This document shows positions 1 through 45,135 of a stretch of DNA of 45,135 bases, one piece after another. The stretch is taken from sequence record PQ178821.1, one strand, 5' to 3'. The number at the start of each line of letters is the position of its first letter. The first letter of the stretch is position 1. The notes below the pieces were generated by a model. The model saw only the letters and a list, made by a program, of their open reading frames with translations, did not search any database and was not told where the DNA came from. The translations under genes were made by a program, and so were the position numbers. The stretch is from Escherichia phage BMA1.

Positions 1-39
1 CAGCAGATAGCGATCAACTTTTTCATGCGCGTGATTAAT

Positions 40-80
40 ATTGGTTGCGTCCGTGCCAGCACCCTGATATATTGGTTGCA
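40..80 (+). promoter_or_regulatory. Two direct copies of ATTGGTTGC motif (40..48, 71..79) upstream of first + strand gene
   Basis: Same 9-10-mer recurs in many intergenic regions of this window; GAGGA RBS follows at 88..92. Confidence 0.4.
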
Positions 81-103
81 CATCAACATGAGGACTGAAC
101 AAA

Positions 104-580
104 ATGAAATTTCCAGTAATCATCAAAGACGGTAAATCAACTATCACCTTCACCAGCAACGACCACGGCACTTACGAGAGCGGCGCGGCTTGCATGTCCC
201 CCCTGGAAGATATGATGATTCGTGTTAATTCAGGTAAAGCCTCAATTATTACCACCCTCGCGGAGAGTACCAAAATGAAAGCATTAATCTGGAATTACAC
301 AATGGCGGTGGCGAAGCTGTACGAAGCGAAGCACACAAACGGCAACGCAGACGACGCGCGCCAGGTTGTTATCCTGGCCCAGCAGGGTATCATGCACGCG
401 TTCGACAATATGTTTGCCAGCCTGGACGAACTGGAGCCGTTGCGGGTGGCAATCTGCGAATATGCGATGGCTTTTGCCCGCGAGCGCCTGGCGTATCGCT
501 TCGGGGTCGGTGAGACGGCAGCGACAAACGTCGCCCGGATTGCCGCCCAGCGCGAACTAGTCGCCCAGCTTGCGAAATAA
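104..580 (+). CDS. hypothetical protein (158 aa)
   Basis: ORF with GAGGA RBS 12 nt upstream; no recognisable motif. Confidence 0.6.
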   Translation: MKFPVIIKDGKSTITFTSNDHGTYESGAACMSPLEDMMIRVNSGKASIITTLAESTKMKALIWNYTMAVAKLYEAKHTNGNADDARQVVILAQQGIMHAFDNMFASLDELEPLRVAICEYAMAFARERLAYRFGVGETAATNVARIAAQRELVAQLAK

Positions 581-589
581 GGGGCCAAA

Positions 590-859
590 ATGAGCCGTAG
601 ACGAGCAAAACAGCTTTCGTGGCATATTCCACTGCATTGCATACGAATATGGGCTGAGAATGCGGTTGAGGGCGATTCTGTGTTCTGGTGTTATCGCGAT
701 GATGTGAAGCCACTGACACAGACTCGCTATTTGCACCAGTTCGCAGCACAACACGATTTCAGGGTGCGGGCTTCCTTGCAACCAATGGGGATTCGTATTA
801 CATTACGCCGGAAGCCCGCCGTTGAGCGGGTAGGAAAACACTGGAGACTGAGCAAATGA
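590..859 (+). CDS. hypothetical protein (89 aa)
   Basis: ORF tightly packed after previous gene with AAGGGG RBS. Confidence 0.5.
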   Translation: MSRRRAKQLSWHIPLHCIRIWAENAVEGDSVFWCYRDDVKPLTQTRYLHQFAAQHDFRVRASLQPMGIRITLRRKPAVERVGKHWRLSK

Positions 860-999
860 CACCAGCACTAATGGCGGGCTTCTCGCAGAAGTTTATTTCT
901 GTTGATGCCTGCATAGCAGATTATGAGATGGACGGCATCGCTACTGTGTGCGATGGCGACACGAAAACTGCCGATGAGATTGAGGAGACTGAGCAATGA
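856..999 (+). CDS. small hypothetical protein (47 aa)
   Basis: ATGA stop/start overlaps at both ends (856 and 996); GGAGACTGAGCAA sequence precedes both this and the next start codon. Confidence 0.3.
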   Translation: MTPALMAGFSQKFISVDACIADYEMDGIATVCDGDTKTADEIEETEQ

Positions 1000-1553
1000 A
1001 ATTACTATTCCGCCGTAAGCACGATGGTCGCATCCTGAAGCCGATCCAGACCCTGGATTCCTACGTCCGCCTACAAAACGCGGCAGGCAATCGGGTCTGG
1101 TGGGCAAAGAAGGACAAGCTGCCAGAAAACTTCGATATTGTCACGCATGATATAGAGCGCGGCGATGTGCTGCGTGATATTCGCGACGGTAGTATGTGGA
1201 TCGTTGAATATGTCGGTCTTCATGGCCTGCGTATGCAATCCCGCAAGGATGGCGTAGCAGGTATGACTTACTTCGGGCTGGTCAACTACGAGCGAGTGGG
1301 CCGCAAATACAGCCTGCGCGACCGCCAGCCGCATGAGCGCGTTGAGTTCCGCAAGACCCAACACGCCTACGCAACCTACGACGCCCACCAGGTGCAAGCG
1401 AAGATGGGCCGCGCCGTACACCAAATCGTCAATCGCTTTGATGCCGTGACAAACGCACAGCGCCATGCGCAGGAATACGGCGTTGGATTCATCCGGGTAG
1501 AACGAGACGGCAGCATGAAGGCCATCGACCCGCGCTCGGTGATTCTGAAATGA
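996..1553 (+). CDS. hypothetical protein (185 aa)
   Basis: ORF with GGAG RBS, translationally coupled to neighbours. Confidence 0.6.
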   Translation: MKLLFRRKHDGRILKPIQTLDSYVRLQNAAGNRVWWAKKDKLPENFDIVTHDIERGDVLRDIRDGSMWIVEYVGLHGLRMQSRKDGVAGMTYFGLVNYERVGRKYSLRDRQPHERVEFRKTQHAYATYDAHQVQAKMGRAVHQIVNRFDAVTNAQRHAQEYGVGFIRVERDGSMKAIDPRSVILK

Positions 1554-1760
1554 GTGCGACGATCCGAGATATGCTTCAGCATAACCGCTTTGAGATAGGC
1601 GGTCGGGTATTTCGCAATTACTTCGTGGCGCGTGCATGGGCGCGCCATATTGGCAAACCGGAAGGGGCAATTCGATGTTATACGTCTTCGCGGTAGTATG
1701 TGGCGGTAGTCTGGCGGCCCTGGTGCTGTTGGCGTCGGTTATTAGTCTGGTTAAATACCT

Positions 1761-2060
1761 ATGGGGCAGATTATGATTCATGATGTGATTTATTGGTTTG
1801 GTATGGTCAGCATGTTATGCCTGGTTACGGGAGTGCTGGGCGCAATATGGGTATTCCTGATTTGGCCCGCGGTGGAAGCTGCCAGCATTACCCGCATGAC
1901 GTTCCAGATATACAAACGCCGCGGCATAACGGAGCACCCGACCAGGCTGCGCATGTGGTGGCTGTGGTATCGGGATATGATTGGGGGCCGGATGTTCGAG
2001 GCCGTCCGATCGGAAGGATGGGAGTGGAAAGGCGTCGGCAAGTGGTCCGTTTTCGATTAA
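1761..2060 (+). CDS. hypothetical membrane protein (99 aa)
   Basis: N-terminal hydrophobic segment in translation; start uncertain (alternative ATG at 1773). Confidence 0.45.
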   Translation: MGQIMIHDVIYWFGMVSMLCLVTGVLGAIWVFLIWPAVEAASITRMTFQIYKRRGITEHPTRLRMWWLWYRDMIGGRMFEAVRSEGWEWKGVGKWSVFD

Positions 2061-2077
2061 TTATGCAAGCGTGATAT

Positions 2078-2112
2078 AGTCCCAGTGAGATAAAACTTAC
2101 TGGGACTTTTTT
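2078..2112 (+). terminator. rho-independent terminator candidate
   Basis: AGTCCCAGT ... ACTGGGACT stem followed by TTTTTT. Confidence 0.55.
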
Positions 2113-2403
2113 ATGGATAAGCTAAACGAGTGGCTATTCGCCCTGGCATGTCTGGCGGGTGGCTTCGTAGGCGCACGCATTCATGGTGAGGCTACGAAGG
2201 GGCCGCTAAACTTCGTTTTGTATGTTGTAGTTGGCTTCCTGTGTGCCATATTTGGCGCACCGGCTATCGCTGAGGGGGCTGGTTTGTCGGGTGAGCGCAC
2301 TGTCGCCGGTTTGGGGTTTGTAACCGCGATCTTCTGGATGCCAATCGCCGACCGGATCAGGGAGACTATTGCGTCGTTCCGACTTCCGGGGGGTGCAAAA
2401 TGA
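2113..2403 (+). CDS. putative holin (membrane protein, 96 aa)
   Basis: Multiple hydrophobic helices; immediately upstream of the lysozyme gene. Confidence 0.5.
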   Translation: MDKLNEWLFALACLAGGFVGARIHGEATKGPLNFVLYVVVGFLCAIFGAPAIAEGAGLSGERTVAGLGFVTAIFWMPIADRIRETIASFRLPGGAK

Positions 2404-2645
2404 TTATCTCCGTCCTGTTGTTTGTTATCATCGGGGCTTCGTCCCTGTTTAACGTGTATGCGCCGTCCGTCCGGGATGGCTTTTTCGGTAGGGTGCTGTA
2501 TCTGCTAACAGCAATGACCTGTATTGTCGGGCTGTTGCAAACAGGAGACGTATCTGATACCACCTGGACCGCGTTAATCTGGCTGTTTGCATTGCGCACC
2601 CTGCGTAATGCTGTTTTGAATGGGGTAAAACATGCGATTCAGTGA
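2400..2645 (+). CDS. membrane protein, holin/antiholin candidate (81 aa)
   Basis: Two hydrophobic segments; ATGA overlap with previous gene; overlaps endolysin start. Confidence 0.45.
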   Translation: MIISVLLFVIIGASSLFNVYAPSVRDGFFGRVLYLLTAMTCIVGLLQTGDVSDTTWTALIWLFALRTLRNAVLNGVKHAIQ

Positions 2646-3123
2646 TAACGGTCTACGATTTACGGCAGCATGGGAGGCTTTCAGCCCGGTGCCGTATTTC
2701 GCGACCAAGAAAGAGCAGGCCCGCGGCCTGTACACCTGGGGCTATGGGCATACTGGCACTAACCCGCCTCGAAGCATTACCCGCGCGGAAGCGCTGGAGC
2801 TACTCAAGCGAGATGTGGCGTATGCTGAAAACTGGGTGAACAAGTACGCACACCCGAGCATCAATCAGGCGCAATTCGACGCGCTGGTGGATCTGGTCAT
2901 CAATGCCGGTCCTGGTCCGATCATGCCGGACGACGTCGCCGGTGACTTCGACGATGCGGTCCGACTGGGAGACTGGGCGAAGGTCCGTGCTACTCTGCCA
3001 CAGTTCCGCAAGCAAGGCGGGGAAGTGCTGAAGGGGTTAGTCCGTCGATCAATCGGCAGACAGGCGTTGTTTGATGGTAAGCAGTGGGACGTTGCCGAGC
3101 GAATCGGTCGTAACGCGGTATAA
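2632..3123 (+). CDS. endolysin, T4-type lysozyme-like (163 aa)
   Basis: N-terminal E...YTWGYGHTG segment resembling the lysozyme catalytic region; position after holin candidates. Confidence 0.8.
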   Translation: MRFSDNGLRFTAAWEAFSPVPYFATKKEQARGLYTWGYGHTGTNPPRSITRAEALELLKRDVAYAENWVNKYAHPSINQAQFDALVDLVINAGPGPIMPDDVAGDFDDAVRLGDWAKVRATLPQFRKQGGEVLKGLVRRSIGRQALFDGKQWDVAERIGRNAV

Positions 3124-3139
3124 TACGGGGTGACACGAT

Positions 3140-3307
3140 ATGTTAAAAAGTATTCTTGATCATAATGCGGACGCGCTTGCCGCACTGGCTAAAACCGAAG
3201 ATCCGGGCGCTCGCGCTATCATCGCGGACTCTATCAACCACGCTGGGGTCTTCGATGCGAAGCTGCCAAGCCCACCACCGCAGGAGGAATCTGGTCCTGC
3301 AGCGTAA
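3140..3307 (+). CDS. small hypothetical protein (55 aa)
   Basis: Short ORF between endolysin and terminator; no TM segment. Confidence 0.3.
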   Translation: MLKSILDHNADALAALAKTEDPGARAIIADSINHAGVFDAKLPSPPPQEESGPAA

Positions 3308-3314
3308 ACAATCA

Positions 3315-3339
3315 AGCCCGGTATTATCCGGGCTTTTTA
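3315..3339 (+). terminator. rho-independent terminator candidate
   Basis: AAGCCCGG ... CCGGGCTT stem plus TTTTT. Confidence 0.5.
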
Positions 3340-3399
3340 TTGCCCACCTCAATAAGTCCCATGATATATTGTCCCCGGACCCATAATCAGGAAGTAATT

Positions 3400-4542
3400 A
3401 TGCACCCGCAAACTAAAATCACAGACGAGCAATTGATTGCTGAATTACAATCCGGCGCTACATCGAAAGATATTGCGAAGAAATACGGGATTGCCCTACG
3501 CAATGTTTATATGCGGAAAGCCCGCCTATCGAAAAAAGGCATTGGACACGGCAACGATGCCGTAATCCGCAAGCGCGTTGCCGATGGCTTTGGGGTTAAG
3601 CGCGTATCGGCCCTGGTGCGCGGCAATGGTGAAGAGGTCATGTCGTGGGTCATCACTGAGCAGGACAAAGAGCGCCAACTCGAAGCCATGCGCGCTGTTG
3701 TCGAGGGTATGAACAGCGAAATCACACCGGCAGCGCCAGTAAAAGCCCCGCCAGTACCGATCCAGGCGCTCGACTTGCTCAACCTGTACACCGTGTCAGA
3801 CTTCCACCTGGGCATGTTGGCATGGGGCGAGGAGACTGGCGAAGATTGGGATATGGCGATCGCCGAAGACCTGTTCTACCGCTGGTTTGTCGAAGCCTTC
3901 GCACGCGCCCCGGACGCAGGCACTGCCGTAATTAATATCCTCGGTGATATGGCCCACTTTGATAGCCTCGATGCTGTCACTCCGGCAAGTGGTCACATAT
4001 TGGACGCCGACACCCGCTACCAGAAACTGGTCCGATACATGATTCGCATGGTGCGAAACGTCGTCGAACTGGCGCTGCAAAAACACCACAAAGTCAAACT
4101 GCTAATCGTCCAGGGAAATCATGACGAGTCGGGTATGATTTGGCTTGCGGAAATGTTCAATACTCTGTATGAGAACGAGCCGCGCGTCGATGTGGATACG
4201 TCGCCGGATGTCTACAAAATGGTGCAGCACGGTAAAACCACGCTATTCTTCCACCACGGGCACAAAGCGCGCTTCGATGCTATCGAAACCGTCATGATTT
4301 CTAAATTCAGACAGGCTTTCGGGTCCAGCGAGTACAGCTACGCGCATGTAGGCCACTTGCACCACCAGAAGATTGTTGAATCCCGCAACATGATTGTTGA
4401 GCAGCACCGGACCCTAGCCGCGAAGGACGCATATGCCAGTCGTGGCGGTTGGATGTCCGGTCGCAGTGCCAACGTAATCACCTACAGCGCCAACTACGGC
4501 GAAGTAGCGCGCTTAACCATTAGCCCGGAAATGTTGAAATGA
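3400..4542 (+). CDS. HTH domain fused to calcineurin-like metallophosphoesterase (380 aa from ATG 3400)
   Basis: N-terminal helix-turn-helix-like segment; DFHLG, GDMAHFD, GNHD, HHGH, GHLHH motifs in the order typical of metallophosphoesterases; AGGAAG RBS before ATG 3400. Confidence 0.6.
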   Translation: MHPQTKITDEQLIAELQSGATSKDIAKKYGIALRNVYMRKARLSKKGIGHGNDAVIRKRVADGFGVKRVSALVRGNGEEVMSWVITEQDKERQLEAMRAVVEGMNSEITPAAPVKAPPVPIQALDLLNLYTVSDFHLGMLAWGEETGEDWDMAIAEDLFYRWFVEAFARAPDAGTAVINILGDMAHFDSLDAVTPASGHILDADTRYQKLVRYMIRMVRNVVELALQKHHKVKLLIVQGNHDESGMIWLAEMFNTLYENEPRVDVDTSPDVYKMVQHGKTTLFFHHGHKARFDAIETVMISKFRQAFGSSEYSYAHVGHLHHQKIVESRNMIVEQHRTLAAKDAYASRGGWMSGRSANVITYSANYGEVARLTISPEMLK

Positions 4543-4751
4543 TCAGACAAGTATTCATGAGCACGCAGGCGGACCGCCTGAAGGAACTACGCAAGCAACT
4601 CGAAGGCTTACGCCGATTCGAGCGAACGGCAGCGGCAATCGGCATGTCAATCAGTGAGCGGATCGAGATACTATCGCAAATACGCTACACAGAAGGCGCT
4701 ATAAGCGAAGTAGAAAGCATGTTAACCCGATACTACGGTCGCGCCGTTTAA
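4539..4751 (+). CDS. hypothetical protein (70 aa)
   Basis: ATGA overlap with upstream gene. Confidence 0.45.
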   Translation: MIRQVFMSTQADRLKELRKQLEGLRRFERTAAAIGMSISERIEILSQIRYTEGAISEVESMLTRYYGRAV

Positions 4752-4758
4752 CCCTCCT

Positions 4759-4784
4759 AGCCCGCCGATTTGGTGGGCTTTTTT
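4759..4784 (+). terminator. rho-independent terminator candidate
   Basis: AGCCCGCC / GGTGGGCT stem followed by TTTTTT. Confidence 0.5.
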
Positions 4785-4846
4785 GTGCCTGTTATAATCC
4801 CCTTAGATGGCAGGGCCGTCTCCTATGTTGCCGATGGTCGGCGCAT

Positions 4847-5419
4847 ATGCACAAAAGGGCTTATATCATGGCAGAAATTAAAGTTAAAGGCCGTCGCGCT
4901 AAACTGGACGGACGAGTAGCAGTTACCCCGCGCCGTAAACCAGGCGAGCAAACCGAGCATACCAATCTCGGACCTGAAATCGAGTACGGAAAGCGCCGTA
5001 AAGGCGGCAAATGTGGACGCCCTACTGACTACCGATCCGTTTACTGCGACCAGCTTCGCCGCTATTTTGCCGACGCCGACGCCTGGCAGGTAAACTACTC
5101 CGATAAAGGCGCTGCGCAAGTAATCCCCCGCAACAAAATGCCAACCTTCGGTCGATTTGCCGCGGAAATCGGTGTGGGAGTAGCTTGCCTGTATCGCTGG
5201 GCGCGCGCACATGAGGAGTTCGCCGAGGCGATGGCTGACGCGATGGAGTTGCAGAAAACCTTCCTGATGGAAGCTGGCGGCGTGACCATCGCGGCGGGCT
5301 TCGCCACGTTCCTGCTTAAAGCCAACCACGGCGTCCGCGACGATACCCCACTGGATGACGACGAAGATGATAACGGCGACGTCGTTGTCGAACCTACCGG
5401 CAAAGGCCAGGGCGAATAA
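4847..5419 (+). CDS. terminase small subunit candidate (190 aa; start may be ATG 4868)
   Basis: HTH-like segment FGRFAAEIGVGVACLYRW, acidic C-terminus, directly upstream of and overlapping the large terminase gene. Confidence 0.55.
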   Translation: MHKRAYIMAEIKVKGRRAKLDGRVAVTPRRKPGEQTEHTNLGPEIEYGKRRKGGKCGRPTDYRSVYCDQLRRYFADADAWQVNYSDKGAAQVIPRNKMPTFGRFAAEIGVGVACLYRWARAHEEFAEAMADAMELQKTFLMEAGGVTIAAGFATFLLKANHGVRDDTPLDDDEDDNGDVVVEPTGKGQGE

Positions 5420-6804
5420 TGCGTAACTATGTGGCAGAACACCGCGCACTCGAACGCGCGATTGCAAAGCGCAACCGACCGCCGCGCCCTACGCGTGTTG
5501 CGCAGGCTGTCCGCCTTTACCAACCTGATTGCCTTCCGCACCAGGTTGAACTACTGCGTGACACGAAGACTAAAATCCTCGGCCTGTGTTCCGGCTTCGG
5601 TGGTGGAAAGTCGTGGGTCGCGGCGCGAAAGGTCATCCAGCTTTTAACACTGAACCCCGGCCATGATGGCATCGTGACAGAACCTACTATTCCACTTCTG
5701 GTCAAAATCATGTACCCGGAATTGGAAAAGGCGTTTGATGAGGCTGGATTCCGGTGGAAGTTCAATAAGCAGGACAAGATTTATAGCGTGCTGGTGAAAG
5801 GCAAATGGACCCGCGTTATCTGTGAATCAATGGAGAACTATACCCGCCTTATCGGGGTCAACGCCGCGTGGATTGTTGCCGATGAATTCGACACCACTAA
5901 GCAAGACGTCGCGCTGGCGGCATATCACAAATTGCTCGGTCGTCTGCGTGCTGGCTTCGTCCGCCAGTTCGTCATCGTGTCAACGCCTGAAGGCTACCGG
6001 GCGATGTACCAAATTTTCGAGGTGGAGAAGGATAGCCAAAAACGCTTGATCCGGGCGAAGACCACGGACAACCACCATTTACCAGCAGACTTTATCGACA
6101 CGCTGCGCAGTCAGTACCCGGCTAACCTGATTGATGCGTACCTGAACGGCCTGTTTGTTAACCTTACGTCGGGCGCGGTGTACAAGATGTTCAACCGCGA
6201 GGAGAACGCCAGCACCGAAGAAGTGCAGCCGGACGACACGCTGATTATCGGTATGGACTTTAACGTCACGAAGATGGCGGCGGTTGTGTATGTCAGACGG
6301 CAGCGAGTCACCGAGAACAAGGAGTTCCGTGACGAGATTCACGCGGTGGATGAATTTGTGGACCTGTTTGACACCCCGGCTATGATTGAGGCGATCGAAG
6401 AGCGCTACCCGGAACATTGTGCCGCCGGTAGGGTCGTCGTTTACCCGGATAGCAGTGGCAAATCCCGCAAGACGGTCAACGCGTCGTCGTCCGATATCGC
6501 ACAACTGGAAGACGCGGGCTTCGAGGTGGAGTATGACAGTGTTAACCCACCTGTGAAAGACCGATTGATCGCGATGAATACGATGATGTGCAACTCGAAG
6601 GGCGTGCGCCAGTATTTTGTCAACCTGGATAAATGCCCTACACTAGCGAAATGTCTGGAACAGCAGGTTTACGACCTGAAGAAAGGCGAGCCGGATAAAA
6701 CCGCCGGGGTGGACCACATGAACGATGCCGCGGGCTATCCAATTGCGCACCTGTTCCCAGTGATTCGCCCAATCGCCGTTGTTCCAACTGTAGACTTCTA
6801 CTAA
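5419..6804 (+). CDS. terminase large subunit (461 aa)
   Basis: Walker A-like GFGGGKS near N-terminus, size and position ahead of portal. Confidence 0.9.
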   Translation: MRNYVAEHRALERAIAKRNRPPRPTRVAQAVRLYQPDCLPHQVELLRDTKTKILGLCSGFGGGKSWVAARKVIQLLTLNPGHDGIVTEPTIPLLVKIMYPELEKAFDEAGFRWKFNKQDKIYSVLVKGKWTRVICESMENYTRLIGVNAAWIVADEFDTTKQDVALAAYHKLLGRLRAGFVRQFVIVSTPEGYRAMYQIFEVEKDSQKRLIRAKTTDNHHLPADFIDTLRSQYPANLIDAYLNGLFVNLTSGAVYKMFNREENASTEEVQPDDTLIIGMDFNVTKMAAVVYVRRQRVTENKEFRDEIHAVDEFVDLFDTPAMIEAIEERYPEHCAAGRVVVYPDSSGKSRKTVNASSSDIAQLEDAGFEVEYDSVNPPVKDRLIAMNTMMCNSKGVRQYFVNLDKCPTLAKCLEQQVYDLKKGEPDKTAGVDHMNDAAGYPIAHLFPVIRPIAVVPTVDFY

Positions 6805-6814
6805 GGAAACGACC

Positions 6815-8335
6815 ATGACCGTTAACGTTGATAACCAGCACCCACTTTATGCGCGCATCGCGCCAGAGTGGAAGATGATCCGCGATTGTGTAGCAGGGGA
6901 GCGCGCCGTGAAGGCGTGCGGCCCCTTGTACCTGCCACACCCAGCCAGTGGCGACAACACTGACCCGAAAGCACGGGCGCGGTATAAGGCGTACAAGCAA
7001 CGCGCTGTATTCCTGAACGCCACCGCCCGCACACTTAACGCGCTGTTAGGCGTTGCCTTTGCAAAACCGGTAAGTCTGGACCTTTCCGGGGCGATGGCGG
7101 ACCTGATTGATGACGTAGACGGCAGCGGTATGCCTCTGCCGCAACTCCTGCGCGGTGCTATGTCGGAAGTGCTGCAATCAGGACGTGCGGGATTTATGGT
7201 CGACTATGACCGCCAGGCGCATTTTGATGAACTGGGTAACGTAGTGCCGCAGACCGCCGCCGAGATGGCGTCACACCGCCCGCTTATCCGCCTGTACTCG
7301 GCAGAACAGATCATCAACTGGCGGCAGACCCACGGCGTAGATACGCTAATTGTGCTGAAGGAAACGGACGAAATCAGCACCGAAGACCCGGACGATTTCG
7401 CAAACCACGAAGTAACAATCTGGACCGAGCTTCGCATGATTGACGGCAAGGCACACGCCCGCCGCTGGTTTTATAACGCGGACACGTCCGAGGTGCAAAT
7501 GGACTTGCCGCGTGGATTCACCCGCACCGACCTGGTGCCGCTGGTGGATGCCGCCGGTAATGCGCTGACACAACTTCCGTTTTGCTGGTGTGGCGCGGTG
7601 GACAACAACGCGACGCCAGACGCCGCTCCGCTGGCAGATATCGCATCCATCAACATTAAGCACTACAACGCCGAAGCGGACGTCGCCGAGATCGCGCATA
7701 TCGTGGGCCAACCTACCCTGGTTGCGACGGGCTTGACTCAATCATGGGCGGACAAAAACCTGAAAGGCGGCATCGCTCTCGGAGCGACTAAGGGCGTTAT
7801 TCTTGGTCAGAACATGGATGCTAAACTGATCCAGGCCGAGGAGCGCAACTTGTCTGTTGCACTGTGTGAGCGACGCGAATTGCAAATGGCTAAACTGGGC
7901 GCGGCCCTGGTCGAGAAGGGGACCGCACCTAAGACGGCAACTGAAGCGGCCTACGATGCGCAGACTGATAACAGTATCCTGTCGCTGATTGCCGGTAACG
8001 TCGAGAAGGCTTTCAACCGCGCGCTGCAAATCGTCAAGCTGTTCACGGGCGACACAGCAGATCAACGCGTAACGCTGAATAAGTTCTACACCGAAATCAC
8101 GGTTGACGCTCAGCTTATGACCGCAATGATGGCTGGTGTGCAGACCGGTACGGTCCGTCTGGCAGACTTTATCAAGTGGATGATGGCCCAGGGCGTTATT
8201 GACGACTCGCAAACCGTCGAGCAGGTGGAAGACGAACTGCGAAATCAGAATCCATTGCCTCAAATGTCCCCTGATGCGGTAGAATCTACCGAAGAAGACC
8301 CGGACAAGGTAGCGGACAATGGCGAAGACAATTAA
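6815..8335 (+). CDS. portal protein (506 aa)
   Basis: Size and conserved position between large terminase and head morphogenesis gene. Confidence 0.8.
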   Translation: MTVNVDNQHPLYARIAPEWKMIRDCVAGERAVKACGPLYLPHPASGDNTDPKARARYKAYKQRAVFLNATARTLNALLGVAFAKPVSLDLSGAMADLIDDVDGSGMPLPQLLRGAMSEVLQSGRAGFMVDYDRQAHFDELGNVVPQTAAEMASHRPLIRLYSAEQIINWRQTHGVDTLIVLKETDEISTEDPDDFANHEVTIWTELRMIDGKAHARRWFYNADTSEVQMDLPRGFTRTDLVPLVDAAGNALTQLPFCWCGAVDNNATPDAAPLADIASINIKHYNAEADVAEIAHIVGQPTLVATGLTQSWADKNLKGGIALGATKGVILGQNMDAKLIQAEERNLSVALCERRELQMAKLGAALVEKGTAPKTATEAAYDAQTDNSILSLIAGNVEKAFNRALQIVKLFTGDTADQRVTLNKFYTEITVDAQLMTAMMAGVQTGTVRLADFIKWMMAQGVIDDSQTVEQVEDELRNQNPLPQMSPDAVESTEEDPDKVADNGEDN

Positions 8336-9422
8336 TCAATATATGGCGGATCGAATGATTCGCCGACACATCTTCACCCAGCGCCTGAGTAATGACCAGG
8401 CGCGAAGGGTGCTGTCCATGTGGGAGAAGTTCCGGCCTACATTACTGGGAAAGCTGACCGAGTTGCTTGATGGCAAATCGTCAATGAACAACAAGGCACT
8501 TTCCACCCTGCTAACGCAAATCGACAAGACCGTAAAAACGGAACTGCGCACCGAGTTTAAGGCGTTGGCTGAAAGCCTTCAGGAGTTTGCAGACACGGAG
8601 GCTGATTATCTCGCCGACACATTAACGGCAGCGATCCAGCCGGTGGTCGCCGTACCTGCGGTTGAGGTGGTGGGTGTTGTGACAGGCGCGCAGATTGCAG
8701 CGACTGCAATGAAAAACCCGTTCCAGGGAAACACCATGATGCAGTGGCCTGATTCACTTTCTGAGTGGACCAGGACGCAGATCGGTAACCAGGTGCGAGC
8801 GGGATTCATCCAGGGCAAGCCAACGATGGAAATTATCGCGGACGTGAGGCGCGCGCTAGGTGGTCGTAGTGCGCAAGCTATCTCGAGCGTTGTTAAGTCC
8901 GCAGTCAACCACTATGCGGCGACAGCCCGCGAATTAATGGTAAAAGCTAATGACGATATTCTCGAAGGTCGCCAATGGTTATCTACATTGGACACTCATA
9001 CTTCTCCCATGTGCCAGCTACGCGATCGCCTGTTTTATCCGGTTGATGTTACTCCCGACACCAAAGGAAAGCGCGGCGGGAAAGTGGTGGCTGGATCACA
9101 ATATGGCGCTGGTCCGGGCAAGTTGCATTATTGCTGCCGGTCGACGGAGACGTGGAAAGTCAAGGGCATGGAAGATTGGCCCAGTGGTAAGCGTCCGGCA
9201 CTGAAGGCTGACGCGGGTAGATTGCTGAGTGAGCAGGTAGACGCGCAGACTGATTTCTTCTCATGGGTGCAGCGCCAGCCGCGCCATATCCTGGAAGAAC
9301 TATACGGAGTGCAACGCGCCGACCAGATTATGCGCGGCGTGAAAGTGCCGAAGATGTTCACCGATTCAGGTGAACTGATGACTATCGCACAGCTTAAAAA
9401 CCGGGGGTTATGGCGTGATTAA
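8319..9422 (+). CDS. head morphogenesis protein (Mu F / SPP1 gp7-like minor head protein, 367 aa)
   Basis: Position after portal; conserved-looking HYCCRS segment. Confidence 0.75.
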   Translation: MAKTINQYMADRMIRRHIFTQRLSNDQARRVLSMWEKFRPTLLGKLTELLDGKSSMNNKALSTLLTQIDKTVKTELRTEFKALAESLQEFADTEADYLADTLTAAIQPVVAVPAVEVVGVVTGAQIAATAMKNPFQGNTMMQWPDSLSEWTRTQIGNQVRAGFIQGKPTMEIIADVRRALGGRSAQAISSVVKSAVNHYAATARELMVKANDDILEGRQWLSTLDTHTSPMCQLRDRLFYPVDVTPDTKGKRGGKVVAGSQYGAGPGKLHYCCRSTETWKVKGMEDWPSGKRPALKADAGRLLSEQVDAQTDFFSWVQRQPRHILEELYGVQRADQIMRGVKVPKMFTDSGELMTIAQLKNRGLWRD

Positions 9423-9744
9423 ATATGCAGCGATTGGACTGGTTATCGGTCTGGCGGTAGGATTCTGGCTAGGTGACTCCTATCGCGCTGGCGTAGTGGC
9501 GGAGGCGGCGCAAGAAGCGCAAGCCCAAGCCCAACGGCAGCAAACTAAAGTTGTTGAGCGCTCCGTGCAGGCCGAACAGGCCCGCGACGTAGAATACCGG
9601 ACTATCACGAAAGAGGTTGTTAAATATGTTACGCGCCCTAACCGCCCTGATTGTAGTTTTGATGCTGAGCGCGTGCGGATCAAGCAACGTGCCGTTGATG
9701 CCGCTAACGGAGTCGGCACTGCGACCGCCGTGCAAGTTCGATAG
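9415..9744 (+). CDS. i-spanin (Rz-like, 109 aa, GTG start)
   Basis: N-terminal TM helix (AAIGLVIGLAVGFWLG) followed by charged coiled-coil-like region; overlapped by lipoprotein ORF in another frame. Confidence 0.6.
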   Translation: MIKYAAIGLVIGLAVGFWLGDSYRAGVVAEAAQEAQAQAQRQQTKVVERSVQAEQARDVEYRTITKEVVKYVTRPNRPDCSFDAERVRIKQRAVDAANGVGTATAVQVR

Positions 9745-9856
9745 CCCGTCTGCAGACCCCGACGAGGATTTGATGATTGACGTGAAAAATATGGAATGCG
9801 GGGCGAAGCTAAGGGCGCAGGTGCTGGAGTTGCAGCAAATAATTAAGGGGCCGTAA
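9617..9856 (+). CDS. o-spanin (Rz1-like outer-membrane lipoprotein, 79 aa)
   Basis: Signal peptide with lipobox LSAC, Pro-rich mature part; starts inside the Rz-like ORF in a different frame and extends beyond it. Confidence 0.6.
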   Translation: MLNMLRALTALIVVLMLSACGSSNVPLMPLTESALRPPCKFDSPSADPDEDLMIDVKNMECGAKLRAQVLELQQIIKGP

Positions 9857-9868
9857 TGGCCCCTTTTT
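9847..9868. terminator. bidirectional terminator candidate between convergent genes
   Basis: GGGGCC gtaat GGCCCC stem with T-run on + side; sits between + spanin genes and - strand cassette. Confidence 0.6.
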
Positions 9869-9870
9869 CG

Positions 9871-10635
9871 TTAGCGCGGAATACCGCAGATTTCGTTTAA
9901 CGTCTTCACATCCAGCGCCACCGCCGTGGATTTGGGCTTGTCGGGGTATGGAATGAATTGTTCCACTTCAGGCCACGCCTTGATCAGCTTCTTATCGGTA
10001 TTGTGCATATCCAGCACGCCGGTAACAGTTAGTTTGAACGCGTCATACTTAGCACGCAACTCACGGCGGGCCTTGTCGTTACGGTCCAGGCGCTTACAGA
10101 AGTCATGATCTGCCGGTAAATCCACACGGCAGCGTGGCTTATAGATCGGCAGCGATTTTCCGTCCTCGTCCACTTCACACACTGAAGCCAACATAACTGT
10201 CTCGAACCCCGGAACGATATCGCCGAGATCAGGCGAGAGCTTATTCATATATTTCTCTTCCCAGTATCCGCGATGTACGCGGTATTGGCGACCGTCACCG
10301 CTCAAGGACAAGATGCGAACATTGCCGCCTGCGTTGATTTCAAAGGTGGCGTCGTAAACGCTGCCGATACCCTTCGGGCGATCTGTGTCATGGCGATATG
10401 TTGCCTCGTTGGTGTATACGCTGACGCTGTACATCTGCGACTGGTCGTCGCGGATTGCCTTGATATGCTCGCGGAGCGCTGCGAACGTGCGAATGCCTTC
10501 CGGCATACAGTCCAGCGTGATTGCGTACGCCAGGTCGCGAGAGTCCATCATGATTGTTTTGGCTTCGGTAGCGATTTCGTGGTCGCGCAGGATGTTAGCC
10601 AGGATCTGATTTTTAATGTCTTTCGTCAGTCTCAT
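9871..10635 (-). CDS. hypothetical protein (254 aa), antisense insert in head operon
   Basis: Long ORF on opposite strand to surrounding structural genes; no motif I can assign. Confidence 0.6.
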   Translation of the reverse strand: MRLTKDIKNQILANILRDHEIATEAKTIMMDSRDLAYAITLDCMPEGIRTFAALREHIKAIRDDQSQMYSVSVYTNEATYRHDTDRPKGIGSVYDATFEINAGGNVRILSLSGDGRQYRVHRGYWEEKYMNKLSPDLGDIVPGFETVMLASVCEVDEDGKSLPIYKPRCRVDLPADHDFCKRLDRNDKARRELRAKYDAFKLTVTGVLDMHNTDKKLIKAWPEVEQFIPYPDKPKSTAVALDVKTLNEICGIPR

Positions 10636-10674
10636 TTTTATGTCCTCATTTTAGGGGCTTTCGCCCCGATTGGT

Positions 10675-10989
10675 TTAGTTGAATTTGATGTTGCCACCGG
10701 TGGAAGTTAAGCGGGCACATACAGCTTCAACGGCATCGACGCACATGAAATCGTTAAAGGCTTCGACCAGGGCGTTTATGAAAGATGCCGGAACCAGGCC
10801 GCAAGCCGGATTATCGAATGTAGCGGAGTTGATCGCCGCTTTTGCCGCTTCAGAAGCATTCATGCTCTGGCACAGATTCAGCGCTTCCGCGTTACGCATT
10901 GCGTGAAAGGTAAAGGTATTCGCTACGGTAGCTTTATTGAAACGGGCCATTGCGGCGTCTACTGGAGTTGCTACGGTCATGTTAGTCAT
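10675..10989 (-). CDS. hypothetical protein (105 aa from ATG 10989)
   Basis: ORF upstream of the 254-aa gene on - strand, AAGGA RBS; intercistronic GGGGC-GAAA-GCCCC hairpin at 10652..10665. Confidence 0.5.
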   Translation of the reverse strand: MTNMTVATPVDAAMARFNKATVANTFTFHAMRNAEALNLCQSMNASEAAKAAINSATFDNPACGLVPASFINALVEAFNDFMCVDAVEAVCARLTSTGGNIKFN

Positions 10990-11017
10990 TTTGTTTTCCT
11001 TCATATCTCTGTTGGTG

Positions 11018-11041
11018 TGCAACCAATATACTGCAACCAAC
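11018..11041 (-). promoter_or_regulatory. Two direct ATTGGTTGC-type motifs (reverse orientation) upstream of - strand cassette
   Basis: TGCAACCAAT at 11018..11027 and TGCAACCAAC at 11032..11041. Confidence 0.4.
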
Positions 11042-11143
11042 ATACGCAACGCAAGCGAATTTTGCGATTATTTTTATCGCTGATAATATTAAGGCGTGAA
11101 GTCAAGCGGGTGGCCCGCTTTGCCACAATCCCAGGGGGATAGC

Positions 11144-11848
11144 ATGAAACTTACTAAAGCAGAATATGACGCGTTGCCGGAAGGTATGAAGGCGCTTTTT
11201 GTTGCCGATGGTGACGGGTATAAATCAACGTTCATGACCGCAGAAGAAGTACAGGCGGAAATCAAGGGTCTGAAAGACAACAACGCGAAGCTGGTGAGCG
11301 AGAAGAAAGCAGAAGCCGAACGCCGCGCCGAAGCTGAGCGCCTTGCGAAAGAGAAAGAGGAGGCCGCCGCGCGCAAAAATGGCGACCTCGAAGCGATCGA
11401 CAAGTCCTGGAAAGATAAGTTTGCGAAACACGAAGCAGACACATCGGGAAAAATCGAAGCCTACCGCAAGCAGATCCACGATCTAACCATCGGCAGCGCT
11501 GCCAAAGACCTGGCGTCGAAGCTGTTCGGTAAGAATGCGGGAATCATGCAACGCCACGTAATGGACCGCCTGACGCTGGAAGACGGCGAAGACGGCAGCT
11601 TGAAAGTGCGTGTCTTGCAGGATGGTAAACCGTCCGCGCTGACTATGGAAGAGCTTGAAAAAGAGTTCCGTAATAACGCCGATTTTGCGTCCGTCCTGGC
11701 TGGCACGCCAGCCGGTGGCGCGCCTAGCAAACCGACGCAGGTTGTCGAAGATGTGAAGTCGAAAATCACTATGGGCCATAGCTTCGGCATCACTGACCTT
11801 ACGAAACAGGCGGGAGATATCATCGCGAAGATGGGCGACGACGAGTAA
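11144..11848 (+). CDS. scaffolding protein candidate (234 aa)
   Basis: Ala/Glu/Lys-rich coiled-coil-like sequence (AEAERRAEAERLAKEKEEAAARK); directly upstream of capsid gene; GGGGA RBS. Confidence 0.6.
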   Translation: MKLTKAEYDALPEGMKALFVADGDGYKSTFMTAEEVQAEIKGLKDNNAKLVSEKKAEAERRAEAERLAKEKEEAAARKNGDLEAIDKSWKDKFAKHEADTSGKIEAYRKQIHDLTIGSAAKDLASKLFGKNAGIMQRHVMDRLTLEDGEDGSLKVRVLQDGKPSALTMEELEKEFRNNADFASVLAGTPAGGAPSKPTQVVEDVKSKITMGHSFGITDLTKQAGDIIAKMGDDE

Positions 11849-11852
11849 GCAG

Positions 11853-11878
11853 ATCGCCCGCGAAAGCGGGCGATTTTG
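11853..11878 (+). terminator. hairpin / partial terminator after scaffold gene
   Basis: ATCGCCCGC gaaa GCGGGCGAT followed by TTTT. Confidence 0.45.
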
Positions 11879-11945
11879 CGAGCGCGGAAATCTAAGGTAA
11901 CATTAACGTCACTGGGCGAATGCTCACAACTCAAAGGATTTCGAT

Positions 11946-13040
11946 ATGTCTTTAACAGTGTTCCAGCGTAAACTCGTTACCGCGGTTACGCAAATGATCC
12001 CCGACAACCTGAACGTTTTCAACGCTGCCGCCAATGGCGCTGTTGTTCTCGGTACTGGTGAAGTGCTGAAGGATGTTGTAGAAAAAATGTCCGTAGGCTT
12101 GATCGCCAACCTTGTTACCGACCGTAACGCCTACGCCCCTGTCGGTACTCCGGCAACCGCTAAAGTGCTGGCGCGTATGCTGACCAACTCGGTTAACCTT
12201 TCCGCAAAAGTGGGTCCGGTAGCAATCACTAAGGCCATGATGGCTAAGATCGAAACCAACGTTAACAGCGTTGCGGCTGAGATTGCGGCACAGGCTACTC
12301 AAGCGATTATGCTGCATTACCTGAAAGCAGGTATCGGCGCAAGTAAAGCGGCGATCGAGAGCAACGAAGAGGCAAAATACACCCAACCGGCGCGCGTTGA
12401 CGGCGTTGGCGGTCGAACCTTCCCGACCCTCGCAGACTTCCCGCTGGCGGCGTCCAAGTTCGGCGATCAGGCGTCTTTAATTAAATCCTGGTTTATGGAC
12501 GGCGTTACCTGGGCAAACTTCATTGCATACCAGGCGCTCCCGTCTGCCGAGCAGGTATTCGCGATCGGCGATCTGCAGGTAATGGGCGATGGCCTGGGCC
12601 GCCGTTTCATTATCTCCGATGCCGCTGCCGATGCAATGGGTGCGGGTAAAATGTTGGGGCTGGTCCCTGGCGCGGTTGCAGTTACCACCAACGGCCTTGA
12701 TATGCTGGCGCAGGAAAAAGGCGGTAACGAGAACATTGAGCGCTGGTGGCAGGGCGAGTTCGACTTCAACGTGGCTGTTAAAGGCTATCGTCTGAAGGCG
12801 TCCGCTCGTACGCCGATCGAAGGTGTACGCTCGTTCAAGCTGTCCGACATCACCACTTCCGATAACTGGGAACTGGACCAGGGCCAGGTAGACAACGCAC
12901 CGGCAACCGTGCAGGACGTTGGCGGCGATAGCGATACTAAAGGCCGCCGCCGTACGCAGACCGCGCAGGCAGTGCCTACCCGTAACATTAAGGAAACCGC
13001 GGGCGTACTGGTTACGCTGACTGCGACTACCGCGTCTTAA
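11946..13040 (+). CDS. major capsid protein (364 aa)
   Basis: Size and position after scaffold and before head-tail genes; followed by strong terminator. Confidence 0.75.
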   Translation: MSLTVFQRKLVTAVTQMIPDNLNVFNAAANGAVVLGTGEVLKDVVEKMSVGLIANLVTDRNAYAPVGTPATAKVLARMLTNSVNLSAKVGPVAITKAMMAKIETNVNSVAAEIAAQATQAIMLHYLKAGIGASKAAIESNEEAKYTQPARVDGVGGRTFPTLADFPLAASKFGDQASLIKSWFMDGVTWANFIAYQALPSAEQVFAIGDLQVMGDGLGRRFIISDAAADAMGAGKMLGLVPGAVAVTTNGLDMLAQEKGGNENIERWWQGEFDFNVAVKGYRLKASARTPIEGVRSFKLSDITTSDNWELDQGQVDNAPATVQDVGGDSDTKGRRRTQTAQAVPTRNIKETAGVLVTLTATTAS

Positions 13041-13058
13041 CGGGCGCACATCCCAAAT

Positions 13059-13084
13059 GGGCGGGCTTATGCCCGCCTTTTTTA
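13059..13084 (+). terminator. rho-independent terminator
   Basis: GGGCGGGC ttat GCCCGCC followed by TTTTTT. Confidence 0.6.
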
Positions 13085-13098
13085 TAGGAGTGCATACA

Positions 13099-13600
13099 AT
13101 GTNATGGCGACCCGCAAACCTTTGTTATTTATGCCGCTGCGCGAGGCGTTGAAATTACGCCGAGCGACGCAACGCGACACCTTACTATCGTTAATGACTT
13201 CCTTAACGGCATAGACTGGATCGGCGAACAAGCAGACCCGACCGGAATTGACGCATGGCCTCGCGTCAACTACCCGTCAGACGGTAAGCCGGTGCGAAAC
13301 ACGCTTACTGAAGATTTGGCAGTAGTTCCCGCGGGGCAGATTGTAGACTTCGCATCAATCCCTGTCGCCGTTGAGCAAGCCGTTTACCGGCTGGCAATGT
13401 TGGTGGCGGACGAGGTCGATATTTCTCCTGTTGGCAGTGGTAAGGAGACTATCCGCGAAACTGTTGGCCCGATCACGATGGAATATGACCCTGCGACGAT
13501 TGGTAGCGGTGTCTCGTTCCCGTGGTGGGATGGCTTGCTGGGCCACTGGATTGACTCCGACGGCAACGCAGCGGGTAATTTTGACGTATTCCGGGGGTGA
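13099..13600 (+). CDS. head-tail connector / head completion protein candidate, reading frame broken by ambiguous base at 13103
   Basis: AGGAG RBS and ATG 13099; long ORF continues in +1 frame to 13600; removing the N at 13103 joins them into one ~166-aa ORF. Confidence 0.45.
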
Positions 13601-13704
13601 TATGAATCCTGCATTACTGGCGGCTATTATCGCCGCAAATACTAAACGCCAACCAGAACCGGAGCCAGCACCAGAACCAGAACCACCGGTACAGGAGGAT
13701 GATA

Positions 13705-14058
13705 ATGGCGGGCTTTAATTACGCAGGATTAAAGCGGAAAGTGAATCCGCTGATTAAAAAATTCGGCATGACCGTTACGGTTACGCGTCCGGGGTCGGTT
13801 GACCGCGTAGACGGCGACGAAGTGGTAATCCCGCCAACGTCGTTCGACGTCATAGGTCTTCGCGAGGAGTACAAGCCTAGCGAGATCGACGGAACGCGTA
13901 TCGTTGCCGGTGATGTGAAGTTTTTATGTCGGGCGGTTGAGCAATTGCGGGTGGGCGACCTTGTTAACCTGAACGGCACTGACTACCGGGTCGTTAACCC
14001 TAACCCACTGCAACCGGCGGGGACGACCATGCTGTTTCAACTACAGCTAAGGGGCTAA
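13705..14058 (+). CDS. head-tail joining protein candidate (117 aa)
   Basis: AGGAGG RBS; position in head-tail connector region. Confidence 0.5.
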   Translation: MAGFNYAGLKRKVNPLIKKFGMTVTVTRPGSVDRVDGDEVVIPPTSFDVIGLREEYKPSEIDGTRIVAGDVKFLCRAVEQLRVGDLVNLNGTDYRVVNPNPLQPAGTTMLFQLQLRG

Positions 14059-14059
14059 C

Positions 14060-14653
14060 GTGGCTGAAGTCTACTCATTCGCCGCCACTATTGCTACGTG
14101 GGTGGATAAGACGAAGGAGAACAACGATAAGGCGGTGCGGGCGTACGGGATGCAAATACTCGGACGCCTTATTGAGATCTCCCCGGTGGGCGACCCTCGC
14201 CGGTGGAAAATTAACAGGGCTTACGCGCTGGCCCGCCAGCACGCGAACAAGGTGAACGCCGCGCAGCGTCGCAAGAATGGTGGCAAACTGAAGCGTGGGC
14301 AGAAAAAGCACGCCAGCGTGCTGGTATCATTCAAGACTAAAAACGGCAACGTCACGTTCCGCCAGCGTGGCTGGGCTGCGAAGAATTACACCGGCGGACG
14401 CTTCCGGGGAAACTGGCAGGTTACGTTCGACCGACCGGCGGTTGGCGCTATCGACCGCGTGGACAAGGCCGGAACGGCAACATTAGCCGCTGGGCGTGAA
14501 GTGCTGGCGCATTACGATTCCGGTGAATACGGGTCGATCTGGTTTACTAACAACGTGCCATACGCGCAGCGACTTGAGTATGGCTGGAGTAAACAAGCGC
14601 CCGCGGGGATTGTTCGCGTCGTAGCGGCAGAAATTAATTCGAAGGTGAAATAA
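14060..14653 (+). CDS. neck / tail completion protein candidate (197 aa, GTG start)
   Basis: Position between head-tail joining genes and tail terminator-like gene. Confidence 0.5.
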   Translation: MAEVYSFAATIATWVDKTKENNDKAVRAYGMQILGRLIEISPVGDPRRWKINRAYALARQHANKVNAAQRRKNGGKLKRGQKKHASVLVSFKTKNGNVTFRQRGWAAKNYTGGRFRGNWQVTFDRPAVGAIDRVDKAGTATLAAGREVLAHYDSGEYGSIWFTNNVPYAQRLEYGWSKQAPAGIVRVVAAEINSKVK

Positions 14654-15075
14654 TGAGCAATACCGCAATCCGCAAAGCGCTTAACAGCGTGGTTGAAGAG
14701 TTATCGGCAAGCCTGAGCACAAGCCAGCGTCCGATTAGGGTTAACTGGGAGAACGTGAGCGGCGACCACGCAAACGGCAGCGGTGTCTACCTGGAGCCGT
14801 ACCTGCTACCGGCCCCGACCCAGTTTGTGGGCTTACAGCAGAAGGGTCGGATCTATGCTGGCGTATATCAGGTTGCCGTGGTGTTTCCCGCAGGAACTGG
14901 AACACAGTACGCGAGCGAACTGGCAGACGCCATCGCTACGTCTGATAAGTGGCTGGCGGTGAAGATTTCCGGTGCGTCATTTCAGCTTCAGGACGCGCCA
15001 TACACCAGTTCAGTGATTGAAGACGTTGATCGCGCCCGCATCGTGGTTACAGTACCCTACACCTGTTGCGCCTGA
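14653..15075 (+). CDS. tail terminator-like protein candidate (140 aa)
   Basis: ATGA coupling; position immediately upstream of major tail protein. Confidence 0.45.
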   Translation: MSNTAIRKALNSVVEELSASLSTSQRPIRVNWENVSGDHANGSGVYLEPYLLPAPTQFVGLQQKGRIYAGVYQVAVVFPAGTGTQYASELADAIATSDKWLAVKISGASFQLQDAPYTSSVIEDVDRARIVVTVPYTCCA

Positions 15076-15136
15076 TTTGGCGCTATTCTGCGCGTGCTGT
15101 ATCATTAAACCGTATATCTAAACAGGAGCGTTCATT

Positions 15137-15862
15137 ATGGGTTATCAACTTCCTAACGGGTCTAGCGTCCAGATTGGGTCCGTACTGGGCAACGGCATCG
15201 CTGTTACAGCAGCTACCAACGCCGCCGCGTCGATCTCCGACCTTACGCAAGGTTGCGTAATTACCTGCGCGGAGTCTCACGGTCTGGTTGTTGGCGACGT
15301 TGTTATGTTCACTAAAACCCCGTGGGTCCGTGCGCTGAACCGCGCGTTCATCGTTGGTAAAGTATCTGGGAACGACGTTACACTGGCGCGCTTCGATACT
15401 CAAGACGCCACCAAATACCCGACCGGTGCTTTCGGCGTAGGCACACCAGGCGAGGTGGTGAAGGTGTCGAGCTTTATCGACTTCCCGTTTATCACTAACG
15501 TCGCCGTGTCTGGTGGCGACCAGCAGACTACTACCTTCCAGCCGTTGCAGGTGAATACCGCGATTAGTCTGAATACCACGAAAAACCCGTTGGTCCAGAC
15601 TTACACCTTCACCCATGACGAAGAAGACCCGATCCGCCCGATTCTGGAAGACCTGGACGACACACAGAAAACCACTGTGATTAAGTTCACTAACCCGGCA
15701 GCGGCAAGCGGCAAAGGTGAGATCCGCATTTACCCGGCTAAGGTGTCTTTCCAGAAGATTCCATCGGCTGAAGTAAACAACGTGGAGACGGTGGAGTCCA
15801 CTCTGACCATGCAATCCGATATGGTTATTTACCGTAAGGACCTGGTTGAAGCGCTGTCGTAA
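15137..15862 (+). CDS. major tail (tube) protein (241 aa)
   Basis: Position before chaperone/tape-measure; followed by terminator. Confidence 0.75.
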   Translation: MGYQLPNGSSVQIGSVLGNGIAVTAATNAAASISDLTQGCVITCAESHGLVVGDVVMFTKTPWVRALNRAFIVGKVSGNDVTLARFDTQDATKYPTGAFGVGTPGEVVKVSSFIDFPFITNVAVSGGDQQTTTFQPLQVNTAISLNTTKNPLVQTYTFTHDEEDPIRPILEDLDDTQKTTVIKFTNPAAASGKGEIRIYPAKVSFQKIPSAEVNNVETVESTLTMQSDMVIYRKDLVEALS

Positions 15863-15892
15863 TTTGGTCGCTTAAATAGCGGGTGTTAATAT

Positions 15893-15915
15893 GGGGCCGT
15901 ACTGGCCCCTTTTTT
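15893..15915 (+). terminator. rho-independent terminator
   Basis: GGGGCC gtact GGCCCC followed by TTTTTT. Confidence 0.6.
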
Positions 15916-15931
15916 ATTGGAGAATACTACA

Positions 15932-16294
15932 ATGGCTAAAGCACCACTTTTCACACTTGACCCTAAGCCTACCTTTAAGCTGCCGATTGAGATCCCGCGC
16001 CCAGGCGAAAACGAACCGGGCAAAATGACGTTTACAGTACGCCACCGCCCTATCGACGAATTTTCGCAGACCATGCAGGACACGGAGCGCAAGTTGTCGG
16101 AATATGATGACAATGACCCGGACGGCTTTAACGTTATGGTCGAGGCCATCATGCACGTCGCAGAAGGCTGGAATCTGCCAGACGAATTTAACGCGGAGAA
16201 CGTCCGCCGCCTGGTGGTCAACTATCCGCGCGCGTTCGGCGTGTTCCACACTTCGTACTATCTCGAACTGATGGGATTGCGTGAAAAAAACTAA
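15932..16294 (+). CDS. tail assembly chaperone (lambda G-like)
   Basis: Small acidic ORF between major tail and tape measure, ending at a poly-A slippery site. Confidence 0.75.
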   Translation: MAKAPLFTLDPKPTFKLPIEIPRPGENEPGKMTFTVRHRPIDEFSQTMQDTERKLSEYDDNDPDGFNVMVEAIMHVAEGWNLPDEFNAENVRRLVVNYPRAFGVFHTSYYLELMGLREKN

Positions 16295-16608
16295 TTGAGG
16301 CGGCGCGACGCTTTTATGGCCCGCCGCCACCCTCCGAAGATTTAGCCGCTAGTTTATGGGGTGCGGCCCCCGAAGATGTTTGTCCGCCTGTTGCGCTATG
16401 GCCTGACAACGCGAAGATAGTCGCAGTATTCACAGATTGCTCCACGCAATGGCGCACCGGATTTGGTGGCGCATACGGCATCGACTACGGCGTGCTGGAG
16501 TGGTTATTTAAGATGCACGGTATCGAAAACGAGCAGCGCGCGTTTAAAGATATCAAGCTAATGGAACGCATCGCGCTTGATGAAATGGCGCAGCAGAACC
16601 CCGCATAG
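15932..16608 (+). CDS. tail assembly chaperone -1 frameshift fusion (GT-like)
   Basis: Slip at A_AAA_AAC (16285..16291) continues in -1 frame as KKLIEAARRFYGPPPP... to TAG at 16606..16608. Confidence 0.65.
16285..16291 (+). other. programmed -1 ribosomal frameshift slippery heptamer A_AAA_AAC
   Basis: XXXYYYZ heptamer in zero frame of the chaperone gene, 4 nt before its stop; -1 frame stays open for ~105 codons. Confidence 0.6.
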
Positions 16609-16610
16609 TG

Positions 16611-16929
16611 AAGCGGGACAGGCGGGACGTCCCGTTTTGTCCCGCCTCTGTAAAACCACATATCTAATCACTTTTATTGCATAAACTCAAAGCGGGACAG
16701 GCGGGACGTCCCGTTTTGTCACACCCTGTAAATGTGCATACCTATGCAGATTTCGTGCATAAACCAAACGGGACAAAAAGCGGGACAAACACGAGGCGGG
16801 ACAAAGCGGGACAGCACCCCGTCCCCGCCAGTGCTGCCGCGGTTTTTAGCCGATCGGGACAGCGGGACAGCACCCCAGTCTTTCAGACTAGACGGGGGTC
16901 AATGGCCCCCCTCGTCTGAGACTGAATAA
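16611..16929. repeat. GCGGGACA iteron array with tandem ~76-bp subunits and terminal hairpin (copy 1)
   Basis: At least 9 GCGGGACA-like units; palindromes GCGGGACGTCCCG+TTTT at 16622..16638 and 16701..16717; 3' part near-identical to 44851..45025. Confidence 0.7.
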
Positions 16930-16992
16930 GGTTTGTTTTGAAATCGCTGATACAATATCCATCGGCAACTGCATAAAAAAGGGGACTGCATA

Positions 16993-19635
16993 ATGGCAGA
17001 TCAGGCAGCAGGCATCACGCTAAAGGCTGATGTTGCACAAATCAGAACGGCAAATACTGTGCTGGACTCCTTCGCACAGAAATCCGAGAACACAGAAAAC
17101 AAGGTTAAGAAATTAAACGACACCCTCGGCAAATCCAAAAAGGTGACGAGTGACGCCGCGGGCGGAATGGAAAAGCTGGCGAATGAATCGCAGCGCGCCG
17201 CCGATGGCATGACGAAACAGGAGCGACTTGCCAACAGGTTAGGAATGTCGACCAAAAACCTGGGCTTTGCCTCGCGTAACGCCGCATTCCAGTTACAGGA
17301 TATCGCAGTTACGCTTGAGATGGGGATGCCTGTTCACCGCGTCATGCTTCAGCAGCTACCGCAGCTAACTGGGGCGTTCGGTGGACTGGGTAACACGCTG
17401 CGTTATGTTGCGGGCTTCCTCGGGCCAGTAGGGATCGGCCTTGCCGCCGTAACGGCAACGTTAGGCGTGGGAGTGGCAATTACGTCCCGCGCAGAGAACC
17501 AGGTCGCCGCGCTTAACAAGACGCTGGCACTTTCCGGTAACATTTCCGGCCTGACGGCAAACCAGATCCTGGTGCTATCCGAGAACGCAGAGCGCATGGG
17601 CGGGTCGTTCCGCAAGACGCGTGACACAATCCAGGCGCTGGCGGCGGCTGGTGTGAAAGCGGGTGCGGACTTCGGCGCACTGGCGAAGGTGGTGAATGAC
17701 TTCTCGAAGGTGTCCAGCCAGCCGATCGAAGATGTGGTCGCGGCGGTGGCGAAGCTGTCAACCGACCCGGTAGGCGGCTTGCGCGCACTGGCGGATAAGT
17801 ATCACGTTGTAAACGAAGCGCAGATCCAGCAGGTACAATCCCTGGTGGATATGGGTCGTGAGACTGAAGCGGTTGCGTTGGCTAACAAAACCGCCGCCGC
17901 GTCGTTCACCACTATGACCAACGATATCAAGGCGAACATGGGTACGCTTGAGCGTTCTATGAACGTCGTCACATCGGCAGCTAAATCCATGTGGGACGCC
18001 ATCCTGGATGTGGGTCGCGCGCAGTCCTCCAATGAGTCAGAGATGAAAGCGCGTGAATCCTTGCAGCGCATGACCACTGCTTACTATGCCGAGATGAAAG
18101 CGGTAAACGCTGCCGGTGGGGTTATGACCGAAGCGCAGAAAGCACGTATTAACATGCTTTACAGCGAACTGGTCGCCCAGGAAAAGGTAGTGGCGTCGCT
18201 CACCCTGCGTAACCGTGCGGAGCGAGACAACGCCCGCGCCGCAGACGAATCCGCAAAGGCGAACGAGGAGGCCAACCGCACCGCCCGCGACCGCGCCGCG
18301 TTTGAAAAGGAGTACGCAACTAACGCGAAGAAGCGCGCCGACGAGATCGCCCGCCTCAATTTGCTTAATAAGCGCGGCGTTATTGATGAGAAAGAGCTTG
18401 CCGAGGCGGTGAAGCAGGTAAACGAGCGCTACAAAGACCCGGCCCCGAAGAAGGCCGCGGCAGTTCGAGTCGATGCCGGGCTGAAAATGCTGGAAGTCGC
18501 GCGAAGCGAATTAGCCCAGCTTCGTGAGTCTGGAAAGCAGATCGAAGCCAACGCATCGACGCAGACCCGCACGCAACGCGCGCAAGCGGCCCTAAACAAG
18601 CTGATCGCGGATAATGAGCAGTTAATCGCCGCAAGCAAAGAAAGAGCACTAACGGCAGCAGAGAAGCAGCAATTAGTCGAGTTCGGGCGCGTGAAGGAAG
18701 TCCGCGAGCAGATCGTCGAAGAAGCCAAATTGCTGGACGCGAAAGAGAAGCAGGTCAAGGCGCACGCGCAGATCGATGCCTTCGTTAAGAACCAGAACGC
18801 CGAGCTAAAAGCCACCGCTGCGGGCTATGCGCTTTCCACTCGCGAAGCGGCAAACCTGCGTGATGAATTGCAGCTAATTGACCGCCTGAAGCGGGTTGGC
18901 GCTAACGATACCGATATAGACAAGGCGGTGTCTAAGCTGCGTGAAGTGCAGGAAGCACAGACCGGTGCTAACGCCTCGCTATGGGATGGCTTCAGCCGCG
19001 GGCTTAAGGATAGTGTGGATGATATGGGTAACGGATATACGCAGATGACGTCGCTCACAAAATTCACGTTCAGCGCTATGCAAGACACGATGAACGAGTT
19101 TTTCGAGACGGGCAAGCTGAACGCAAAGGATATGGTTAAGTCCATCCTTAGCGAATTAATCAAGCTGGCTACCTCGCAGGCTTTCAAGTCGATCGTTAGC
19201 GCTTTCGGTGGCGACGGCGGCAAAAACGGATTGTTCGGCGCTATCTTCTCGGGCCTCACCAAGAATGCGGACGGCGGAGCGTACGCAGGAGGCAATCTCG
19301 CGGCCTATTCCGGGAAAGTGGTAAGCCAGCCTACCTTTTTCAGTTATGGCGTCCAGGCGTTCGCTAAGGGCGCTGGGTTGATGGGTGAGGCTGGACCCGA
19401 GGCCATCATGCCACTGAAGCGCGGGCCGGACGGGAAACTGGGCGTTGCCGCGTCTGGCGTAGGTGGGGGGATGGTCGTGACGACTAACGTTTACACGGGG
19501 ACCGGTAAAACGGATACCAGTGTCAGCGGGCCGGACCCCCGTACCGCGCAGGCGTTCGGCAAGCAAATCACCGAGGCGGTGAAGTCCGAGATCGTGAAGG
19601 CAACGAAACCGGGTGGTGTACTTTACAAACGATGA
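16993..19635 (+). CDS. tail tape measure protein (880 aa)
   Basis: Long Ala/Gln/Lys-rich helical protein downstream of G/GT chaperone genes. Confidence 0.9.
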   Translation: MADQAAGITLKADVAQIRTANTVLDSFAQKSENTENKVKKLNDTLGKSKKVTSDAAGGMEKLANESQRAADGMTKQERLANRLGMSTKNLGFASRNAAFQLQDIAVTLEMGMPVHRVMLQQLPQLTGAFGGLGNTLRYVAGFLGPVGIGLAAVTATLGVGVAITSRAENQVAALNKTLALSGNISGLTANQILVLSENAERMGGSFRKTRDTIQALAAAGVKAGADFGALAKVVNDFSKVSSQPIEDVVAAVAKLSTDPVGGLRALADKYHVVNEAQIQQVQSLVDMGRETEAVALANKTAAASFTTMTNDIKANMGTLERSMNVVTSAAKSMWDAILDVGRAQSSNESEMKARESLQRMTTAYYAEMKAVNAAGGVMTEAQKARINMLYSELVAQEKVVASLTLRNRAERDNARAADESAKANEEANRTARDRAAFEKEYATNAKKRADEIARLNLLNKRGVIDEKELAEAVKQVNERYKDPAPKKAAAVRVDAGLKMLEVARSELAQLRESGKQIEANASTQTRTQRAQAALNKLIADNEQLIAASKERALTAAEKQQLVEFGRVKEVREQIVEEAKLLDAKEKQVKAHAQIDAFVKNQNAELKATAAGYALSTREAANLRDELQLIDRLKRVGANDTDIDKAVSKLREVQEAQTGANASLWDGFSRGLKDSVDDMGNGYTQMTSLTKFTFSAMQDTMNEFFETGKLNAKDMVKSILSELIKLATSQAFKSIVSAFGGDGGKNGLFGAIFSGLTKNADGGAYAGGNLAAYSGKVVSQPTFFSYGVQAFAKGAGLMGEAGPEAIMPLKRGPDGKLGVAASGVGGGMVVTTNVYTGTGKTDTSVSGPDPRTAQAFGKQITEAVKSEIVKATKPGGVLYKR

Positions 19636-20270
19636 TAAAATGGCCCTCACTACAACGTGGGGGCTTTTTTATGTCACAAGGTACAATCACACTAACGAAC
19701 GGAAGTAAGACCGTCACGGGCGCGGGGACGGCGTTCCTGAGCGAGATTGGGAAGGTCCGCGTATTTGCCCACATCGACGGCAATGACTACACCGGAAAAA
19801 TTGCGGCATTCAACTCTAACACAGTCATCACCCTGGCTGATAACTGGGCAGGTCCGACAAAAGCCGGTGCGGCTTATGAGCTAATAGAAGCGCACGACCC
19901 GCGGTCAAACGAATGGCCTTATTACTGGCACATGCAATTGCAAGGCGGCGGAGACGTGCAGTTGGCTTTCCGGTCCGAGGAATTGCAGTTTGGTAACGGT
20001 TACGGTCAGAACATCGCGGACGGCCCGAACGCCGAAACGAAACAGTTCCCCGTGCAATTCATCGGACTGACTACTGACAAGTGGTGCGACCCTAAACTGG
20101 TTTACAACTTTCTTCGCGGTCACTTCGTCAAGCCGTTTGTTGTCACCGCGCCGGATGGCGAAACGGGTTTATTCGTGGTCGAGCGTTCGAGCTTGTCGTA
20201 CACTGACAACGGGCACTACACGGCAACGGTGTCCGCCACCCTTAAGACAGCTATTGGATTCGTAAGATGA
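19632..20270 (+). CDS. minor tail protein (lambda M-like position); alternative start ATG 19671
   Basis: ATGA overlap with tape measure stop; GC hairpin plus T-run at 19643..19670 lies inside the 5' end. Confidence 0.55.
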   Translation: MIKWPSLQRGGFFMSQGTITLTNGSKTVTGAGTAFLSEIGKVRVFAHIDGNDYTGKIAAFNSNTVITLADNWAGPTKAGAAYELIEAHDPRSNEWPYYWHMQLQGGGDVQLAFRSEELQFGNGYGQNIADGPNAETKQFPVQFIGLTTDKWCDPKLVYNFLRGHFVKPFVVTAPDGETGLFVVERSSLSYTDNGHYTATVSATLKTAIGFVR

Positions 20271-21055
20271 ATAAACTATATCGCGAGGCGACGCGCTTTG
20301 ACCCATCTGGACGCGTTCGCCTGATTCACATTGACGCGCAGGACGTGGAGCCGGGAGACGGCGCTATCGGCGCGGGTCATCACTATTTTCACTATTGCTT
20401 TATTCCGCACACTGCCGAGGATATTGCCGCCGCAGGGGGCGACGAGGACAAGCTAAAACCTAAATCCATCTTCTTCGGCGGGCAGGAGTTCGAATTCTGG
20501 CCCTTCGATCTGTCAGGCCTCAACTTCTCCACATCGACGGCAGCGGAACCGCAACTAACAATCGTCGATGTTGGCGGGATTATCACCAGGCTATCCCTGA
20601 ATCACGACCAGCTACTGGGCGCGAAGGTTGAAATCATCGACACGTTTGCGAAGTTCCTGGACAACGGGCCGGATCCAGACCCAACGCAAAAACGTGTCCA
20701 GGAGTTTTACATCGACTCACAGGTGGGCCGAAATCCGGGCAAACAAATCACCTTCGCATTATCCTCGCCCGCGGATATGGAGGGGCAAGTAGTCCCCCGC
20801 CGCCAGATCATGAACATGTGCGAATGGGCGCTCAATGGGAAGTACGCCAGCGGGGATGGATGCACCTGGAACCTTGCAAAGCCTGGAATAAAGTATTACG
20901 ACGAGCGAGGTAATGAAGTCATCGCGATGAACATGGACCGATGCGGCGGCTGTTTGTCCGACTGTTATCTCCGTTTTGGTCAAGGTCTTGCGGACCCCAA
21001 AGCCGCAGTGTTGGACTTCGGCGGCTTTCCGGGGTCAAGATTAATTAAGGGGTAG
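20267..21055 (+). CDS. minor tail protein L-like (262 aa)
   Basis: Cys-containing C-terminal segments (CEWALNGKYASGDGCTW, DRCGGCLSDC) resembling lambda gpL; gene order. Confidence 0.75.
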   Translation: MNKLYREATRFDPSGRVRLIHIDAQDVEPGDGAIGAGHHYFHYCFIPHTAEDIAAAGGDEDKLKPKSIFFGGQEFEFWPFDLSGLNFSTSTAAEPQLTIVDVGGIITRLSLNHDQLLGAKVEIIDTFAKFLDNGPDPDPTQKRVQEFYIDSQVGRNPGKQITFALSSPADMEGQVVPRRQIMNMCEWALNGKYASGDGCTWNLAKPGIKYYDERGNEVIAMNMDRCGGCLSDCYLRFGQGLADPKAAVLDFGGFPGSRLIKG

Positions 21056-21057
21056 TC

Positions 21058-21798
21058 ATGTTAACGAAGAAGGTTAAACGCGATATCGCCGCACACGTTG
21101 CGGCATGTCTGCCGGAAGAAGCCTGCGGCCTGGTTGTCATGGTGGGTCGCAAACAAGTGTTTATCCCGTGCCAGAACGTCTTCGAAGACCCCACCGGCGC
21201 TCGCTCGCGAAAAGACGCTTTCACGATTAGTGATATGGCCTGGATGGATGCCGAGGATATGGGCGACGTTGTGCGCGTAGTACACTCGCACCCTGGTCAG
21301 CGCGAGTTAACCCCGTCATTGGGCGACGTTAACGGATGCAACGGCAGCGGCGTCGTCTGGGCCATCACTAACGAATATGGCGACTTTATCGAGATCGACC
21401 CGGAAGACCCGCCGCTGGTAGGTCGCCGGTTTGTTCTCGGAATTACGGATTGTTATGGCCTCGTTATGGACTGGCACAAAAAGCAGGGCGTAAACCTGCC
21501 AGACTTCCGCGTACCGTACAACTGGTGGGAGACAGGCGAAAACCTGTATATGGACAATTGGTATGGCGCGGGCTTCCGTGAGTGTGAGGAGAATACGCCG
21601 GGGGCGATGGTCATCATGCAGATTAGCGCGCCAGTGCCTAACCATGCCGGAATCTACATTCCGGGCAACCAACTACTACACCATATCTACGGCAGCCTGT
21701 CGAGCGTGATACCCTTCCGGTCGGGATTTTTCCGGGACAATGTGGTTAAATGGGTACGTCATAAAGACCTACCGGGGAATATAACAGAATGGCAATGA
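21058..21798 (+). CDS. tail assembly protein K-like (MPN/JAMM plus NlpC/P60-like, 246 aa)
   Basis: HSHP...S..D JAMM-like motif and Cys/His segment (DCYGLV, NHAGIY). Confidence 0.8.
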   Translation: MLTKKVKRDIAAHVAACLPEEACGLVVMVGRKQVFIPCQNVFEDPTGARSRKDAFTISDMAWMDAEDMGDVVRVVHSHPGQRELTPSLGDVNGCNGSGVVWAITNEYGDFIEIDPEDPPLVGRRFVLGITDCYGLVMDWHKKQGVNLPDFRVPYNWWETGENLYMDNWYGAGFRECEENTPGAMVIMQISAPVPNHAGIYIPGNQLLHHIYGSLSSVIPFRSGFFRDNVVKWVRHKDLPGNITEWQ

Positions 21799-22406
21799 CC
21801 ACATTTAAATTATACGGCGTTTTAGGACGTCGATTCGGTAAAGTACATAAGCTGGACTGCTTCACTCCGGGCGAGGGTATTACCGGTCTGTGCGTGAAGT
21901 TACCCGGCTTACAGGACTTTCTAATGTCGGCCCACCTGGACAATATGATGTTCAAGGTGCGCAAAGGCGACCACACGATGACCGGATACGACGAGTTGGG
22001 GGAGTTCCACGGCGACCGCGTAGTGACCATCGCACCGGTTATGACCGGCGCAAAACGCGGACTAGGCCAATTACTGGCGGGCGTAGCCATCGTGGTGGCG
22101 TCGTTCTACACCGGCGGCCTTGCGACTGCCGCTTTTGGTGCTTCCGCCGCGACCGCTGCCGCGATTGGTACGGCGACGTTCTCGTTCGGGATGTCTATGG
22201 CGCTGGGGGGCGTTATGCAATTGCTATCGCCGCAACCGAAAGGATTGCAGACACGGCAGGACGTGGATAACAAGGCGTCGTATGCGTTCGGCGGACCGGT
22301 AAACACGACCGCGCAAGGCACGGCACTTGGTGTATTATGGGGCGAACGTGAGATCGGCGGCGCTATTATTTCAGCCGGAATCGTAACAGAGGACTTGAAC
22401 GAATGA
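21789..22406 (+). CDS. tail assembly protein I-like (205 aa)
   Basis: Position between K-like and J-like genes; hydrophobic Gly/Ala-rich C-terminal half. Confidence 0.7.
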   Translation: MAMTTFKLYGVLGRRFGKVHKLDCFTPGEGITGLCVKLPGLQDFLMSAHLDNMMFKVRKGDHTMTGYDELGEFHGDRVVTIAPVMTGAKRGLGQLLAGVAIVVASFYTGGLATAAFGASAATAAAIGTATFSFGMSMALGGVMQLLSPQPKGLQTRQDVDNKASYAFGGPVNTTAQGTALGVLWGEREIGGAIISAGIVTEDLNE

Positions 22407-25400
22407 CGATTATCTACGACGTCACTGGGCATAAAGGCGGCGGCGGCAAACAGCACACCCCACAGGAGACACCAGATAGCCTGCATTCGCTGGCTAAAAT
22501 CCGCATCTTGCTTGCATTGGGTGAAGGGGAATTCGAAAGTATTACCAGCGCAAGCGAATTGCGGCAGCGTGTATACCTGGACGGCACGCCGATCCAGAAC
22601 GCGGACTTGTCCGAAAACTTCCCCGGCGCGCGAGTGGAGTTCCGCCCAGGCACACAGCACCAGGACGTGATCCACGGATTTTCAGCGGTGGAAAGTGAGC
22701 AATCCATCGGTGTAAAACTGGAAAATGGCACGCCGTGGGTGCGCCAGATTAATGACACCAGTCTTGACGCTGTGCGCGTCCGCATCGGCATTCCCGCCCT
22801 GTACACCAACGAAGACAACGGCGACCTGGTGGGCGGGCGCATCGACTACAAAATCGTTGTGTATACGGACAACGCTGATCCGCGTGAGTTTACCTTCGCT
22901 GCCGTTGGTAAAACAATGTCGCTGTACGAGCGCGATCACCGCATCGAGTTACCGCCGAACGCTAATACCGGCTGGCGAGTTGAGGTACACCGCACGACGG
23001 CGGACTCCACATCGGCGAAAGTGGTCAATGATATCCGCGTACAATCCATTACAGAGATTATCGACGCCCGCCTGCGATATCCGCTAACCGCGCTGTTGTT
23101 CGTGGAGTTCGACGCGAAGGCGTTCCAGAACATCCCGCGCGTGTCCATCAAGTGCAAAGGTCGCAAGGTGTTGGTCCCGAACAACTACGACCCAATTAAT
23201 CATACCTATTCAGGTGACTGGGATGGCACTTTCAAACGCGCATGGACGGATAACCCCGCGTGGCACTGGTACGATATTTGTATTACTGAGCGCTTCGGCC
23301 TCGGTCGTAGGATCAAGCCGCAGATGTTAAACCGATATGCGCTTTACCAGATTGCGCAGCGCTGCGATCAACTGGTAAGCGACGGCAACGGTGGTCGCGA
23401 AATCCGCTTTAAGAATGATATGTACATTCAGTCACAGACGGATGCCTGGACCGTGCTTAAGGATTTAGCCGCCATTTTCGCCGGAATGACCTGGTGGGGC
23501 AACCAGATGTTGAATATCGTCAGTGACCAACCGGTCGCAGCAGTGTCGCACACTATCACCAACGCCTCGGTAATTGATGGTAGATTCGACTATGCATCCG
23601 GTAGCCAGAAAACACGGTATTCCACATTCGCGGTAGCATACGGCAACCCGAAGAACCACTACGAGGACGCCATCGCCACGGGCCAGCGCGTCGAACTGGT
23701 GCGCCGCCATAAGATTAACCGCCTCGATATAACGGCGATCGGCTGTACGCGTGAATCAGAAGCGCAACGCCGGGGGCACTGGGCGCTAATCTCCAACCAG
23801 CTTGACCAGCAAGTTAGCTTTAAGGTTGGCATGGAGGGACTATTCTTTATTCCGGGTAGCGTAGTCGCGATCGCCGATACAAACATTTCTGGTGGCTTCG
23901 AGACACGCGGCGGTCGCCTGTTGTCGGACCCTGGCACGCGTACCGTGCTTAACACGGACAGCGAAATCACGTTCCGCCCAGGTGATAAATTCCTGGTACG
24001 CACCGATAGCGGTAATGTGGAGACTCGCGAGATCGCCAGCGTCAACGGCAACAAGGTCACGCTAAAAACTGCACTGGACGCCGACCCGATTCCCGATCAG
24101 CCATTTTGCGTTGATGGCGACGATATCCAGTTGCAGAAGTTCCGCATCACCGACCTGGAATACGACGACTCTACCAGCACTTTTTCAGTGCGCGGGATCG
24201 AATACAACGATAGCAAATATGATGCCGTTGATAATGGCGCTCGCCTTGACCCCGGCATCTTTACGCAAGTGCCCGACGGTGTGATGAAGGGGCCAGAATC
24301 CGTGACCATCACCCCGTCGCAGATTTCATCGCAAGGCCAGCTAATCACCAACGTTGATATTGTATTCCCGCCGGTGAAGGATGCCGTGGTGTATGAAATC
24401 CAGTGGCGACGCACCAGCTTGCAGAATATGGAAATCCAGTGGGGTAACGACTGGGTAAACATCCCACGTACGGCATCGAACGGCGCGCACATCCCTAACG
24501 TGTTTTCCGGTAACTACCAGGCACGCGTCCGCGCGATCGGTATGGGTGAGATTTCATCACCGTGGGTGTCGTCTGCCATCACGCCGGTGGAAGGTCGTCT
24601 CGGCGGTCTTAACGCGCCTATCATCACCAACGCGATTTCGGGCCTTCACCAAATTTTGTGGAAGTGGAACCACAACAACGCCGCGACGGATATTTCGTAT
24701 ACCGAGCTTGAGGTCCGCAAGACGGGCGAAACGGAATGGAAGTTCTTAACCAACGTCCCATATCCTGGGTCGGAGTATGCGCAAACGTCGCTGGAGTTCG
24801 GGATCTACCAGCAGTTGCGCGCTCGCGTAGCGGATAAAATCGGCAACCTATCGGACTGGTCCGCCCCGTTTGAAGGCCAGGTGAGTGACAAAGTTGACGA
24901 GTATATGAAGGGGCTGGACGACGAGTTCTTGACTTCTGAGGACGGTAAACGCTTCCAGGAAGCGATCGATACCATGCCGCAAGGCATTTATGAGGCTATG
25001 CTCACCGACGCACAGCAATTGTTTAACGCCCGCGCCGAGTACAAGGGGATTTATGCAGAAATCTCGGTCGCGTATAACGTGGCGGCAGATGCCCACCAGG
25101 CGGTAGCGCAACTGGAGACGTTGATCGGCACGCGACTTGACGATGCTGAAGCGGCGATCCACACGTTGCAGACGGCGCAGAGTACGCAAGAGCAGGCATT
25201 CGCCCAGTACCAGCAAACTGTTGCCGCTAAGTTTTCGGAACAGGAAGCAGCCATCCAGCAGGTACAAACGGCAACGGCAGACGTAGCGGGCGCACTGGCG
25301 GAGTATAAGACCCAGGTCGCGGCGCAGTTCGGTCAGCAGTCCGCAGCTATCGAGCAGAAGATGACGTCTTCGTTTAACCACGCGGGCGGTAGTGCCACAT

Positions 25401-25822
25401 ACAGCCTTAAGGCTGGCGTGACGTATAACGGGACTTACTACGATGCCGGTATGCAGCTTTCGGTCGTGGCGGAAGGTGGCGCGGTTAAATCCCGCATCGC
25501 GTTCAAGGCGGACCAGTTCTACATCATGCACCCATCTAACGGGTCGCTTTCGTCCGCGTTTATTGTTGACGGCGGGGCGGTGTATATTGACACGGCCCGC
25601 ATCAAGAACGCGTCCATCAACTTCGCGCAGATCACGGACACGCTGCAATCGAATAACTACGACGGCAGCACGCGCGGATGGCGCTTAGGTAAAGATGGAA
25701 CGTTTATCAACCTGGGAGCCGGCAACGGCGGCGCGATGAAACAGACGAACACGCAAATCAGCGTCAGGGATGGAAACGGAGTTCTCCGCGTGCAGATTGG
25801 TGAAATCACGGGTAGTTGGTAG
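22403..25822 (+). CDS. tail tip / host specificity protein J-like (1139 aa)
   Basis: Size and position after M/L/K/I-like genes. Confidence 0.9.
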   Translation: MTIIYDVTGHKGGGGKQHTPQETPDSLHSLAKIRILLALGEGEFESITSASELRQRVYLDGTPIQNADLSENFPGARVEFRPGTQHQDVIHGFSAVESEQSIGVKLENGTPWVRQINDTSLDAVRVRIGIPALYTNEDNGDLVGGRIDYKIVVYTDNADPREFTFAAVGKTMSLYERDHRIELPPNANTGWRVEVHRTTADSTSAKVVNDIRVQSITEIIDARLRYPLTALLFVEFDAKAFQNIPRVSIKCKGRKVLVPNNYDPINHTYSGDWDGTFKRAWTDNPAWHWYDICITERFGLGRRIKPQMLNRYALYQIAQRCDQLVSDGNGGREIRFKNDMYIQSQTDAWTVLKDLAAIFAGMTWWGNQMLNIVSDQPVAAVSHTITNASVIDGRFDYASGSQKTRYSTFAVAYGNPKNHYEDAIATGQRVELVRRHKINRLDITAIGCTRESEAQRRGHWALISNQLDQQVSFKVGMEGLFFIPGSVVAIADTNISGGFETRGGRLLSDPGTRTVLNTDSEITFRPGDKFLVRTDSGNVETREIASVNGNKVTLKTALDADPIPDQPFCVDGDDIQLQKFRITDLEYDDSTSTFSVRGIEYNDSKYDAVDNGARLDPGIFTQVPDGVMKGPESVTITPSQISSQGQLITNVDIVFPPVKDAVVYEIQWRRTSLQNMEIQWGNDWVNIPRTASNGAHIPNVFSGNYQARVRAIGMGEISSPWVSSAITPVEGRLGGLNAPIITNAISGLHQILWKWNHNNAATDISYTELEVRKTGETEWKFLTNVPYPGSEYAQTSLEFGIYQQLRARVADKIGNLSDWSAPFEGQVSDKVDEYMKGLDDEFLTSEDGKRFQEAIDTMPQGIYEAMLTDAQQLFNARAEYKGIYAEISVAYNVAADAHQAVAQLETLIGTRLDDAEAAIHTLQTAQSTQEQAFAQYQQTVAAKFSEQEAAIQQVQTATADVAGALAEYKTQVAAQFGQQSAAIEQKMTSSFNHAGGSATYSLKAGVTYNGTYYDAGMQLSVVAEGGAVKSRIAFKADQFYIMHPSNGSLSSAFIVDGGAVYIDTARIKNASINFAQITDTLQSNNYDGSTRGWRLGKDGTFINLGAGNGGAMKQTNTQISVRDGNGVLRVQIGEITGSW

Positions 25823-25826
25823 CATA

Positions 25827-25848
25827 GGGGCTTCGGCCCCTTTCTTTT
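25827..25848 (+). terminator. terminator candidate after J-like gene
   Basis: GGGGC ttcg GCCCC followed by T-rich run. Confidence 0.55.
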
Positions 25849-25859
25849 GGAGGTATAGC

Positions 25860-26162
25860 ATGGCTTTCGGTGTAGCAACATGGGACGCGCAAGGGCGACC
25901 AAACAACTACGGTATCAAGCCCGTTTCGGTAGCCGGAATTATTAAACTGGCACAAGGTCAAACATCTGGGGCGTGGTCATTCGATATTCCGTCGGGGATG
26001 AAAGTAGGTTTTGCGGTTACGCTGGACGTAGGCGGCACTACGGTCGGTCGGGCGATCCGTGCCAGCGGGAACACGATAACAGTATCTGCCGCAAACAGCG
26101 TCGGTATTGGAAACTACCCCGCATCTGAATGTGAGGTAGTAGTTTTTGTGGAGAAAGCGTAA
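25860..26162 (+). CDS. hypothetical protein (100 aa)
   Basis: GGAGG RBS; shares a WDAxG segment with the next gene. Confidence 0.45.
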   Translation: MAFGVATWDAQGRPNNYGIKPVSVAGIIKLAQGQTSGAWSFDIPSGMKVGFAVTLDVGGTTVGRAIRASGNTITVSAANSVGIGNYPASECEVVVFVEKA

Positions 26163-26164
26163 AA

Positions 26165-26836
26165 ATGGCAAACTTCGGCGCGTTAATCGATAACAACAAC
26201 GGCAACCCATTCGTCACGCCAAACTCAACGCCATTCGTGCTCTATGCTAAGGTGTCCGCAAATTCAGTTGACGCAGGCGCGGGTTATAAGACGGCTAGTG
26301 GCGCAGTGGATATCCCCGCGAACTATCCGGCGATGGTGTTTATGCGGTCAAATAACCGTTGCGTCCTGGCGGCGTCACGATCAGGTAACCGGATTATATT
26401 TAGCGGAAGCATTCAGGGGCAAAATAACCCGCATTTTACCGTCACGGCGTACGTATTCGCGCGATTCCCGCAACCGCTGCCTCGATGGGGATTTGCAATT
26501 TGGGACGCCAGCGGGACTTGCATACTCACCAACGAGAGCAAGGTGCTCACCGATTTAGTCACAGTCGGCAGCTTCGGTAATAACGGAGGGATCAACATAG
26601 ACCAGACGTTGCCGGGTAAGTACGCGGTGTCGCCAATGTTAATGGGGGCTACTCTAATCCAAATATTCGTGCAAGGACAGCCGCAAATAATACAGATTTC
26701 GGCGGGCGCGGGCGCTTATGACAACGGAAGCGGCACTCGTATTAACGCAGTCGCAACGCAGGCGGGGTCTGGTAGCATCGCAGGATATCAAAACACCGGC
26801 GTTGCTCTGACTGCAATTAACGTTGATGGGATATGA
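26165..26836 (+). CDS. hypothetical protein (223 aa), possible tail accessory protein
   Basis: ORF downstream of J-like gene; Gly/Asn-rich. Confidence 0.5.
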   Translation: MANFGALIDNNNGNPFVTPNSTPFVLYAKVSANSVDAGAGYKTASGAVDIPANYPAMVFMRSNNRCVLAASRSGNRIIFSGSIQGQNNPHFTVTAYVFARFPQPLPRWGFAIWDASGTCILTNESKVLTDLVTVGSFGNNGGINIDQTLPGKYAVSPMLMGATLIQIFVQGQPQIIQISAGAGAYDNGSGTRINAVATQAGSGSIAGYQNTGVALTAINVDGI

Positions 26837-26854
26837 TTAAACCCCTTTCGGGGC

Positions 26855-27073
26855 TTATTTGCAGGTTGTGCTTTTGAAGTGGTCCACTGACACATACTGG
26901 AAGTTGAACGGGTATCCCGCCCTAAGCATTTTGTGTCCGCTAAAATCGGCGACCCCAAACACGGGGACTGAGTAATCCATGCCGCTATTCTGGTATGTCG
27001 CGTCGCAGACTTTAGCTGGCATGTTGGCACAACCGGACAAAAGAACCGCACAAATCATAATTAAAGTTTTCAT
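26855..27073 (-). CDS. small lipoprotein (72 aa), superinfection-exclusion candidate
   Basis: AGGAGA RBS, signal peptide with lipobox LLSGC; antisense between J-like and tail fiber genes. Confidence 0.6.
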   Translation of the reverse strand: MKTLIMICAVLLSGCANMPAKVCDATYQNSGMDYSVPVFGVADFSGHKMLRAGYPFNFQYVSVDHFKSTTCK

Positions 27074-27127
27074 GGTATCATCTCCTATATTTGGTTGAGT
27101 TTTAGTATTACACCGCTCAATCAAGAA

Positions 27128-27137
27128 TGCAACCAAT
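27128..27137 (-). promoter_or_regulatory. ATTGGTTGCA motif (reverse orientation) upstream of lipoprotein gene
   Basis: TGCAACCAAT on + strand, 55 nt upstream of the - strand ATG. Confidence 0.35.
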
Positions 27138-27153
27138 TTAAGAGGATTTAGCT

Positions 27154-28893
27154 ATGGCAGCGGGTACTCTATCCGTAACGAATAACAGCAAGGCGGTTGT
27201 AGGGGTAGGCACAACGTTTACCGCGTTTAACGCTGGCGACTTCTTAACGCTGGTTGTAGGACAAGTCCCCTACACCGTGGCAATCGCGTCCATTGAAAGC
27301 GACACGTCGCTTACTCTGGTTCTGCCGTTCGACGGCCCAACGGCAACCGGCCTTGCGTGGGATGGCGTTAAGCGCGACACCATGTCCCTGGCAACTATGG
27401 GCGTGACCGTCCAGGCACAGAAAGCATTGCGCTTGATGATTGCGGATGAAAACAACTGGCGTGCAATCTTCGGCGACGCTGAAGAGATCACCATTACGCT
27501 GCCCAACGGGCAAGTTATGCAGGGTATGTCATGGGGCTATCTGTCGCAGTTGATGAAACAGATCGACCCCGTTGAGATGCGCAACCTGCAACAACAAGCC
27601 GCCGCATCGGAAGCAGCCGCGCAAGGATTTCGTAACGAGGCTGAAGGATTTCGAGACGGCGCGCAAGGATACCGCAACGAGGCGCTCCAATTCCGCACCG
27701 ACTGCGAAGGGCTGAAGAACGAAACGACAAACCTTCGCAACGATGCGCTCCAATTCCGCACCGACTGCGAAGGGCTGAAGAACGAAACGACAAACCTTCG
27801 CAACGATGCTAACACAGCTAAGACTGGCGCGGAGACGGCACGCGATCAGGCGCAGAACATCGCCGACGGTATGGACCCTGGCCAGTATATGCAGAAATCC
27901 GCAAACCTGAGCGATGTCGCTGATAAGGCGCAAGGCCGGGCGAATATGGGACTCGGCCCTACCGATGCCGTGGTGTTCGGAGGGGCTACCCTCAACGGTC
28001 CCTCGCGCGTCGACGGACCGCTGTTGCTCGGCAGGCAGCAGTGGGATGGGTCTAGCTGGGGGAGCTACGGACTACAATCGTCATTCGTCATCATGTCGCC
28101 GGATGGAGACTCCGAGCCGGGATTTTACATCAGGCCGCTATCGGGTGCGCCTGGGTACGCAACGTCGTTCACCTATAATCTCGCGATTAATCTTTTCAGC
28201 ACCGGTGCTCGCATCAAGGCGGTTAACTTCTCATCCAGCACTACGACTATGGGTTATAGCGAGATGTGGTCACGTGCATGTTTCCAGGGGCAGCCATACG
28301 ACGCCCAGGCGGGGGTTGAGAACTACCAATCGCTTGTCGCCGGTGCTTGCGGGACTATCGGACAGGGCTTTTACGGTGGCGTTGCGTTCGGCATGATGAC
28401 TTCTGGCAGGGCTGGGTGGCCTGTCGGTCAGATCTCGATCGGCGCACAAGACCGGGCGGCGGACGGCACTATCGGCCTGCAAATGCACTTCCGGTTTCAT
28501 TCATCCGGTAACATTACGTATACGGGGCCGGCGGGGTCGGGGTCATTCCAGCAAATCCCGGCATCTGACCGCAACATTAAGCATGATATTAAAGACGATA
28601 AATCCAGCACAGCATACGATAACATTCGAGCCATTCGATTCCGTAATTTCGTATTTAATGATGACGAGCAGGAGCGTATTCGTCGCGGGATTATCGCACA
28701 GGAGCTTGAAGAAATCGACCCGCTTTATGTTAAGCACCGCGAATACCACAACATGGAGCTTAACGGGCCGAAGATTACGCGACTGGAGCTTGACACGACG
28801 CCGCTGTTACTGGACACAATGCGAGCGTTGCAGGATACGATTAAGCAGGTGGAGGAGTTGAAGGCAGAGATCGCGGCGTTGAAGCAGGCGTAA
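27154..28893 (+). CDS. tail fiber protein with C-terminal S74-type intramolecular chaperone domain (579 aa)
   Basis: Heptad-like FRNEA/YRNEA repeats; SDRNIKHDI autocleavage-type motif near 28561; coiled-coil C-terminus. Confidence 0.85.
   Translation: MAAGTLSVTNNSKAVVGVGTTFTAFNAGDFLTLVVGQVPYTVAIASIESDTSLTLVLPFDGPTATGLAWDGVKRDTMSLATMGVTVQAQKALRLMIADENNWRAIFGDAEEITITLPNGQVMQGMSWGYLSQLMKQIDPVEMRNLQQQAAASEAAAQGFRNEAEGFRDGAQGYRNEALQFRTDCEGLKNETTNLRNDALQFRTDCEGLKNETTNLRNDANTAKTGAETARDQAQNIADGMDPGQYMQKSANLSDVADKAQGRANMGLGPTDAVVFGGATLNGPSRVDGPLLLGRQQWDGSSWGSYGLQSSFVIMSPDGDSEPGFYIRPLSGAPGYATSFTYNLAINLFSTGARIKAVNFSSSTTTMGYSEMWSRACFQGQPYDAQAGVENYQSLVAGACGTIGQGFYGGVAFGMMTSGRAGWPVGQISIGAQDRAADGTIGLQMHFRFHSSGNITYTGPAGSGSFQQIPASDRNIKHDIKDDKSSTAYDNIRAIRFRNFVFNDDEQERIRRGIIAQELEEIDPLYVKHREYHNMELNGPKITRLELDTTPLLLDTMRALQDTIKQVEELKAEIAALKQA
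27682..27807 (+). repeat. perfect in-frame tandem duplication (2 x 63 bp) inside tail fiber gene
   Basis: 27682..27744 identical to 27745..27807; encodes ALQFRTDCEGLKNETTNLRND twice. Confidence 0.8.
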
Positions 28894-28912
28894 GAGTTGA
28901 AGAAATAGGAGA

Positions 28913-28934
28913 GGGGCCGTGCGGCCCCTTTTTT
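28913..28934. terminator. bidirectional terminator between convergent operons
   Basis: GGGGCCG tg CGGCCCC stem with TTTTTT; separates + tail fiber gene and - strand block. Confidence 0.6.
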
Positions 28935-29508
28935 AGTTTGAGTTTTCCCAGTCCATTTTGCGCCGCACCAGGGGGCTTTCGTAGTATTCCTTCCCTTCCA
29001 CTTCCACTAAAGGCCAGTCATTAACAATCACGTACGGTTCCGCGATATCTTCAATCACGCCGTGCGCGTTATGTTGTCCGAAATCTACGCCCACCAGGAT
29101 AACCCCGGCAACTCGACGGGTTAGATACTCACGAGCGCAACGAGCCTCGACCAGTCCGCGACGGATGCCGCTGGTGGCCTTAACCTCATAGGTCCAGACG
29201 GCATCAATCATGTGTTCCCGGAAGTCGGGACCGGACTTAACCTTGCGCTTACCGACCATGATAATATCGCCGCGGTCGATTGTATTAGCACTAAACAGGC
29301 CGGTACGCATTAGCAAACCTTGCGGGATACAGCTACGCCCGCCCGCCTGCCCTTCGAGGTACATGCCTGCAAACATTTCGCCCAGCACACCGACCAGACG
29401 GCTTTGCTTGCACGCGTCGGACTTATACCGCCACTGGTCAAACTCTATGCTTGCGATCATTGCCGCCAGGTGGAATTGTTTACCAGATATTTCATATTCG
29501 CCGTACAT
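28933..29508 (-). CDS. hypothetical protein (191 aa)
   Basis: ORF with GAGGG RBS; D...EVK segment loosely compatible with a PD-(D/E)XK nuclease. Confidence 0.5.
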   Translation of the reverse strand: MYGEYEISGKQFHLAAMIASIEFDQWRYKSDACKQSRLVGVLGEMFAGMYLEGQAGGRSCIPQGLLMRTGLFSANTIDRGDIIMVGKRKVKSGPDFREHMIDAVWTYEVKATSGIRRGLVEARCAREYLTRRVAGVILVGVDFGQHNAHGVIEDIAEPYVIVNDWPLVEVEGKEYYESPLVRRKMDWENSN

Positions 29509-29550
29509 TGTGTTGCCCTCATTGATGCGGGCCGAAGCCCGCGATTAGAA

Positions 29551-30114
29551 TTATTTCAGTGCGCTACGTACCAGTGTTTTTTCCATGTTACGGAAATCTT
29601 CCGGCGTCATGAGGATTTTGGACCCATCTTCGCCGGTGAGCAAGACCATAGGCTGGACTTCTTGGTCTGCAATGCCGAAATTGGCGGCTTTTACAGTCTT
29701 ACCCACCGATGCAGAAGGATTCCACGTCCCCGCGGTGGCGATGGGCCAACCTTTAAGGCTGTCGTATTGCGCTGCCGTTGTATCGACCTGAATCTCGTCG
29801 TGTACGGTCATGTACGACTCGCCCAGCAGGGCGGAGTACGCTACCAGGTCGACGATATTGTCTTCCTGGTGCTTACGGTGCTGGCGCACCAGCTTCAGGC
29901 AGATCAAGAAGGTCCAGGCTTCTTGCTCGGTCAGGTCGCGACCGGTAAGCGCGTTAAACACGGCAGCGATTTGCTTAGCGCTGCGTTCCTCTTTCGCGTT
30001 GTCATAGCCATTTTCTTTCCCGCGCTGTTCCATAGTGGTGGCGGCGTTTTTACAGTATTCGTATGCTTTCACAGTATTACCTTTTTTAGTGAGGGGGCTG
30101 TATTGCCCCGACAC
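29551..30114 (-). CDS. hypothetical protein (187 aa, GTG start; start uncertain)
   Basis: Long ORF; palindromic motif immediately upstream. Confidence 0.5.
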   Translation of the reverse strand: MSGQYSPLTKKGNTVKAYEYCKNAATTMEQRGKENGYDNAKEERSAKQIAAVFNALTGRDLTEQEAWTFLICLKLVRQHRKHQEDNIVDLVAYSALLGESYMTVHDEIQVDTTAAQYDSLKGWPIATAGTWNPSASVGKTVKAANFGIADQEVQPMVLLTGEDGSKILMTPEDFRNMEKTLVRSALK

Positions 30115-30125
30115 GTTTACTATAG

Positions 30126-30147
30126 TGCAACCAACCTATTGGTTGCA
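30126..30147. promoter_or_regulatory. inverted repeat TGCAACCAA-ccta-TTGGTTGCA (operator-like palindrome)
   Basis: 9-bp arms, 4-bp spacer; overlaps stop of upstream gene and precedes start of downstream gene. Confidence 0.45.
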
Positions 30148-30606
30148 AGTGAATTTCGCAACGTTTATTGCGTAAATATTCGGGACCAAATCGCTACACG
30201 CCCGACGGATAGCTGCAATGTTCTTCGGGCAGTCTTCAATGATGACCAGTTCTGACACGTCCGCGTAGCAGACCATTTTGAACACTGCGCACGCCTTAAA
30301 CTCTGGCGGCGGGGTGTCATCCAGCATGTGGCGCATAAACAACCGGCCCGCCGGGAAGACCTCCAATTGCTCGGCGGTGGTGTCCCAACATTCTCGCTGC
30401 CGGTTTGTCAGATACGCTATCTCGAAGCCTTGCTCTTTGTACATGCGCAGCAGCGGCAGCATATCCATGTTCAGATCTTCGCGGACGTGCGCTTTGTGCC
30501 ACTTTGCCCAAAAGGTTGATTTCGTTTTTATCCCCGGCACCAGGTCGGCACGCGCATCGCTTGAACCGTTAATAACGCCATCCAAATCGCAAATCAGTAA
30601 TTTCAT
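30136..30606 (-). CDS. HAD-superfamily phosphatase-like protein (156 aa)
   Basis: N-terminal CDLDGV (HAD motif I-like), downstream YLTNR and ED segments; GAGAG RBS. Confidence 0.45.
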   Translation of the reverse strand: MKLLICDLDGVINGSSDARADLVPGIKTKSTFWAKWHKAHVREDLNMDMLPLLRMYKEQGFEIAYLTNRQRECWDTTAEQLEVFPAGRLFMRHMLDDTPPPEFKACAVFKMVCYADVSELVIIEDCPKNIAAIRRACSDLVPNIYAINVAKFTCNQ

Positions 30607-30827
30607 TTTAAACTCTCAATAAGGGTGTAACGGGCGCTTCGCGCAGTAAAGGAGTTGCACACGAAATGGCAACGCTGAGTCATGACAAGCCAACCGGTGA
30701 GGTCAAGGCCCAGGATGTATTCGGGGCGAGACGCGCGCACTACACGATTGCGTCGCGGATCAATACAGTAGTCTCTTTGCATTTGGTCTACGACCGCAGG
30801 GTCGCGGTCAACGATTAAGATATTCAA
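30603..30827 (-). CDS. small hypothetical protein (start uncertain, TTG in track)
   Basis: ORF bridging HAD-like and Dam-like genes; no clear RBS. Confidence 0.3.
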   Translation of the reverse strand: MNILIVDRDPAVVDQMQRDYCIDPRRNRVVRASRPEYILGLDLTGWLVMTQRCHFVCNSFTARSARYTLIESLK

Positions 30828-31293
30828 GGAGTTCTCCTTCGCTCATTATTTCAATTTGTGCGCTGCCAATGGGTGGCGCTTCGTCAAAGATTATCAATTG
30901 CTGGCACTTGTTATTGCTCGGACCGACTTCGCCGGTGACAGCATGTATAAATCGTATCCGCCAGTCCAGAAGAATTATCAGGTTTGCAGTCTTCCGGGCC
31001 AGCTTCGCCCACTTCGTCGACGTGTCCTGATTCAGTAGCATGACCGTCCGGCGTCCGTGCGCTGCGCACTTGACCCACGGCAGCGGGTCGGAATACGGCG
31101 GATTGCACCACTTCCACCCTTTCAACTCTGCCCAGTCCGCATCAAGCGCGCTATGTTCTGCCGTGAAGTAACGCGGTAGCAGATGATTGGCGTCGCTTGC
31201 CGCCATATCGTAACGGAATCGGAACTTACGGCGCAGCGGTTTAAATAAAGCTGGCGGCGTGCGCCAGCTATCTTTTTGCTCACTCTTCTGCAT
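30808..31293 (-). CDS. DNA N6-adenine methyltransferase, phage Dam-like (161 aa)
   Basis: WRTPP...LF N-terminus, AASDAN and NPPY (CNPPYSD) motifs. Confidence 0.8.
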   Translation of the reverse strand: MQKSEQKDSWRTPPALFKPLRRKFRFRYDMAASDANHLLPRYFTAEHSALDADWAELKGWKWCNPPYSDPLPWVKCAAHGRRTVMLLNQDTSTKWAKLARKTANLIILLDWRIRFIHAVTGEVGPSNNKCQQLIIFDEAPPIGSAQIEIMSEGELLEYLNR

Positions 31294-31744
31294 GATCTGG
31301 ATCTATCGCATACAGGGCAGTCTTTTCGCCTTTCTTCAGGATTCGCAGCAATCGCTGCGTCTCGGAGTCGCCTAAAGGGCGCGCGTCCGGGTAGAAGCTG
31401 CCGTTAGTGTTATTGCGCCACGCCACAAGCACCAGATCTTTCCGGTCGATCTTAGACTGGCGGCCTTTGGGGCGCACGTACTCCTCGGCCCGTTTGCAAT
31501 GCTCGCGCAGCGCATCGGCAGTTACGCGGTTTAGTGCAACGCTGGTTGTATATCCGGTGCGCTGCATAATCCCCATCAATTCGAAAAGCAGTTCGAAGCG
31601 CTCCTCTAACTCCTTGCGCATCTTTTCCTCTCCTTCATAGCTCGCCAGGTAGGTATCCGCCAGCGCGTTCGCCCGTTCGGCTTGCTCGCGGGCTTCGAGG
31701 CATTGCGCGGCCCAGTAATTTTTCTCTTCTTGTAAAATTTTCAT
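31280..31744 (-). CDS. hypothetical protein (154 aa)
   Basis: ORF with GGAGA RBS; charged helical sequence. Confidence 0.5.
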   Translation of the reverse strand: MKILQEEKNYWAAQCLEAREQAERANALADTYLASYEGEEKMRKELEERFELLFELMGIMQRTGYTTSVALNRVTADALREHCKRAEEYVRPKGRQSKIDRKDLVLVAWRNNTNGSFYPDARPLGDSETQRLLRILKKGEKTALYAIDPDHAEE

Positions 31745-31798
31745 CGTGTTGTCTCCAGGTATTAAAAAGGGCGTCCAAACCGGACACCCTTAAGATAA

Positions 31799-31825
31799 TG
31801 CAACCAATAGGATTATGCAACCAAT
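31799..31825 (-). promoter_or_regulatory. Two direct ATTGGTTGCA motifs (reverse orientation), 17 bp apart
   Basis: TGCAACCAAT at 31799..31808 and 31816..31825, upstream of - strand gene starting at 31744. Confidence 0.4.
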
Positions 31826-32149
31826 TTACGAATAAAAATTTGGGTCGCGCGCTACGTCTACCAGATACAGATTGCTGATCCGGTTGCCGTAGTGCCCTGG
31901 CGTGCGCTGGCGGCATACAACGGCGAAGCCTGGGGGGATTGTATTGCCCGTCTCAATAATCCACGCCACGCGTGCGCCAGACAGCGTCTTGCCGTTGTAT
32001 TCGATACGTGTTCCGCCATCGGCAGTGTTAAGGTTGCCAATCTTGCAGCCTGTGGACTTCAGGCGGATGACGCCGGTCTTACTGTCGTAGGAAAAAAGCT
32101 GATTGGTCATTGCCACTGAAAAGTCGATGGCGTCGAATGTAGTATTCAT
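31826..32149 (-). CDS. small protein with degenerate HNH/NUMOD-like pattern (107 aa)
   Basis: ARVAWIIETGN ... NRISNLYLV resembles the HNH_3 core but lacks the expected His; ATGA overlap with upstream gene. Confidence 0.35.
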   Translation of the reverse strand: MNTTFDAIDFSVAMTNQLFSYDSKTGVIRLKSTGCKIGNLNTADGGTRIEYNGKTLSGARVAWIIETGNTIPPGFAVVCRQRTPGHYGNRISNLYLVDVARDPNFYS

Positions 32150-32841
32150 TTTAAATTTTCCTCGTTAACCGCTATCGCGAAGCCGCGCGGGGTGAGTGAG
32201 CGGATTAATTTTGTACGAGCGGATTTACCACCGAGGCGACTATACTGTTTCGAGTACCCTTTTTCAACGAAAACAGGTTTCTTCTCGGGCATACGGAAGC
32301 CGTTGCCGGTCCATAAGCAGGTCAGCTTCGGATATGAATCGCGGGCGTTGATGTATTCAGGGAATAACGGATGTACGTCATCCTCTGGCAAATAACCGCC
32401 ATACTCATACGGGTTAAACGAGTGGTCCGGCTTACGCCATTGAGTGGCTAGCACGCTGCGCGGATTCTCAATCATATACGGCACTTCAAAGAAATCACCC
32501 AGGTAAGCGGCGATCTTCGCGGTGCGCACCGCCTTAAGCTGAAAGGCCGGGTCTTTAGCCCGCTTGCGCGGGAAAGCTGGCGCACCGCTCACTGCCAGAT
32601 CCGTACACGGAGGGAATGCGTAAATGATATCCGGCGTACCGAAATCGCCATTCATCGCGCGGTCCACGAAGTCCAGATCGATAAACTCATTGCGATACCG
32701 GATTCCGCGACCATAGATCCGGTAGTCAAGGTACGACCCGTGATCGGCTTCGGAGTAGTTAAAGCAATAACACTTATGCCCCATCTCGGCAGCACGCTCA
32801 ATCATCAAGCCGCTGCCGTCAAACAATGACCAGATTATCAT
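32146..32841 (-). CDS. DNA methyltransferase-like protein with C5-cytosine-MTase-type motifs (231 aa)
   Basis: SLFDGSG (motif I-like), FPPCTDLAVSG (PC motif-like), ENP; short for a full C5-MTase. Confidence 0.5.
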   Translation of the reverse strand: MIIWSLFDGSGLMIERAAEMGHKCYCFNYSEADHGSYLDYRIYGRGIRYRNEFIDLDFVDRAMNGDFGTPDIIYAFPPCTDLAVSGAPAFPRKRAKDPAFQLKAVRTAKIAAYLGDFFEVPYMIENPRSVLATQWRKPDHSFNPYEYGGYLPEDDVHPLFPEYINARDSYPKLTCLWTGNGFRMPEKKPVFVEKGYSKQYSRLGGKSARTKLIRSLTPRGFAIAVNEENLK

Positions 32842-34262
32842 TTGCGCGCCTTTTTAGCTTTCATGTATTCCATCAAGTCGTCCTGAATATCTCGCTTACT
32901 GTCGCGACGCTCGGCGACCAATTCGTCCAGTGTCCCGCGCGCCTGGATAATGTAGACGAATACCGGACGGGGGTGTCCTGCTTGCATCTGGCGAACCGGC
33001 CCGATACGTTCAACGATCTGCGAAAAGTGCTCAAAGTTCCAGGTATCGGAGAAGATTGCCAGGTGATGCCCGCCGTCCTGCAAGTTAAGGCCGTGGCCTG
33101 CCGATGCTGGGTGTGCAAACATGATGGGGATCTCGCCCCTGTTCCACGCTTCCATATCCTTATTGCCCTGCTTACCTTTACCCAACGCAACGCCGTGCGG
33201 AAATTTCTTCTTAAGACGTGCCAGGTCATGCTTATACTGATACGCAACGAGCAACGGCGCTCCGTTCAACTCCTCCACGATACTTTCCAGCGCGTCCAGC
33301 TTCGCGTCGTGAATCTTCACCCACTCGTCGGTCCGTTCGCCGTCTTCGTCCACCTTATACACGGCCCCGGATGCAAGCTGAAGGCACTTAATTGTCTTCG
33401 ACGCAGCGTTCGCCGCCTCCACTGTTCCGCTTTCCAGTTCGGCAAATAGCTCGCTTTCAAACTGGTCGTAAATCTTGCGGGCTTTCTTCGGCAGATCCAC
33501 AACAACCGGCGTATATATTGGCTTGTCACATCCGAAGTATTCAGCCGCGTCAACGGTGAGGGATACATCAGACAGGCGTTGTTGTATTTCTTTCTCGGAG
33601 TTCTTTAGCGGGGCGTGCTGCATAGTGAAGCTACCAGGCTTAACAGGCTTGCTAATGAACCAGCGATCGGTAAATGCCTTATAGCTACTGCCGAGGCGTT
33701 CGCCGCCGTCGACAAACCACGTCTGACCCCATAAGTCTTTCAAGCCATTTGGCGCGGGTGTGCCGGTCAGGTTAATCCAGCGCTTGACGTGCTTATGTGC
33801 GATCGCTGCCAGCGCACGGGCGCGCTTACTTCCCTGCTTACTCCTGTAGCCTTTCAGCTTAGTCGATTCATCGGCAACAACGACCGTAAAGGGCCACGCA
33901 TCGCCGTAATAGTCTACCAGCCACTCAACCACATCGTAGTTAACACAAACCACGTTAGCGTCGCTCTCCAGCGCGGCTATGCGGTCTTTTTCTGATCCTG
34001 TGCCGTCTACTACCAGCAAGGCGGGGAATCGCCATTTTTCTTGCTCCGGGGGCCACGTACCTGACGCAACGCGCAGCGGGGCCAGCACCAGTACGCGGTC
34101 CTCCAGGCTGGACAGGATACCAGTCTGGAACATTTTATTCAGCGCCCACATTGTCGCGCCGGTTTTACCGGATCCCATTGTCGCCCAGATATTACATCGC
34201 TTATGCTTGAGGATGAACGCGGTTATCAACTTCTGATATTCGCGACGTCGGAATCTTGCCAT
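32838..34262 (-). CDS. SNF2-family helicase (474 aa from ATG 34262)
   Basis: Walker A GSGKTG, DEST box, LTGTP motif, C-terminal helicase motifs. Confidence 0.8.
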   Translation of the reverse strand: MARFRRREYQKLITAFILKHKRCNIWATMGSGKTGATMWALNKMFQTGILSSLEDRVLVLAPLRVASGTWPPEQEKWRFPALLVVDGTGSEKDRIAALESDANVVCVNYDVVEWLVDYYGDAWPFTVVVADESTKLKGYRSKQGSKRARALAAIAHKHVKRWINLTGTPAPNGLKDLWGQTWFVDGGERLGSSYKAFTDRWFISKPVKPGSFTMQHAPLKNSEKEIQQRLSDVSLTVDAAEYFGCDKPIYTPVVVDLPKKARKIYDQFESELFAELESGTVEAANAASKTIKCLQLASGAVYKVDEDGERTDEWVKIHDAKLDALESIVEELNGAPLLVAYQYKHDLARLKKKFPHGVALGKGKQGNKDMEAWNRGEIPIMFAHPASAGHGLNLQDGGHHLAIFSDTWNFEHFSQIVERIGPVRQMQAGHPRPVFVYIIQARGTLDELVAERRDSKRDIQDDLMEYMKAKKARK

Positions 34263-34266
34263 ATCT

Positions 34267-34485
34267 TTATTCCGCCTTTTTCCAGACTTCTGTCTCACTG
34301 TTCCAGTTCCTTTTTGTGGCGTCGTAGTTGGTGGCGTGTCCGATGTGCACACCGGTAGCCCGGAAGCTCTTAAACTTCTGCCAGCACACCGTCAACGGCA
34401 GCGGGTAACTCATGCCAGCAATAAACCACACGCGATCGCCCGGTTTACATTCGCCCAGCTTGGTGAGCCGGTAATGTTCTTTCAT
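34267..34485 (-). CDS. hypothetical protein (72 aa)
   Basis: GGGAG RBS; preceded on the - strand by a GC hairpin with T-run. Confidence 0.45.
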   Translation of the reverse strand: MKEHYRLTKLGECKPGDRVWFIAGMSYPLPLTVCWQKFKSFRATGVHIGHATNYDATKRNWNSETEVWKKAE

Positions 34486-34496
34486 CGTCATGTCTC

Positions 34497-34521
34497 CCAA
34501 AAATGGCGGGACAAGCCCGCC
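34497..34521 (-). terminator. hairpin plus T-run on - strand (terminator/attenuator)
   Basis: GGCGGG cttgt CCCGCC followed by TTTTT on the - strand. Confidence 0.45.
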
Positions 34522-34535
34522 GTATTTATTATTTA

Positions 34536-34709
34536 TTATTTTTGTTCCGCACGGTAGCGGCGCTGCCGTTCGCGCTCTTTCTTATTGCGGCACGATTTGC
34601 ACTCGGCCCGATACCCGTCGGGGCTACGCGCCGTCTTACCGGTGTACTTGTGGAACTGGGATAGCGGTTTAACGCAACCGCAATTACTGCAGCGTTTCTC
34701 TTCAATCAT
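34536..34709 (-). CDS. small zinc-ribbon-like protein (57 aa)
   Basis: CSNCGC ... CKSCRN Cys pairs; GAGGA RBS. Confidence 0.45.
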   Translation of the reverse strand: MIEEKRCSNCGCVKPLSQFHKYTGKTARSPDGYRAECKSCRNKKERERQRRYRAEQK

Positions 34710-34768
34710 TTCTAAAATCCTCGTTAGTGCTAACCTGCTCACTATACTGTTAAGCGACCAATTCAGCA

Positions 34769-35338
34769 NACAATAAATCNCNGTCGGCTATGTTGTCGAT
34801 GACGGCCGTAATATTCAACAAGCAACTCAACCACATCGTAGTTAACACAAAACACGTTAGCGTCGCTCTCCAGCGCGGCTATGCTGTCATTTTCTGATCC
34901 TGTTCCGACTACAACCACCAAGGCGGGCACTCGCCATTATTCTTCCTCCGGGGGCNAACGGCAGCGGGTAACTCATGCCAGCAATAAACCACACGCGATC
35001 GCCCGGTTTACATTCGCCCAGCTTGGTGAGCCGGTAATGTTCTTTCATCGTCATGTCTCCCAAAAATGGCGGGACAAGCCCGCCGTATTTATTATTTATT
35101 ATTTTTGTTCCGCACGGTAGCGGCGCTGCCGTTCGCGCTCTTTCTTATTGCGGCACGATTTGCACTCGGCCCGATACCCNGTCGGGGCTACGCGCCGTCT
35201 TACCGGTGTACTTGTGGAACTGGGATAGCGGTTTAACGCAACCGCAATTACTGCAGCGTTTCTCTTCAATCATTTCTAAAATCCTCGTTAGTGCTAACCT
35301 GCTCACTATACTGTTAAGCGACCAATTCAGCAACCAAT
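34769..35338. repeat. low-quality chimeric duplicate of 33.9-34.0 kb and 34.39-34.77 kb, probable assembly artifact
   Basis: Contains ambiguous bases at 34769, 34780, 34782, 34956, 35180; near-identical copies of the 34267 and 34536 genes with scattered mismatches. Confidence 0.6.
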
Positions 35339-35592
35339 AAATCACAGTCGGCTATGTTGTCGATGACGCGAACGTCAGCACCGCGGCGGGCCATTCGCTC
35401 ATGTTCTCGCACCTGGTGCGGCTTCGGTTTTCCGCCGGGGCGCTTCACTTCGACGAACACTATTTTGCCGTTGATGATGATAATCAGATCGGGCGCACCC
35501 GCGCGCCCCTCCCATGCCACTTTACGGCAGAATCCGCCTACCTCTTTCACCCGTCGCATCAGGTGGCTTTGAATCCGGCCTTCGGGTGTCAT
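35314..35592 (-). CDS. VRR-NUC domain nuclease (92 aa)
   Basis: GAPDLIII ... VFVEVKRPGGKP...Q pattern typical of VRR-NUC. Confidence 0.7.
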   Translation of the reverse strand: MTPEGRIQSHLMRRVKEVGGFCRKVAWEGRAGAPDLIIIINGKIVFVEVKRPGGKPKPHQVREHERMARRGADVRVIDNIADCDLLVAELVA

Positions 35593-35780
35593 TTTGTTTG
35601 CAACTCCACGTTACGCAGCCGAAGGTCCACCGGTATATCCGATCGACCAGTTAGCGCCAGCGCCAGGTTTTCAGGCGTGACAAGTGCCGTTATGGTCTTG
35701 CCGCGTTCCAGTCTAATGACAATTCGAATCTCGTCATTGTCCGTCGCGCCAGCTCGCATTATGCTCATTTCTGCTTTCAT
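35589..35780 (-). CDS. small hypothetical protein (63 aa)
   Basis: AGGAAA RBS; immediately downstream of polymerase gene. Confidence 0.4.
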   Translation of the reverse strand: MKAEMSIMRAGATDNDEIRIVIRLERGKTITALVTPENLALALTGRSDIPVDLRLRNVELQTK

Positions 35781-35784
35781 AATC

Positions 35785-38076
35785 TTATTTCCTGTACCTG
35801 TACATGATGTCGCCTTCGGCGGCAAGCGGGAAGCCTTTCGCCCAAACAGGCAGGTCGCACATCAGCGCGCACAATTCCTCGGTAGTGTAGTCGTCAGTAT
35901 CCGGAACTTCGGTGATCAGTTCATCGTGTACGGACAGTACGATCTCATAGCCCGCAGCTTCAACGCCTGGCATGGACCATGCGAGAATATCGCGACACAG
36001 CGCCTGCACGATGTTTTCCGTCAGTTTGCCGCCGTAGGTATACTGGAAGCCCCACTGGCGCGTCGTCTGATTCTCGCCCTGGTATTTGATGCGGGTGCTG
36101 GTGCGCTTCTTGCCGGTGTCTTCGTCGATCTCGGTCGTGACAGACAGCGCGATGCCTGGGTAGCTCATGATGCGCCCTGACGGCAACTCAATTTTAAGCC
36201 ACCACCCCGCCGCGTTCGGGTCGTCGCGCTCATCGTCGAAGGTCGGGTCATGCTTCGCCTTCGTTCGAACAATTTTGATCGCTTTCCTGCCATCCGGGCG
36301 AACGTTCGCGCCGGCCCAGTACGCTTTGCCCGGATTGCGGATCGCGCAGAGCACCGCGTCCTCCAGTTCGGCCCAAAATGCTACCGTCATCGGGTGAGAC
36401 TCACGCCACATACGTTTGATCGCGTCACACGTCAACCACACGTTTTTTGGCAGTATGTAAGTTGGGCGCTCGTCTTTCTTGCCAGGCTTCGGCGGGCGCT
36501 TGGCTTCGTTAATGCGGGCATACTCATAACCACGTTTCGCCGCGGCCCAAATATGATCGGGGAATGTGCCCTTCATGACGTCCGCCATCGCATACAGGTC
36601 GAGGCCCAGGTTTTTAGCAAACTGCAGGAACGCTGCAACACCGCCACCATAGCCCAACCCCAATTCGCACGCCTTACCAATCTGGCGCAAGTCTTTGCGG
36701 TTGGCTTTGATGTATTCCGGGTCGAGGCCAAACATCTTACCGGCAGTCTCACAATAGATATCACGACCGGCCTTAAACACCATTAGCGCGGTTTTCTCGC
36801 CAGCGATCCAGGCAAGCCCGCGACCTTCCACGTTAGAATAGTCAGCTACAACAAACTTCTTGCCCTTAGCCGGAATAATGCACCCGCGAACGGTCGAGGC
36901 CGTTAACTTCGATATGTCATACGCCCAGTGTGCAGTCCCGCGTAACAGGGAGTTGATGCCGTTGGTGAGCATGTGCGACCGCACCCAATAAGAAACGTCG
37001 CTCTCGCCATCACGGCGCTTAATCTTCCCTTCGTGGTCGTCGCTATACTCGCCGCGTGCCAGGTTTTGCGGCTGGAATCCCTTACCGGCCCAGCGTAGCG
37101 TGCGCTTTGCCCCACCATACTGAAGACAACCACGGCGGCGACCATCGGCAGACAGCCCATTTACGAGCGGATTGTACTTAGTCGATGCCGTTGATGATGC
37201 CCCGAGGCGCATCTCGATAAGCACTTTGCCCTCGTCGGGGAAGTCTGGATCTTCAAGAAGGTCGTTAAGTGTGGATTTCTGCGCGTTGTGGATTGTGAAC
37301 GCAGGCGCGAGGTCGCGCAGCGCTGGTAGGAAGTCATTGCCGGTCAGCTTACCGCCGAAGCGCTCCCAGGCTTCTTCCTTCAATTCTTCCTTATGCGCCT
37401 GCACCGCTTTGATCGCGGCGTTCGCCAGGTCAACGTCCACATAGAAGCCGCGGTCGTTGATCAACTGGTCAATAAGCAGGATTTCGTCTTCCTTCGGCGT
37501 GTTTCCCCAGTCCGGTATGCGCCAATAGACTTCCCTCATAGCGATGATATCCAACGCGGCATAGCGCAGGAATTTAGCCCACTCCTCGGGGTGCGTCTCG
37601 CGCGTGTAGCGGCGGATTTTGTAGGTCTTAGGGGTTGGCTTACAGAATCGTTTGATCAGCGCCTTGCCCGCCTTATCCTTCGCGTGCTCTGCGTCAACGC
37701 CCAACACCTGGCACTGCATATCGAGGCCACCCGGCAGCGCGTGTCGAAAGGCCATAATCATGGTGTCTTCGATCTGGCACACTGGCAGGTCAATGCCCCA
37801 CTTCTCGCGAATGACCAGGCGGTCAAACAGTAGGCCGTTAGCCATCACTATTTTTGCTTTCTTGCGGGATACCCTGCGGAGCGCCTTGCGCAGTTCACGC
37901 GGCATTGTTGGGGACTCGGTGCAATCCCATGTCTGCACGCGGCCCTCGTCGATGGCGTAGGTGCAAATCATAATCTCGGTGGTTGGGTGCTCTGCGTAGG
38001 CATATGCGCCCACTTTCTTCAGATCCACCCCGCTAAATGTCTCGGTATCGAGAAAAAGTCGTTCGAAGTCTTTCAT
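35785..38076 (-). CDS. DNA polymerase, family A, with 3'-5' exonuclease domain (763 aa)
   Basis: LDTET exo motif; DYSNVEGR (motif A), RQIGKACELGLGYGGG (motif B), VHDE (motif C). Confidence 0.9.
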   Translation of the reverse strand: MKDFERLFLDTETFSGVDLKKVGAYAYAEHPTTEIMICTYAIDEGRVQTWDCTESPTMPRELRKALRRVSRKKAKIVMANGLLFDRLVIREKWGIDLPVCQIEDTMIMAFRHALPGGLDMQCQVLGVDAEHAKDKAGKALIKRFCKPTPKTYKIRRYTRETHPEEWAKFLRYAALDIIAMREVYWRIPDWGNTPKEDEILLIDQLINDRGFYVDVDLANAAIKAVQAHKEELKEEAWERFGGKLTGNDFLPALRDLAPAFTIHNAQKSTLNDLLEDPDFPDEGKVLIEMRLGASSTASTKYNPLVNGLSADGRRRGCLQYGGAKRTLRWAGKGFQPQNLARGEYSDDHEGKIKRRDGESDVSYWVRSHMLTNGINSLLRGTAHWAYDISKLTASTVRGCIIPAKGKKFVVADYSNVEGRGLAWIAGEKTALMVFKAGRDIYCETAGKMFGLDPEYIKANRKDLRQIGKACELGLGYGGGVAAFLQFAKNLGLDLYAMADVMKGTFPDHIWAAAKRGYEYARINEAKRPPKPGKKDERPTYILPKNVWLTCDAIKRMWRESHPMTVAFWAELEDAVLCAIRNPGKAYWAGANVRPDGRKAIKIVRTKAKHDPTFDDERDDPNAAGWWLKIELPSGRIMSYPGIALSVTTEIDEDTGKKRTSTRIKYQGENQTTRQWGFQYTYGGKLTENIVQALCRDILAWSMPGVEAAGYEIVLSVHDELITEVPDTDDYTTEELCALMCDLPVWAKGFPLAAEGDIMYRYRK

Positions 38077-38243
38077 TGCTTAATCCTCACTACGGCGTCA
38101 GCGCTGCCGATCGTAGAGAAGATACCGTCGGAAAGGGTTATCTCCTCGCCGTTGTTACGAACCTCGGCAACGGTGAAATACTCGCCCAGCAGTTTAGACC
38201 ATACTCGCATTCCGACTTTTACTTCGCTGGCTTTAATGCGCAT
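38073..38243 (-). CDS. small hypothetical protein (56 aa)
   Basis: Below ORF-track cutoff; ATGA overlap with polymerase start. Confidence 0.3.
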   Translation of the reverse strand: MRIKASEVKVGMRVWSKLLGEYFTVAEVRNNGEEITLSDGIFSTIGSADAVVRIKQ

Positions 38244-38257
38244 TTTTCATTGTCCTA

Positions 38258-38282
38258 TTAAAAAGCCCGCATTAAGCGGGCT
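38258..38282 (-). terminator. hairpin plus T-run on - strand
   Basis: AGCCCGC ttaat GCGGGCT followed by TTTT on - strand, between SSB-like gene and polymerase. Confidence 0.5.
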
Positions 38283-38301
38283 TGAATAGTGGGCTTTGCC
38301 C

Positions 38302-39081
38302 TTAACGGCGGCGACGTTTACGTGGCGCTTCGTCTTCGTCGTCGTCCTCATCTTCGTCATCGCGTGGCTTACGACGTTTGCGAGGTTTTTCATCTTCCTC
38401 ATCGTCGTCATCGCGGCGCTTGGACTTTTTGGACTTACGCGGCTTGTCATCTTCATCGTCATCGTCACGACGTTTTGACTTCTTAGCCTTGCGCGGGCTT
38501 TCATCTTCATCATCGTCGCCCAGGTCTTCGTCGGAACATGAAGACCCGCCACCGCCGAAGGCTTCGCCGTCTTCCCTGAAGCGCAAACCCAGCAAGCCAG
38601 CGCCGAGTCCCTTGCCGTTGGTGTTGTTCCACGCCCAAATATCCAGGGACACGTTGCAATAGCAACCGGAATAGATTTCCTGGCCTTCGATCTCGTCGCC
38701 TTCTACGGTCAGACCTTGTTCCGTCTGCTTCTCGCCCAGTGACGTTTGGATGTTAGGCTGTTTGAACGATTTAGCGTTGATGTACAACATGCCTTCAAAT
38801 TCTTCGGTTACTTCGTCACGCTCGTCACCGTCGCGAACTGCGCATTCCTTAGAATCCTGGGCGTAGTGGCGGTCCATCCACTTATCGGCGTTCTTCTCGG
38901 ATTTCAGCTTGTCGGTGAGCACTGCGCGCGCTGCCGCTTCCACTTTGTCCACCTGCGGGTCTTCTTTATCAAGAAGAATCACGGCACGGTATGCCGGTTT
39001 TTGTCCATCCTGTTTAGGGGTATCACGTTCCCAAATTTTCAGGAAACATACGCGCACATTTTTCAGGTTGACTTTAGCCAT
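38302..39081 (-). CDS. putative ssDNA-binding protein (DUF2815-like) with charged repetitive C-terminus (259 aa)
   Basis: MAKVNLKNVRV N-terminus; C-terminal tandem acidic/basic repeats; GAGGAA RBS. Confidence 0.5.
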   Translation of the reverse strand: MAKVNLKNVRVCFLKIWERDTPKQDGQKPAYRAVILLDKEDPQVDKVEAAARAVLTDKLKSEKNADKWMDRHYAQDSKECAVRDGDERDEVTEEFEGMLYINAKSFKQPNIQTSLGEKQTEQGLTVEGDEIEGQEIYSGCYCNVSLDIWAWNNTNGKGLGAGLLGLRFREDGEAFGGGGSSCSDEDLGDDDEDESPRKAKKSKRRDDDDEDDKPRKSKKSKRRDDDDEEDEKPRKRRKPRDDEDEDDDEDEAPRKRRRR

Positions 39082-39171
39082 TTTCCAATTCCTCATTTTC
39101 ACATGTATCGGGGTTATTGGAAGCCACCCCGTTCGGCTTGGTTGCTAATCTACTTGGTTGCGCTTAAGCGG

Positions 39172-39414
39172 TCAAGCATTTTCATTAAAAAGATTTCTGG
39201 TCACGTAGTTGGTGGCGTTCTCGATCCAGCTTAACGGCGGGCGGTCGATGTTCTTTTTCACCCAATCGACGGCAACTTCGCGATAGCCGTCATCCAGCCA
39301 GCGGGTCGGATGGCGAATCATCCACGCCACCATTAACACGCCTTGCACGCAATGCAGGGTAAATCCCAGCGCACCGAGCAAAAACATCAATAAGATTGCA
39401 AATACTTTATTCAT
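39172..39414 (-). CDS. hypothetical membrane protein (80 aa)
   Basis: N-terminal hydrophobic helix. Confidence 0.4.
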   Translation of the reverse strand: MNKVFAILLMFLLGALGFTLHCVQGVLMVAWMIRHPTRWLDDGYREVAVDWVKKNIDRPPLSWIENATNYVTRNLFNENA

Positions 39415-40837
39415 TGCTTAAGTCCTCGTCAGTAGCTTCCGACCACGCAGGACGCGGGTCGTCGATCGGTGCTAACACCGGTTTTGCGGGTGCGCGTGTG
39501 ATTTTATCACACAGCTTAGCCCACACTTTCGGTTTTTCATCCTTCAGTACCTTCTCGGCATCCGTAGGGCTGAGCAATGTTTCTTTGTACATCACATCAC
39601 GCTTGATCCGGGCCTTCGTGAAGATTTCAATCACTTCGCTCTCGTCCGCCCACTTGCGGATCCCTTCCTTACCGGCAACCATCTTGAGGCCCAGCGATTC
39701 GCCGTCGCCCGCCATTACCGCCTTAAATACCGCGGACTCGATCGCTTTGATGTGCTGGCGCATTGCGTCCAGGCCTTCATAAGCCTTGCGCAATTCCGCA
39801 GCGCTCATAGCACCGGGGGCCGCTTCTTTCCTACCACGCTTCGCACGTCGTGCCGCCTTCCGGGCTTCGCGGGCCATATTGCGGTCATGGTTGGCGCATT
39901 CTTCCTCTGTTGCAATACTCACGTCGTCGCCCAGGTCTTCGTCGGTTGCCGTTGGTGGTGTCATCGTATCGATTGCGGCCTTCGCCCTGGCGCTACACTG
40001 ATCCGCAAATCGACACCACTGGCACGCATCAACGCTGGGGCGGAAGTCGGCACGGGTAAGCCCCTTCTTGCCTCGGGAATACGCCTCCAGTGCGGAAATA
40101 GCGCGCTTGGATGCAAACTTCGCGAATATCTCCAGGGCTTCTACCGTAATATCCCACTCCGACGCCCCGCCGCAATACGGCTGGAAGATAACCAGGCGCA
40201 CGGTCGTAATGTCGTACATAGTTTTCAGCTTGCGCAGCAGGCCGAGCGCATACAGCATGAGTTGTTTGTTTTCTTTCGCCTCGACCTTATGCCGCCCCGT
40301 CTTCAGGTCGCCAACAATCAGCATGTACGTGCCGTCGGTCTTCTTCATGACCATGACCATATCGGCAGTACCGAACGTCTTAACCCGGTTGCCGTCGATC
40401 TCGAATCCTGAATGAAGGACGCGGGTAAGATCGGCGCGCATCTCAAGCTGAACAAACTCCGCCACCTCGAGGAGTGGTCGCCAGTGGTCGATGTACGCGT
40501 CGCACTGTTTCACCATGTCGTCATTGACCAGTACGCCGCCTTTCGGCGCTTTCGGATGTGCCTTCACTGGCCCCTTGCCTTCGTTCTCGACGTAGCACCC
40601 TTTATACGTCTTTGCGGTTATCAGCTTTTCACCGGCGATAATGCGGTTTAGCACCACTTCAGATACGGTGTGCATACTCGTACCGTTAATCGCGGCTTGC
40701 CCGGATTCGTTCGGGATATCTTTTTCCACCACCAGGGCAGCAGGGCAACCCATCCACTTTTTAGCACCGGATGGACCGAGTAATGAATGTTCCGTATTAC
40801 TACCGGATTGTGTTTTGCGCTTCGGTTTAATCGCCAT
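39407..40837 (-). CDS. PD-(D/E)XK nuclease, DUF2800 / Cas4-like with Cys cluster (476 aa)
   Basis: HSLLGPSGAKKWMGCP N-terminus, GDLKTG...EAK nuclease-like motif, C-terminal CQWCRFADQC cluster. Confidence 0.6.
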   Translation of the reverse strand: MAIKPKRKTQSGSNTEHSLLGPSGAKKWMGCPAALVVEKDIPNESGQAAINGTSMHTVSEVVLNRIIAGEKLITAKTYKGCYVENEGKGPVKAHPKAPKGGVLVNDDMVKQCDAYIDHWRPLLEVAEFVQLEMRADLTRVLHSGFEIDGNRVKTFGTADMVMVMKKTDGTYMLIVGDLKTGRHKVEAKENKQLMLYALGLLRKLKTMYDITTVRLVIFQPYCGGASEWDITVEALEIFAKFASKRAISALEAYSRGKKGLTRADFRPSVDACQWCRFADQCSARAKAAIDTMTPPTATDEDLGDDVSIATEEECANHDRNMAREARKAARRAKRGRKEAAPGAMSAAELRKAYEGLDAMRQHIKAIESAVFKAVMAGDGESLGLKMVAGKEGIRKWADESEVIEIFTKARIKRDVMYKETLLSPTDAEKVLKDEKPKVWAKLCDKITRAPAKPVLAPIDDPRPAWSEATDEDLSNE

Positions 40838-41025
40838 TATTCCACCCTTGAAAATTGAGCAATGTAATAATCGTGTTCAACATTGGCCCGCTTCGCGGCT
40901 TCGTTCATGGTCGATGCCAGTTCTCGGGCTTGCGTCCCGCAGCAATTCCAGTTTTGATTCATAACAATTTCTGGTTGCTCGTCGCCGGTGATACGGCAAC
41001 GAAATAAAACAAAGAATATAGCCAT
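40837..41025 (-). CDS. small hypothetical protein (62 aa)
   Basis: GGGAG RBS. Confidence 0.35.
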   Translation of the reverse strand: MAIFFVLFRCRITGDEQPEIVMNQNWNCCGTQARELASTMNEAAKRANVEHDYYIAQFSRVE

Positions 41026-41277
41026 TTATTTTGTCTCCCAGCGGTCGATTGTTTTTNCTTCGGATGCAACAGCGAAGCGAACAAATTCCAGATTGGAATC
41101 CGCCCAAATATAAAAGTCGGGATTAATGAAGGTGGTGCGCTTAATTTGCGCGGGAGTATTGCGGCGTTTATCTATTACGGCAACGCGTGACTGAAAGTTG
41201 CCGATGCGTTCGAATAGCCAATAATAAGGGCGCTGGTCGCGGGAGTCCACCGCCTCGATTAGCGTGAAACGTGCCAT
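41026..41277 (-). CDS. hypothetical protein (83 aa; contains ambiguous base at 41057)
   Basis: ORF in - strand operon. Confidence 0.4.
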   Translation of the reverse strand: MARFTLIEAVDSRDQRPYYWLFERIGNFQSRVAVIDKRRNTPAQIKRTTFINPDFYIWADSNLEFVRFAVASEXKTIDRWETK

Positions 41278-41325
41278 TGTCTCGTCCTCTAAAAAGAGGC
41301 CCGCAGATTAGCGGGCCGGAATATA

Positions 41326-41748
41326 TTAATCTTCCAGTTCGAAATAGGTTTCTACGATTTCTTTTAACTCTGTGTGGAAGTCTTCTACGTCGTCATCTTC
41401 CAGCTTGGCGATTGATTTGATCTCGAACGATTCCAGCAGGTCGTCGAATTCGTCGTTCGCGTCATCATCATCACCGCCTGCAATAATAGCGGCATACTGT
41501 TTTATTTCGTCGCGCATCTCCGCCAGCGGATCGGCATCTTTCGTACCTTTGCCTTTCGCGGGTGCTTTTTTAGTTTTCGCCGGGGCTTCGGCTTCATCGT
41601 CGTCATCTTCGACAACTTCTTTTTTGGCCTTAGACGGCTTCTTGTCTTCCTGCTTACCAACGGCAGCGCCAACGGTTTCATAATGTTTAGCGATGGTTTC
41701 CAGTGCTACTACGCCGCGAGTGATCAGGTTTACGATTTGCTCAAACAT
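41326..41748 (-). CDS. highly acidic small protein (140 aa from ATG 41748)
   Basis: GGAGA RBS; Asp/Glu clusters (DDDDEAEA, GGDDDDANDEFDD, EDDDVED) separated by Lys-rich linker; first gene of - strand operon. Confidence 0.5.
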   Translation of the reverse strand: MFEQIVNLITRGVVALETIAKHYETVGAAVGKQEDKKPSKAKKEVVEDDDDEAEAPAKTKKAPAKGKGTKDADPLAEMRDEIKQYAAIIAGGDDDDANDEFDDLLESFEIKSIAKLEDDDVEDFHTELKEIVETYFELED

Positions 41749-41952
41749 GGTATATCTCCGATTGGTTAAGTTTAGGTGTCGGCAGTTAACTTCGTCGGTG
41801 GCCTTAACATATTGCCCGGTTGCGCGTTCTCCCGTTCGGGTAGTGGACCGGGTTATATAATCACGGTTGGGAATCCTGACACTTCGATCCGGCCCCTGCG
41901 TTGCCCCTCTCCAGTTTGCGTCCTGCATCCTGTCGACGGGGTNGAATAATAG

Positions 41953-41962
41953 ATTGGTTGCA
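41953..41962 (+). promoter_or_regulatory. ATTGGTTGCA motif in divergent promoter region
   Basis: Between divergent operons (41749..42151). Confidence 0.35.
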
Positions 41963-42091
41963 GGATGGGTGTCAACAACTAATTTCAAAAAAAAAGCGCC
42001 GAGGCAAAATGCACCGGCGCTAACCAATAAGAGACAATGAGACGGGAATTATTATTACACGCGTGCGCGCCCGTTTCAATATCCAAAGGAT

Positions 42092-42120
42092 TTGACACCG
42101 TGCAGTTTTGGGTGTAGTTT
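42092..42120 (+). promoter_or_regulatory. sigma70-like promoter candidate (TTGACA-17-TAGTTT)
   Basis: Consensus -35 hexamer, 17-bp spacer, weak -10; 31 nt before the HTH gene start. Confidence 0.35.
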
Positions 42121-42151
42121 CGTTGGTCATTAACCAACTGGGGGCAGAACA

Positions 42152-42481
42152 ATGAATGTAAACGACGCAATCGAAATGTTAACTAAGACTGTTTGCAGTG
42201 AGACTAGCCGGTCCTGGGCGTATACCGATGCCGTGGGTGCGGTGCTATTTGAAATCGAACGTCTGCGACTTACCGAAAAAGAATTGCGCGCGAAGCTGGA
42301 ATTACTCAACGGTACGGCAGCCAGCAAGCTGCAAAAACACAATGAAGAAATGGAAGAATACAAAAAACAGGTTATCCGTCTACGTGAGGAAGGTAAATCC
42401 TGGGCGATGATTGCCGAGTTGACCGGAATTAATCAGAGCACAGTGCGCTCCTGGGTACGCAATAATAAAACTTCTAAGTAA
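42152..42481 (+). CDS. HTH DNA-binding protein (109 aa)
   Basis: C-terminal SWAMIAELTGINQSTVRSWV helix-turn-helix-like segment; first gene of rightward operon. Confidence 0.6.
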   Translation: MNVNDAIEMLTKTVCSETSRSWAYTDAVGAVLFEIERLRLTEKELRAKLELLNGTAASKLQKHNEEMEEYKKQVIRLREEGKSWAMIAELTGINQSTVRSWVRNNKTSK

Positions 42482-42491
42482 GGCCACGGCA

Positions 42492-44756
42492 ATGAGCTTA
42501 ATTAAATTCGCTGTAACAAGACCCGCTAAAAAAGGCGAAAAAGCCAGGGCGGAAAACTTCCAGATGACGACCGATGAATTTTTCGAATTTATCAAAGATG
42601 CGAAAGAGATATCGTCGGTGCATATCAACAAGACGGAAGATAAAGCCGAGTATGCGCGCCGCAAGCGTAAGGCCGATGGCATCGTAGCGTATACCTGTGA
42701 CGGCTTACGCCGCAAGACCAGTGCGGTGGACCGCTCGATCCTGTTCTTCGATATTGACCGTACCGACACCCGCACCCTACGCCGCTGCCGTAAGGCTTTC
42801 ATCGACGCGGGGCTGGAGCACGTATTTCACACCACAACCGGCGACCGCCACCCGCTGAAAGGCGGCACGCGTTGCGCTCGATTCCTGGTACTCACGGACA
42901 AGCCTGTACCGGCTGAAGACCTGGGCCGTGTCCAGTATGCGCTATTACACCAACTTGGTCTGTCAGATGTGGACTTCGACGATTGCACGAAAGACACAAA
43001 CCGCCTGATGTACCTGCCACACCAGCAGTCTGTTATTAAGTGCCACTACGGCAAGCGTGCCCGCGTCCGTCGTCTGCTTCGCCTGGCGGATAAGTTGGGC
43101 GTGGAGAAGGAGGAAGTACGCCGCGAGCTTACCCAGGGCGACGACGCAGTGGCAGACGGCATTCTGGACTGGTGCTTCCAGGCAGGATTCGAGGAGTTAT
43201 CTTCCGGTCGTGGTTATGAAGTGCCGTGCCCTAACGAACATCTGCACAGCGGCGAAGGGTCCACCGCTATCATGGTTAAGGATGGCGAGATCCGTTTCAA
43301 GTGTATGCACACCGGCAACGAGTGTTGCTCGGAACTGAACAGACACCAGCACCTGGCGCTACGTCTTATCGGGATCCCGGACCACCTGAACGTCGAACCG
43401 CACAATATGTCACGTAAGCAAATCGCCGCCATCCTTCCAGGACTGGACGACGAGGAAGTGGAATCGTGCTATGCGCATATCGTTGATGCGGTCGGAGACG
43501 GCGACGAGTACGGCGGATGTACGGACGCAGACCTGGACAACGAGCCGGTTGCCCTGTTCAGTAAGCACGACCCGATCATCGAGGGGTTGATTAACTTTAA
43601 ATCGACCTGGTATATGGCGGGCGAGTCGAACATCGGTAAATCGTTCTACGTGCTGGGGCAAATGGGCGCTGTTGCCGCCGGTATTCCGTTCGGTGGTGCG
43701 AAGGTTGTCCAGTCGCATTGCTTCTATTTCGATGCGGAAGGTGGCGAAGCCTCCAACCAGCGTAAGGAAGCATTGCAGATTAAATATGAGCACGACCTGG
43801 ACAAGCTGCACATTATCGACCTGCAATCACGCGGCTGGGATATCACCAGCAAATCCGGCTTGCGTGAAGTTATCAGCTTCATCAACCGCACCGCTAACGG
43901 CGAACCGGTTGGCCTGGTGGCGTTCGACTCACTCAACCAGACTGTTGCGTTGCGGTCCGCCGATGCTAAACCGTTCGACGAGAACAACGCCAGCGATATG
44001 GGCGAAGTGGTCAAGGCGCTGAAGGCCATTGCGGAAAACACAGGCGGCAGTGCGGGAGTCATCCACCACCCGGCTAAAGGTGCAAACGGCAGCAGAACCC
44101 CCCGCGGATCCGGCGCGCTGCATGGTGCTGTTGATTCTGCTTTCTTCCTGGAGCAACCAGACGACAACCAGCCCGGACAATTGAACCTGTATCATGAGAA
44201 GTCTCGTAACGGCATCAAGCAAGCGCCGCGCGGCTTCGTCCTGCTCAAGTGCAAGGTTAAGGTGGATCTCCGCAAGTCCGAGGCGTTCGAATCACACCAG
44301 TCCACCAGCGCCGGGCCTGACTTCGGCGATGTGGTTGCCGGTTGGGACGTCAAGCCAATTGCCTCCACGCCACGCGACGAGACGCTTTACCTCGTACCGG
44401 TCGCCCTGGCACCGTTCGCCATCGAACAGGCGAAGGCGGCGGGCAAGACCGCAGTTAAGGAAGAGAACGCCGCAGGCCCGCGCAACGAAAAAGAGAAAGT
44501 GCTTTATGCAGCGCTGGAAAAACTGATGGAAGATAACCCGGACCATACCGGATTCAGTAAATCGGCAATTGTCCGCCAGGCGGGATTGGCAAAAGGTGGC
44601 ACATCGACGAAGGCAATAGACGATATGGTCGAGCGCGGCGTGCTTGGGTTTTACACAGACCCACACACCGGGGCCATCTATGGGTCGTCTAATATCGTCA
44701 TCAAAACGAATATACCCATCACGCTTTCGGCGACCGATGACGACCTGAAAGATTAA
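42492..44756 (+). CDS. primase-helicase fusion (754 aa)
   Basis: N-terminal FFDIDRTD primase-type acidic motif; central Walker A GESNIGKS; size similar to phage primase-helicases. Confidence 0.8.
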   Translation: MSLIKFAVTRPAKKGEKARAENFQMTTDEFFEFIKDAKEISSVHINKTEDKAEYARRKRKADGIVAYTCDGLRRKTSAVDRSILFFDIDRTDTRTLRRCRKAFIDAGLEHVFHTTTGDRHPLKGGTRCARFLVLTDKPVPAEDLGRVQYALLHQLGLSDVDFDDCTKDTNRLMYLPHQQSVIKCHYGKRARVRRLLRLADKLGVEKEEVRRELTQGDDAVADGILDWCFQAGFEELSSGRGYEVPCPNEHLHSGEGSTAIMVKDGEIRFKCMHTGNECCSELNRHQHLALRLIGIPDHLNVEPHNMSRKQIAAILPGLDDEEVESCYAHIVDAVGDGDEYGGCTDADLDNEPVALFSKHDPIIEGLINFKSTWYMAGESNIGKSFYVLGQMGAVAAGIPFGGAKVVQSHCFYFDAEGGEASNQRKEALQIKYEHDLDKLHIIDLQSRGWDITSKSGLREVISFINRTANGEPVGLVAFDSLNQTVALRSADAKPFDENNASDMGEVVKALKAIAENTGGSAGVIHHPAKGANGSRTPRGSGALHGAVDSAFFLEQPDDNQPGQLNLYHEKSRNGIKQAPRGFVLLKCKVKVDLRKSEAFESHQSTSAGPDFGDVVAGWDVKPIASTPRDETLYLVPVALAPFAIEQAKAAGKTAVKEENAAGPRNEKEKVLYAALEKLMEDNPDHTGFSKSAIVRQAGLAKGGTSTKAIDDMVERGVLGFYTDPHTGAIYGSSNIVIKTNIPITLSATDDDLKD

Positions 44757-44767
44757 TTTGTGCGCGT

Positions 44768-44812
44768 ATTGGTTGCCATTTTGAGTGTTTTTATCTGGCC
44801 GCATTGGTTGCC
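44768..44812 (+). promoter_or_regulatory. Two direct ATTGGTTGCC motifs 35 bp apart
   Basis: 44768..44777 and 44803..44812, just after the primase-helicase stop. Confidence 0.4.
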
Positions 44813-44850
44813 GTGTAGTGTAAATATAATGAATAGTTATGCAATAAAAC

Positions 44851-45025
44851 TGCATAAACTAAGCGGGACAAAAAGCGGGACAGACAAGGGGCGGGACAAA
44901 GCGGGACAGCACCCCCGTCCCGCCCCGGATGGCGCGGCCTGGCGAGGAGCGGGACAGCGGGACAGCACCCCAGTCTTTCAGACTAGACGGGGGTCAATGG
45001 CCCCCCTCGTCTGAGACTGAATAAA
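44851..45025. repeat. GCGGGACA iteron array with terminal hairpin (copy 2)
   Basis: About 85% identical to 16756..16929 overall; last ~75 bp identical, including the imperfect hairpin. Confidence 0.7.
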
Positions 45026-45135
45026 ATCCGGGGATTGCAAAATACACGGCAGCATGTTGCGAAGTGCGGTCGCGGATGAACTAGGCAACCAATGCGGGTT
45101 GCATTATGCGGAGTGAAAAACGCAGTTTGCAGATT

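Follow-up and report, generated by a model that had tools for sequence, protein, structure and literature searches.

A recurrent 10-base word at early and middle promoters of Escherichia phage BMA1 is most likely a docking site for a DNA-binding regulator

The 10-base word ATTGGTTGCA lies on nearly all early and middle promoters of Escherichia phage BMA1 and beside its likely replication origin and, judging from the sequence, most likely serves a DNA-binding regulator as its docking site. Specifically, we give a probability of roughly 60% to a double-stranded DNA operator for a protein that controls the sigma-70-type promoters, read by the host RNA polymerase, of the early, replication and moron transcription units; the motif also brackets the origin-like region. 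The window analysed (PQ178821.1, 45,135 nucleotides) is a complete Dhillonvirus genome of the HK578/SSL-2009a type with E. coli as host. It is circularly permuted, the site at 45084 being followed by the early promoter at 45..73, and the phage is virulent, without a repressor or integrase module. The motif is a real, conserved signal, familiar in kind and apparently new to the literature, where our search found no description of it.

An exact scan found 13 copies of ATTGGTTGC on both strands, against 0.59 +/- 0.70 expected from 100 dinucleotide-preserving shuffles (maximum 2), and 18 copies of TTGGTTGC, against 2.24 +/- 1.41 (maximum 6), an 8- to 20-fold enrichment. A 14-column weight matrix gave 17 strong sites with scores of 12.7-21.0, set apart from nearly all other matches; the single overlap with this range was a match scoring 13.0 at 22505, in coding DNA. 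Thirteen of the 17 strong sites are located wholly within non-coding DNA, which by our gene map makes up 3,916 bases or 8.7% of the genome (binomial P = 3e-11), and the remaining four are found at the edges of genes or within a small early ORF. Every instance listed in the original prediction proved real (Table 1), and its claim of an intergenic location was borne out. The direct repeats that it placed 14-17 bp apart were found at 14, 16 and 17 bp. Other pairs are spaced by 12, 31 or 35 bp, the 12-bp spacing belonging to one inverted pair and one pair with a degenerate copy.

Table 1. Motif sites and associated features in the window. All promoters are predicted. "New" marks motif copies absent from the original list; all other sites confirm that list.
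Feature	Position	Strand	Context
Site ATTGGTTGCG	40..49	+	TTGCGT (45-50) is -35 of rightward early promoter; invariant across 7 dhillonviruses
Rightward early promoter	45..73	+	TTGCGT-17-TATATT
Site ATTGGTTGCA	71..80	+	Covers last 3 nt of -10 and +1 of 45..73 promoter; precedes ATG at 104 by 24 nt; within near-palindrome TTGGT-N5-AtCAA (72-86), exact in relatives
Site	777..786	-	New; inside small early ORF 590..859; + strand TTGCAA is -35 of internal rightward promoter TTGCAA-17-TACATT (776..804)
109-aa/Nmad5 gene pair	10675..11004 and 9871..10635		Leftward promoter
Site	11018..11027	-	Over -10/+1 of 109-aa/Nmad5 leftward promoter; forms exact palindrome TTGGT-N5-ACCAA (11012-11026)
Site GTTGGTTGCA	11032..11041	-	In 18-nt spacer of 109-aa/Nmad5 promoter; ends 1 nt before -10
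109-aa/Nmad5 promoter	11054..11025	leftward	TTGCGT-18-TATATT
Match, matrix score 11.9	21665-21672	-	New; inside tail gene; probably due to chance
Cor superinfection-exclusion gene	26855..27100		Own motif site at 27128..27137
Site	27128..27137	-	TTGCAT is -35 of cor promoter (16-nt spacer, TAATAC); 17 bp to divergent tail-fibre ATG (27154)
Site	30126..30135	-	In spacer of leftward promoter TTGCAA-18-TATAGT (30148..30119); ends 1 nt before -10
Site, inverted partner of 30126..30135	30138..30147	+	Arrangement TGCAACCAA-TAGG-TTGGTTGCA; reverse complement gives -35 TTGCAA of promoter 30148..30119; overlaps stop codon of 30136..30606
Site	31799..31808	-	In spacer; ends 1 nt before -10 TATCTT (31797..31792; TACATT or TATATT in relatives); upstream of gene 31280..31744
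Site	31816..31825	-	TTGCAT is -35 (17-nt spacer) of same promoter as 31799; copy deleted in phage HH3
Site ATTGGTTGCT	35329-35338	-	TTGCTG is -35 of TTGCTG-17-TATAGT (35333..35305), serving 57-aa zinc-ribbon gene
Degenerate partner ATTGGTCGCT	35317-35326	-	New; in spacer of promoter 35333..35305
Duplicate of 35317..35338 unit	34753-34774		New; bases partly N-masked; includes ATTGTNTGC at 34766-34774
Two CTTGGTTGC sites	39137-39146, 39153-39162	+	Opposite in direction to leftward promoter TTGACC-17-TAGATT (39175..39147); one in spacer, other at about +1
Site	41953..41962	+	In 18-nt spacer of leftward TTGACA-18-TATTAT (41975..41946), head of replication operon and genome's top sigma-70 match; + strand TTGCAG could be -35 for TAATTT (41980-41985)
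Palindrome TTGGT-CATTA-ACCAA	42123..42137	.	Two motif half-sites; begins 2 nt past -10 of promoter TTGACA-17-TAGTTT (42092..42120), serving HTH and helicase-primase genes; possible autoregulatory operator
Candidate binder	42152..42481	+	109-aa coiled-coil/HTH protein (Pfam, AlphaFold, fold matches)
Site ATTGGTTGCC	44768..44777	+	12 nt past helicase-primase stop codon; left flank of repeat-rich region B
Site ATTGGTTGCC	44803..44812	+	-35 position of promoter reading into GCGGGACA repeats; perfect -10 TATAAT at 44825-44830
Site	45084..45093	-	Right flank of region B, between GCGGGACA element and 45..73 early promoter

Strands were not given in the original list; the minus strand carries 9 of the 17 strong sites. 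Twelve are co-oriented with the downstream gene, in line with the predicted orientation, and nine of them have a start codon of the same orientation at a distance of 14-72 bp; the 39137/39153 pair and the sites at 777, 30138 and 45084 point the opposite way. The nine sites ahead of start codons would suit a signal acting at the RNA level in 5' leaders, for instance a translational repressor binding site or a processing site, and the sites at 71 and 11018 could fold as a 5-bp RNA hairpin. However, sites in a -35 or a spacer are excluded from their own promoter's transcript, the oppositely directed sites are antisense to local transcription, and an Rfam search gave no matches. We regard an RNA signal as extremely unlikely.

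All promoters named here, which we infer to be real, are sigma-70-like consensus matches of a kind that is genome-wide no more frequent than in shuffles, and a literature search found no dhillonvirus transcript map. On these promoters, the sites take up three layouts, in either orientation. In the first, TTGCAN of the site forms the -35, with a spacer of 16-18 nt. In the second, the site is inside the spacer and ends 1 nt short of the -10 (11032, 30126, 31799, and 41953 in reverse), and in the third it covers +1; overlap with the -10 or +1 is seen for some sites. The distance from site to -10 is 1-7 nt in the spacer layout and 17-18 nt where TTGCAN is the -35. Six of the 14 best sigma-70-like matches, the top one included, overlap sites, an overlap with promoter cores that is partly expected by chance in short intergenic regions. 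Independently transcribed cassettes (cor, the Nmad5 pair and a small gene in relatives) have sites of their own, and the late-operon promoter-like sequences at 4770, 11062, 15077 and 15864 have none. The motif marks early, replication and moron transcription units, not late ones.

The original prediction, partly supported as a whole, had proposed a promoter element or a regulator-binding site. The second agrees with sites that are intergenic, conserved and placed over sigma-70-like -35/-10 pairs heading transcription units. A fixed-position promoter element was not supported: the distance to the -10 varies, both orientations occur, a second promoter block is absent because no flanking positions around the motif are conserved, and the genome has no phage-encoded RNA polymerase gene. 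T4 MotA boxes are likewise phage-specific words of 9-10 bp near the -35 of sigma-70-dependent promoters of one temporal class, but they replace the -35, always in one orientation and at a set position of about -30, whereas the BMA1 sites vary in both; this phage showed no homologues of MotA or AsiA. The sites might also be one copied promoter design read by the sigma-70 holoenzyme with no extra factor, as a TTGCAN -35 with an upstream extension, and TTGCAN does stand 16-18 nt upstream of TAnnnT in at least six promoters (40, 27128, 31816, 35329, 41953, and 777 reversed). We consider this very unlikely: the sites at 71, 11018, 11032, 30126, 31799, 39137 and 39153 are reversed or placed in spacers or across the -10/+1 and cannot serve as a -35, the invariant ATTGG has no role in sigma-70 recognition, and the early promoter of Shemara-type phages has a -35 apart from the site, 3 nt further downstream. 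Reversed sites hold the same spacer and +1 positions on the 39175 promoter and in a cassette found only in relatives, which fits steric blocking and not contact-dependent activation. The motif behaves as an operator, with steric repression or timing as the simplest reading.

Conservation of the motif positions was also confirmed. The window and six other dhillonviruses carry 18-21 copies each at the same loci, and site columns are 97.1% identical, compared with 87.9% in other intergenic columns (invariant columns, 89% vs 67%; Mann-Whitney P = 7e-10). The claim that the motif is phage-specific held for the full 10-mer, which is typical of dhillonviruses, but not for its 8-mer core, which is common to distant Guernseyvirinae-type relatives. 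There, the core GTTGG(T/C)TGC is found at promoters and adjoining the helicase-primase gene in phages with no detectable homologue of the 42152-42481 protein and a Cro/XRE-type HTH instead.

One alternative concerns replication. The 8-mer could be recognised by the helicase-primase, through its conserved N-terminal primase/zinc module, or by another conserved replisome protein as an origin-flanking loading or priming site; promoter copies would then couple transcription to initiation or let the initiator damp early promoters. TTGG(T/C)TGC clusters occur at or just past the helicase-primase 3' end in lineages whose helicase-primases are only 37-49% identical: the Tsm2 gene holds four copies in three reading frames, L165 has about eight in 130 bp, and the L145 group and Shemara-type loci have two to four. 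Located within the coding 3' end, the Tsm2 and L165 clusters resemble origin repeats more than operators. Sixteen of the 25 loci without the HTH protein have at least two copies between -200 and +700 of the stop codon (about 0.06 expected), and five window sites bracket region B with its GCGGGACA repeats. The proteins common to all motif-bearing lineages are the helicase-primase, DNA polymerase, ssDNA-binding protein, exonuclease and a gp46-like protein. Among them, the helicase-primase is the sole candidate with evident scope for sequence-specific recognition. Invariant residues are numerous in its N-terminal half, DxD and a Cys/His cluster among them. DnaA boxes, SV40 T-antigen GAGGC sites and phage P4 alpha octamer iterons are similarly short asymmetric words in irregular clusters by an initiator gene and also on promoters, and P4 alpha resembles the BMA1 helicase-primase in its layout of primase, helicase and C-terminal winged helix. 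Nevertheless, the winged helix of the helicase-primase co-varies with lineage-specific G-rich repeats and not with the motif, so that the classical origin-binding domain appears already assigned. Most window sites lie far from region B and precisely on promoter cores, their spacing and orientation are irregular, and Jerseyvirus SETP3 and Kagunavirus Schulenburg, with helicase-primases 33-34% identical, show background counts only. A replication-linked role is unlikely in our judgement.

Improbable, too, is a host protein conserved across Enterobacterales that the phages have turned to their own use, for repression, for activation or as an accessory factor at the origin. Phage lineages with non-homologous small regulators (sigma4/LuxR-like vs Cro/XRE HTH), and with hosts spanning Escherichia, Salmonella, Serratia and Sodalis, share an almost unchanged core, and the motif flanks lineage-specific repeats as host-factor boxes, such as DnaA or IHF sites, flank plasmid iterons. 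In E. coli, the sites of PutA and CytR contain GTTGCA, and TTGGT is a half-site for regulators of the GntR family. However, we know of no E. coli factor with the full 9-10-bp specificity, the Shemara-type variant TTGGCTGC disrupts GTTGCA, and coliphage T1 has 7 of its 8 copies in coding DNA with no promoter pattern. The 5' flank is A in lineages with the HTH protein and G in those without, which a single host protein would not predict.

The binder of the proposed operator could be the 42152-42481 protein or some other factor, of phage or host origin. The most likely one in BMA1 is the predicted coiled-coil/HTH protein, whose gene adjoins the main divergent promoters. Its N-terminus is variable; one long helix spans residues 21-79, and the C-terminal HTH is assigned to the sigma-70 region 4/LuxR-GerE/resolvase type by an AlphaFold model (pLDDT 85.6), fold matches and Pfam, where HTH_23 and Sigma70_r4_2 both score above cutoff. 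Across 21 homologues the HTH is invariant and the N-terminus strongly divergent. The NarL/GerE and resolvase fold class binds short asymmetric sites in varied arrangements. The heptamer or 12-mer sites of NarL/GerE-type proteins likewise occur alone or as pairs, direct or inverted, vary in spacing and promoter position, and are bound by a tri-helical HTH, the fold class also predicted for the BMA1 protein. In contrast, the BMA1 candidate has a coiled-coil N-terminal half in place of a receiver or ligand domain, and the motif is present in relatives without the protein, which may therefore not be the binder, or not the sole one.

In the lambdoid Cro/CI operators OL and OR, too, divergent early promoters have their -35, spacer and +1 overlapped by several short sites, a small HTH regulator gene lies there and autoregulation is plausible. 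But the lambdoid sites are 17-bp pseudo-palindromes at two loci, whereas BMA1 has asymmetric 10-mers at about nine, a virulent lifestyle and a candidate HTH that is sigma4/LuxR-like and not Cro-like.

From these patterns we infer protein binding, a repressive effect and the binder's identity. The regulator would bind each 10-bp site with one DNA-binding domain, usually at two sites per promoter, and an occupied site over the -35, the spacer by the -10 or the start would block RNA polymerase. The arrangement at 44803, a site at a weak -35 with a perfect -10 downstream, would also suit an activator. The half-site palindrome TTGGT-N5-ACCAA at +1 may give control over the regulator's own operon. 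The early, replication and moron units would thus be lowered together, as shut-off or dosage control, while the site-free late promoters would stay active.

The window is a complete, circularly permuted Dhillonvirus genome of 45,135 bp, of the HK578/SSL-2009a/SO-1 type of virulent E. coli siphoviruses, and more than 140 deposited phages are 91-93% identical to it over nearly its full length. We transferred the annotation of the dhillonvirus HH3 to the window with an ORF check, and found that 91.3% of it is coding. The gene map and the other features are collected in the table.

Genes and other features of the BMA1 genome, with positions in the window
Feature	Position	Strand or direction	Basis or remark
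Small early, lysis, terminase, head and tail genes	104 to 26836	rightward	gene map
Three short cassettes: 109-aa/Nmad5 pair, cor, gp26/27		leftward	gene map
Nmad5 (nucleotide modification associated domain 5) protein gene	9871-10635	-	within structural region
Long replication operon	41748 down to 28933	leftward	gene map
First gene of the leftward operon	41326-41748	-
109-aa HTH protein and 754-aa helicase-primase pair	42152-44756	rightward	gene map
HTH protein gene	42152-42481	+
Helicase-primase gene	42492-44756	+
Non-coding region, 480 bp	spans window ends		gene map
Additional motif copy	777-786	-	beyond the original list
Additional motif copy	35317-35326	-	beyond the original list; degenerate partner
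Additional motif copy	34766-34774		beyond the original list; N-masked duplicate
Tandem duplication, ~560 bp	34480-35345		several N bases
Predicted promoter TTGACA-18-TATTAT	41975..41946		reversed site in spacer
Predicted promoter TTGACC-17-TAGATT	39175..39147		reversed sites
Terminator-like hairpin and T-run	31762-31790	-
Putative small transcript, ~55 nt	41985-42079	-	leftward
Its promoter-like sequence	42079..42051
~170-bp element, first copy	16609-16992		5' of tape-measure gene
~170-bp element, second copy	44850-45020		3' of helicase-primase gene
Palindrome TTATGCA-N7/8-TGCATAA	44830-44860

The original prediction held that a ten-base word, the motif, recurs throughout the genome and lies in intergenic regions, and a full scan bore out both claims. 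The window contains 13 copies of ATTGGTTGC against 0.59 expected and 18 copies of TTGGTTGC against 2.24 expected, with all shuffles far below. The aligned instances define a 10-bp word, a-TTGGTTGC-a, and no conserved column was found outside it within 12-14 nt on either side. A weight-matrix scan of the window set 17 strong sites apart from the background, the exception being a coding match of 13.0 at 22505. Although non-coding DNA makes up only 8.7% of the genome, 13/17 strong sites are wholly intergenic (P = 3e-11), and the other four lie at the edge of a gene or within a short early ORF. A copy with a lower matrix score in a tail gene (21665) is probably due to chance.

The tandem duplication does not occur in relatives. 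It copies a 57-aa zinc-ribbon gene together with its site-bearing promoter and terminator hairpin, contains helicase gene fragments, and probably reflects an error of assembly. N bases stand at 13103, 34769, 34780, 34782, 34956, 35180, 41057 and 41943. Two further words, related to each other, recur across the whole window: ACGGCAGC, with 24 copies on the + strand and 7 on the - strand, mainly in coding DNA, and CGCTGCCG, with 34 copies on both strands.

Conservation of motif positions in related phages, raised as a check in the original prediction, was found in six dhillonviruses (HH3, jat, CHD5UKE2, GeorgBuechner, SO-1, HK578), which have 18-21 copies each, placed at matching loci. When all intergenic regions were aligned, columns within sites were 97.1% identical to the window compared with 87.9% for other columns, and 89% of the columns in sites were invariant compared with 67% elsewhere in intergenic DNA (P = 7e-10). 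Judged from these alignments, the motif sites are under selection. Indels shift whole sites among dhillonviruses: one copy is missing from the 31816 locus of HH3, GeorgBuechner has an additional copy 3' of the helicase-primase gene, and a small gene of relatives that is missing from the window near 3308-3399 brings two sites of its own.

Every site cluster overlaps a sigma-70-like promoter that heads a transcription unit; these promoters are consensus predictions, and such matches are no more frequent genome-wide than in shuffles. At least 13 sites overlap a predicted -35, spacer, -10 or +1, and 6 of the 14 best promoter matches in the genome overlap sites. The site supplies TTGCAN as the -35, 16-18 nt 5' of TAnnnT, at 40, 27128, 31816, 35329, 41953 and, reversed, 777. 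At 11032, 30126 and 31799 it lies in the spacer and ends 1 nt short of the -10, and a reversed site takes the same spacer position in TTGACA-18-TATTAT, the strongest promoter match in the genome. Sites at 71 and 11018 cover the -10/+1. In the TTGACC-17-TAGATT promoter, and also in the extra cassette of relatives, these spacer and +1 positions are taken by reversed sites. A half-site palindrome, TTGGT-N5-ACCAA, follows just 3' of the -10 in the promoters of the early operon, the Nmad5 pair and the HTH/helicase-primase operon. No sites were found at promoter-like sequences 5' of the late operons (4770, 11062, 15077, 15864). The Nmad5 gene and its 109-aa partner, leftward within the structural region, are cotranscribed from a predicted site-bearing promoter.

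Two further structures were seen beside these promoters. The terminator-like hairpin lies immediately 3' of the predicted -10 of the 31797 promoter; it would halt upstream read-through, and transcripts begun at that promoter would miss its 5' arm. The putative small transcript has a promoter-like TTGAAA-17-AATAAT with a TG extension, followed by a strong terminator (AGCGCCGG...CGGCGCT + T9). Its stretch is kept in all aligned dhillonviruses and includes TTATTGGTTAGC, a near-copy of the motif.

The original prediction offered a promoter element or a regulator-binding site. A sigma-70 -35 is a TTGACA-like hexamer 16-18 nt 5' of a TAnnnT -10 in a single orientation; about 6 of the 17 sites fit through TTGCAN, and the spacer, +1 and reversed sites do not. 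The reverse complement of the motif begins TGCAAC, the basis for considering an ECF-type promoter. Two-block promoters (MotA-box, alternative or ECF sigma) were rejected since there is no second block, the distance to the -10 runs from overlap to 18 nt, and 5/17 sites are reversed. Sigma-54 promoters have GG and GC 10 nt apart (-24/-12); these are only 2 nt apart within the motif, and pairs of sites do not bring them to that distance. An RNA polymerase gene is missing from the phage, which speaks against a phage polymerase promoter: none was found in the relatives' annotation or in Pfam/PHROG scans of unassigned ORFs, and the large proteins were identified as DNA polymerase I, helicase-primase, nucleases and tail proteins. 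An RNA signal is disfavoured, since there are sites 5' of their own transcription start or antisense, and an Rfam covariance-model search of the whole window gave zero matches at gathering thresholds.

The promoter half of the original prediction found no support, and the regulator-site half did: on predicted promoters, at least 13 sites lie over the core (-35 to +10), as operators do. We conclude that the motif is a real, biologically meaningful and conserved operator-like word that defines the dhillonvirus non-late regulon and brackets an origin-like region. That it is the DNA site of a sequence-specific protein, of operator type, we hold at a probability of about 0.6. With sites on the core promoter in both orientations, the simplest effect common to all of them would be steric repression. 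The bound protein would block these promoters, and early, middle and moron units would be shut off jointly or controlled in dosage. Some promoters with a weak -35, 44803 for one, may instead be activated.

To identify a candidate reader, we examined the HTH protein, the product of 42152-42481 and the sole recognisable sequence-specific regulator in the phage. Its C-terminus matches Pfam HTH_23 and Sigma70_r4_2, both above cutoff. In the AlphaFold model (pLDDT 85.6), residues 21-79 form a long helix and an HTH comes after it; this predicted HTH superposes with the DNA-binding domains of resolvase, LuxR/GerE/NarL and DeoR. The HTH half does not vary among 21 homologues, whereas the N-terminus is highly variable; the HK578-type variant has an unchanged recognition helix pattern. 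Proteins of this fold class bind short, asymmetric sites that may be arranged in various ways, in keeping with the grammar of the motif. All loci with the A-flanked 10-mer (dhillonviruses and the fetched locus L142) encode the HTH protein, and the 8-mer core persists in lineages without it. We consider the HTH protein a possible but tentative reader of the motif.

We compared fetched loci encoding helicase-primase relatives. The core TTGG(T/C)TGC recurs where the helicase-primase is only 37-49% identical and an HTH-protein homologue is absent, and such lineages encode a Cro/XRE-type HTH at the corresponding position. Tsm2, Shemara and the 48%-identity group gave no homologue of the HTH domain, even in an unfiltered profile search. 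The promoter-like sequences of the 48%-identity group likewise have sites within the spacer, at the -35 or in the leader. Dhillonviruses have A, not G, as the 5' flank, and Shemara-type phages carry the variant TGTTGGCTGC. The pattern was absent from SETP3, Schulenburg and T1.

Other phage proteins offered no better candidate by phyletic profiling and scans of small conserved proteins. A gp46-like protein, with an AT-hook-like linker and acidic C-terminus, was rejected as binder since it also occurs in motif-less lineages; a gp45-like protein is small and beta-rich. PDB sequence searches with these two and the helicase-primase gave nothing useful. Clustering ORF presence against motif presence over 24 loci singled out holins alone. 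The leftward operon opens with the gene of a conserved protein that combines an N-terminal helix, a K/P/E-rich linker (AT-hook-like PKRGRK in relatives) and a conserved, very acidic C-terminal domain; the protein is found in all lineages examined, motif-less ones included. A tandem-site scan of viral contigs returned mostly unrelated contigs with chance or array matches. Among IMG/VR contigs, mostly of sample 3300045988, four of 27-78 kb that are not dhillonvirus-like (L012, L020, L049, L081) carry 54-bp-period tandem arrays with ATTGGTTGC.

The motif might instead be linked to replication. In nearly all lineages without the HTH protein, copies cluster at or just past the 3' end of the helicase-primase gene. 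A dense repeat array at the initiator gene is seen in Tsm2, with four copies inside the helicase-primase gene in three reading frames, and in L165, with about eight copies within 130 bp. The window shows this in part: five sites lie around the repeat-rich, origin-like stretch 3' of that gene, and 12/17 are located away from it. The conserved module runs from the gene end through sites, TTATGCA-N8-TGCATAA, lineage-specific G-rich direct repeats and a long hairpin to the early promoter. The N-terminal domain of the helicase-primase contains an invariant DxD and, at about residues 246-287, a Cys/His cluster; the helicase core of the protein resembles RSF1010 RepA, and a winged helix is predicted at its C-terminus, a layout like that of P4 alpha but assembled from different parts. 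Changes in the recognition helix of this winged helix go with changes in the G-rich repeats (GCGGGACA, TTGCGAGT, GGGGAGA, CGGACAA, TCCGACA, AGGGATA, GGGGAT), while the motif stays constant and so lacks the co-variation of iteron and initiator. The winged helix was therefore rejected as motif reader. We regard the replication-linked reading as unlikely.

Two ~170-bp elements, both annotated as repeat regions in the SO-1 record, carry six or seven (A/G)CGGGACA direct repeats and a long hairpin (CAGTCTTTCAGACTAGACGGGGG...CCCCCCTCGTCTGAGACTG). The repeat word and the recognition helix vary together across relatives, and for this reason these G-rich repeats, rather than ATTGGTTGCA, are probably the origin iterons. 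The TTATGCA palindrome, within GAATAGTTATGCA...TGCATAAAC, adjoins the G-rich repeats. It also occurs in L128 (38205-38240) and just 3' of the helicase-primase gene in L142, L162 and L169, and is kept in lineages with helicase-primases only 37-45% identical.

Since the core occurs without the HTH protein and the winged helix tracks other repeats, the reader may be the HTH protein (in dhillonviruses), a conserved replisome part or a host protein; we judge a host factor, too, to be improbable. A bolder idea, which we rate as a long shot, is that GTTGG(T/C)TGC is an ancient cis-element common to the entire Dhillonvirus-Guernseyvirinae supergroup, read by the replication machinery and not by lineage-swapped small HTH regulators. 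The candidate reader would then be a conserved replication part, such as the primase/zinc module of the helicase-primase. The origin-firing protein would also occupy early and middle promoters and couple transcription shut-off to the onset of replication, like SV40 T-antigen or DnaA.

Returning to the operator, shared-operator phage regulons are well known, and by analogy the motif is ordinary in kind, a phage regulon with a common operator. We found no description of it in the literature on dhillonvirus promoters and transcriptomes, on HK578/SSL-2009a/SO-1 or on Guernseyvirinae, and no dhillonvirus regulatory or transcript map in the literature searched. Dhillonviruses are common E. coli phages, present in the BASEL collection and used in defence-system studies and therapy-oriented engineering. 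The motif map can aid such engineering, either to build regulated insertion sites or to avoid disrupting sites. About nine early, middle and moron promoters share this one conserved word, which gives a first-draft temporal regulon and, with the candidate reader, a concrete putative protein-DNA pair. The noteworthy part is that the word persists across lineages despite regulator replacement. Since the core survives exchange of the neighbouring regulator and flanks repeats that co-vary with the winged helix, who reads the site becomes a directly testable question.

Follow-up and report, generated by a model that had tools for sequence, protein, structure and literature searches.

A helix-turn-helix domain fused to a calcineurin-like metallophosphoesterase in a Dhillonvirus-like Escherichia phage: a candidate DNA-tethered nuclease

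The gene at 3400..4542 (+ strand) of Escherichia phage BMA1 encodes a protein in which a helix-turn-helix (HTH) domain is fused to a calcineurin-like metallophosphoesterase (MPE) domain with an intact set of metal ligands. The protein belongs to phage family PHROG 704, and it may act as a stand-alone, HTH-tethered DNase in DNA breakdown or end processing, a reading that we consider an even call. The gene is ordinary for this group of phages and tells nothing special about the terminase.

Gene identity and transcription unit

The window (the whole stretch of DNA analysed, 45,135 bp) is the entire genome of a Dhillonvirus-like siphophage of E. coli, in circularly permuted form; its 45,135 bp were found to have no terminal redundancy. 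Its nucleotide identity is 90-95% to NHEP3, Bas84, Shigella phage 1b, and about 150 other records, and the order of lysis cassette, MPE gene, 70-aa ORF, and terS is syntenic in about 150 records. The features of this region are as follows:

2113-2645: holins, in the lysis cassette 5' of the MPE gene
2632-3123: endolysin, in the lysis cassette; a 55-aa ORF also lies in the region
3314..3335, + strand (terminator-like on both strands): intrinsic terminator-like hairpin closing the lysis cassette; stem of 8 bp, 6 of them GC pairs, and then a run of T
3362..3370, + strand: candidate extended -10 element TGATATATT for the two-gene unit, a match to TGNTATAWT
3389..3394, + strand: Shine-Dalgarno sequence AGGAAG, 5 nt before ATG 3400, read directly from the sequence
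3400..4542, + strand: HTH-MPE gene, 380 aa, PHROG 704, based on ORF, profile match, alignment, and AF2 model
4539..4751, + strand: 70-aa ORF whose start overlaps the MPE stop codon (ATGA); PHROG 20931, Dhillonvirus only
4759..4779, + strand: intrinsic terminator closing the two-gene unit before the terS promoter; 9-bp stem with 6 GC pairs, followed by TTTTTT
4790-4798, + strand: promoter-like TGTTATAAT before terS, a match to TGNTATAWT
4847: start of terS

The mechanical ORF around the MPE gene spans 3340..4542 (+), extending back to TTG 3340. Judged from the AGGAAG sequence and the length of orthologues, the gene likely starts at ATG 3400, which gives a product of 380 aa; most orthologues have 376-380 aa. 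The in-frame upstream starts, TTG 3340 and ATG 3361, were rejected, since the terminator tail and the promoter-like element overlap them, and since they have no Shine-Dalgarno sequence and would lengthen a protein whose orthologues keep mostly to the shorter size.

The predicted protein shares 99.7% identity with a Shigella phage 1b protein annotated as a "putative calcineurin-like phosphoesterase". The PHROG 704 profile ("DNA repair exonuclease") matches the predicted protein over its full length (E 6.8e-161; residues 5-380 against profile positions 2-390 of 390). The gene is real, the motif and profile evidence lying far above chance, and its product is a member of PHROG 704, a family whose name is a homology-based guess. 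It is also a near-identical member of a catalogued phage family, with a domain content already present in public annotations; public records call it a phosphoesterase, a DNA repair exonuclease, or an HTH-domain protein. The gene is made as protein in a relative: the 380-aa EE09 orthologue was detected by mass spectrometry in lysates, alongside the terminase and lysin (PMC10673088).

Four matches to TGNTATAWT occur in the window, as compared to 1.7 expected, and the three on the plus strand (65-73, 3362-3370, 4790-4798) are located upstream of genes. A consensus promoter scan missed the element at 3362-3370 because no -35 hexamer is present at 16-18 nt. Given terminators on both sides and this extended -10-like element, the MPE gene and the 70-aa ORF appear to form an independent transcription unit, placed between the lysis genes and the packaging genes; both the promoter of the MPE gene and the timing of its expression are putative assignments. 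An earlier note on this DNA had placed the gene directly upstream of the terminase genes. The terS gene is indeed found downstream, but the 70-aa ORF, the terminator at 4759-4779, and TGTTATAAT at 4790-4798 intervene before terS begins at 4847. The MPE gene is not mechanistically tied to the terminase; it stands in a small unit of its own with a translationally coupled ORF.

The product of the 70-aa ORF is identical in Bas84 and is a possible partner or regulator of the MPE protein. Small ORFs overlap the MPE stop codon in most lineages and are not homologous to one another. A conserved downstream partner was accordingly rejected as a candidate, the small ORFs 3' of the MPE gene in six lineages being mutually without similarity.

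Domain architecture and fold

Three regions can be distinguished along the protein, all encoded on the + strand:

3421..3534, + strand: N-terminal three-helix HTH (about aa 8-45) of sigma-70 region 4 / LuxR-GerE / Fis type, from AF2 helices and Pfam matches in family members
3577..3714, + strand: linker of a beta-hairpin (aa 64-88) and a helix (aa 90-105), with family-conserved G77 and W83, from the alignment and AF2 model
3775..4539, + strand: MPE catalytic domain (aa 126-380), from motifs, alignment, and AF2 model

The HTH-like N-terminus and the five ordered MPE motifs described in the earlier note are both present. The motifs are DFHLG (134-138), GDMAHFD (182-188), GNHD (239-242), HHGH (285-288), and GHLHH (318-322), and with them the superfamily set that ligates two metals (DxH, GD, GNH(D/E), H, GHxH) is complete. 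Conservation was assessed by aligning 117 relatives with 32-80% identity. Ten residues are invariant (D134, H136, G182, D183, T194, N240, H241, H286, G318, H321), and at least 90% of these relatives keep H319, H186, D188, D202, R206, and others. The metal ligands predicted earlier are thus kept on alignment, and H186, D188, T194, D202, and R206 are conserved residues specific to the MPE domain of this family.

Matches to general domain models are weak. Pfam Metallophos scores 20.1 bits (E 9e-4; gathering cut-off 21.5) and Metallophos_2 scores 22.4 bits (E 1.4e-4; cut-off 27), both below threshold, and a Pfam MPE match at E <= 0.01 is obtained for only 28 of the 117 family members. These scores reflect a family too divergent for the Pfam models and are not evidence against membership. 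The AF2 model (pLDDT 93.4, pTM 0.80) has the MPE beta-sandwich fold.

At the N-terminus, the model contains helices at aa 9-17, 22-29, and 33-44. The HTH is weak in the MPE sequence alone (Pfam GerE, E 0.025) but clear across the family, members of which match HTH_1, HTH_8, HTH_50, Sigma70_r4_2, and GerE (best E 1.5e-9). In the PDB, the HTHs of GerE (1fse, E 0.037), RhlR, and sigma-H give weak matches to the family profile as well. The HTH is the least conserved part of the protein; some relatives align only from about residue 80 or 121 onward.

Distribution and genomic contexts

The position of the gene, which the earlier note considered unusual, proved to be typical of the genus. The MPE gene is core to the genus, with 147 of 156 related records carrying it at the equivalent place, and the family occurs in 2,074 phage records, among them phages of Escherichia, Klebsiella, Salmonella, Vibrio, and Campylobacter, roseophages, and others. 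A protein set clustered at 90% identity yielded 3,652 matches at E <= 1e-3; at 50% identity there were 4,658 clusters, 1,135 of them with E < 1e-30. PHROG 704 orthologues in Dhillonvirus, Drexlerviridae, Guernseyvirinae, and elsewhere do not differ substantially from the window protein. Public names for the family disagree, and include exonuclease, phosphoesterase, DNA polymerase II small subunit, transcriptional regulator, and sigma-70 region 4 protein.

The genes adjoining the MPE gene vary by lineage. In Drexlerviridae, a module of MPE, holin, endolysin, and spanin is found in 508 of 522 genomes (PMC13164509); its optional inserts are either an SH3 protein gene or a polynucleotide-kinase (HAD phosphatase-type) gene together with a dNMP kinase gene. 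In Guernseyvirinae, tail genes surround the MPE gene, and HAD and kinase genes may or may not accompany it. In T7-like phages, it follows exonuclease and endonuclease, in that order, and is itself followed by HAD phosphatase, dNMP kinase, and ligase; genes for the HAD phosphatase and dNMP kinase adjoin the MPE gene in several lineages. Elsewhere the gene comes after ligase, after ThyA (with dCMP deaminase), after a MazZ-like dNTPase, or after NinG and a NusG-like gene; in one lineage its neighbour encodes a deoxyribosyltransferase. Lambdoid phages hold it in the nin region, either before a Q-like antiterminator or after NinG. These contexts, in which T7-type exo- and endonucleases, an endonuclease VII-like gene, HAD phosphatase, dNMP kinase, and ligase recur, suggest work in the breakdown of DNA, the salvage of nucleotides, and the processing of ends or branches. 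The window does not share the neighbouring dNMP kinase of other lineages, an observation that counts against a role in DNA breakdown or end processing.

An order of lysis, MPE, and terminase or portal genes also recurs, with unrelated terminase types. A terminase of lambda Nu1/GpA type lies downstream of the MPE gene at one locus (L013); at another (L021), the gene sits between TerS and TerL, beside the endonuclease VII-like gene. At two more (L063, L071), a terminase or portal gene is reached within a few genes 3' of it, and it adjoins portal at L060, L061, and in a Yersinia phage. The context common to these phages is the junction of DNA and nucleotide metabolism genes with late genes, without a specific link to the terminase.

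Comparison with known nucleases and phosphoesterases

When the profile of the catalytic domain was compared with PDB sequences, only Thermotoga Mre11/SbcD matched, at borderline E values (0.017-0.04). The alignment pairs SDWHLG and GDLLH of T. maritima Mre11/SbcD with DxHLG and GDxxH, while GHIH, paired with the family's GHxH, falls in a second, non-significant stretch. Because the MPE protein carries the Mre11-type motif variants (DxHLG, GDxxH, GNHD) and the PPP phosphatase signatures (GDxHG, GDxVDRG, GNHE) are absent, it is best read as a phosphodiesterase/nuclease and not as a protein phosphatase. The earlier note had offered a nuclease or a phosphatase of host proteins; the former, in the broader sense of a nuclease or phosphodiesterase, is favoured by these motifs and by the borderline PDB match, whereas the latter is disfavoured. 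The nuclease reading is modestly preferred over small-molecule phosphodiesterases, and Rv0805, GpdQ, LpxH, MJ0936, and YfcE are structurally almost as close to the model as the nucleases.

Several features separate the protein from Mre11/SbcD itself. It has no capping or DNA-binding domain (no Pfam Mre11_DNA_bind or SbcD_C match) and ends about 55 residues after motif V; instead, it has the N-terminal module of HTH and beta-hairpin, and a large family-specific insert follows motif II. The partner Rad50/SbcC is also missing, no ABC-ATPase ORF of that kind having been found in the 45-kb genome. One locus of the family (L020) encodes a genuine SbcC/SbcD-like pair besides its MPE family member; the family is thus no substitute for SbcD, nor is it redundant with it. 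The small DP1 subunit of PolD, a 3'-5' proofreading exonuclease, is likewise only a distant comparison: it is 13% identical in sequence to the MPE protein and carries an OB fold where the latter has an HTH, and the phage, the polymerase of which is of family A (PHROG 17), has no DP2 catalytic partner.

The A1 protein of phage T5 is a phage MPE with structural neighbours like those found here (double-strand-break-repair nucleases and polymerase proofreading subunits). A1 is a predicted metallophosphatase, necessary and sufficient for host chromosome degradation, and the DNA-binding protein A2 is encoded nearby (bioRxiv 10.64898/2026.04.02.716235). In T5, the MPE and DNA-binding proteins are separate, whereas the window protein would hold both functions in one chain; A1 is moreover a pre-early gene, whereas the MPE gene here lies between lysis and packaging genes. 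Homology of the MPE protein to A1 or A2 was rejected, as none was detectable by hhalign (probabilities of 17%, over 19 columns around GNHD only, and 0.8%) and the PHROGs differ (1745, 1725). The comparison is therefore one of analogy only, possibly reflecting convergence.

Proposed function and alternatives

The chemistry of the superfamily is well established: a two-metal centre activates water, and a histidine stabilises the transition state, as in Mre11. We propose that the MPE protein is a catalytically competent binuclear-metal phosphodiesterase of the Mre11/SbcD/PolD-DP1 structural class, contained in one chain. Its two-metal centre would be ligated by D134, H136, D183, N240, H286, H319, and H321, and would activate water for cleavage of a phosphodiester; H241 would be the catalytic residue stabilising the transition state, as in Mre11. 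The N-terminal HTH would hold the enzyme on nucleic acid, where, during infection, a Mn2+-dependent DNase could attack DNA at ends, nicks, hairpins, or branches and trim it back or degrade it. The breakdown products may feed nucleotide salvage, or replication and recombination intermediates may be cleaned up before headful packaging, or both. T4 gp46/47 has a comparable dual role in host DNA breakdown, and the MPE protein would be a single-chain functional analogue of T4 gp47, as well as of T5 A1 with A2. DNA as the substrate, the HTH as a DNA tether, and the physiological role are all presumptive.

Observations from phage defence bear on how far such breakdown might go. ApeA senses the deoxydinucleotides that arise when host DNA is broken down, and Dhillonviruses resist it; they are also not listed among the phages against which an m6-dAMP-sensing system protects, whereas a T1-like phage is listed. 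Both facts argue weakly against massive host DNA degradation in the genus. For this reason we consider the HTH-tethered DNase about as probable as all other readings combined, with salvage and intermediate processing both candidates for its role. The Retron-Eco7 paper reports a Dhillonvirus trigger gene. Ksap1, the trigger of KpAvs2, was considered and set aside, being a gene other than the MPE gene.

Other enzymatic activities have to be weighed. The protein could be a small-molecule phosphodiesterase or pyrophosphatase (a class III cyclic-nucleotide, nucleotide, or nucleotide-sugar hydrolase) that reshapes nucleotide pools or destroys host signals such as immune cyclic nucleotides, with the HTH-like domain put to some other use. 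The structural closeness of Rv0805 and the enzymes listed with it would fit, as would the frequency of nucleotide-pool enzymes among the neighbours (dNMP kinase, HAD phosphatase, MazZ-like dNTPase, ThyA, deoxyribosyltransferase) and the large family-specific loop (T194, D202, R206), a possible pocket for a small ligand. However, the motifs are of Mre11 type, the only sequence-level PDB matches are Mre11/SbcD, the conserved HTH argues for a nucleic-acid substrate, and the literature yielded no report of a phage MPE as an anti-signalling enzyme; we consider this activity unlikely. The recurrent grouping of MPE, HAD (PNKP phosphatase domain, Pfam PF25109), P-loop kinase, and sometimes ligase brings to mind RNA or DNA end healing, in which a 2',3'-cyclic phosphodiesterase or 3'-phosphatase would join with these other enzymes to repair the cuts of host defence nucleases, as does the MPE domain of bacterial Pnkp. 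Yet the kinase belongs to the dNMP-kinase family PHROG 139 and not to the polynucleotide kinases, and an MPE phosphatase would be redundant with the HAD 3'-phosphatase already there. In the window, moreover, no kinase or ligase homologue was found, and the only HAD gene found, a distant PHROG 415 HAD at 30136-30606, is located far from the MPE gene. End healing is accordingly quite improbable. A Ser/Thr/Tyr protein phosphatase targeting host proteins would resemble lambda NinI, a PPP-family member of the same superfamily with an equivalent nin-region position in some lambdoid relatives; in the lambda gene order, ninI occupies the place where those relatives hold the MPE gene, and in lambdoid contigs it either comes shortly before a Q-like antiterminator or follows NinG. 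With the PPP signatures absent, this is very unlikely.

Two further alternatives draw on gene position. An accessory packaging nuclease, working with the terminase to cut pac or cos sites or to clear branched concatemers, like the HNH endonucleases that aid HK97-type terminases, would account for the terminase or portal genes found within a few genes downstream in Dhillonvirus and the unrelated lineages named above, and the EE09 orthologue was present in lysates with the terminase. The wider distribution speaks against it: in the Drexlerviridae (508 of 522 genomes), the gene comes before the lysis cassette rather than the terminase; elsewhere it lies amid tail genes in Guernseyvirinae and amid class II DNA-metabolism genes in T7-like phages, and falls in the nin region before Q in lambdoid phages. 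In the window its transcription unit is a separate one that ends at a terminator 5' of terS, and genes at the end of a module adjoin terS by default. We regard a packaging function as decidedly improbable. Finally, the protein might be mainly a regulator of late-gene transcription, its HTH binding DNA and its MPE domain serving as a sensor or accessory. The resemblance of the HTH to those of sigma-70 region 4 and LuxR is consistent with this, as is the location of the gene at the early/late boundary in many phages. On the other hand, the catalytic residues are all conserved while the HTH is what varies most or drops out of the alignment, and a search for operator-like repeats near the MPE gene and late promoters in the window found none; regulation as the main role is highly improbable.

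Returning to the HTH-tethered DNase, a broader version can be advanced for the whole family. Its members may be the missing host-DNA-degrading or end-resecting nucleases of the T1-like Drexlerviridae, Dhillonvirus, and Guernseyvirinae, all small virulent siphophages, and of numerous other phages: single-chain, Rad50-independent, HTH-targeted, Mre11-like, and convergent with T5 A1/A2, with the stop-coupled small ORFs perhaps acting as lineage-specific regulators or inhibitors. We offer this version tentatively, as possible but doubtful.

Significance

Our search of the literature found neither a published function for the family nor a biochemical or genetic test of any member, and the residual interest of the gene lies in the ubiquity of a family for which no functional test was found. 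Few phage proteins without a tested function are as widespread as this family, which has 4,658 clusters at 50% identity, occurs in 508 of 522 Drexlerviridae, and is conserved in the Dhillonvirus records that were searched. If the MPE protein is a Rad50-independent, Mre11-like DNase, its annotation would be corrected, and a host-takeover or DNA-processing step would be identified in phages widely used for therapy and in defence-system screens. Such an activity would also help to explain why some phages and not others set off immune sensors that respond to DNA-breakdown products.

Neighbours of the HTH-metallophosphoesterase gene

The stop codon of the HTH-metallophosphoesterase (HTH-MPE) gene in the window is overlapped by a small ORF whose family is restricted to Dhillonvirus and whose product is probably helical:

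4539-4751 (+), 70-aa ORF, PHROG 20931, in translational coupling with the MPE gene

Most of the other lineages likewise have a small, non-homologous ORF (53-190 aa) across the MPE stop codon; such ORFs could be partners or inhibitors specific to each lineage. Two other phage loci carry further genes beside the HTH-MPE gene:

L020 6505-9905 (-), SbcC-like ATPase (714 aa) and SbcD-like MPE (345 aa), adjoining the HTH-MPE gene
L021 4492-8799, HTH-MPE gene and endonuclease VII-like gene, inserted between terminase genes

The first locus, from a metagenomic phage, holds a bona fide SbcC-like ATPase and an SbcD-like MPE, a pair that lies directly beside the HTH-MPE gene; the two MPE types thus co-exist in one phage. 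In the second, the packaging module is lambda-type, and the insertion separates the small (PHROG 57) from the large (GpA) terminase gene.

Putative transcription signals and repeats

Promoter-like elements, terminators and repeated segments were located in the window as follows:

65-73, 3362-3370 and 4790-4798 (+), extended -10-like elements TGNTATAWT, directly 5' of three transcription units
9844-9868, 15890-15914 and 28910-28934, near-identical copies of a terminator hairpin family, GGGGCCGTAATGGCCCCTTTTT, at module boundaries
33903-35368, large tandem duplication, period ~563 bp, flanked by the genes for helicase and DNA polymerase
16756-16929 and 44851-45024, two copies of a 174-nt segment, 88% identity

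Because the -10-like elements lie 5' of units, two of the three immediately after terminators, we suggest that the 'late' strand is punctuated by host sigma-70 promoters. Within the tandem duplication, 34394-34616 and 34957-35179 are identical (100%), 34614-34804 and 35178-35368 match at 97%, and 33903-34053 and 34805-34955 at 90%. The duplication could be real or an assembly artefact; the close relative NHEP3 is ~1.1 kb shorter than the window. The 174-nt copies, one upstream of the tape-measure gene and the other after the primase-helicase gene, close to the window end, could represent a regulatory region common to both sites or the remnant of a mobile element.

A doubtful ligase and a possible Ksap1 counterpart

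Two further genes were considered:

31280-31744 (-), 154-aa protein matching PHROG 10530 ('DNA ligase')
30603-30827 (-), 74-aa ORF with a TTG start, Ksap1-like in length and position

The name 'DNA ligase' is probably wrong, since the protein had no Pfam match and is, at 154 aa, much below ligase size. The 74-aa ORF is flanked by genes for a HAD 'polynucleotide kinase' phosphatase (30136-30606) and a Dam methyltransferase (30808-31293). Ksap1 is a Dhillonvirus protein that triggers the Klebsiella immune sensor Avs2 (PMC11564622). Given that the ORF has the same length and position as Ksap1, the window phage may be sensitive to KpAvs2.

Follow-up and report, generated by a model that had tools for sequence, protein, structure and literature searches.

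Escherichia phage BMA1 carries a two-gene accessory operon antisense between its spanin and scaffold genes. We consider it best explained, with a probability of roughly 55%, as an independently transcribed and dispensable unit that encodes a non-enzymatic binding protein of the Nmad5 family. The window, i.e., the whole stretch of DNA analyzed, is the 45,135-nt sequence record PQ178821.1, and its source genome is a Dhillonvirus. The operon would run from a divergent promoter region with two 14-bp elements, through a slot that holds one swappable gene, to nmad5, and finally to a terminator shared with the o-spanin gene. Our best reading is that it is a non-structural unit for interaction with the host or its defenses, ordinary in kind.

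Organization of the antisense locus

The flanking genes, encoding the portal, head-morphogenesis, i-spanin and o-spanin, scaffold, and capsid proteins, are all on the + strand. Opposite to them, on the - strand, lie nmad5 (9871..10635), specifying a 254-aa protein, and the slot gene (10675..10989), whose BMA1 allele is an ORFan of 104 codons plus a stop. The two genes, the hairpin between them, the bidirectional terminator, and the tandem 14-bp motif are all present where the original prediction placed them. The coordinates of the small gene were likewise correct, and the length given for its protein, 105 aa, had counted the stop codon. The small ORF has alternative starts, namely, a TTG that would give 124 aa and an ATG at 11004 that would give 109 aa. 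The ATG at 10989 is the best start: a GAAGGA Shine–Dalgarno sequence lies 7 nt upstream of it, and in related phages the 135-aa allele of the slot uses the same ribosome-binding site in another frame.

The bidirectional intrinsic terminator (9845..9870) is common to the convergent o-spanin (+) and nmad5 (-) genes. A terminator scan detects it on both strands at 9845..9865, and its folding relative to shuffled sequence yields z scores of -2.9 on the + strand and -2.3 on the - strand. AAGGGGCC/GGCCCCTT form its stem, and its loop contains the TAA stop codon of the o-spanin gene. Given termination on the + strand at 9845, transcription of the scaffold and capsid genes would have to restart in the divergent regulatory region that separates the slot gene from the scaffold gene (10990..11143). 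That region is almost unchanged across six slot variants (alignment A4) and holds putative promoters for both strands. A scan with the sigma-70 consensus found no promoter there. By eye, the best - strand candidate is TTGCGT-N18-TATATT (-35 at 11054..11049, -10 at 11030..11025), which has 8 of 12 matches and falls below the scan threshold. A putative + strand scaffold promoter, also picked by eye and also below threshold, comprises TTGCGA (11062..11067), N16, and TAATAT (11084..11089). The terminator and the opposite orientation of the operon are confirmed; the putative promoter combines a subthreshold match with a conserved, genome-wide motif, and its identity and timing are inferred.

That motif is a 14-bp element, TGCAACCAAYATAC, present as a tandem pair (TGCAACCAATATAC/TGCAACCAACATAC) at 11018..11045 on the + strand, where it overlaps the spacer and the -10 of the putative - strand promoter. 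The pair had been regarded as the cassette's own, but the element recurs genome-wide, with seven matches at two or fewer mismatches versus 0.38 expected. Its 9-bp core occurs in 10 copies, often paired and between likely genes (about half of the copies inspected). The element at 41949 fills the spacer of a TTGACA-N18-TATTAT sequence, and the one at 27128 precedes a second antisense moron, a small-lipoprotein gene adjoining the tail-fiber gene. The element is probably an operator or a promoter element.

Between the two antisense genes is a spacer (10636..10674, - strand) that contains the nmad5 ribosome-binding site GAGGAC (10642..10647) and a GC hairpin, GGGGC-TTTC-GCCCC (10654..10667). Folding of the hairpin gives a dG of -11.4 kcal/mol and a z score of -2.9, and on the sense strand no U-run follows its stem.

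Nmad5 is conserved in position and dispensable

The original prediction held that neither protein could be assigned to a family. The 254-aa protein is, however, a full-length member of the Pfam family Nmad5 (PF18757): its residues 1-253 align with the complete model (positions 1-206 of the 206) at 204.9 bits (gathering threshold 27; E=1.8e-60). It also corresponds to phrog_1965. Motifs found family-wide are present in BMA1 (N-terminal R-L, T213, L217, W221-P222, L246-N247, and P253), and the C-terminal tail TAVALDVKTLNEICGIPR is near-invariant in alignments A1, A3, and A5, the last of which takes in HK542, SN1, Vibrio, and Hungariovirus members. The helical core (aa 1-45 and 176-230) is conserved, whereas the middle region (aa 46-175) varies. 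Position 216, inside the core, is K or R in 10 of 13 diverse family members and is K in BMA1. Residues 175-177 form a fairly well conserved A-D-H motif that could have a catalytic role. The AF2 model of the protein reaches a pLDDT of 77 (medium confidence), and its loops at aa 68-78 and 117-127 are of low confidence. Profile and structure searches of the larger protein, a check suggested at the outset, thus identified it as Nmad5, with no recognizable enzyme fold; database searches with the smaller one returned no annotated family.

Rather than being a sporadic insert, nmad5 keeps its position in essentially all Dhillonviruses. The gene is full length and at the same position in 148 sequenced phage records, and it lies between the o-spanin and scaffold genes in 14 of 14 intact Dhillonvirus loci examined. 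Purifying selection acts on the gene, with an overall dN/dS of 0.116, compared to 0.04-0.06 for the portal, scaffold, and capsid genes; by region, the ratio is 0.25 at aa 46-90 and 0.018 at aa 176-230. The gene is nonetheless dispensable: natural deletions are known, and a published Dhillonvirus deletion mutant is viable (PMC11846954). Specifically, phage Teewinot lacks nmad5 codons ~34-248 and still carries the terminator, and P0042 and P0055 have further natural truncations. A truncated nmad5 in the 88-kb "Dhillonvirus" record P-GXEC-L2P5 was set aside, as the genes of that record are fragmented and it looks like a poor assembly.

Other Dhillonviruses carry this gene at the same position, next to the scaffold and capsid genes, and it has been studied there as CDS6 of SM_S22 and CDS7 of SM_A8 (Yamashita et al. 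2025, PMC11846954). BMA1 Nmad5 matches the published protein in length (254 aa) and in having K216, and it shares 87-88% amino acid identity with its homologs in SM_S22 and Dru_SM5; the published data on escape from the defense system Tmn come from homologs with this level of identity. In the SM_S22 annotation, nmad5 is read as 334 aa, which is too long and runs into the scaffold gene. The suggestion that the locus has an undescribed function therefore does not hold for the nmad5 gene, which in 2025 had been deleted, mutated, and tested against Tmn in Dhillonvirus. It does hold for the 104-aa ORFan and for the biochemistry of Nmad5. The broader view of the locus as accessory cargo is borne out: the cargo is non-structural and dispensable and has its own signals, and the literature links it to defense (PMC11846954).

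A swappable slot upstream of nmad5

The two genes do not form a single functional cassette; the small one represents one of at least five alternative states of a slot, and it travels independently of nmad5. The slot can be empty, as in SM_S22, or encode a protein of 53, 104 (as in BMA1), 135, or 172 aa, all with shared 5' and 3' boundaries. Comparison of related phages, also proposed originally, gives a split answer, with nmad5 kept in place across the genus and the slot gene polymorphic. The intercistronic hairpin is the common 3' boundary of the 104-, 135-, and 172-aa inserts. The boundary sequence AACTAAACCAAWCGGGGCGAAAGCCCC stands behind three different inserts (alignment A4) and is absent from empty-slot alleles. 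In phage EP23, the slot still holds a leftover of the 104-aa gene's 3' end.

The 104-aa protein is acidic (pI 5.1) and predicted to be all-helical, with Cys63, Cys83, and Cys91 invariant. It belongs to phrog_24635, which has no annotation, and it has no match in Pfam, NCBIfam, PADLOC, or the PDB. Its relatives form 10 clusters at 90% identity and four representatives at 50% identity among 1.84 billion, and an exhaustive profile search added only two to three more. The AF2 model, built from a 10-sequence alignment, has a pLDDT of 48 and is unusable.

About 60 of the ~150 Dhillonvirus records with nmad5 carry the 104-aa gene. Full-length homologs (57-64% identity) exist in a Pantoea Dibbivirus and in Ackermannviridae phages, with no nmad5 nearby, and the 135- and 172-aa alleles likewise occur in unrelated phages. 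In 38 records, the small gene is at least 99% identical, and most nmad5 copies are 80-95% identical. The small gene is therefore far less diverged than its neighbor, which argues for separate histories. Judged from these sequence comparisons, the slot gene and nmad5 appear to be separate cargo and no functional pair. The 104-aa protein is probably a small, horizontally acquired factor for interaction with the host or its defenses.

The locus resembles morons and hypervariable hot spots in its terminator, opposite orientation, presence/absence and allele polymorphism among close relatives, and horizontal sharing with unrelated phages, and its putative promoter region would fit as well. Unlike morons, it places a conserved anchor gene, nmad5, in the same transcription unit as a variable slot, and replacement in the slot respects fixed limits, with an RBS-like repeat at the 5' boundary and the GC hairpin at the 3' boundary.

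Nmad5 and the outcome of Tmn defense

Dhillonviruses with the nmad5 substitution K216E / K296E escape Tmn, while an nmad5 deletion leaves the phage Tmn-sensitive, and cloned nmad5 is apparently toxic (PMC11846954). Nmad5 thereby fails the simple-trigger test for Tmn, as its removal does not yield escape. Tmn, a membrane P-loop NTPase, recognizes phage proteins by binding, and the variant RIIB-D219S separates binding from activation (PMC13001434). T2 RIIB resembles Nmad5 in that Tmn-escape mutations map to it and one missense change alters the outcome (PMC13001434). In contrast, rIIB nonsense mutations give Tmn escape and nmad5 deletion does not, and the two proteins have no sequence relationship.

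In Dhillonvirus, then, Tmn defense has its outcome altered through Nmad5. The N- and C-terminal thirds of this protein make up its conserved helical core, and its middle is a fast-evolving insert. Nmad5 is most likely non-enzymatic and probably acts by binding a host or immune component. Wild-type Nmad5 may engage Tmn or a Tmn-relevant process. K216E, which reverses the charge within the protein's most constrained motif, T-x-x-K-L-x-x-x-W-P-E, could then be an altered-function allele. If so, escape by the point mutant and not by the clean deletion would be explained.

A more ambitious version, which we consider rather unlikely, makes the operon a counter-defense hot spot: Nmad5 would engage solenoid-type sensors such as Tmn, and the slot would rotate anti-defense proteins, each directed against a different host system. 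Under that version, Nmad5 might be a decoy, a modulator, or a failed inhibitor with its specificity in the fast-evolving middle region, and the slot set would comprise the 104-, 53-, and 135-aa ORFans plus a single-domain beta-clamp look-alike. Comparison with known anti-defense families revealed no sequence or structural homology to a characterized anti-defense protein.

Two genes known from related work were considered as members of the locus and rejected. The anti-Tmn gene (ORF35 of SM_S22) is located outside the locus. Ksap1, the Avs2 trigger of the Dhillonvirus SECphi18 and a suspected match for the small gene, is 74 aa long and is encoded elsewhere in the genome, with a methyltransferase gene on one side and a phosphatase gene on the other. 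The SECphi18 escapers described in the main text of the Stokar-Avihail screen have their mutations in the genes for SSB and DNA polymerase.

Alternative roles for the operon

The authors of the Tmn study prefer a reading in which DNA modification is involved (PMC11846954). Nmad5 would modify the bases of phage DNA, either as an enzyme or as an accessory subunit, and Tmn would sense or be affected by the modification. We think this unlikely. The family name does come from association with nucleotide-modifying genes, and Dhillonviruses do encode DNA methyltransferases. In SN1 and M6-like phages, the Nmad5 gene lies inside a thymidine-hypermodification cluster, between aGPT-Pplase1 and a pyrimidine hydroxymethylase. 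The Nmad5 of these yuaviruses shares with the BMA1 protein an N-terminal R-L-T/S helix and a C-terminal T-x-x-K-L-x-x-x-W-P-E ... L-N-x-x-x-G-L-P motif, and its tblastn match has E=8e-11. However, SN1 Nmad5 has only 186 aa, the middle region of the BMA1 protein being longer and different, and the BMA1 genome contains no such partners as flank the SN1 gene. Specifically, when seven SN1 enzymes were searched against BMA1 (tblastn), no match was better than E=0.097; only Nmad5 itself matches. The curated annotation of the related phage Bas83 has methyltransferases only and no hypermodification genes. Among 80 Nmad5 loci in IMG/VR, a full SN1-type cluster is nearby in 4; the other 76 are without hypermodification genes, and 45 are lambdoid pL contexts. 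Moreover, neither an enzyme fold nor strictly conserved catalytic residues were found in Nmad5 (medium-confidence model), nmad5 deletion leaves Tmn sensitivity unchanged (PMC11846954), and Dhillonviruses are appreciably sensitive to restriction-modification systems in the BASEL studies (PMC11990801). Nothing in BMA1 supports a DNA-modifying role. Conserved yet dispensable, and with neither enzyme partners nor a recognizable enzyme fold, nmad5 probably does not serve DNA modification in BMA1.

It is also possible, although we doubt it, that the operon is a phage exclusion or defense module in which Nmad5, the slot gene, or both block competing or superinfecting phages or act as a toxin of the abortive-infection type. 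The layout, with its putative promoter region and its terminator, is moron-like, and the 14-bp element also precedes the antisense lipoprotein gene at the tail-fiber gene, a typical site for receptor-blocking exclusion. The lambda post-N region is a typical place of exclusion and restriction-alleviation genes. Lambdoid Nmad5 family members occupy this region, directly downstream of N in 32 of 34 loci. These homologs (HK542 gp33, PhiR12_2_star, and those of Stx phages) are ~33% identical to the BMA1 protein over the C-terminal 100 aa and, like BMA1 nmad5, are non-essential-looking accessory genes inside a regulated operon. They differ in being ~207 aa long and in belonging to the pL early operon of temperate phages, whereas the Dhillonvirus gene is in a stand-alone antisense unit in the late region. 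The reported toxicity of cloned nmad5 would fit an exclusion role as well (PMC11846954). Against it, PADLOC finds no matches, the cited studies treat Dhillonviruses as virulent, which makes long-term exclusion less obviously useful, and the sole phenotype published so far is a change in how sensitive the phage itself is to a host defense, with no bearing on whether the host is protected.

It is very improbable that the 104-aa protein keeps a toxic Nmad5 in check, as one half of a toxin-antidote or other obligate pair. In favor of such a pair, the genes are neighbors on one strand and apparently co-transcribed, and nmad5 toxicity is reported (PMC11846954). Their distribution largely refutes the idea: more than half of the nmad5-bearing Dhillonvirus records have no 104-aa gene, four other slot states exist, SM_S22, the phage whose nmad5 was reported toxic, has an empty slot, and other phage groups carry the 104-aa gene but no nmad5; its lower divergence also points to a separate history. 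A head-morphogenesis or other structural role, suggested by the location between the head-morphogenesis/spanin and scaffold/capsid genes and by the conserved position of nmad5 across the genus, is scarcely credible given the opposite orientation, the operon's own terminator, the viable deletion mutant (PMC11846954), the natural deletions, the early-operon location of family members in other phages, and the finding of 24 proteins in EE09 virion lysates, none of Nmad5's size (PMC10673088).

Implications for Dhillonvirus biology

Dhillonviruses are common, easily isolated coliphages that are used in research on defense systems and considered for therapy. Since nmad5 is probably not a DNA-modification gene, the question of why K216E and deletion differ shifts to protein–protein interaction. 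Upstream of nmad5, the slot serves as a natural site of gene swapping whose boundaries are fixed. Its 53-, 104-, 135-, and 172-aa proteins constitute a short list of candidate anti-defense or host-takeover factors, and the slot itself represents a tolerated insertion site for engineered payloads in Dhillonviruses.

Locus anatomy and signals

The window approximates one genome in length. In it, a plus-strand block encoding terminase, portal, head morphogenesis, i-spanin, and o-spanin proteins is followed by two minus-strand genes, and then by a plus-strand block specifying scaffold, major capsid, connector, and tail proteins. The minus-strand pair lies exactly where the original prediction placed it, between the spanin and the scaffold/capsid genes. 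This 2.1-kb region matches 158 phage records, nearly all from Escherichia/Shigella Dhillonvirus (HK578-like siphophages), with vB_EcoS_011D5 and EC115 the closest (97.6% identity). The i- and o-spanin genes (9415-9856) close the head-morphogenesis operon approximately 6 kb from two holin genes and an endolysin gene (2113-3123), with terminase and portal in between. The window holds eight ambiguous bases (13103, 34769, 34780, 34782, 34956, 35180, 41057, and 41943), several of them grouped at 34.7-35.2 kb, the site of two Lar-like restriction-alleviation gene copies (34542-34709 and about 35105-35273).

An ORF check places the larger gene, nmad5, at 9871..10635 (minus strand, 254 aa) and the smaller at 10675..10989 (minus strand). 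The smaller ORF is positioned as predicted, but encodes 104 rather than 105 aa. Its best start is the ATG at 10989, with a Shine-Dalgarno sequence, GAAGGA, 7 nt upstream; in related phages, a different gene reuses this ribosome binding site (RBS) in another frame. The predicted bidirectional terminator, AAGGGGCC-GTAAT-GGCCCCTT (9845..9865), is called on both strands by terminator scan and is more stable in folding than shuffled sequence (z -2.9 and -2.3). The o-spanin stop codon occupies its loop, and 5 nt separate the base of the hairpin from the nmad5 stop codon. The predicted hairpin between the two genes, GGGGC-TTTC-GCCCC (10654..10667; dG -11.4 kcal/mol, z -2.9), likewise exists. It is not an intrinsic terminator of the cassette because no U-run follows on the sense strand. 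Short GC-rich hairpins without U-tracts are present at 30090-30111 and 10654-10667 (GGGGCAATACAGCCCC; GGGGCGAAAGCCCC), directly 5' of the RBSs of minus-strand genes. They may be mRNA processing or stabilizing elements, or recombination boundaries.

The larger gene encodes Nmad5

The original prediction assigned neither protein to a family. For the 254-aa protein, this was wrong: over its full length it belongs to Pfam family PF18757 (Nmad5, "nucleotide modification associated domain 5"), scoring 204.9 bits where the cut-off is 27 bits (E = 1.8e-60), and also to phrog_1965. The family has already been probed experimentally in Dhillonvirus. The protein is 87-88% identical to those of phages SM_S22 and Dru_SM5 and carries K215-K216 in the same HNTDKKLIKAWPE context. 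In SM_S22, nmad5 is annotated over-long (CDS0006, 1506-2510 of the L004 locus; 334 aa), running through the promoter region and overlapping the scaffold gene. This annotation accounts for the published "K296E" numbering; from the conserved start, the protein has 254 aa and the residue is K216.

The gene lies antisense between o-spanin and scaffold in all 14 intact Dhillonvirus loci examined. With full-length copies in 148 phage records, nmad5 is a near-core Dhillonvirus gene rather than a sporadic insert. Its dN/dS of 0.116 denotes purifying selection, 2-3 times more relaxed than for portal (0.043), scaffold (0.043), and capsid (0.063). Along the protein, dN/dS falls from 0.25 (aa 46-90) to 0.018 (aa 176-230) and 0.031 (aa 231-254).

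Despite its near-core distribution, nmad5 is dispensable in nature. Specifically, phage Teewinot has cleanly lost codons ~34-248 while keeping the promoter region and terminator, and metagenomic sequences add two more independent truncations, P0042, which has an internal deletion, and P0055. The latter (87 aa, from a metagenomic contig) fuses residues 1-45 of the 104-aa protein in frame to the last 42 Nmad5 residues (TDKKLIAAWPEVEQFIPYPDKPKSTAVALDVKTLNEICGIPR). It retains exactly the most conserved Nmad5 module, K216 included. The fusion may be chance, or may hint that the C-terminal module works alone.

The smaller gene occupies a swappable slot

The 104-aa gene is one occupant of a slot that we defined by alignment from the scaffold start to the nmad5 start across variants. 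Together with ORF reading, the alignment reveals at least five states: empty, with the promoter region abutting the nmad5 RBS (SM_S22 and loci L012-L015); a 53-aa ORF (Dru_SM5, EK99P-1); the 104-aa ORF (BMA1, SSL-2009a, YD-2008.s, Bas83); a 135-aa ORF (HK578, L008, L010); and a 172-aa ORF (EP23). Comparison across related phages separates the two genes, one kept in every intact locus examined and the other variable. The upstream promoter/motif region is common to every variant, and the 3' boundary AACTAAACCAAWCGGGGCGAAAGCCCC, which is the intercistronic hairpin, is common to the 104-, 135-, and 172-aa inserts. EP23 retains the terminal codons of that 104-aa gene (ATCAAATTCAACTAA) behind its 172-aa insert, a footprint left by gene replacement.

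Slot genes also reside elsewhere. Homologs of the 104-aa gene are present at 64% identity in a Pantoea Dibbivirus and at 57-61% in Ackermannviridae phages, where they sit among arrayed small hypothetical genes, away from any nmad5. Full-length conservation at 57-64% identity in unrelated phages establishes that the ORF is a real gene. The 135-aa gene is shared with Serratia and Erwinia siphophages. The 172-aa gene (phrog_3007; 5353-5919 of the EP23 locus) appears in 285 records from many genera, being common in Kagunavirus as well as in Salmonella, Klebsiella, and other phages. Its product bears a weak resemblance to one beta-clamp (DnaN) domain and carries the motif NDVRYYLNGVFFD...DGHRL (Pfam DNA_pol3_beta_2, E = 7e-4, below cut-off). 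This single clamp-like domain could let it interfere with the clamp of the host or with clamp partners.

An obligate pair or toxin-antidote arrangement is largely ruled out by unequal distribution, by the slot states, and by separate divergence. Phage records with the 104-aa gene number 71 (about 60 from Dhillonvirus), and those with nmad5 about 150. The smaller gene is at least 99% identical in 38 records and most nmad5 copies are 80-95% identical; the smaller gene is far less diverged among Dhillonviruses, which points to separate histories. SM_S22, the source of reported nmad5 toxicity, has an empty slot.

The 104-aa protein matches no profile in Pfam, NCBIfam, PADLOC, or PDB, and its PHROG match is unannotated. 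A set of 5.8 billion proteins contains 10 clusters of it, and a set of 1.84 billion contains 4 representatives. The protein is acidic (pI 5.1) and predicted all-helical, with a DNPACGLVP motif and three invariant cysteines (Cys63, Cys83, and Cys91). At pLDDT 48, its AF2 model cannot be used.

A genome-wide 14-bp element

The cassette was credited with its own upstream motif pair. The tandem 14-bp repeat TGCAACCAAYATAC is indeed present at 11018..11045, but it is not private: the element has seven genome-wide matches versus 0.38 expected. Its 9-bp core, TGCAACCAA, has 10 copies, lying between likely genes in the roughly half whose surroundings were inspected. Copies, often paired in tandem or inverted, fall at 67-80, 777, 11018-11045, 27128-27141, 30126-30147, 31799-31829, and 41949-41962. 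Scanning upstream of the cassette found no sigma-70 consensus promoter; the best candidate by eye is a minus-strand TTGCGT-N18-TATATT, overlapped by both 14-bp elements. The copy at 41949 occupies the spacer of a near-consensus promoter, TTGACA-N18-TATTAT. This element probably serves some regulator as an operator or promoter-class site.

The copy at 27128 stands ahead of a second antisense gene (26855-27073, minus strand), located inside the structural region directly upstream of the tail-fiber gene. Its 72-aa product begins MKTLIMICAVLLSGC, a lipoprotein signal with lipobox, and so may be a receptor-blocking superinfection-exclusion lipoprotein. Only the first 16 residues match the Bas83 counterpart, so this gene position is variable too.

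The likely role of Nmad5

We favor Nmad5 as a non-enzymatic accessory protein working by putative binding, given the viable deletion, missing hypermodification partners, locus contexts, and restriction-modification (RM) sensitivity. The association with nucleotide modification that gives the family its name does not hold here. None of seven hypermodification enzymes of phage SN1, whose thymidine-hypermodification cluster contains an Nmad5-family gene, matches within the BMA1 genome, and only methyltransferases are listed for Bas83, a curated relative. SN1-type enzymes lie within 8 kb of Nmad5 relatives in only 4 of 80 IMG/VR loci; the others are lambdoid early-left operons (45), Dhillonvirus (11), Hungariovirus-like (2), and other loci (18). 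Where the antiterminator gene N is detectable in lambdoid IMG/VR loci, an Nmad5-family gene is directly downstream in 32 of 34. Moreover, Dhillonviruses have been reported to be appreciably sensitive to RM systems (PMC11990801). In many lambdoid and Stx phages, the family member encodes ~207 aa and lies directly after N in the pL operon (HK542 gp33, L026 3653-4276; L030 3192-3815), and many Stx-phage records leave it unannotated.

A structural role is disfavored by orientation, the separate terminator, viable and natural deletions, early-operon contexts elsewhere, and proteomics: among 24 phage proteins detected in EE09 virion lysates, none is a 254-aa (29 kDa) protein (PMC10673088).

The confident parts of the AF2 model of Nmad5 (pLDDT 77, pTM 0.74) are N-terminal helices (aa 5-62) and, at aa 178-227, a long C-terminal helix that gives way to short ones; between them lies a lower-confidence beta-rich middle. 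The C-terminal tail is flexible in the model and of almost invariant sequence. Structure searches, which the original prediction had proposed along with profile searches, yield no solved structure like the model (Foldseek against PDB, best E 5.9) and, in BFVD, only other Nmad5 proteins; a PDB sequence-profile search also finds no match. In the family-wide alignment, R2, L217, W221, P222, L246, N247, and P253 are invariant, whereas A-D-H (175-177), the sole candidate polar motif, is not strictly conserved. Of 13 diverse members, 10 have K or R at position 216.

Position 216 links Nmad5 to the bacterial defense system Tmn. Tmn-escaping Dhillonvirus mutants independently gained the identical substitution, K216E in SM_A8 and K296E in SM_S22 numbering; reversion restored sensitivity, and engineered K216E conferred resistance (PMC11846954). 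An nmad5 deletion phage was viable yet Tmn-sensitive, and cloning nmad5 was unsuccessful, apparently owing to toxicity (PMC11846954). Tmn is a decameric membrane P-loop NTPase whose solenoid arms bind the phage protein T2 RIIB, whereupon Tmn exports Mg2+ and the cytoplasm collapses; RIIB-D219S uncouples binding from activation (2026 preprint PMC13001434). Because deleting nmad5 gives no escape, Nmad5 is not a simple trigger. K216E would be an altered-function allele rather than a loss of function. The substitution reverses the charge at a conserved basic position within the motif under strongest constraint, and two phages acquired it identically. Possible modes of action of the mutant protein include unproductive engagement of Tmn and blocking of a different trigger. 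The anti-Tmn gene ORF35 (PMC11846954) and Ksap1, the Avs2 trigger of SECphi18, are encoded elsewhere in the genome and are not part of this locus.

Calling the locus accessory cargo was right in spirit. The evidence does not support a single novel cassette of two proteins without families: nmad5 belongs to a known, probed family, and its neighbor is a slot allele. Against the literature searched, four points are new: a slot with fixed boundaries, the series of alleles that fills it, selection that varies along Nmad5, and evidence that speaks against DNA modification as its role in this clade. The locus is ordinary in kind and offers a useful and testable lead.

Follow-up and report, generated by a model that had tools for sequence, protein, structure and literature searches.

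In the tail region of Escherichia phage BMA1, an ORF for a putative tail assembly chaperone ends directly after the heptamer A_AAA_AAC, and from the heptamer onwards the -1 frame is open well beyond the stop codon. What does this second frame encode, and how do ribosomes gain access to it? The window that we analysed, i.e. the whole stretch of DNA, is 45,135 nucleotides long (sequence record PQ178821.1) and all positions given below refer to it. The reading that we retain, highly probable as judged from the sequence, is a programmed -1 ribosomal frameshift at A_AAA_AAC, of the lambda G/GT type, giving a fusion protein. The chaperone ORF and the -1-frame extension are called G and T below.

Two reading frames between the tube and tape measure genes

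The source of the window is, by its sequence, a Dhillonvirus, i.e. an HK578-like E. coli siphophage, and its tail region is 93–95% identical to that of many Escherichia Dhillonvirus phages (JLBYU60, HK578, SECphi18, jat). “Campylobacter phage A144” is also 94.5% identical to BMA1 over 4.6 kb, which suggests a mislabelled host or contamination. The features of the locus are the following:

14653–15075: tail terminator gene (Pfam)
15137–15862, + strand: major tail (tube) protein gene, 5' neighbour of the chaperone pair (Pfam Phage_tail_3, E = 1e-32; named major tail protein in relatives)
15893–15919, + strand: intrinsic-terminator-like hairpin and T-run between the tube gene and G (GGGGCCGTACTGGCCCC then TTTTTTATTG; hairpin scan)
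15932–16294, + strand: G-like tail assembly chaperone ORF, 120 aa, 13.96 kDa (Pfam Phage_TAC_4; PHROG 569)
16282–16284, + strand: -1-frame TGA just 5' of the heptamer, the 5' limit of a productive shift (in all Dhillonvirus loci examined)
16285–16291, + strand: slippery heptamer A_AAA_AAC, giving AAA (Lys) and AAC (Asn) in the 0 frame, in phase with the ORF starting at ATG 15932
16292–16294, + strand: 0-frame stop TAA adjoining the heptamer, the 3' limit of any productive shift
16291–16608, + strand: T-like extension, translated in the -1 frame once the shift has occurred, 105 codons and TAG
16357–16587, + strand: DUF1799 domain in the extension, fusion residues 143–219 (Pfam PF08809; PHROG 680)
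16993–19635, + strand: tape measure protein gene, 3' neighbour of the chaperone pair (Pfam TMP_2, E = 6e-44, plus Tape_meas_lam_C)

The gene order is tail terminator, tube, G/T, tape measure and then minor tail genes resembling lambda M, L and K (Pfam). The neighbouring genes are thereby assigned by Pfam to a lambda-like siphovirus tail module. G (15932–16294) and T (to 16608) lie between the tube gene and the tape measure gene, which is the place of a G/GT pair of the lambda type.

G starts at ATG 15932, nine bases downstream of a Shine-Dalgarno sequence (GGAG, 15919–15922). Its residues 1–120 align on positions 1–124 of the 124 of Phage_TAC_4 (PF08748; 81.5 bits for a cut-off of 21.1, E = 7.8e-23), and the limits of its CDS are identical in the JLBYU60, jat, EE09 and HK578 records. 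The ORF ends with CGT GAA AAA AAC TAA, the heptamer furnishing the last two sense codons. The first-pass annotation had rightly recognized the heptamer at 16285–16291 and its phase, but it had the ORF ending 4 nt further on; the distance is 3 nt with the stop included, i.e. the TAA abuts the heptamer.

The -1 frame is open from 16285 to the TAG at 16606–16608. This amounts to 107 codons, 105 of them beyond the two Lys codons of the heptamer, in agreement with the approximately 105 codons announced beforehand. The predicted fusion is 225 aa long (25.62 kDa). The earlier description of the extension as Pro-rich and then structured is also borne out: the Pro-rich linker GPPPPSEDLAASL precedes a full-length DUF1799 (PF08809, profile positions 1–80 of 80; 72.7 bits for a cut-off of 26). 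A single profile, PHROG 17368, covers both the G and T halves. When the fusion was used in a sequence search against solved structures, no meaningful match was found (best E = 0.72).

The overlap of the 0 and -1 frames, bounded by TGA 16282–16284 and TAA 16292–16294, is exactly 7 nt, i.e. the whole heptamer. A junction between the two frames is thus possible within the heptamer and nowhere else. AAAAAAC is present in four copies in the window, both strands considered, for 8.1 expected, and about 4% of the stop-to-stop spans of the window (54% GC) reach at least 107 codons. In view of this rarity and of this frequency of long spans, an in-phase heptamer lying in the sole 7-nt overlap is not a matter of chance.

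The same 4% could be invoked to hold that the -1 ORF is open by chance, or that it is a remnant in decay without expression. To this reading we give a practically null probability. The frame contains a full-length Pfam domain, and more than 1,100 phage records have homologues of it at this position. Above all, it is ruled out by the strong third-position bias and by the excess of synonymous changes, present in the -1 frame only. Among 21 unique Dhillonvirus G-T sequences, the variable sites at codon positions 1/2/3 number 19/7/68 in T and 10/6/81 in G. Compared with the most diverged member of the genus, the synonymous and nonsynonymous codon changes in T are 32:8 in the -1 frame versus 4:35 and 3:37 in the two others. 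Both frames, G and T, thus evolve as protein-coding, and the extension is, by its pattern of substitutions, under clear purifying selection in the -1 frame from its first codon. In an alignment reaching down to 30% identity, residues K1, L3, A6 and P15 of the extension are invariant, and conservation starts at the two Lys codons of the heptamer.

A coding T frame could still be translated alone, from ATT 16294, by termination-reinitiation at the G stop, or from GTG 16492, so that G and T would be two separate proteins. Some annotations go in this direction: the RefSeq gp16 of HK578 is a separate CDS starting at the ATT whose first base is the last base of the G stop, several records contain a 38-aa DUF1799 protein starting at the GTG, and the T ORF of BrunoManser has an ATG ten codons in. 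We nevertheless hold independent translation for very improbable. The first ATG, GTG or TTG of the BMA1 -1 ORF is at codon 70 (GTG 16492), 45 codons into DUF1799, so that a start there would cut away more than half of a domain that begins at 16357. No Shine-Dalgarno sequence was found before GTG 16492 or ATT 16294. Among relatives the first possible start of T is at codon 32, 45, 70 or 77 and no position is conserved. Protein conservation begins upstream of the ATT, at the Lys codons of the heptamer, and independent translation leaves the conservation of the heptamer at the nucleotide level without explanation.

Conservation of the proposed shift site

To describe the site among relatives we compared 106 loci (GenBank phages and IMG/VR), whose extensions show 39–100% identity and whose G genes end in 42 distinct 3' tails. 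A_AAA_AAC followed immediately by TAA or TGA is present in 104 of them. In none of these 104 loci is the Lys of the heptamer encoded by AAG or its Asn by AAT, while the adjacent Arg and Gly codons use all their synonyms. In the genus itself, no run of invariant synonymous sites in the G-T region is longer than that at 16282–16305 (8 sites, for a background where 72% are variable); it comprises the heptamer, the stop with the spacer, and also the 5' arm of the hairpin described below.

In the two exceptions, as in more distant relatives, the equivalent position is occupied by other slippery motifs. The 3' end of G is GAA AAG TCC TAA in Smarc4, GCA AAG GTC TAA in Rogue1 and GCA AAA GTT TAA in Sushi. 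In the Rhodovulum RS1, Stenotrophomonas CUB19 and Ralstonia YO028_2 phages it is G_GGA_AAC followed by TGA. For the Ralstonia locus, the appearance of an in-frame G-T fusion was discarded as an artefact of the long open -1 frame in GC-rich DNA, the sequence being G_GGA_AAC TGA. A constant strategy and position, with an interchangeable slippery sequence, is a hallmark of the G/GT frameshift. The first-pass annotation had proposed that its reading would fall if no fusion peptides were detected and the -1 ORF were not conserved in relatives; the ORF is conserved together with the site in more than 100 of them, other slippery motifs included.

In all relatives of the XXXAAAC type, the codon directly after the heptamer is a stop, either TAA or TGA, and TAG does not occur there. 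The A at the third position of this stop does not vary, even though the -1-frame residue that it overlaps may be I, K, R or T (columns 8–10 of the A2 alignment). The TAA abutting the heptamer might then be an integral part of the recoding signal, beyond merely ending G, a proposition that we regard as rather unlikely. If it were so, slippage into the -1 frame would compete with slow termination while tRNA-Asn occupies the P site, and the G:GT ratio would vary with release-factor activity and hence with host physiology; the hairpin would be a second stimulator.

The same fusion would arise from transcriptional slippage, with the RNA polymerase adding one A on the A7 run at 16284–16290 in a fraction of the transcripts, standard translation of these, and the junction reading ...EKK-LIEAAR. 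GAAAAAAAC indeed contains seven consecutive A's, A-runs are a known route to the expression of two frames (PMC5009743), and a weak site could supply the low level of fusion that is needed. This origin appears improbable in the light of the relatives that keep the arrangement: some of them have only A6 (GTA or CGA AAA AAC), and others have A3–A4 (GGA AAC, GAA AAG, GCA AAG), which is too short for the polymerase and fits re-pairing of the tRNA. The long homopolymer expected of a transcriptional slippage site is thus not kept across relatives. The strict retention of the C, the phase, the abutting stop and the covariation of a hairpin 7 nt downstream are features of a ribosomal signal.

The candidate stimulatory hairpin and neighbouring elements

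Two further structures downstream of the heptamer have to be located:

16299–16328, + strand: candidate stimulatory hairpin, 7-nt spacer from the heptamer (folding, covariation, synonymous-site constraint)
16623–16640, + strand: palindrome CGGGACGTCCCG then TTTTGT, just past the GT stop (annotated as rho-independent terminator at the corresponding place in HK578)

The first one, whose 7-nt spacer falls in the 5–9 nt of a canonical -1 frameshift signal, has an outer stem of 7 bp, formed by GGCGGCG (16299–16305) and CGCCGCC (16322–16328), and an inner helix of 3 bp (16310–16312 with 16318–16320). Taken as a single sequence its folding energy is not significant (MFE -17.1 kcal/mol, z = -1.72; 13 of 200 shuffles fold as well). 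Covariation was assayed on an ungapped alignment of 46 diverse sequences. Pairing is retained in 70% of cells versus 32–48% when the 3' partners are slid by 1–3 columns; 60 cells are changed on both sides, and none of 500 shuffles, which ignore phylogeny, reaches the observed values. The structure submitted to the test was explicit and came from a member of the alignment, hence a bias in its favour. Pair 17–42 of the alignment (16301/16326) is found as U-A, C-G and U-G, and pair 18–41 (16302/16325) as U-A, C-G, G-C and U-G.

In the 21 unique Dhillonvirus sequences both arms are invariant and the loop sites vary. The GC-rich arms also encode Ala-Ala and Pro-Pro, so that protein constraint adds to their conservation. 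RNAalifold recovers the inner 3-bp helix only. Most sequences from outside the genus do not form the three innermost pairs of the outer stem, i.e. these pairs are Dhillonvirus-specific, and no consistent hairpin was found in the most distant relatives (A_AAG type). Taken together, these results make the hairpin probable, not proven. An Rfam scan of the whole window at gathering thresholds returned no family, be it at the site, at the neighbouring repeats or elsewhere.

These repeats are located in the gap of 384 nt that separates the GT stop from the start of the tape measure gene (16609–16992), where CGGGAC(A) motifs form a dense array (10 on the + strand, 3 on the - strand). CGGGACA occurs 19 times window-wide for 6.0 expected, nearly all copies being in this gap or in a second cluster. 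The palindrome CGGGACGTCCCG with its TTTTGT belongs to a 36-nt unit present in two copies (16611–16646 and 16690–16725); a simple terminator scan of the + strand did not call the one at 16623–16640. The CGGGAC(A) array is kept in 19 unique Dhillonvirus sequences; it may serve to bind a regulator, or belong to a terminator/promoter region that governs the expression of the tape measure gene.

The gap also contains one copy (16756–16929) of a 174-nt direct repeat whose other copy is 28 kb away (44851–45024). The two are 88% identical, with the last ~75 nt identical, and in each a portion of the CGGGACA array is accompanied by a long hairpin (16876–16924; -35.3 kcal/mol, z = -2.65). The repeat, which has no Rfam match, looks like a duplicated regulatory or RNA element before two operons. 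Elsewhere in the window there are near-perfect internal duplications between 33903 and 35368 (34394–34804 with 34957–35368, 100% and 97% identity; 33903–34053 with 34805–34955, 90% identity), and two tandem copies, 98% identical, of a 63-nt unit within a coding region (27673–27798).

Upstream of G, the terminator-like hairpin at 15893–15919 has an equivalent in Klebsiella phage Sushi, where terminators are annotated before and after the G/GT pair, the 5' one at the equivalent place. This suggests that transcriptional attenuation at 15893–15919 also helps to set the stoichiometry of tube, chaperone and tape measure proteins.

Proposed mechanism and comparison with known systems

The match with the G/GT arrangement of tailed phages, put forward from the letters alone, is upheld by the synteny, Phage_TAC_4, a -1 ORF devoid of start and Shine-Dalgarno sequence, the heptamer within the overlap, selection, conservation and the annotated homologues. 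In the programmed ribosomal frameshift that we propose, most ribosomes translating 15932–16294 would stop at TAA 16292 and release the 120-aa G-like chaperone. A minority, probably aided by the hairpin at 16299–16328, would slip back one nucleotide on A_AAA_AAC (16285–16291), read CTA at 16291 and continue to the TAG at 16606–16608. Their product would be a 225-aa GT-like fusion composed of Phage_TAC_4, the Pro-rich linker and DUF1799. If the two products behave like gpG and gpGT of lambda, the G part that they share would coat the tape measure protein and the T domain would recruit the tail tube protein. As in lambda, both would leave before the virion is completed and the efficiency of the frameshift would fix the G:GT ratio.

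We infer the ribosomal nature of the slippage, its efficiency, the slipping tRNA and the binding partners of the products; depending on which tRNA slips, the junction would be ...EKN-LIEAAR or ...EKK-LIEAAR. Frameshifting in E. coli is much weaker on A_AAA_AAC than on A_AAA_AAG (PMC5009743), so the efficiency may be low here, a low ratio with a few percent of the long form being what G/GT needs; in lambda the gpG:gpGT ratio is ~30:1 (PMC5009743). Lambda gpG and gpGT are absent from mature virions (PMC5009743). Mass spectrometry of virions, one of the checks suggested at the outset, would therefore probably be uninformative, and infected cells are the right sample.

A joined G/T CDS is absent from every Dhillonvirus record examined. 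These records name G “hypothetical protein” or “tail length tape measure protein”, and the extension appears as a 38-aa fragment, as an ATT-initiated CDS, or is omitted. In GenBank records of relatives, among them MG065648, T often bears one of these two names as well. In the literature searched on frameshifting in Dhillonvirus or HK578 and on DUF1799 we did not find the site described. The correct annotation for the whole genus would be a joined CDS, 15932–16291 plus 16291–16608. Another annotation problem is seen in the Ioannina record, where a CDS overlapping the T region (locus 1011–1256) is labelled “major tail protein”. The BMA1 case adds little to the biology and its practical value is in annotation; the family with XXXAAAC, an immediate stop and a hairpin could nevertheless serve to test the effect of an adjacent stop on bacterial -1 frameshifting.

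Among known systems, dnaX of E. coli (tau/gamma; A_AAA_AAG and hairpin) shares with BMA1 a Lys-codon heptamer and a downstream stem-loop. dnaX has an upstream Shine-Dalgarno-like stimulator; no convincing element of this type was found upstream of the BMA1 heptamer, where the one candidate, a weak GGGA (16273–16276) within a variable Gly codon, was rejected as unsupported. The dnaX shift is moreover highly efficient and yields the shorter product (PMC4066793), whereas the BMA1 product is longer. IS1 insA-insB' has the identical A_AAA_AAC in the same host and is a proven natural frameshift of low efficiency (PMC4066793). It differs in producing a transposase and not a phage chaperone, and no stimulator is established for it (PMC4066793), in contrast to the BMA1 hairpin with its 7-nt spacer and covariation support.

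Homologous pairs are annotated in Sushi (KT001920; T1-like), with a joined CDS named “tape measure chaperone”, and in Serratia phage Smarc4, with a joined “pre-tape measure frameshift protein”. These phages have a homologous DUF1799 T domain (30–39% identity), the same synteny, a shift position two codons before the G stop and terminators flanking the pair. Disparities nevertheless appear: their slippery sequences are the tetramers A_AAA or A_AAG, their stop is one codon further on, and no consistent hairpin is seen.

The reference remains lambda G/GT (Levin, Hendrix & Casjens 1993; Xu, Hendrix & Duda 2004, 2013, 2014, as summarised in PMC5009743). In both phages the tube and tape measure genes enclose two ORFs, of which the second is in the -1 frame and has no start of its own, a slippery heptamer is located near the end of G, and a short abundant product and a rare long one are expected. 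The BMA1 heptamer is A_AAA_AAC instead of G_GGA_AAG, its stop abuts the heptamer with a frame overlap of 7 nt only, and its downstream hairpin is apparently conserved. The BMA1 families are Phage_TAC_4 and DUF1799, and the likeness to gpG and gpT is drawn from the arrangement. The G/GT frameshift is thus of an already known kind, of which BMA1 is a regular class member, the only new element being the annotation gap.

What the first reader, a model, noticed from the sequence alone, without database searches (positions are those of the whole stretch)
16611..16929. 320-bp noncoding iteron/hairpin element between the GT chaperone and the tape measure gene
In lambda-like tail modules the tape measure gene normally follows the G/GT genes directly. 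Here there is a 384-bp gap (16609..16992) holding two tandem ~76-bp subunits, each with a GCGGGACGTCCCG palindrome plus TTTT (16622..16638 and 16701..16717), then at least five direct GCGGGACA repeats and an imperfect extended hairpin (about 16876..16924). Terminator-like palindromes inside a late operon, followed by repeated protein-binding-like sites, suggest a regulatory or replication element rather than spacer DNA.
Basis: seen in the sequence. Interest (0 to 1): 0.7.

Follow-up and report, generated by a model that had tools for sequence, protein, structure and literature searches.

The report
Second copy of phage replication-origin module
The 384-bp gap before the tape-measure gene is real noncoding DNA and is a duplicate of the repeat-and-hairpin element that follows the phage's primase-helicase gene, so it is most likely a second replication-origin-type binding site for that enzyme rather than a terminator or spacer.

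Summary
The window is a Dhillonvirus (HK578-like coliphage). The gap 16609-16992 holds two 79-bp tandem units, 13 CGGGAC cores and a 49-nt hairpin.

All 158 Dhillonvirus records hold at least two copies. Eiauvirus eiAU-183 has the same two-site layout with its own repeats. Klebsiella phage 37P2 also has two copies, the second in its head-gene region.

In about ten related lineages the DNA after the helicase stop keeps the same architecture, but each lineage has its own 7-8-nt iteron. The helicase ends in a confidently modelled winged-helix domain. Two helicases 95-97% identical elsewhere are only 45% identical in that domain and carry different iterons.

This matches SaPI Pri-Rep origins (winged-helix helicase, iterons after the gene) and the SPP1 oriL/oriR pair. 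The best reading is a second origin-type site for the self-loading primase-helicase. No binding or replication data exist.

The terminator reading fails because the T-runs are not conserved. RNA-level regulation and a packaging role remain possible. This is a new member of a known kind, of moderate interest.

The parts
16285..16608 (+). T-frame (DUF1799-type) part of the tail assembly chaperone. Its stop codon is the left edge of the gap.
   Evidence: Translation is open from 16285 to the stop at 16606-16608. G is 15917-16294 with Pfam Phage_TAC_4 at 1.7e-23. The homologous gp16 in SO-1 and HK578 is annotated DUF1799.
16611..16689 (+). Tandem subunit 1. It holds an iteron palindrome, GCGGGACA-GGCGGGAC | GTCCCG-TTTT-GTCCCGC (16613-16645), then an AT-rich stretch ending in TGCATAAAC.
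   Evidence: D1, D2, I16, I21. DNA fold -12.9 kcal/mol, z = -3.75. GC is 0.33-0.38 at 16640-16699 against a genome value of 0.545.
16690..16768 (+). Tandem subunit 2. It holds iterons 16692-16699 and 16701-16707, an inverted iteron at 16708-16713, and an AT-rich stretch. That stretch carries the 14-bp palindrome TGCATACCTATGCA (16735-16748) and TATGCA-N7-TGCATA (16743-16761).
16756..16929 (+). Core module shared with copy B. It has four direct iterons (16769-16775, 16780-16787, 16796-16803, 16806-16813). Hairpin 1 (16795-16829) is closed by an inverted iteron. A variable spacer follows, then iterons 5-6 (16855-16861, 16862-16869) and hairpin 2.
   Evidence: Self-blastn gives 174 nt at 88% to 44851-45024, E = 1.6e-59. 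The alignment of 24 copies is.
16876..16924 (+). Hairpin 2. The lower stems CAGTC/GACTG and CAGAC/GTCTG are invariant in all 24 Dhillonvirus copies. The G5/C5 apical stem is kept and the apical loop varies.
   Evidence: Folds. Conservation. Homologous hairpins occur in other lineages, with a covarying 5-bp stem and a constant loop.
16948..16993 (+). Right flank. It holds TGATACAAT (extended -10-like, 16948-16956), CGGCAAC (16963-16969), two ACTGCATAA repeats (16968-16976, 16985-16993), the Shine-Dalgarno AAGGGG and the tape-measure ATG at 16993.
   Evidence: D5. CTGATACAAT is conserved in all 9 A copies. Promoter function is inferred only; the consensus scan did not call it.
44851..45024 (+). 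Copy B of the core module, 95 bp after the primase-helicase stop. Iterons are at 44863, 44875, 44891, 44901 (inverted at 44917), 44949 and 44957. Hairpin 2 is at 44971-45019.
   Evidence: Hairpin 1 DNA fold -15 kcal/mol.
44815..44862 (+). AT-rich segment in front of copy B (GC 0.23-0.35). It holds TGAATAGTTATGCA (44830-44843) and TATGCA-N7-TGCATA (44838-44856).
   Evidence: The motif GAATAGTTATGCA recurs in the same place in distant lineages that have different iterons.
42492..44756 (+). Primase-helicase gene (754 aa). The proposed iteron-binding winged-helix domain is encoded by about 44484-44753.
   Evidence: PHROG 'replicative helicase-primase' and Pfam AAA_25 at 2.4e-19. The C-terminal 90 aa model has pLDDT 83 with an H-H-H-beta-beta order. 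All 50 top Foldseek hits are winged-helix DNA binders.
1..18 (+). Window start CAGCAGATAGCGATCAAC, which is the headful pac terminus. It lies 111 bp 3' of copy B. This is context, not part of copy A.
   Evidence: The PhageTerm terminus 28168 (reverse) of Dhillonvirus BF9 (PMC10059673 supplement) falls on the same sequence.

Best explanation
The gap element (copy A) duplicates the iteron-type replication-origin module that lies directly after the primase-helicase gene (copy B).

Proposed mechanism. The 754-aa primase-helicase binds the GCGGGACA iterons through its C-terminal winged-helix domain. It loads itself at the adjacent AT-rich DNA. The invariant hairpin 2 then forms on the unwound strand and serves as a loading or priming signal.

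Proposed role of copy A. It lies 17/28 kb from copy B inside the tail operon and carries more iterons, which flank two AT-rich stretches. It therefore acts either as a second origin or, like SPP1 oriR, as a tightly bound site that stalls forks and helps the switch to concatemer synthesis.

What is shown: the anatomy, the duplication, its conservation, the winged-helix fold, and the co-variation of that domain with the iterons.

What is inferred: binding, unwinding, priming, and what copy A does that copy B does not.
For: 1. Duplication. The 174-bp core is duplicated in the same orientation. It is present at least twice in 158 of 158 Dhillonvirus records.

2. Conserved layout. eiAU-183 has paralogous repeat clusters after its helicase gene and in its chaperone/tape-measure gap. 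37P2 has two copies with iteron TTGCGAGT.

3. Lineage-specific iterons. In IMG/VR relatives the 500 bp after the helicase stop keeps the layout but uses GCGGGACA, TTGCGAGT, GGGGAGA, TCCGACA, AGGGATA, CGGACAA or GGGGATG.

4. Co-variation. L060 and L050 helicases are 95/97/95% identical in the N-terminal, core and linker parts but 45% in the C-terminal domain, and their iterons differ. At DNA level there are two diverged blocks, the winged-helix coding part and the iterons plus hairpin. A conserved island separates them. The residues after the invariant GG at the start of helix 3 track the iteron type.

5. Fold. The C-terminal domain is a winged helix.

6. Origin-like anatomy. AT-rich troughs are flanked by iterons in both orientations.

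7. Precedents. SaPI Rep/PriRep origins (PMC9371898). SPP1 oriL/oriR (PMC6316719 and PMC3485210).
Against: There is no experimental datum on binding or replication start for any of these phages.

The winged-helix coding region and copy B are physically adjacent. Part of the co-variation could therefore be hitch-hiking in one recombination tract.

Both copies are co-oriented with transcription, so an RNA role is not excluded.

Most related lineages manage with a single copy, so copy A is not needed for basic replication.

Copy B has no GCGGGACA iterons on the left of its AT-rich stretch, unlike SaPI origins.

GC skew follows gene orientation only and says nothing about origins.

The pac terminus lies 111 bp from copy B, so a packaging role for part of the module is conceivable.
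Confidence: 0.55

Rival explanations
1. Transcription or RNA-level control element. The module is transcribed with the long + strand operon, and its hairpins act in the RNA as a processing or stability signal, an attenuator, or an antitermination signal of the nut/put type. A promoter (TGATACAAT) at its right edge would re-start transcription for the tape-measure and tail-tip genes.
For: Both copies have the orientation of the surrounding genes in every genome checked. The late operon has several strong intrinsic terminators downstream of copy B. The RNA fold has z = -3.6. The small hairpin covaries with a constant loop, which indicates a single-stranded form. CTGATACAAT is conserved in all A copies. 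In Kagunavirus-like loci hairpin 2 is followed by a U-rich TTATTCATT.
Against: No Rfam family matches, even at E = 10. The hairpin stems are Watson-Crick on both strands, so there is no strand signal. Repeated 8-mers that track a DNA-binding domain of the helicase are not explained by this reading. In Dhillonvirus hairpin 2 is followed by AATAA, not a U-run. In Kagunavirus-like loci the strong sigma-70 promoter of the next operon lies 60-100 bp beyond the module, so the module is not that promoter.
Confidence: 0.2
2. Packaging element. The module is recognised by the small terminase as part of the pac signal or as a packaging enhancer.
For: The PhageTerm pac terminus of BF9, which is also window coordinate 1, lies 111 bp from hairpin 2 of copy B. 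The GenBank records of UAE_MI-01, Maverick and eiAU-183 are linearised inside copy A. The P1 pac site likewise consists of short repeats flanking the cut (own knowledge).
Against: PhageTerm found only one significant terminus in BF9 and none near its copy A at 11822-12001. Related lineages keep the module next to the helicase gene, not next to the terminase gene. The iterons track the helicase domain. Record breaks inside copy A can be explained by assembly breaking at a long stretch that looks identical in A and B by eye (not measured).
Confidence: 0.08
3. Pair of intrinsic terminators plus spacer. The GC palindromes with TTTT would stop transcription after the chaperone genes to lower tape-measure expression.
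For: CGGGACGTCCCG followed by TTTT occurs twice. The HK578 record annotates a rho-independent terminator at the equivalent place.
Against: The T-run is not conserved (GATCT, GCTTT, GATCG in SO-1, HK578, JL1 and UAE_MI-01), while the inverted iterons are. The scan finds no + strand terminator in the gap. This reading explains neither the second copy nor the iteron array.
Confidence: 0.05
4. Small protein-coding gene. ORF 16732-16929 (65 aa) or ORF 16677-16919 (80 aa) would be translated, as annotated in some records.
For: Oekolampad gp18 and several other records annotate a hypothetical protein over the core.
Against: Single-base indels occur between close relatives inside the ORF. The same sequence in copy B sits in a different context. 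Conservation is highest in the iterons and hairpin stems and shows no codon pattern.
Confidence: 0.02

Closest known systems
SaPI / PICI Pri-Rep replication origins (self-loading helicases; PMC9371898)
   Same: The helicase, fused to a primase in SaPI5, has a C-terminal winged-helix domain that reads short iterons. Six to twelve iterons lie immediately downstream of the gene. An AT-rich segment sits among them and iterons occur in both orientations. Specificity differs between elements.
   Different: The helicase core here is AAA_25/RepA-like; I did not test whether it is homologous to SaPI Rep. The iterons are 7-8 nt. A conserved 49-nt hairpin and an ARG-box-like pair belong to the module. 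A second copy lies inside the tail operon. The host is a virulent siphophage, not a satellite.
Bacillus phage SPP1 oriL / oriR (PMC6316719, PMC3485210)
   Same: There are two similar elements made of direct repeats plus AT-rich DNA. One is at the initiator gene. The other is in a noncoding segment that interrupts the conserved virion-gene order. The second is proposed to bind the initiator and stall forks, triggering the theta-to-sigma switch.
   Different: The SPP1 initiator gp38 is a separate origin-binding protein working with a loader and a DnaB-type helicase. oriL lies inside gene 38. No conserved hairpin is described there.
Satellite phage P4 ori / crr with the alpha primase-helicase (own knowledge, not checked here)
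   Same: One polypeptide combines primase, helicase and a C-terminal winged-helix origin-binding domain. It binds octamer iterons at two separate sites, and crr is itself a tandem duplication.
   Different: The P4 helicase belongs to a different superfamily. The P4 alpha origin-binding domain was not among the 50 best structural matches. ori and crr are 4.5 kb apart, not in a tail operon.
RSF1010 oriV (iterons + AT-rich + ssiA/ssiB hairpins; RepA/RepB'/RepC; own knowledge)
   Same: The helicase is RepA-type (Pfam AAA_25; weak PDB sequence hit to RepA). An iteron array, an AT-rich stretch and a sequence-specific hairpin are arranged in series.
   Different: RSF1010 has three separate proteins where this phage has one. 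It has two ssi hairpins on opposite strands, whereas here there is one long hairpin. A priming role for the hairpin is untested.
Lambda nut / HK022 put antitermination sites
   Same: A duplicated structured element lies in the direction of transcription, upstream of terminator-containing operons.
   Different: Arrays of direct 8-mers have no counterpart in those sites. There is no Rfam match. The repeats track a DNA-binding domain of the helicase.

Membership tests
Iteron origin of a self-loading winged-helix helicase (SaPI Pri-Rep type) | Array of 6-12 short direct repeats (iterons) | tested here: met
   There are 13 CGGGAC cores in copy A and 7 in copy B. GCGGGACA occurs 16 times against 1.9 expected.
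Iteron origin of a self-loading winged-helix helicase (SaPI Pri-Rep type) | Array lies immediately downstream of the helicase ORF | tested here: not met
   This is met for copy B, 95 bp after the stop, and in about ten related lineages. It is not met for copy A, the finding itself, which lies between the chaperone and tape-measure genes.
Iteron origin of a self-loading winged-helix helicase (SaPI Pri-Rep type) | AT-rich segment with iterons on both sides, in opposite orientations | tested here: met
   Copy A has inverted iterons at 16629-16645, an AT-rich stretch at 16646-16690 (GC 0.33-0.38) and direct iterons from 16692. The pattern repeats once. Copy B has GCGGGACA iterons on the right side only.
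Iteron origin of a self-loading winged-helix helicase (SaPI Pri-Rep type) | Helicase carries a C-terminal winged-helix domain | tested here: met
   The AlphaFold model of the last 90 aa has pLDDT 83 and pTM 0.71. The top 50 Foldseek PDB hits are all winged-helix DNA binders, with prob 0.77-1.0 and E 0.02-0.14.
Iteron origin of a self-loading winged-helix helicase (SaPI Pri-Rep type) | Iteron sequence and winged-helix domain change together between elements | tested here: met
   L060 vs L050 show 95-97% identity in the body and 45% in the domain, with iterons GGGGAGA vs CGGACAA. Helix-3 motifs track the iteron type. The DNA identity profile shows two diverged blocks. Caveat: the domain and copy B are physically linked.
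Iteron origin of a self-loading winged-helix helicase (SaPI Pri-Rep type) | Protein binds the iterons and replication starts there | not testable with these tools
   This needs a gel shift or footprint, plus marker-frequency or 2D-gel mapping.
SPP1-type origin pair (oriL/oriR) | Two similar repeat-plus-AT-rich elements, one at the initiator gene and one in the late region | tested here: met
   The same holds in eiAU-183 and 37P2.
SPP1-type origin pair (oriL/oriR) | Initiator homologous to gp38, with a separate loader and a DnaB-type helicase | not tested
   No direct comparison with gp38 was made. The candidate initiator here is a fused primase / RepA-like helicase, so homology is unlikely.
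Intrinsic (rho-independent) terminator | GC-rich hairpin followed by a conserved U-run on the transcribed strand | tested here: not met
   There is no + strand call in the gap. The T-run is not conserved among Dhillonviruses. Hairpin 2 is followed by AATAA.
Described structured RNA families (Rfam 15) | Match to a covariance model | tested here: not met
   There is no hit at gathering score in the window. Only chance-level miRNA-type hits appear at E up to 10. No tRNA or tmRNA was found.
ArgR operator (pair of ARG boxes) | Two 18-bp boxes with core TGAATwwwwATTCA, 3 bp apart | tested here: inconclusive
   Kagunavirus-like loci carry TGAATAGTTATGCA-N7-TGAATAGTTATGCA with the canonical spacing. 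The window has one good box per copy: 44830-44843, and 16735-16748 as TGCATACCTATGCA. The second box is degenerate. The consensus is from memory, with one example in PMC12219000. The degenerate pattern is not rarer than chance in the window overall.
pac site of a headful phage | Fixed packaging terminus at or next to the element | tested here: not met
   BF9's only significant PhageTerm terminus maps 111 bp from copy B. None is near copy A.

The most novel reading that the evidence does not exclude
The module is a composite origin not described before, with three working parts:
- a single polypeptide (primase, RepA-like helicase, winged helix) reads lineage-specific iterons;
- it uses a conserved structured hairpin on the unwound strand as its loading or priming signal;
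- it recruits host ArgR through a canonical pair of ARG boxes as an architectural factor, as in ColE1 cer.

The copy in the tail operon would be a programmed fork trap that times the switch to concatemer synthesis, and so to late gene dosage and packaging.

The very abundant CGGCA(G/A)C word, one copy of which follows every hairpin 2, would be the primase start signal.
Probability: 0.1. Interest if true: 0.7.

Novelty: new member of a known kind. Interest (0 to 1): 0.45.

Why it matters
Dhillonviruses are common coliphages used in defence-system and therapy work (BASEL and SECphi collections), yet I found nothing published on their origins of replication.

If the reading is right, it gives two precise candidate cis-acting sites and the protein domain that reads them. 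It also offers a natural set of about ten helicase-domain/iteron specificities for studying how self-loading helicases recognise DNA.

It would further provide a Gram-negative counterpart of the SPP1 oriL/oriR arrangement, in which the proposed fork-stalling switch from theta to concatemer replication could be tested.

On the practical side, the element should not be annotated as a gene or a terminator. Its long stretch shared between the two copies probably breaks short-read assemblies.

Tried and rejected
- Rfam at gathering and at E = 10, and tRNA/tmRNA search: nothing.
- Sigma-70 and terminator consensus scans: no + strand site in the gap.
- GC skew: follows gene orientation only, so it is uninformative for origins.
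- Coding reading: rejected on frame-breaking indels.
- DnaA box (TTATNCACA), IHF, Fis, CRP, sigma-54, Xer/dif core, CsrA GGA motifs and G-quadruplex: compared by eye with consensus sequences from memory. None fits in all lineages; 37P2 iterons are not G-rich.
- Exact 7-mer cluster search in Jerseyvirus LPSE1 and Kagunavirus fEg-Eco19, where the helicase is on the opposite strand: found no such array.
- Structure prediction of the C-terminal domain from a single sequence: useless, pLDDT 45.
- Homologue search with the C-terminal 155 aa alone: one hit only.
- Profile search of that domain against PDB sequences: only an odd multi-repeat hit to the TALE-like protein BurrH. Pfam gave nothing.
- Literature searches for Dhillonvirus origins, repeats or transcriptomes: no study of this element.
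- pac hypothesis for copy A: rejected on the BF9 PhageTerm data.

Full report
**What the window is.** blastn of 16300-17300 finds 158 phage records at 83-98% identity, almost all Escherichia or Shigella phages of the genus Dhillonvirus (HK578-like siphophages). The 45,135-bp window is about one whole genome.

The gene order is:
- an early divergent promoter region near 42.1 kb;
- an HTH gene (42152-42481);
- the primase-helicase gene (42492-44756);
- about 480 bp of noncoding DNA that runs over the window ends;
- small genes, lysis genes, terminase, head and tail genes on the + strand to about 28.9 kb;
- replication genes on the - strand.

**Checking the observation.**
- The T-frame chaperone ORF stops at 16608 and the tape-measure ATG is at 16993.
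- Two tandem units of 79 bp, not 76, start at 16611 and 16690. Each opens with a palindrome built from iterons, GCGGGACA-GGCGGGAC|GTCCCG-TTTT-GTCCCGC.
- GCGGGACA occurs 16 times in the window against 1.9 expected, with 7 in the gap. Thirteen CGGGAC cores lie in 16614-16868.
- The hairpin 16876-16924 folds as RNA and as DNA. Shuffled controls give z = -3.7 for the DNA hairpin and z = -3.6 for the 180-nt RNA that contains it.
- The region is in all related genomes, so it is not an assembly artefact.
- One-base indels between close relatives rule out translation of the small ORFs that some records annotate there.

Self-blastn shows that the right-hand 174 bp (16756-16929) recur at 44851-45024 with 88% identity. 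That second site is 95 bp after the primase-helicase stop codon and has the same orientation.

Every one of the 158 records holds at least two places matching this core. In the seven genomes where both copies were located (window, Oekolampad, SO-1, HK578, LM40P1, JL1 and UAE_MI-01) the two copies are co-oriented; Maverick looks the same from its unsplit hits.

The RefSeq record of Sodalis phage SO-1 already marks the two places as repeat 'region A' and 'region B' with sequence similarity. Its note ends 'possible ...' and is cut off in my copy. I found no paper that discusses them.

**Anatomy from 24 aligned copies.** The shared module consists of, in order:
1. An AT-rich stretch with a 14-bp palindrome, TGAATAGTTATGCA or TGCATACCTATGCA, and TATGCA-N7-TGCATA.
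2. Four direct iterons (G/A)CGGGACA, spaced 12, 16 and 10 bp apart.
3. An inverted iteron that closes hairpin 1.
4. About 30 variable bases.
5. Two more iterons.
6. Hairpin 2. Its lower stems are invariant in all 24 copies, while the apical loop varies.

The T-runs after the palindromes of the two A-specific units are not conserved, but the inverted iterons are. This argues against terminators. Copy A has more iterons than copy B, and they flank two AT-rich troughs of GC 0.33-0.45. Copy B has one trough of GC 0.23.

**Relatives outside the genus.** The primase-helicase has homologues at 35-50% identity in Guernseyvirinae and Eiauvirus.

- Klebsiella phage 37P2 has a two-copy element with a different 8-mer, TTGCGAGT, and a long hairpin whose sequence differs between the copies but still pairs. 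One copy follows the helicase gene and the other lies between head genes.
- Salmonella phage St162 has one copy after the helicase gene, with iteron GGGGAGA.
- A scan of IMG/VR with a helicase alignment gave 42 loci. In most, the 500 bp after the stop codon show the same layout with lineage-specific iterons: GCGGGACA, TTGCGAGT, GGGGAGA, TCCGACA, AGGGATA, CGGACAA, GGGGATG. In eiAU-183 the GCAACCA repeats may instead match the Dhillonvirus TTGGTTGC motif, and its TCGCCCCG repeats are the other iteron candidate.
- Some blocks do not depend on lineage. These are the pair GAATAGTTATGCA-N7-GAATAGTTATGCA, GTTGCCGA, TTATTCATT, and CACGGCA(G/A)CAAAG after hairpin 2.
- A small 5-bp stem directly after the last iteron pair covaries between lineages while its loop stays constant: TCATC-TAAC-GATGA, TCCTC-TAAC-GAGGA, AGTCT-TAAC-AGACT, CTCCT-TAG-AGGAG, AGTCT-TTC-AGACT. 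RNAalifold counts compensatory changes in three of its five pairs. This indicates a structure formed in single-stranded nucleic acid, either RNA or unwound DNA.
- Edwardsiella phage eiAU-183 has a 1116-bp gap between its T chaperone and tape-measure genes. That gap carries the same GCAACCA and TCGCCCCG repeats as its post-helicase gap, plus a hairpin like the apex of hairpin 2.

The chaperone/tape-measure location of the second copy therefore predates the split between Dhillonvirus and Eiauvirus, and both copies follow the lineage's own repeats. The other lineages searched have one copy per genome.

**Who reads the iterons.** The last 90 residues of the primase-helicase are its most divergent part. 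With a 21-sequence alignment they model confidently (pLDDT 83) as helix-helix-helix-beta-beta. All 50 best PDB matches are winged-helix DNA-binding domains: MarR-type regulators, histone H1/H5, the ORC2 C-terminus and DnaD-N.

Helicases from L060 (iteron GGGGAGA) and L050 (iteron CGGACAA) are 95%, 97% and 95% identical in the N-terminal, core and linker parts. They are 45% identical in this domain.

The DNA identity profile runs as follows:
- 80-93% through the helicase body;
- 33-60% over the domain-coding end;
- back to 75-78% over the GAATAGTTATGCA pair;
- 37-50% over the iterons and hairpin 2;
- 68-87% beyond them.

Two diverged blocks separated by a conserved island fit co-adaptation better than one hitch-hiking tract. 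The residues at the start of helix 3, after an invariant GG, track the iteron type. For example, GGDRYKIL and GGGRYAAL go with the similar iterons GGGGAGA and GGGGATG.

An invariant acidic tail (DDDLxD) ends the protein, which recalls the polymerase-contact tail of T7 gp4 (own knowledge).

**Comparison with known systems.** SaPI Rep/PriRep proteins are self-loading helicases. Their C-terminal winged-helix domain reads 5-6-nt iterons. Six to twelve of these lie immediately downstream of the rep gene, around an AT-rich centre, and they differ between islands (PMC9371898). Copy B and its relatives fit this description feature by feature at sequence level.

SPP1 has oriL at its initiator gene and a similar oriR in a noncoding segment that interrupts the virion genes. 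Initiator bound at oriR is proposed to stall forks and trigger the switch to concatemer synthesis (PMC6316719 and PMC3485210). Copy A resembles oriR in position and make-up.

P4 ori/crr and RSF1010 oriV (iterons, AT-rich DNA and priming hairpins, with a RepA helicase of the same Pfam family) are further analogues that I cite from memory.

**Rivals.** An RNA-level role is not excluded. Both copies are transcribed in the sense direction, the late operon contains strong terminators, the small hairpin covaries, and CTGATACAAT, an extended -10-like motif, is conserved before the tape-measure gene. That reading does not explain arrays of 8-mers that track a DNA-binding domain, and there is no Rfam match.

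A packaging role was considered for two reasons. The PhageTerm terminus of Dhillonvirus BF9 (28168, reverse; headful, P1 type) falls exactly on the sequence with which the window begins, 111 bp after copy B. Three records are also linearised inside copy A. However, BF9 shows no terminus near its copy A. A long stretch that looks identical between A and B when searches are compared by eye (not measured) is a sufficient reason for assemblies to break there.

The terminator and coding readings fail the conservation tests.

**Verdict.** The best-supported mechanism is a second origin-type binding array for the self-loading primase-helicase (confidence 0.55). Shown: anatomy, duplication, conservation, winged-helix fold and co-variation. 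Inferred: binding, unwinding, priming and fork control.

It is a new member of a known kind (an iteron origin of a winged-helix helicase, in an SPP1-like pair). The hairpin and the ARG-box-like pair are unexplained extras. Interest is moderate.

Noticed in passing
window 1-18 and 45025-45135: The window starts exactly at the sequence (CAGCAGATAGCGATCAAC) where PhageTerm places the single fixed headful (pac, P1-type) terminus of Dhillonvirus BF9. The pac cut is therefore 111 bp after copy B and about 4.8 kb upstream of the small terminase gene.
   Followed up: yes
window, whole; e.g. 16963-16969, 45047-45053: CGGCAGC and CGGCAAC are the two most frequent 7-mers of the genome, at 52 and 47 copies on both strands against about 5.5 for a random word. 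They occur in all reading frames and orientations, and 17 are intergenic. The same words top the lists in SO-1, HK578, 37P2 and St162, and one copy follows hairpin 2 in every lineage. Codon bias is not excluded, and a primase start signal is speculation.
   Followed up: partly
window 41/72, 11019/11033, 30127/30139, 31800/31817, 39138/39154, 44769/44804, 45085: TTGGTTGC occurs 18 times against 2.2 expected. Most copies are in pairs in intergenic regions, often where a -35 box would sit. It looks like a phage promoter or operator motif. It flanks copy B but is absent from copy A, and the same word (GCAACCA) forms the arrays in eiAU-183.
   Followed up: partly
window 44830-44843 and 16735-16748; L049, L050, L060 just after the helicase stop: TGAATAGTTATGCA resembles an ARG box (TGAATwwwwATTCA). 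In Kagunavirus-like loci two copies lie 7 nt apart, which is the canonical spacing of ArgR operators. It is conserved across lineages whose iterons differ. The consensus is taken from memory.
   Followed up: partly
L003 (NC_013600.1) 11214-11597 and 40178-40657: The SO-1 RefSeq record already annotates both elements as repeat regions A and B with mutual similarity. Its note ends 'possible ...' and is cut off in my copy.
   Followed up: partly
L014 (UAE_MI-01) ends; L016 (Maverick) ends; L063/L064 (eiAU-183) ends: Three GenBank records are linearised inside copy A. UAE_MI-01 is cut within hairpin 2. Maverick carries a ~125-bp terminal overlap there. eiAU-183 is cut inside its GCAACCA array. This is probably assembly breakage at a long stretch that looks identical in A and B by eye, but a physical end was not excluded for eiAU-183.
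   Followed up: partly
L002 11533-11697; L065 991-1245 (BF9 28290-28544); several rows: Many records annotate 'hypothetical protein' ORFs across copy A or copy B. Frame-breaking indels show these are not genes.
   Followed up: yes
window 44484-44753 (helicase residues ~665-754): A profile of the winged-helix domain hits the TALE-like repeat protein BurrH (E = 1e-24, summed over about 20 weak repeat hits; GFSKSAIVRQAGLAKGG vs GFSQSDIVKIAGNIGG). This is probably a generic helix-GG-helix resemblance. The protein also ends in an invariant acidic tail, DDDLxD.
   Followed up: no
window 2078-2107, 3314-3335, 4759-4779, 9845-9865, 13059-13078, 15893-15909, 19642-19665: A series of strong intrinsic terminator-like hairpins lies on the + strand, after the small-gene block, before terS, after the spanins, after the major capsid gene, after the tail-tube gene and after the tape-measure gene. 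The long late operon must therefore be read through or re-started.
   Followed up: no
20 rows MG065648.1 and OQ221563.1: Records named 'Campylobacter phage A144' (35 kb) and 'Acinetobacter phage NJ01' are 93-98% identical to E. coli Dhillonviruses over this region. The host labels are probably wrong, or the samples were contaminated.
   Followed up: no
L004 (37P2) 1605-1864 and 10945-11216: In Klebsiella phage 37P2 the second copy of the element lies between the head-morphogenesis and spanin genes, not before the tape-measure gene. Second copies have therefore arisen or moved more than once.
   Followed up: partly
window 16285-16608: The T-frame ORF is open from 16285 but has no start codon until 16492. 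It overlaps the end of G (stop at 16292-16294) in the -1 frame, as expected for frameshift-only expression. Several records annotate only a 96-bp fragment of it.
   Followed up: partly

Follow-up and report, generated by a model that had tools for sequence, protein, structure and literature searches.

What does the short gene on the minus strand, set among the plus-strand tail genes of Escherichia phage BMA1, do for the phage? The gene, cor (26855-27073), lies in a stretch of DNA of 45,135 nucleotides that was analysed whole and is here called the window (sequence record PQ178821.1). We read it as encoding a Cor lipoprotein that would block the receptor FhuA through the steps set out below, and we give this reading a probability of about 0.9. 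The gene itself is an ordinary cor and already known, being annotated in databases and discussed in recent papers. No experiment on the Cor of BMA1 or of any Dhillonvirus was found in the literature.

The open reading frame (ORF) begins with an ATG at 27073, ends with a TAA at 26857-26855 on the minus strand and comprises 72 codons. It opens MKTLIMICAVLLSGCANMPAK, and the complete 72-residue precursor is MKTLIMICAVLLSGCANMPAKVCDATYQNSGMDYSVPVFGVADFSGHKMLRAGYPFNFQYVSVDHFKSTTCK. A preliminary description of this DNA had placed a minus-strand 72-aa lipoprotein ORF with the motif LLSGC at 26855-27073, and both the ORF and the lipobox are found exactly there, LLSGC being residues 11-15. The assignment of the gene draws on the ORF and its translation, PHROG 1119, NF047972 and dN/dS. 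The N-terminus has a single Lys followed by a hydrophobic core (mean Kyte-Doolittle 2.4 over residues 3-14). The predicted lipoprotein signal peptide comprises residues 1-14 (MKTLIMICAVLLSG; 27032-27073, minus strand) and is recognized by the lipobox LSGC at residues 12-15. The codon of the predicted lipid-modified Cys15 (27029-27031, minus strand) follows directly, and the +2 residue is Ala. Under the established '+2 rule' for Lol sorting, Ala at this position leads to the outer membrane. The predicted mature lipoprotein (26858-27031, minus strand) has 58 aa and contains Cys23 and Cys71 (mature Cys9 and Cys57) and the motif RAGYPF.

By its sequence the cor product is a lipoprotein precursor. 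The call is purely a match to a sequence pattern; over the whole window such a pattern search returned a lipoprotein-type N-terminus in two of 596 Met-started ORFs of at least 40 aa, namely cor and the Rz1-type spanin at 9626-9856. The segment of phi80 Cor equivalent to the signal peptide carries a signal peptidase II annotation. A longer ORF of 93 aa from a TTG at 27136, the start given in the GenBank records of SECphi4, ZCEC10 and StarDew, was considered and rejected. With that start the signal peptide would no longer be N-terminal but preceded by 21 residues, and a ribosome-binding site is lacking; the Cor proteins of T1, phi80 and N15, which begin at the equivalent Met, also contradict it.

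The family assignment is consistent across searches. BMA1 Cor matches PHROG 1119 'Cor superinfection exclusion protein' over its full length (E 1.5e-27) and scores 58.4 bits against the NCBIfam equivalog NF047972 'phage exclusion lipoprotein Cor', for which the curated cut-off is 31. Pfam holds no family for it. In a tblastn search of 50,697 phage records 244 records matched, every one covering at least 80% of the protein. A word-indexed homologue search with the single sequence gave 6 close relatives, and a profile built from six Cor proteins gave 259. The closest relative is the Cor of GeorgBuechner (BASEL phage Bas16), with 100% identity (E 6e-43). Other Dhillonvirus Cor proteins are 85-96% identical, those of Hanrivervirus-type T1-like phages 52-56%, T1 Cor 49% (E 7e-15), HK022 and N15 Cor 42% (E about 1e-8 to 1e-9) and phi80 Cor 40% (E 7e-9). 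The matches to T1, phi80, N15 and HK022 span 97-100% of the length of BMA1 Cor.

Conservation among 92 aligned Cor homologues is concentrated at a few positions. The lipobox Cys15, C23, C71, G53 and P55 are invariant, and Gly14, A52, Y54 and F56 are each at least 90% conserved. The RAGYPF motif is identical across six reference Cor proteins and nearly invariant in the 92-member alignment. Orthologues are already labelled as (Cor) super-infection exclusion protein in many GenBank records. On sequence grounds the BMA1 gene belongs to the Cor superinfection-exclusion family. The earlier proposal of a Cor/Llp-type receptor-blocking lipoprotein beside receptor-binding genes agrees with PHROG 1119, with NF047972, with the similarity to T1, phi80, N15 and HK022 Cor, and with synteny.

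The gene is also maintained by selection. Codon analysis was carried out on the cor of the window and 10 Dhillonvirus orthologues (11 sequences, 55 pairs). Variable sites number 17, 13 and 43 at codon positions 1, 2 and 3, and the mean pairwise dN is 0.066, dS 0.687 and dN/dS 0.096. The cor genes of BMA1 and GeorgBuechner encode an identical protein despite a dS of 0.21. The gene is under strong purifying selection and is real, and a chance ORF is ruled out by the dN/dS together with the third-position variation.

By megablast the window belongs to Dhillonvirus, the HK578/SO-1-like virulent siphophages of E. coli, with approximately 150-160 matching records. In the nearest of these, 98% of the first 25 kb is covered at 92-93% identity. 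No record is closer, and BMA1 is therefore either a new isolate or a variant at species level in a genus that has been well sampled. No tRNA genes were found in the window.

The order of genes in the window is J, a 100-aa gene, a 223-aa gene, a hairpin, cor on the opposite strand, a spacer and the lateral tail fibre gene. The J-like central tail fibre or tail tip protein (22403-25822, plus strand) is recognized by Pfam FNIII-A_GpJ, Phage-tail_3 and Phage_Tail_Tip. The 100-aa protein (25860-26162, plus strand) is a cor-cassette protein of the N15 gp22 / T1 ST32 family (PHROG 557, E 3.2e-32), 98% identical to that of phage bob, 73-75% to those of phi80 and N15 and 48% to that of T1. The 223-aa protein (26165-26836, plus strand) is of the N15 gp23 / T1 ST31 family (PHROG 425, E 7e-67) and is 99% identical to that of bob and 49-55% to those of T1, phi80 and N15. 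It is a candidate FhuA-specific receptor-binding protein (PMC13164509; bioRxiv 10.64898/2026.04.02.716166). The lateral tail fibre gene (27154-28893, plus strand; PHROG 1980, E 1.1e-138) has a C-terminal Peptidase_S74 chaperone domain (Pfam PF13884, E 7.7e-11). The cor gene converges with the 223-aa gene and diverges from the lateral tail fibre gene across an 80-nt spacer. It had been placed between the J-like and tail fibre genes; the tail fibre gene adjoins it through the spacer, and from J it is separated by the two plus-strand genes. The order J, gp22-like, gp23-like, cor is common to the window, T1, phi80, N15 and Hanrivervirus aaroes.

A transcription unit of its own is proposed for cor. 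A Shine-Dalgarno sequence, AGGAG (27082-27086, minus strand), was read 8 nt before the start codon. Of the 11 Dhillonviruses, 10 have AGGAG or AGGGG here and SECphi4 has AAGAG. The 80-nt spacer is almost invariant among the 11 phages, with variation in its middle; together with the AGGAG it fits the upstream motif of its own that the gene had been said to possess. A putative sigma-70 promoter (27104-27132, minus strand) consists of a -35 TTGCAT (27127-27132), a 17-nt spacer ending in TGT (extended -10) and a -10 AATACT (27104-27109). Among the 11 phages the hexamers are conserved (TTGCAT or TTGCAA, and AATACT) and the sequence between them, 17 nt ending in TGT or TGC, is variable. A 7-nt inverted repeat, TTGGTTG...CAACCAA (27130-27136 and 27091-27097), brackets the putative promoter. 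A consensus promoter and terminator scan reported neither the cor promoter, in which 7 of 12 hexamer positions match, nor the 3' hairpin; the four promoter-like and six terminator-like hits of that scan are no more than in shuffles.

The putative promoter of cor in the spacer is proposed from this conservation and from phi80, whose cor has an annotated promoter of its own at the equivalent position. A separate promoter is likely because read-through from minus-strand genes lying farther upstream would have to get past a strong bidirectional terminator (28906-28935) and then 1.7 kb of the tail fibre gene in antisense. It need not be purely early, because in relatives of the LptD type this promoter region stands ahead of a gene pair of lipoprotein and receptor-binding protein (RBP). 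At the other end, a 3' hairpin (26838-26857, minus strand) with an 8-bp stem (-12.2 kcal/mol) overlaps the cor stop between the two convergent genes. Its folding is unusually stable (z -2.96; 0 of 200 shuffles as stable), its CCCC/GGGG stem is invariant in the 11 phages and its loop is GAAA, GAAC or TTTC. T1 has an annotated terminator at the matching place. The hairpin is likely a terminator, although its T run on the cor strand is short in this window. Terminator-like hairpins had been described on both flanks of the gene. The 3' one stands; no upstream one was found, the 80-nt spacer folding no better than shuffles on either strand (z -0.4).

The receptor is predicted from relatives. FhuA is the terminal receptor of Bas16, a phage with a Cor identical to that of BMA1 (S5 Table, PMC8594841), and phage bob is reported to be FhuA-dependent (PMC10373560). 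BMA1 is predicted to use FhuA because its Cor is 100% identical to that of Bas16 and because its 223-aa protein shares 99%, and its 100-aa protein 98%, identity with the bob counterparts. The three-gene cor cassette occurs in FhuA-using Drexlerviridae and Dhillonvirus phages (PMC13164509). This cassette has been described as marking phages that depend on FhuA, Dhillonviruses among them (PMC13164509; bioRxiv 10.64898/2026.04.02.716166), as has an RBP/exclusion locus downstream of gpJ (PMC8594841).

For BMA1 Cor we infer the use and timing of the promoter, lipid processing and an exclusion phenotype and, by analogy, direct binding to the periplasmic side of FhuA with allosteric inactivation of the receptor. 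In the proposed mechanism, cor would be transcribed alone from the conserved promoter in the spacer common with the divergent tail fibre gene, and transcription would stop at the hairpin common to the convergent 223-aa gene. The 72-aa precursor would be exported, lipid-modified on Cys15 and relieved of residues 1-14 by signal peptidase II, and Lol-dependent sorting would bring the mature protein, with its +2 Ala, to the outer membrane. There the 58-aa mature Cor would form a small beta domain, which a disulfide between Cys23 and Cys71 would probably hold together. [quoted passage not shown] As an outcome, other FhuA-dependent phages (T1, phi80, T5 and sister Dhillonviruses) would be excluded, and the progeny would be kept from loss to the debris that lysis leaves.

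Which of these outcomes maintains the gene is a separate matter. The main role of the same molecule may be not to exclude competitors but to inactivate FhuA on the infected cell, which would save newly released phages from injecting their DNA in vain into debris and outer-membrane fragments. BMA1 is a virulent phage, and no integrase or repressor is seen among annotated relatives. Virulent porin-targeting phages have been described as encoding Cor (T1) or Llp (T5) against the adsorption of offspring to debris (PMC11990801). We see the chances of this explanation as evenly balanced. It is, however, not exclusive with superinfection exclusion, since both would follow from one receptor blockade, and the sequence does not separate them.

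The mechanistic part of the FhuA-blocking reading leans on Llp of phage T5. Llp, on the periplasmic face of FhuA, binds the plug in a non-native state and causes loops EL7 and EL8 to close inward on the site where the phage binds; the Llp disulfide C11-C58 is required for the interaction with FhuA (PMC9586334; bioRxiv 10.64898/2026.03.26.714494). The invariant mature C9 and C57 of Cor match the positions of this pair. An AlphaFold2 model of Cor (92-sequence alignment) has four strands and a mean pLDDT of 83.9, with 92-93 over residues 21-70. In a Foldseek search with the model, Llp (8a60_B) ranked third and had the lowest rmsd among the ten best-ranked matches. In BFVD a Dhillonvirus Cor came first, and matches 2-5 were T5-like phage lipoproteins or 'receptor-blocking' proteins. 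The predicted fold of Cor is thus Llp-like, a small beta fold. The 92-sequence profile had Llp as its best match in the PDB, at a marginal E of 0.013 and over the signal peptide and first strands, and phmmer with the single Cor sequence found no match in the PDB.

The best structural match, which is to Llp in its FhuA-bound form, argues against an indirect action of Cor, by way of other outer-membrane proteins or a disturbed FhuA-TonB coupling instead of Llp-like plug binding. So do the conserved disulfide cysteines and a published AF3 model in which a T1-like Cor docks to FhuA from the periplasmic side with an ipTM of 0.84 (PMC13164509). Indirect action is therefore unlikely, even though how Cor itself works at the molecular level is, in the literature, 'not yet elucidated' (bioRxiv 10.64898/2026.03.26.714494) and TonB is needed by T1 and phi80 but not by T5. 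The binding of Cor to FhuA may, all the same, not be a simple one-to-one copy of that of Llp.

It is very improbable that the lipoprotein blocks a receptor other than FhuA, such as BtuB or LptD. Rtp45-like LptD blockers do fill the same slot in other Dhillonviruses, and Cor-like proteins occur in BtuB-using phages (PMC13164509). In its mature domain, however, BMA1 Cor shows 100% identity to the Cor of Bas16, a FhuA phage. The Cor equivalog model NF047972 is passed, the linked 223-aa protein has 99% identity to its counterpart in bob, likewise a FhuA phage, and nothing beyond the signal peptide is common with the LptD-type lipoprotein. A reading of cor as an Rz1-type o-spanin lysis protein or as a chance ORF antisense to the structural operon, prompted by its small size, its lipobox and its strand opposite to the neighbours, has next to no standing and is rejected, since the genuine Rz/Rz1 pair lies elsewhere (9415-9744 and 9626-9856; PHROG Rz-like spanins, E 1.9e-36 and 4.1e-26), the family matches of cor are to Cor with none to a spanin, and the dN/dS is as given above.

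Homology between BMA1 and the LptD-type StarDew is lost between blastn breakpoints at 25661 and 27026, and the exchangeable cassette is therefore taken as 25662-27025. This receptor-specificity cassette comprises the J tip (the last approximately 53 codons of J, plus strand, from 25662, StarDew homology ending at 25661), the genes for the 100-aa and 223-aa proteins, the hairpin and the part of cor for the mature domain. StarDew has other genes in this slot, one for a lipoprotein like Rtp45 (9rps_D, E 2.8e-8) and one for an LptD-binding protein of the Oekolampad type (9rpt_C, E 3.9e-211). All 16 N-terminal residues of the StarDew lipoprotein are the same as in BMA1 Cor and nothing is shared after them; the DNA homology of the two phages ends just past the Cys-Ala codons. 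Against EP23 the breakpoints in window coordinates are 25674 and 27060. That phage carries a third, unannotated lipoprotein behind the same 5'UTR, with the joint a few codons into the signal peptide. The 125-nt segment of promoter, 5'UTR and signal peptide is present in 153 records at 90-99% identity, and DNA of the mature Cor domain in 75 Dhillonvirus records, so that about half are without Cor.

The pattern is thus one of shared sequence at 27026-27153 and exchanged sequence at 25662-27025, and the shared part may act as a recombination anchor. We suggest that 27026-27153, with promoter, 5'UTR and signal peptide, is a fixed 'expression and export socket' in nearly all Dhillonviruses, and that the mature blocking domain is swapped together with the J tip and the RBP genes as one 1.36-kb cassette (25662-27025); we would call this interpretation an even bet. 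If it is true, a receptor switch would be physically coupled to a switch of self-exclusion, and a new receptor would automatically be blocked. A signal-peptide cassette joint at base level was not found described in a limited full-text search of the literature. Modularity at the gene level is already published; what is modestly new is only that the joint lies at the lipobox.

Two alleles of the 223-aa gene exist within the FhuA group. The protein of the window is 99% identical to that of bob and only 54% identical to those of GeorgBuechner and JLBYU37. The joint between these alleles is placed near the hairpin, because the 223-aa proteins are 54% identical while the Cor proteins are 85-100% identical.

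The cor gene marks BMA1 as a predicted FhuA user that would disable its own receptor, and matters little beyond correct annotation. For phage cocktails, a BMA1-infected cell should turn refractory to FhuA phages of the T1, T5, phi80 and Dhillonvirus types, and the gene is also relevant to contaminations of fermentations. For the re-targeting of such phages, a design rule would be the exchange of 25662-27025 as one unit. The compact 58-aa Dhillonvirus Cor is a reasonable target for a structure of a Cor-FhuA complex, the Cor family being so far without a solved one.

The cor of BMA1 can be set beside several known systems. T1 Cor (ST30) and its T1-like Drexlerviridae relatives share with BMA1 Cor the lipobox, the two mature cysteines and RAGYPF, T1 Cor at 49% identity over the full length. 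T1 also has J, an approximately 100-aa gene, an approximately 225-aa gene (ST31), a terminator and a convergent cor. Both phages are virulent and use FhuA as receptor, in BMA1 by prediction. Unlike T1, BMA1 belongs to a genus, Dhillonvirus, outside Drexlerviridae. Its cor faces the lateral tail fibre gene over 80 nt, whereas upstream of T1 cor come roughly 500 nt of non-coding, AT-rich DNA and genes for recombination. BMA1 Cor is 3 residues shorter, with two fewer in the signal peptide and one fewer at the C-terminus.

The Cor proteins of the temperate phages phi80, N15, HK022 and mEp167 (NF047972, PHROG 1119) are 40-42% identical to that of BMA1 and have 3 extra residues after the lipobox linker. 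Their cor follows gp22- and gp23-like genes downstream of J. That of phi80 has an annotated promoter, signal peptide and lipid-modified Cys, the precursor being cut by signal peptidase II. In these phages cor has the orientation of the tail genes and is regarded as a moron that the prophage expresses (lysogenic conversion), whereas the cor of BMA1 is convergent and the phage is without lysogeny genes.

Llp of phage T5 (PDB 8A60 chain B, 7QJF) is related to Cor by a sequence similarity that is marginal (profile E 0.013). T5 infects independently of TonB, and its receptor-binding protein, pb5, is unrelated. A lipoprotein of the Rtp45 type, known from siphophages that target LptD (PDB 9RPS chain D), takes the place of Cor in sister Dhillonviruses, StarDew among them. 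Promoter and 5'UTR ahead of it are the same, and the 16-residue N-terminus of the StarDew protein, MKTLIMICAVLLSGCA, is identical to that of BMA1 Cor. In the Rtp45 type the mature domain is unrelated to Cor and the target is LptDE, and the RBP gene lies downstream on the lipoprotein's own strand.

The receptor-specificity cassette of the phage BMA1 window spans 25662-27025 and comprises the C-terminal tip of the J protein, a 100-aa gene (25860-26162, +), a 223-aa gene (26165-26836, +), a hairpin and the mature domain of Cor, the predicted superinfection-exclusion lipoprotein encoded by cor (26855-27073, -). Sequence comparisons indicate that Dhillonviruses exchange this cassette as one unit. 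The joints in the window lie at 25661 and 27026 against the locus of Shigella phage StarDew, and at 25674 and 27060 against that of Shigella phage EP23. The joint at 27026 immediately follows the lipobox codons in the exclusion gene. The segment beyond this joint (27026-27153), which holds the promoter, the 5'UTR and the signal peptide, is present in 153 phage records, whereas the mature Cor segment is present in only 75.

Variation is also found within the cassette. The 223-aa protein exists as two alleles among the FhuA-type Dhillonviruses. The window copy is 99% identical to that of bob, yet it shares just 54% identity with the GeorgBuechner (Bas16) and JLBYU37 proteins. In contrast, the Cor proteins of the window and GeorgBuechner are 100% identical. 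The 223-aa gene and cor thus form a mosaic, in which the allele joint lies close to the hairpin at 26838-26857.

The region covering cor and its upstream spacer (26900-27300) drops to a GC content of 0.42-0.48, compared with 0.54-0.60 in the flanking tail genes, and its composition is moron-like. The putative cor promoter lies between the arms of a 7-nt inverted repeat, TTGGTTG...CAACCAA (27091-27097 and 27130-27136), whose sequence does not vary across 11 phages. The repeat could be an operator; alternatively, it could merely result from the promoter and ribosome-binding elements.

The annotation of cor orthologues is inconsistent among database records, including those of SECphi4 (MT331608), ZCEC10 (OK310514), StarDew (NC_073082), SM_S22 (PP627283) and GeorgBuechner (MZ501070). 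In some GenBank records the N-terminus has been lengthened from an upstream TTG. The SM_S22 annotation replaces cor with two spurious ORFs on the opposite strand, and the Bas16 and B2 records label the orthologue a hypothetical protein.

The lateral tail fibre gene contains tandem repeats at 27618-27809 (2.2 copies of a 63-bp unit, 98% identity) that encode a repeated ALQFRTDCEGLKNETTNLRND segment and are preceded by a weaker 21-bp periodicity. The similarity of relatives to the window is lost from approximately 27600-27650 onward. A strong bidirectional terminator (28906-28935), with a stem of 13 bp on the + strand and 7 bp on the - strand, lies between the end of this gene and a convergent block of DNA-metabolism genes on the - strand. 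A second tandem repeat, with 2.1 copies of a 79-bp unit at 81% identity, occupies a non-coding gap (16611-16776) upstream of an 880-aa gene of tape-measure size; every unit contains a GGGACG/CGTCCC hairpin followed by T's. Overlapping Rz/Rz1-type spanin genes were found at 9415-9744 and 9626-9856 (+), encoding a 109-aa i-spanin and a 76-aa o-spanin lipoprotein with the lipobox LSAC. The pair sits amid the head-morphogenesis genes and not in an obvious lysis cassette.

Other lipoproteins occupy the cor slot in related phages. The LptD-type cassette of StarDew (L016, 1377-2629) carries an Rtp45-like lipoprotein gene and a 324-aa RBP gene, both on the - strand. Because these genes sit downstream of the promoter region that precedes cor in the window, one promoter would be predicted to drive a virion protein and an exclusion protein alike, which is relevant to the timing of expression. 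In EP23 (L017), an unannotated lipoprotein ORF of approximately 80 aa (MKTLIKNLIIPAACLLMTAC...; 1654-1899, -) lies in the cor slot with the same 5'UTR as cor, and the neighbouring J protein carries a long extension at its C-terminus. Besides Cor and the Rtp45-like lipoprotein, this ORF would encode a putative exclusion lipoprotein of a third kind.
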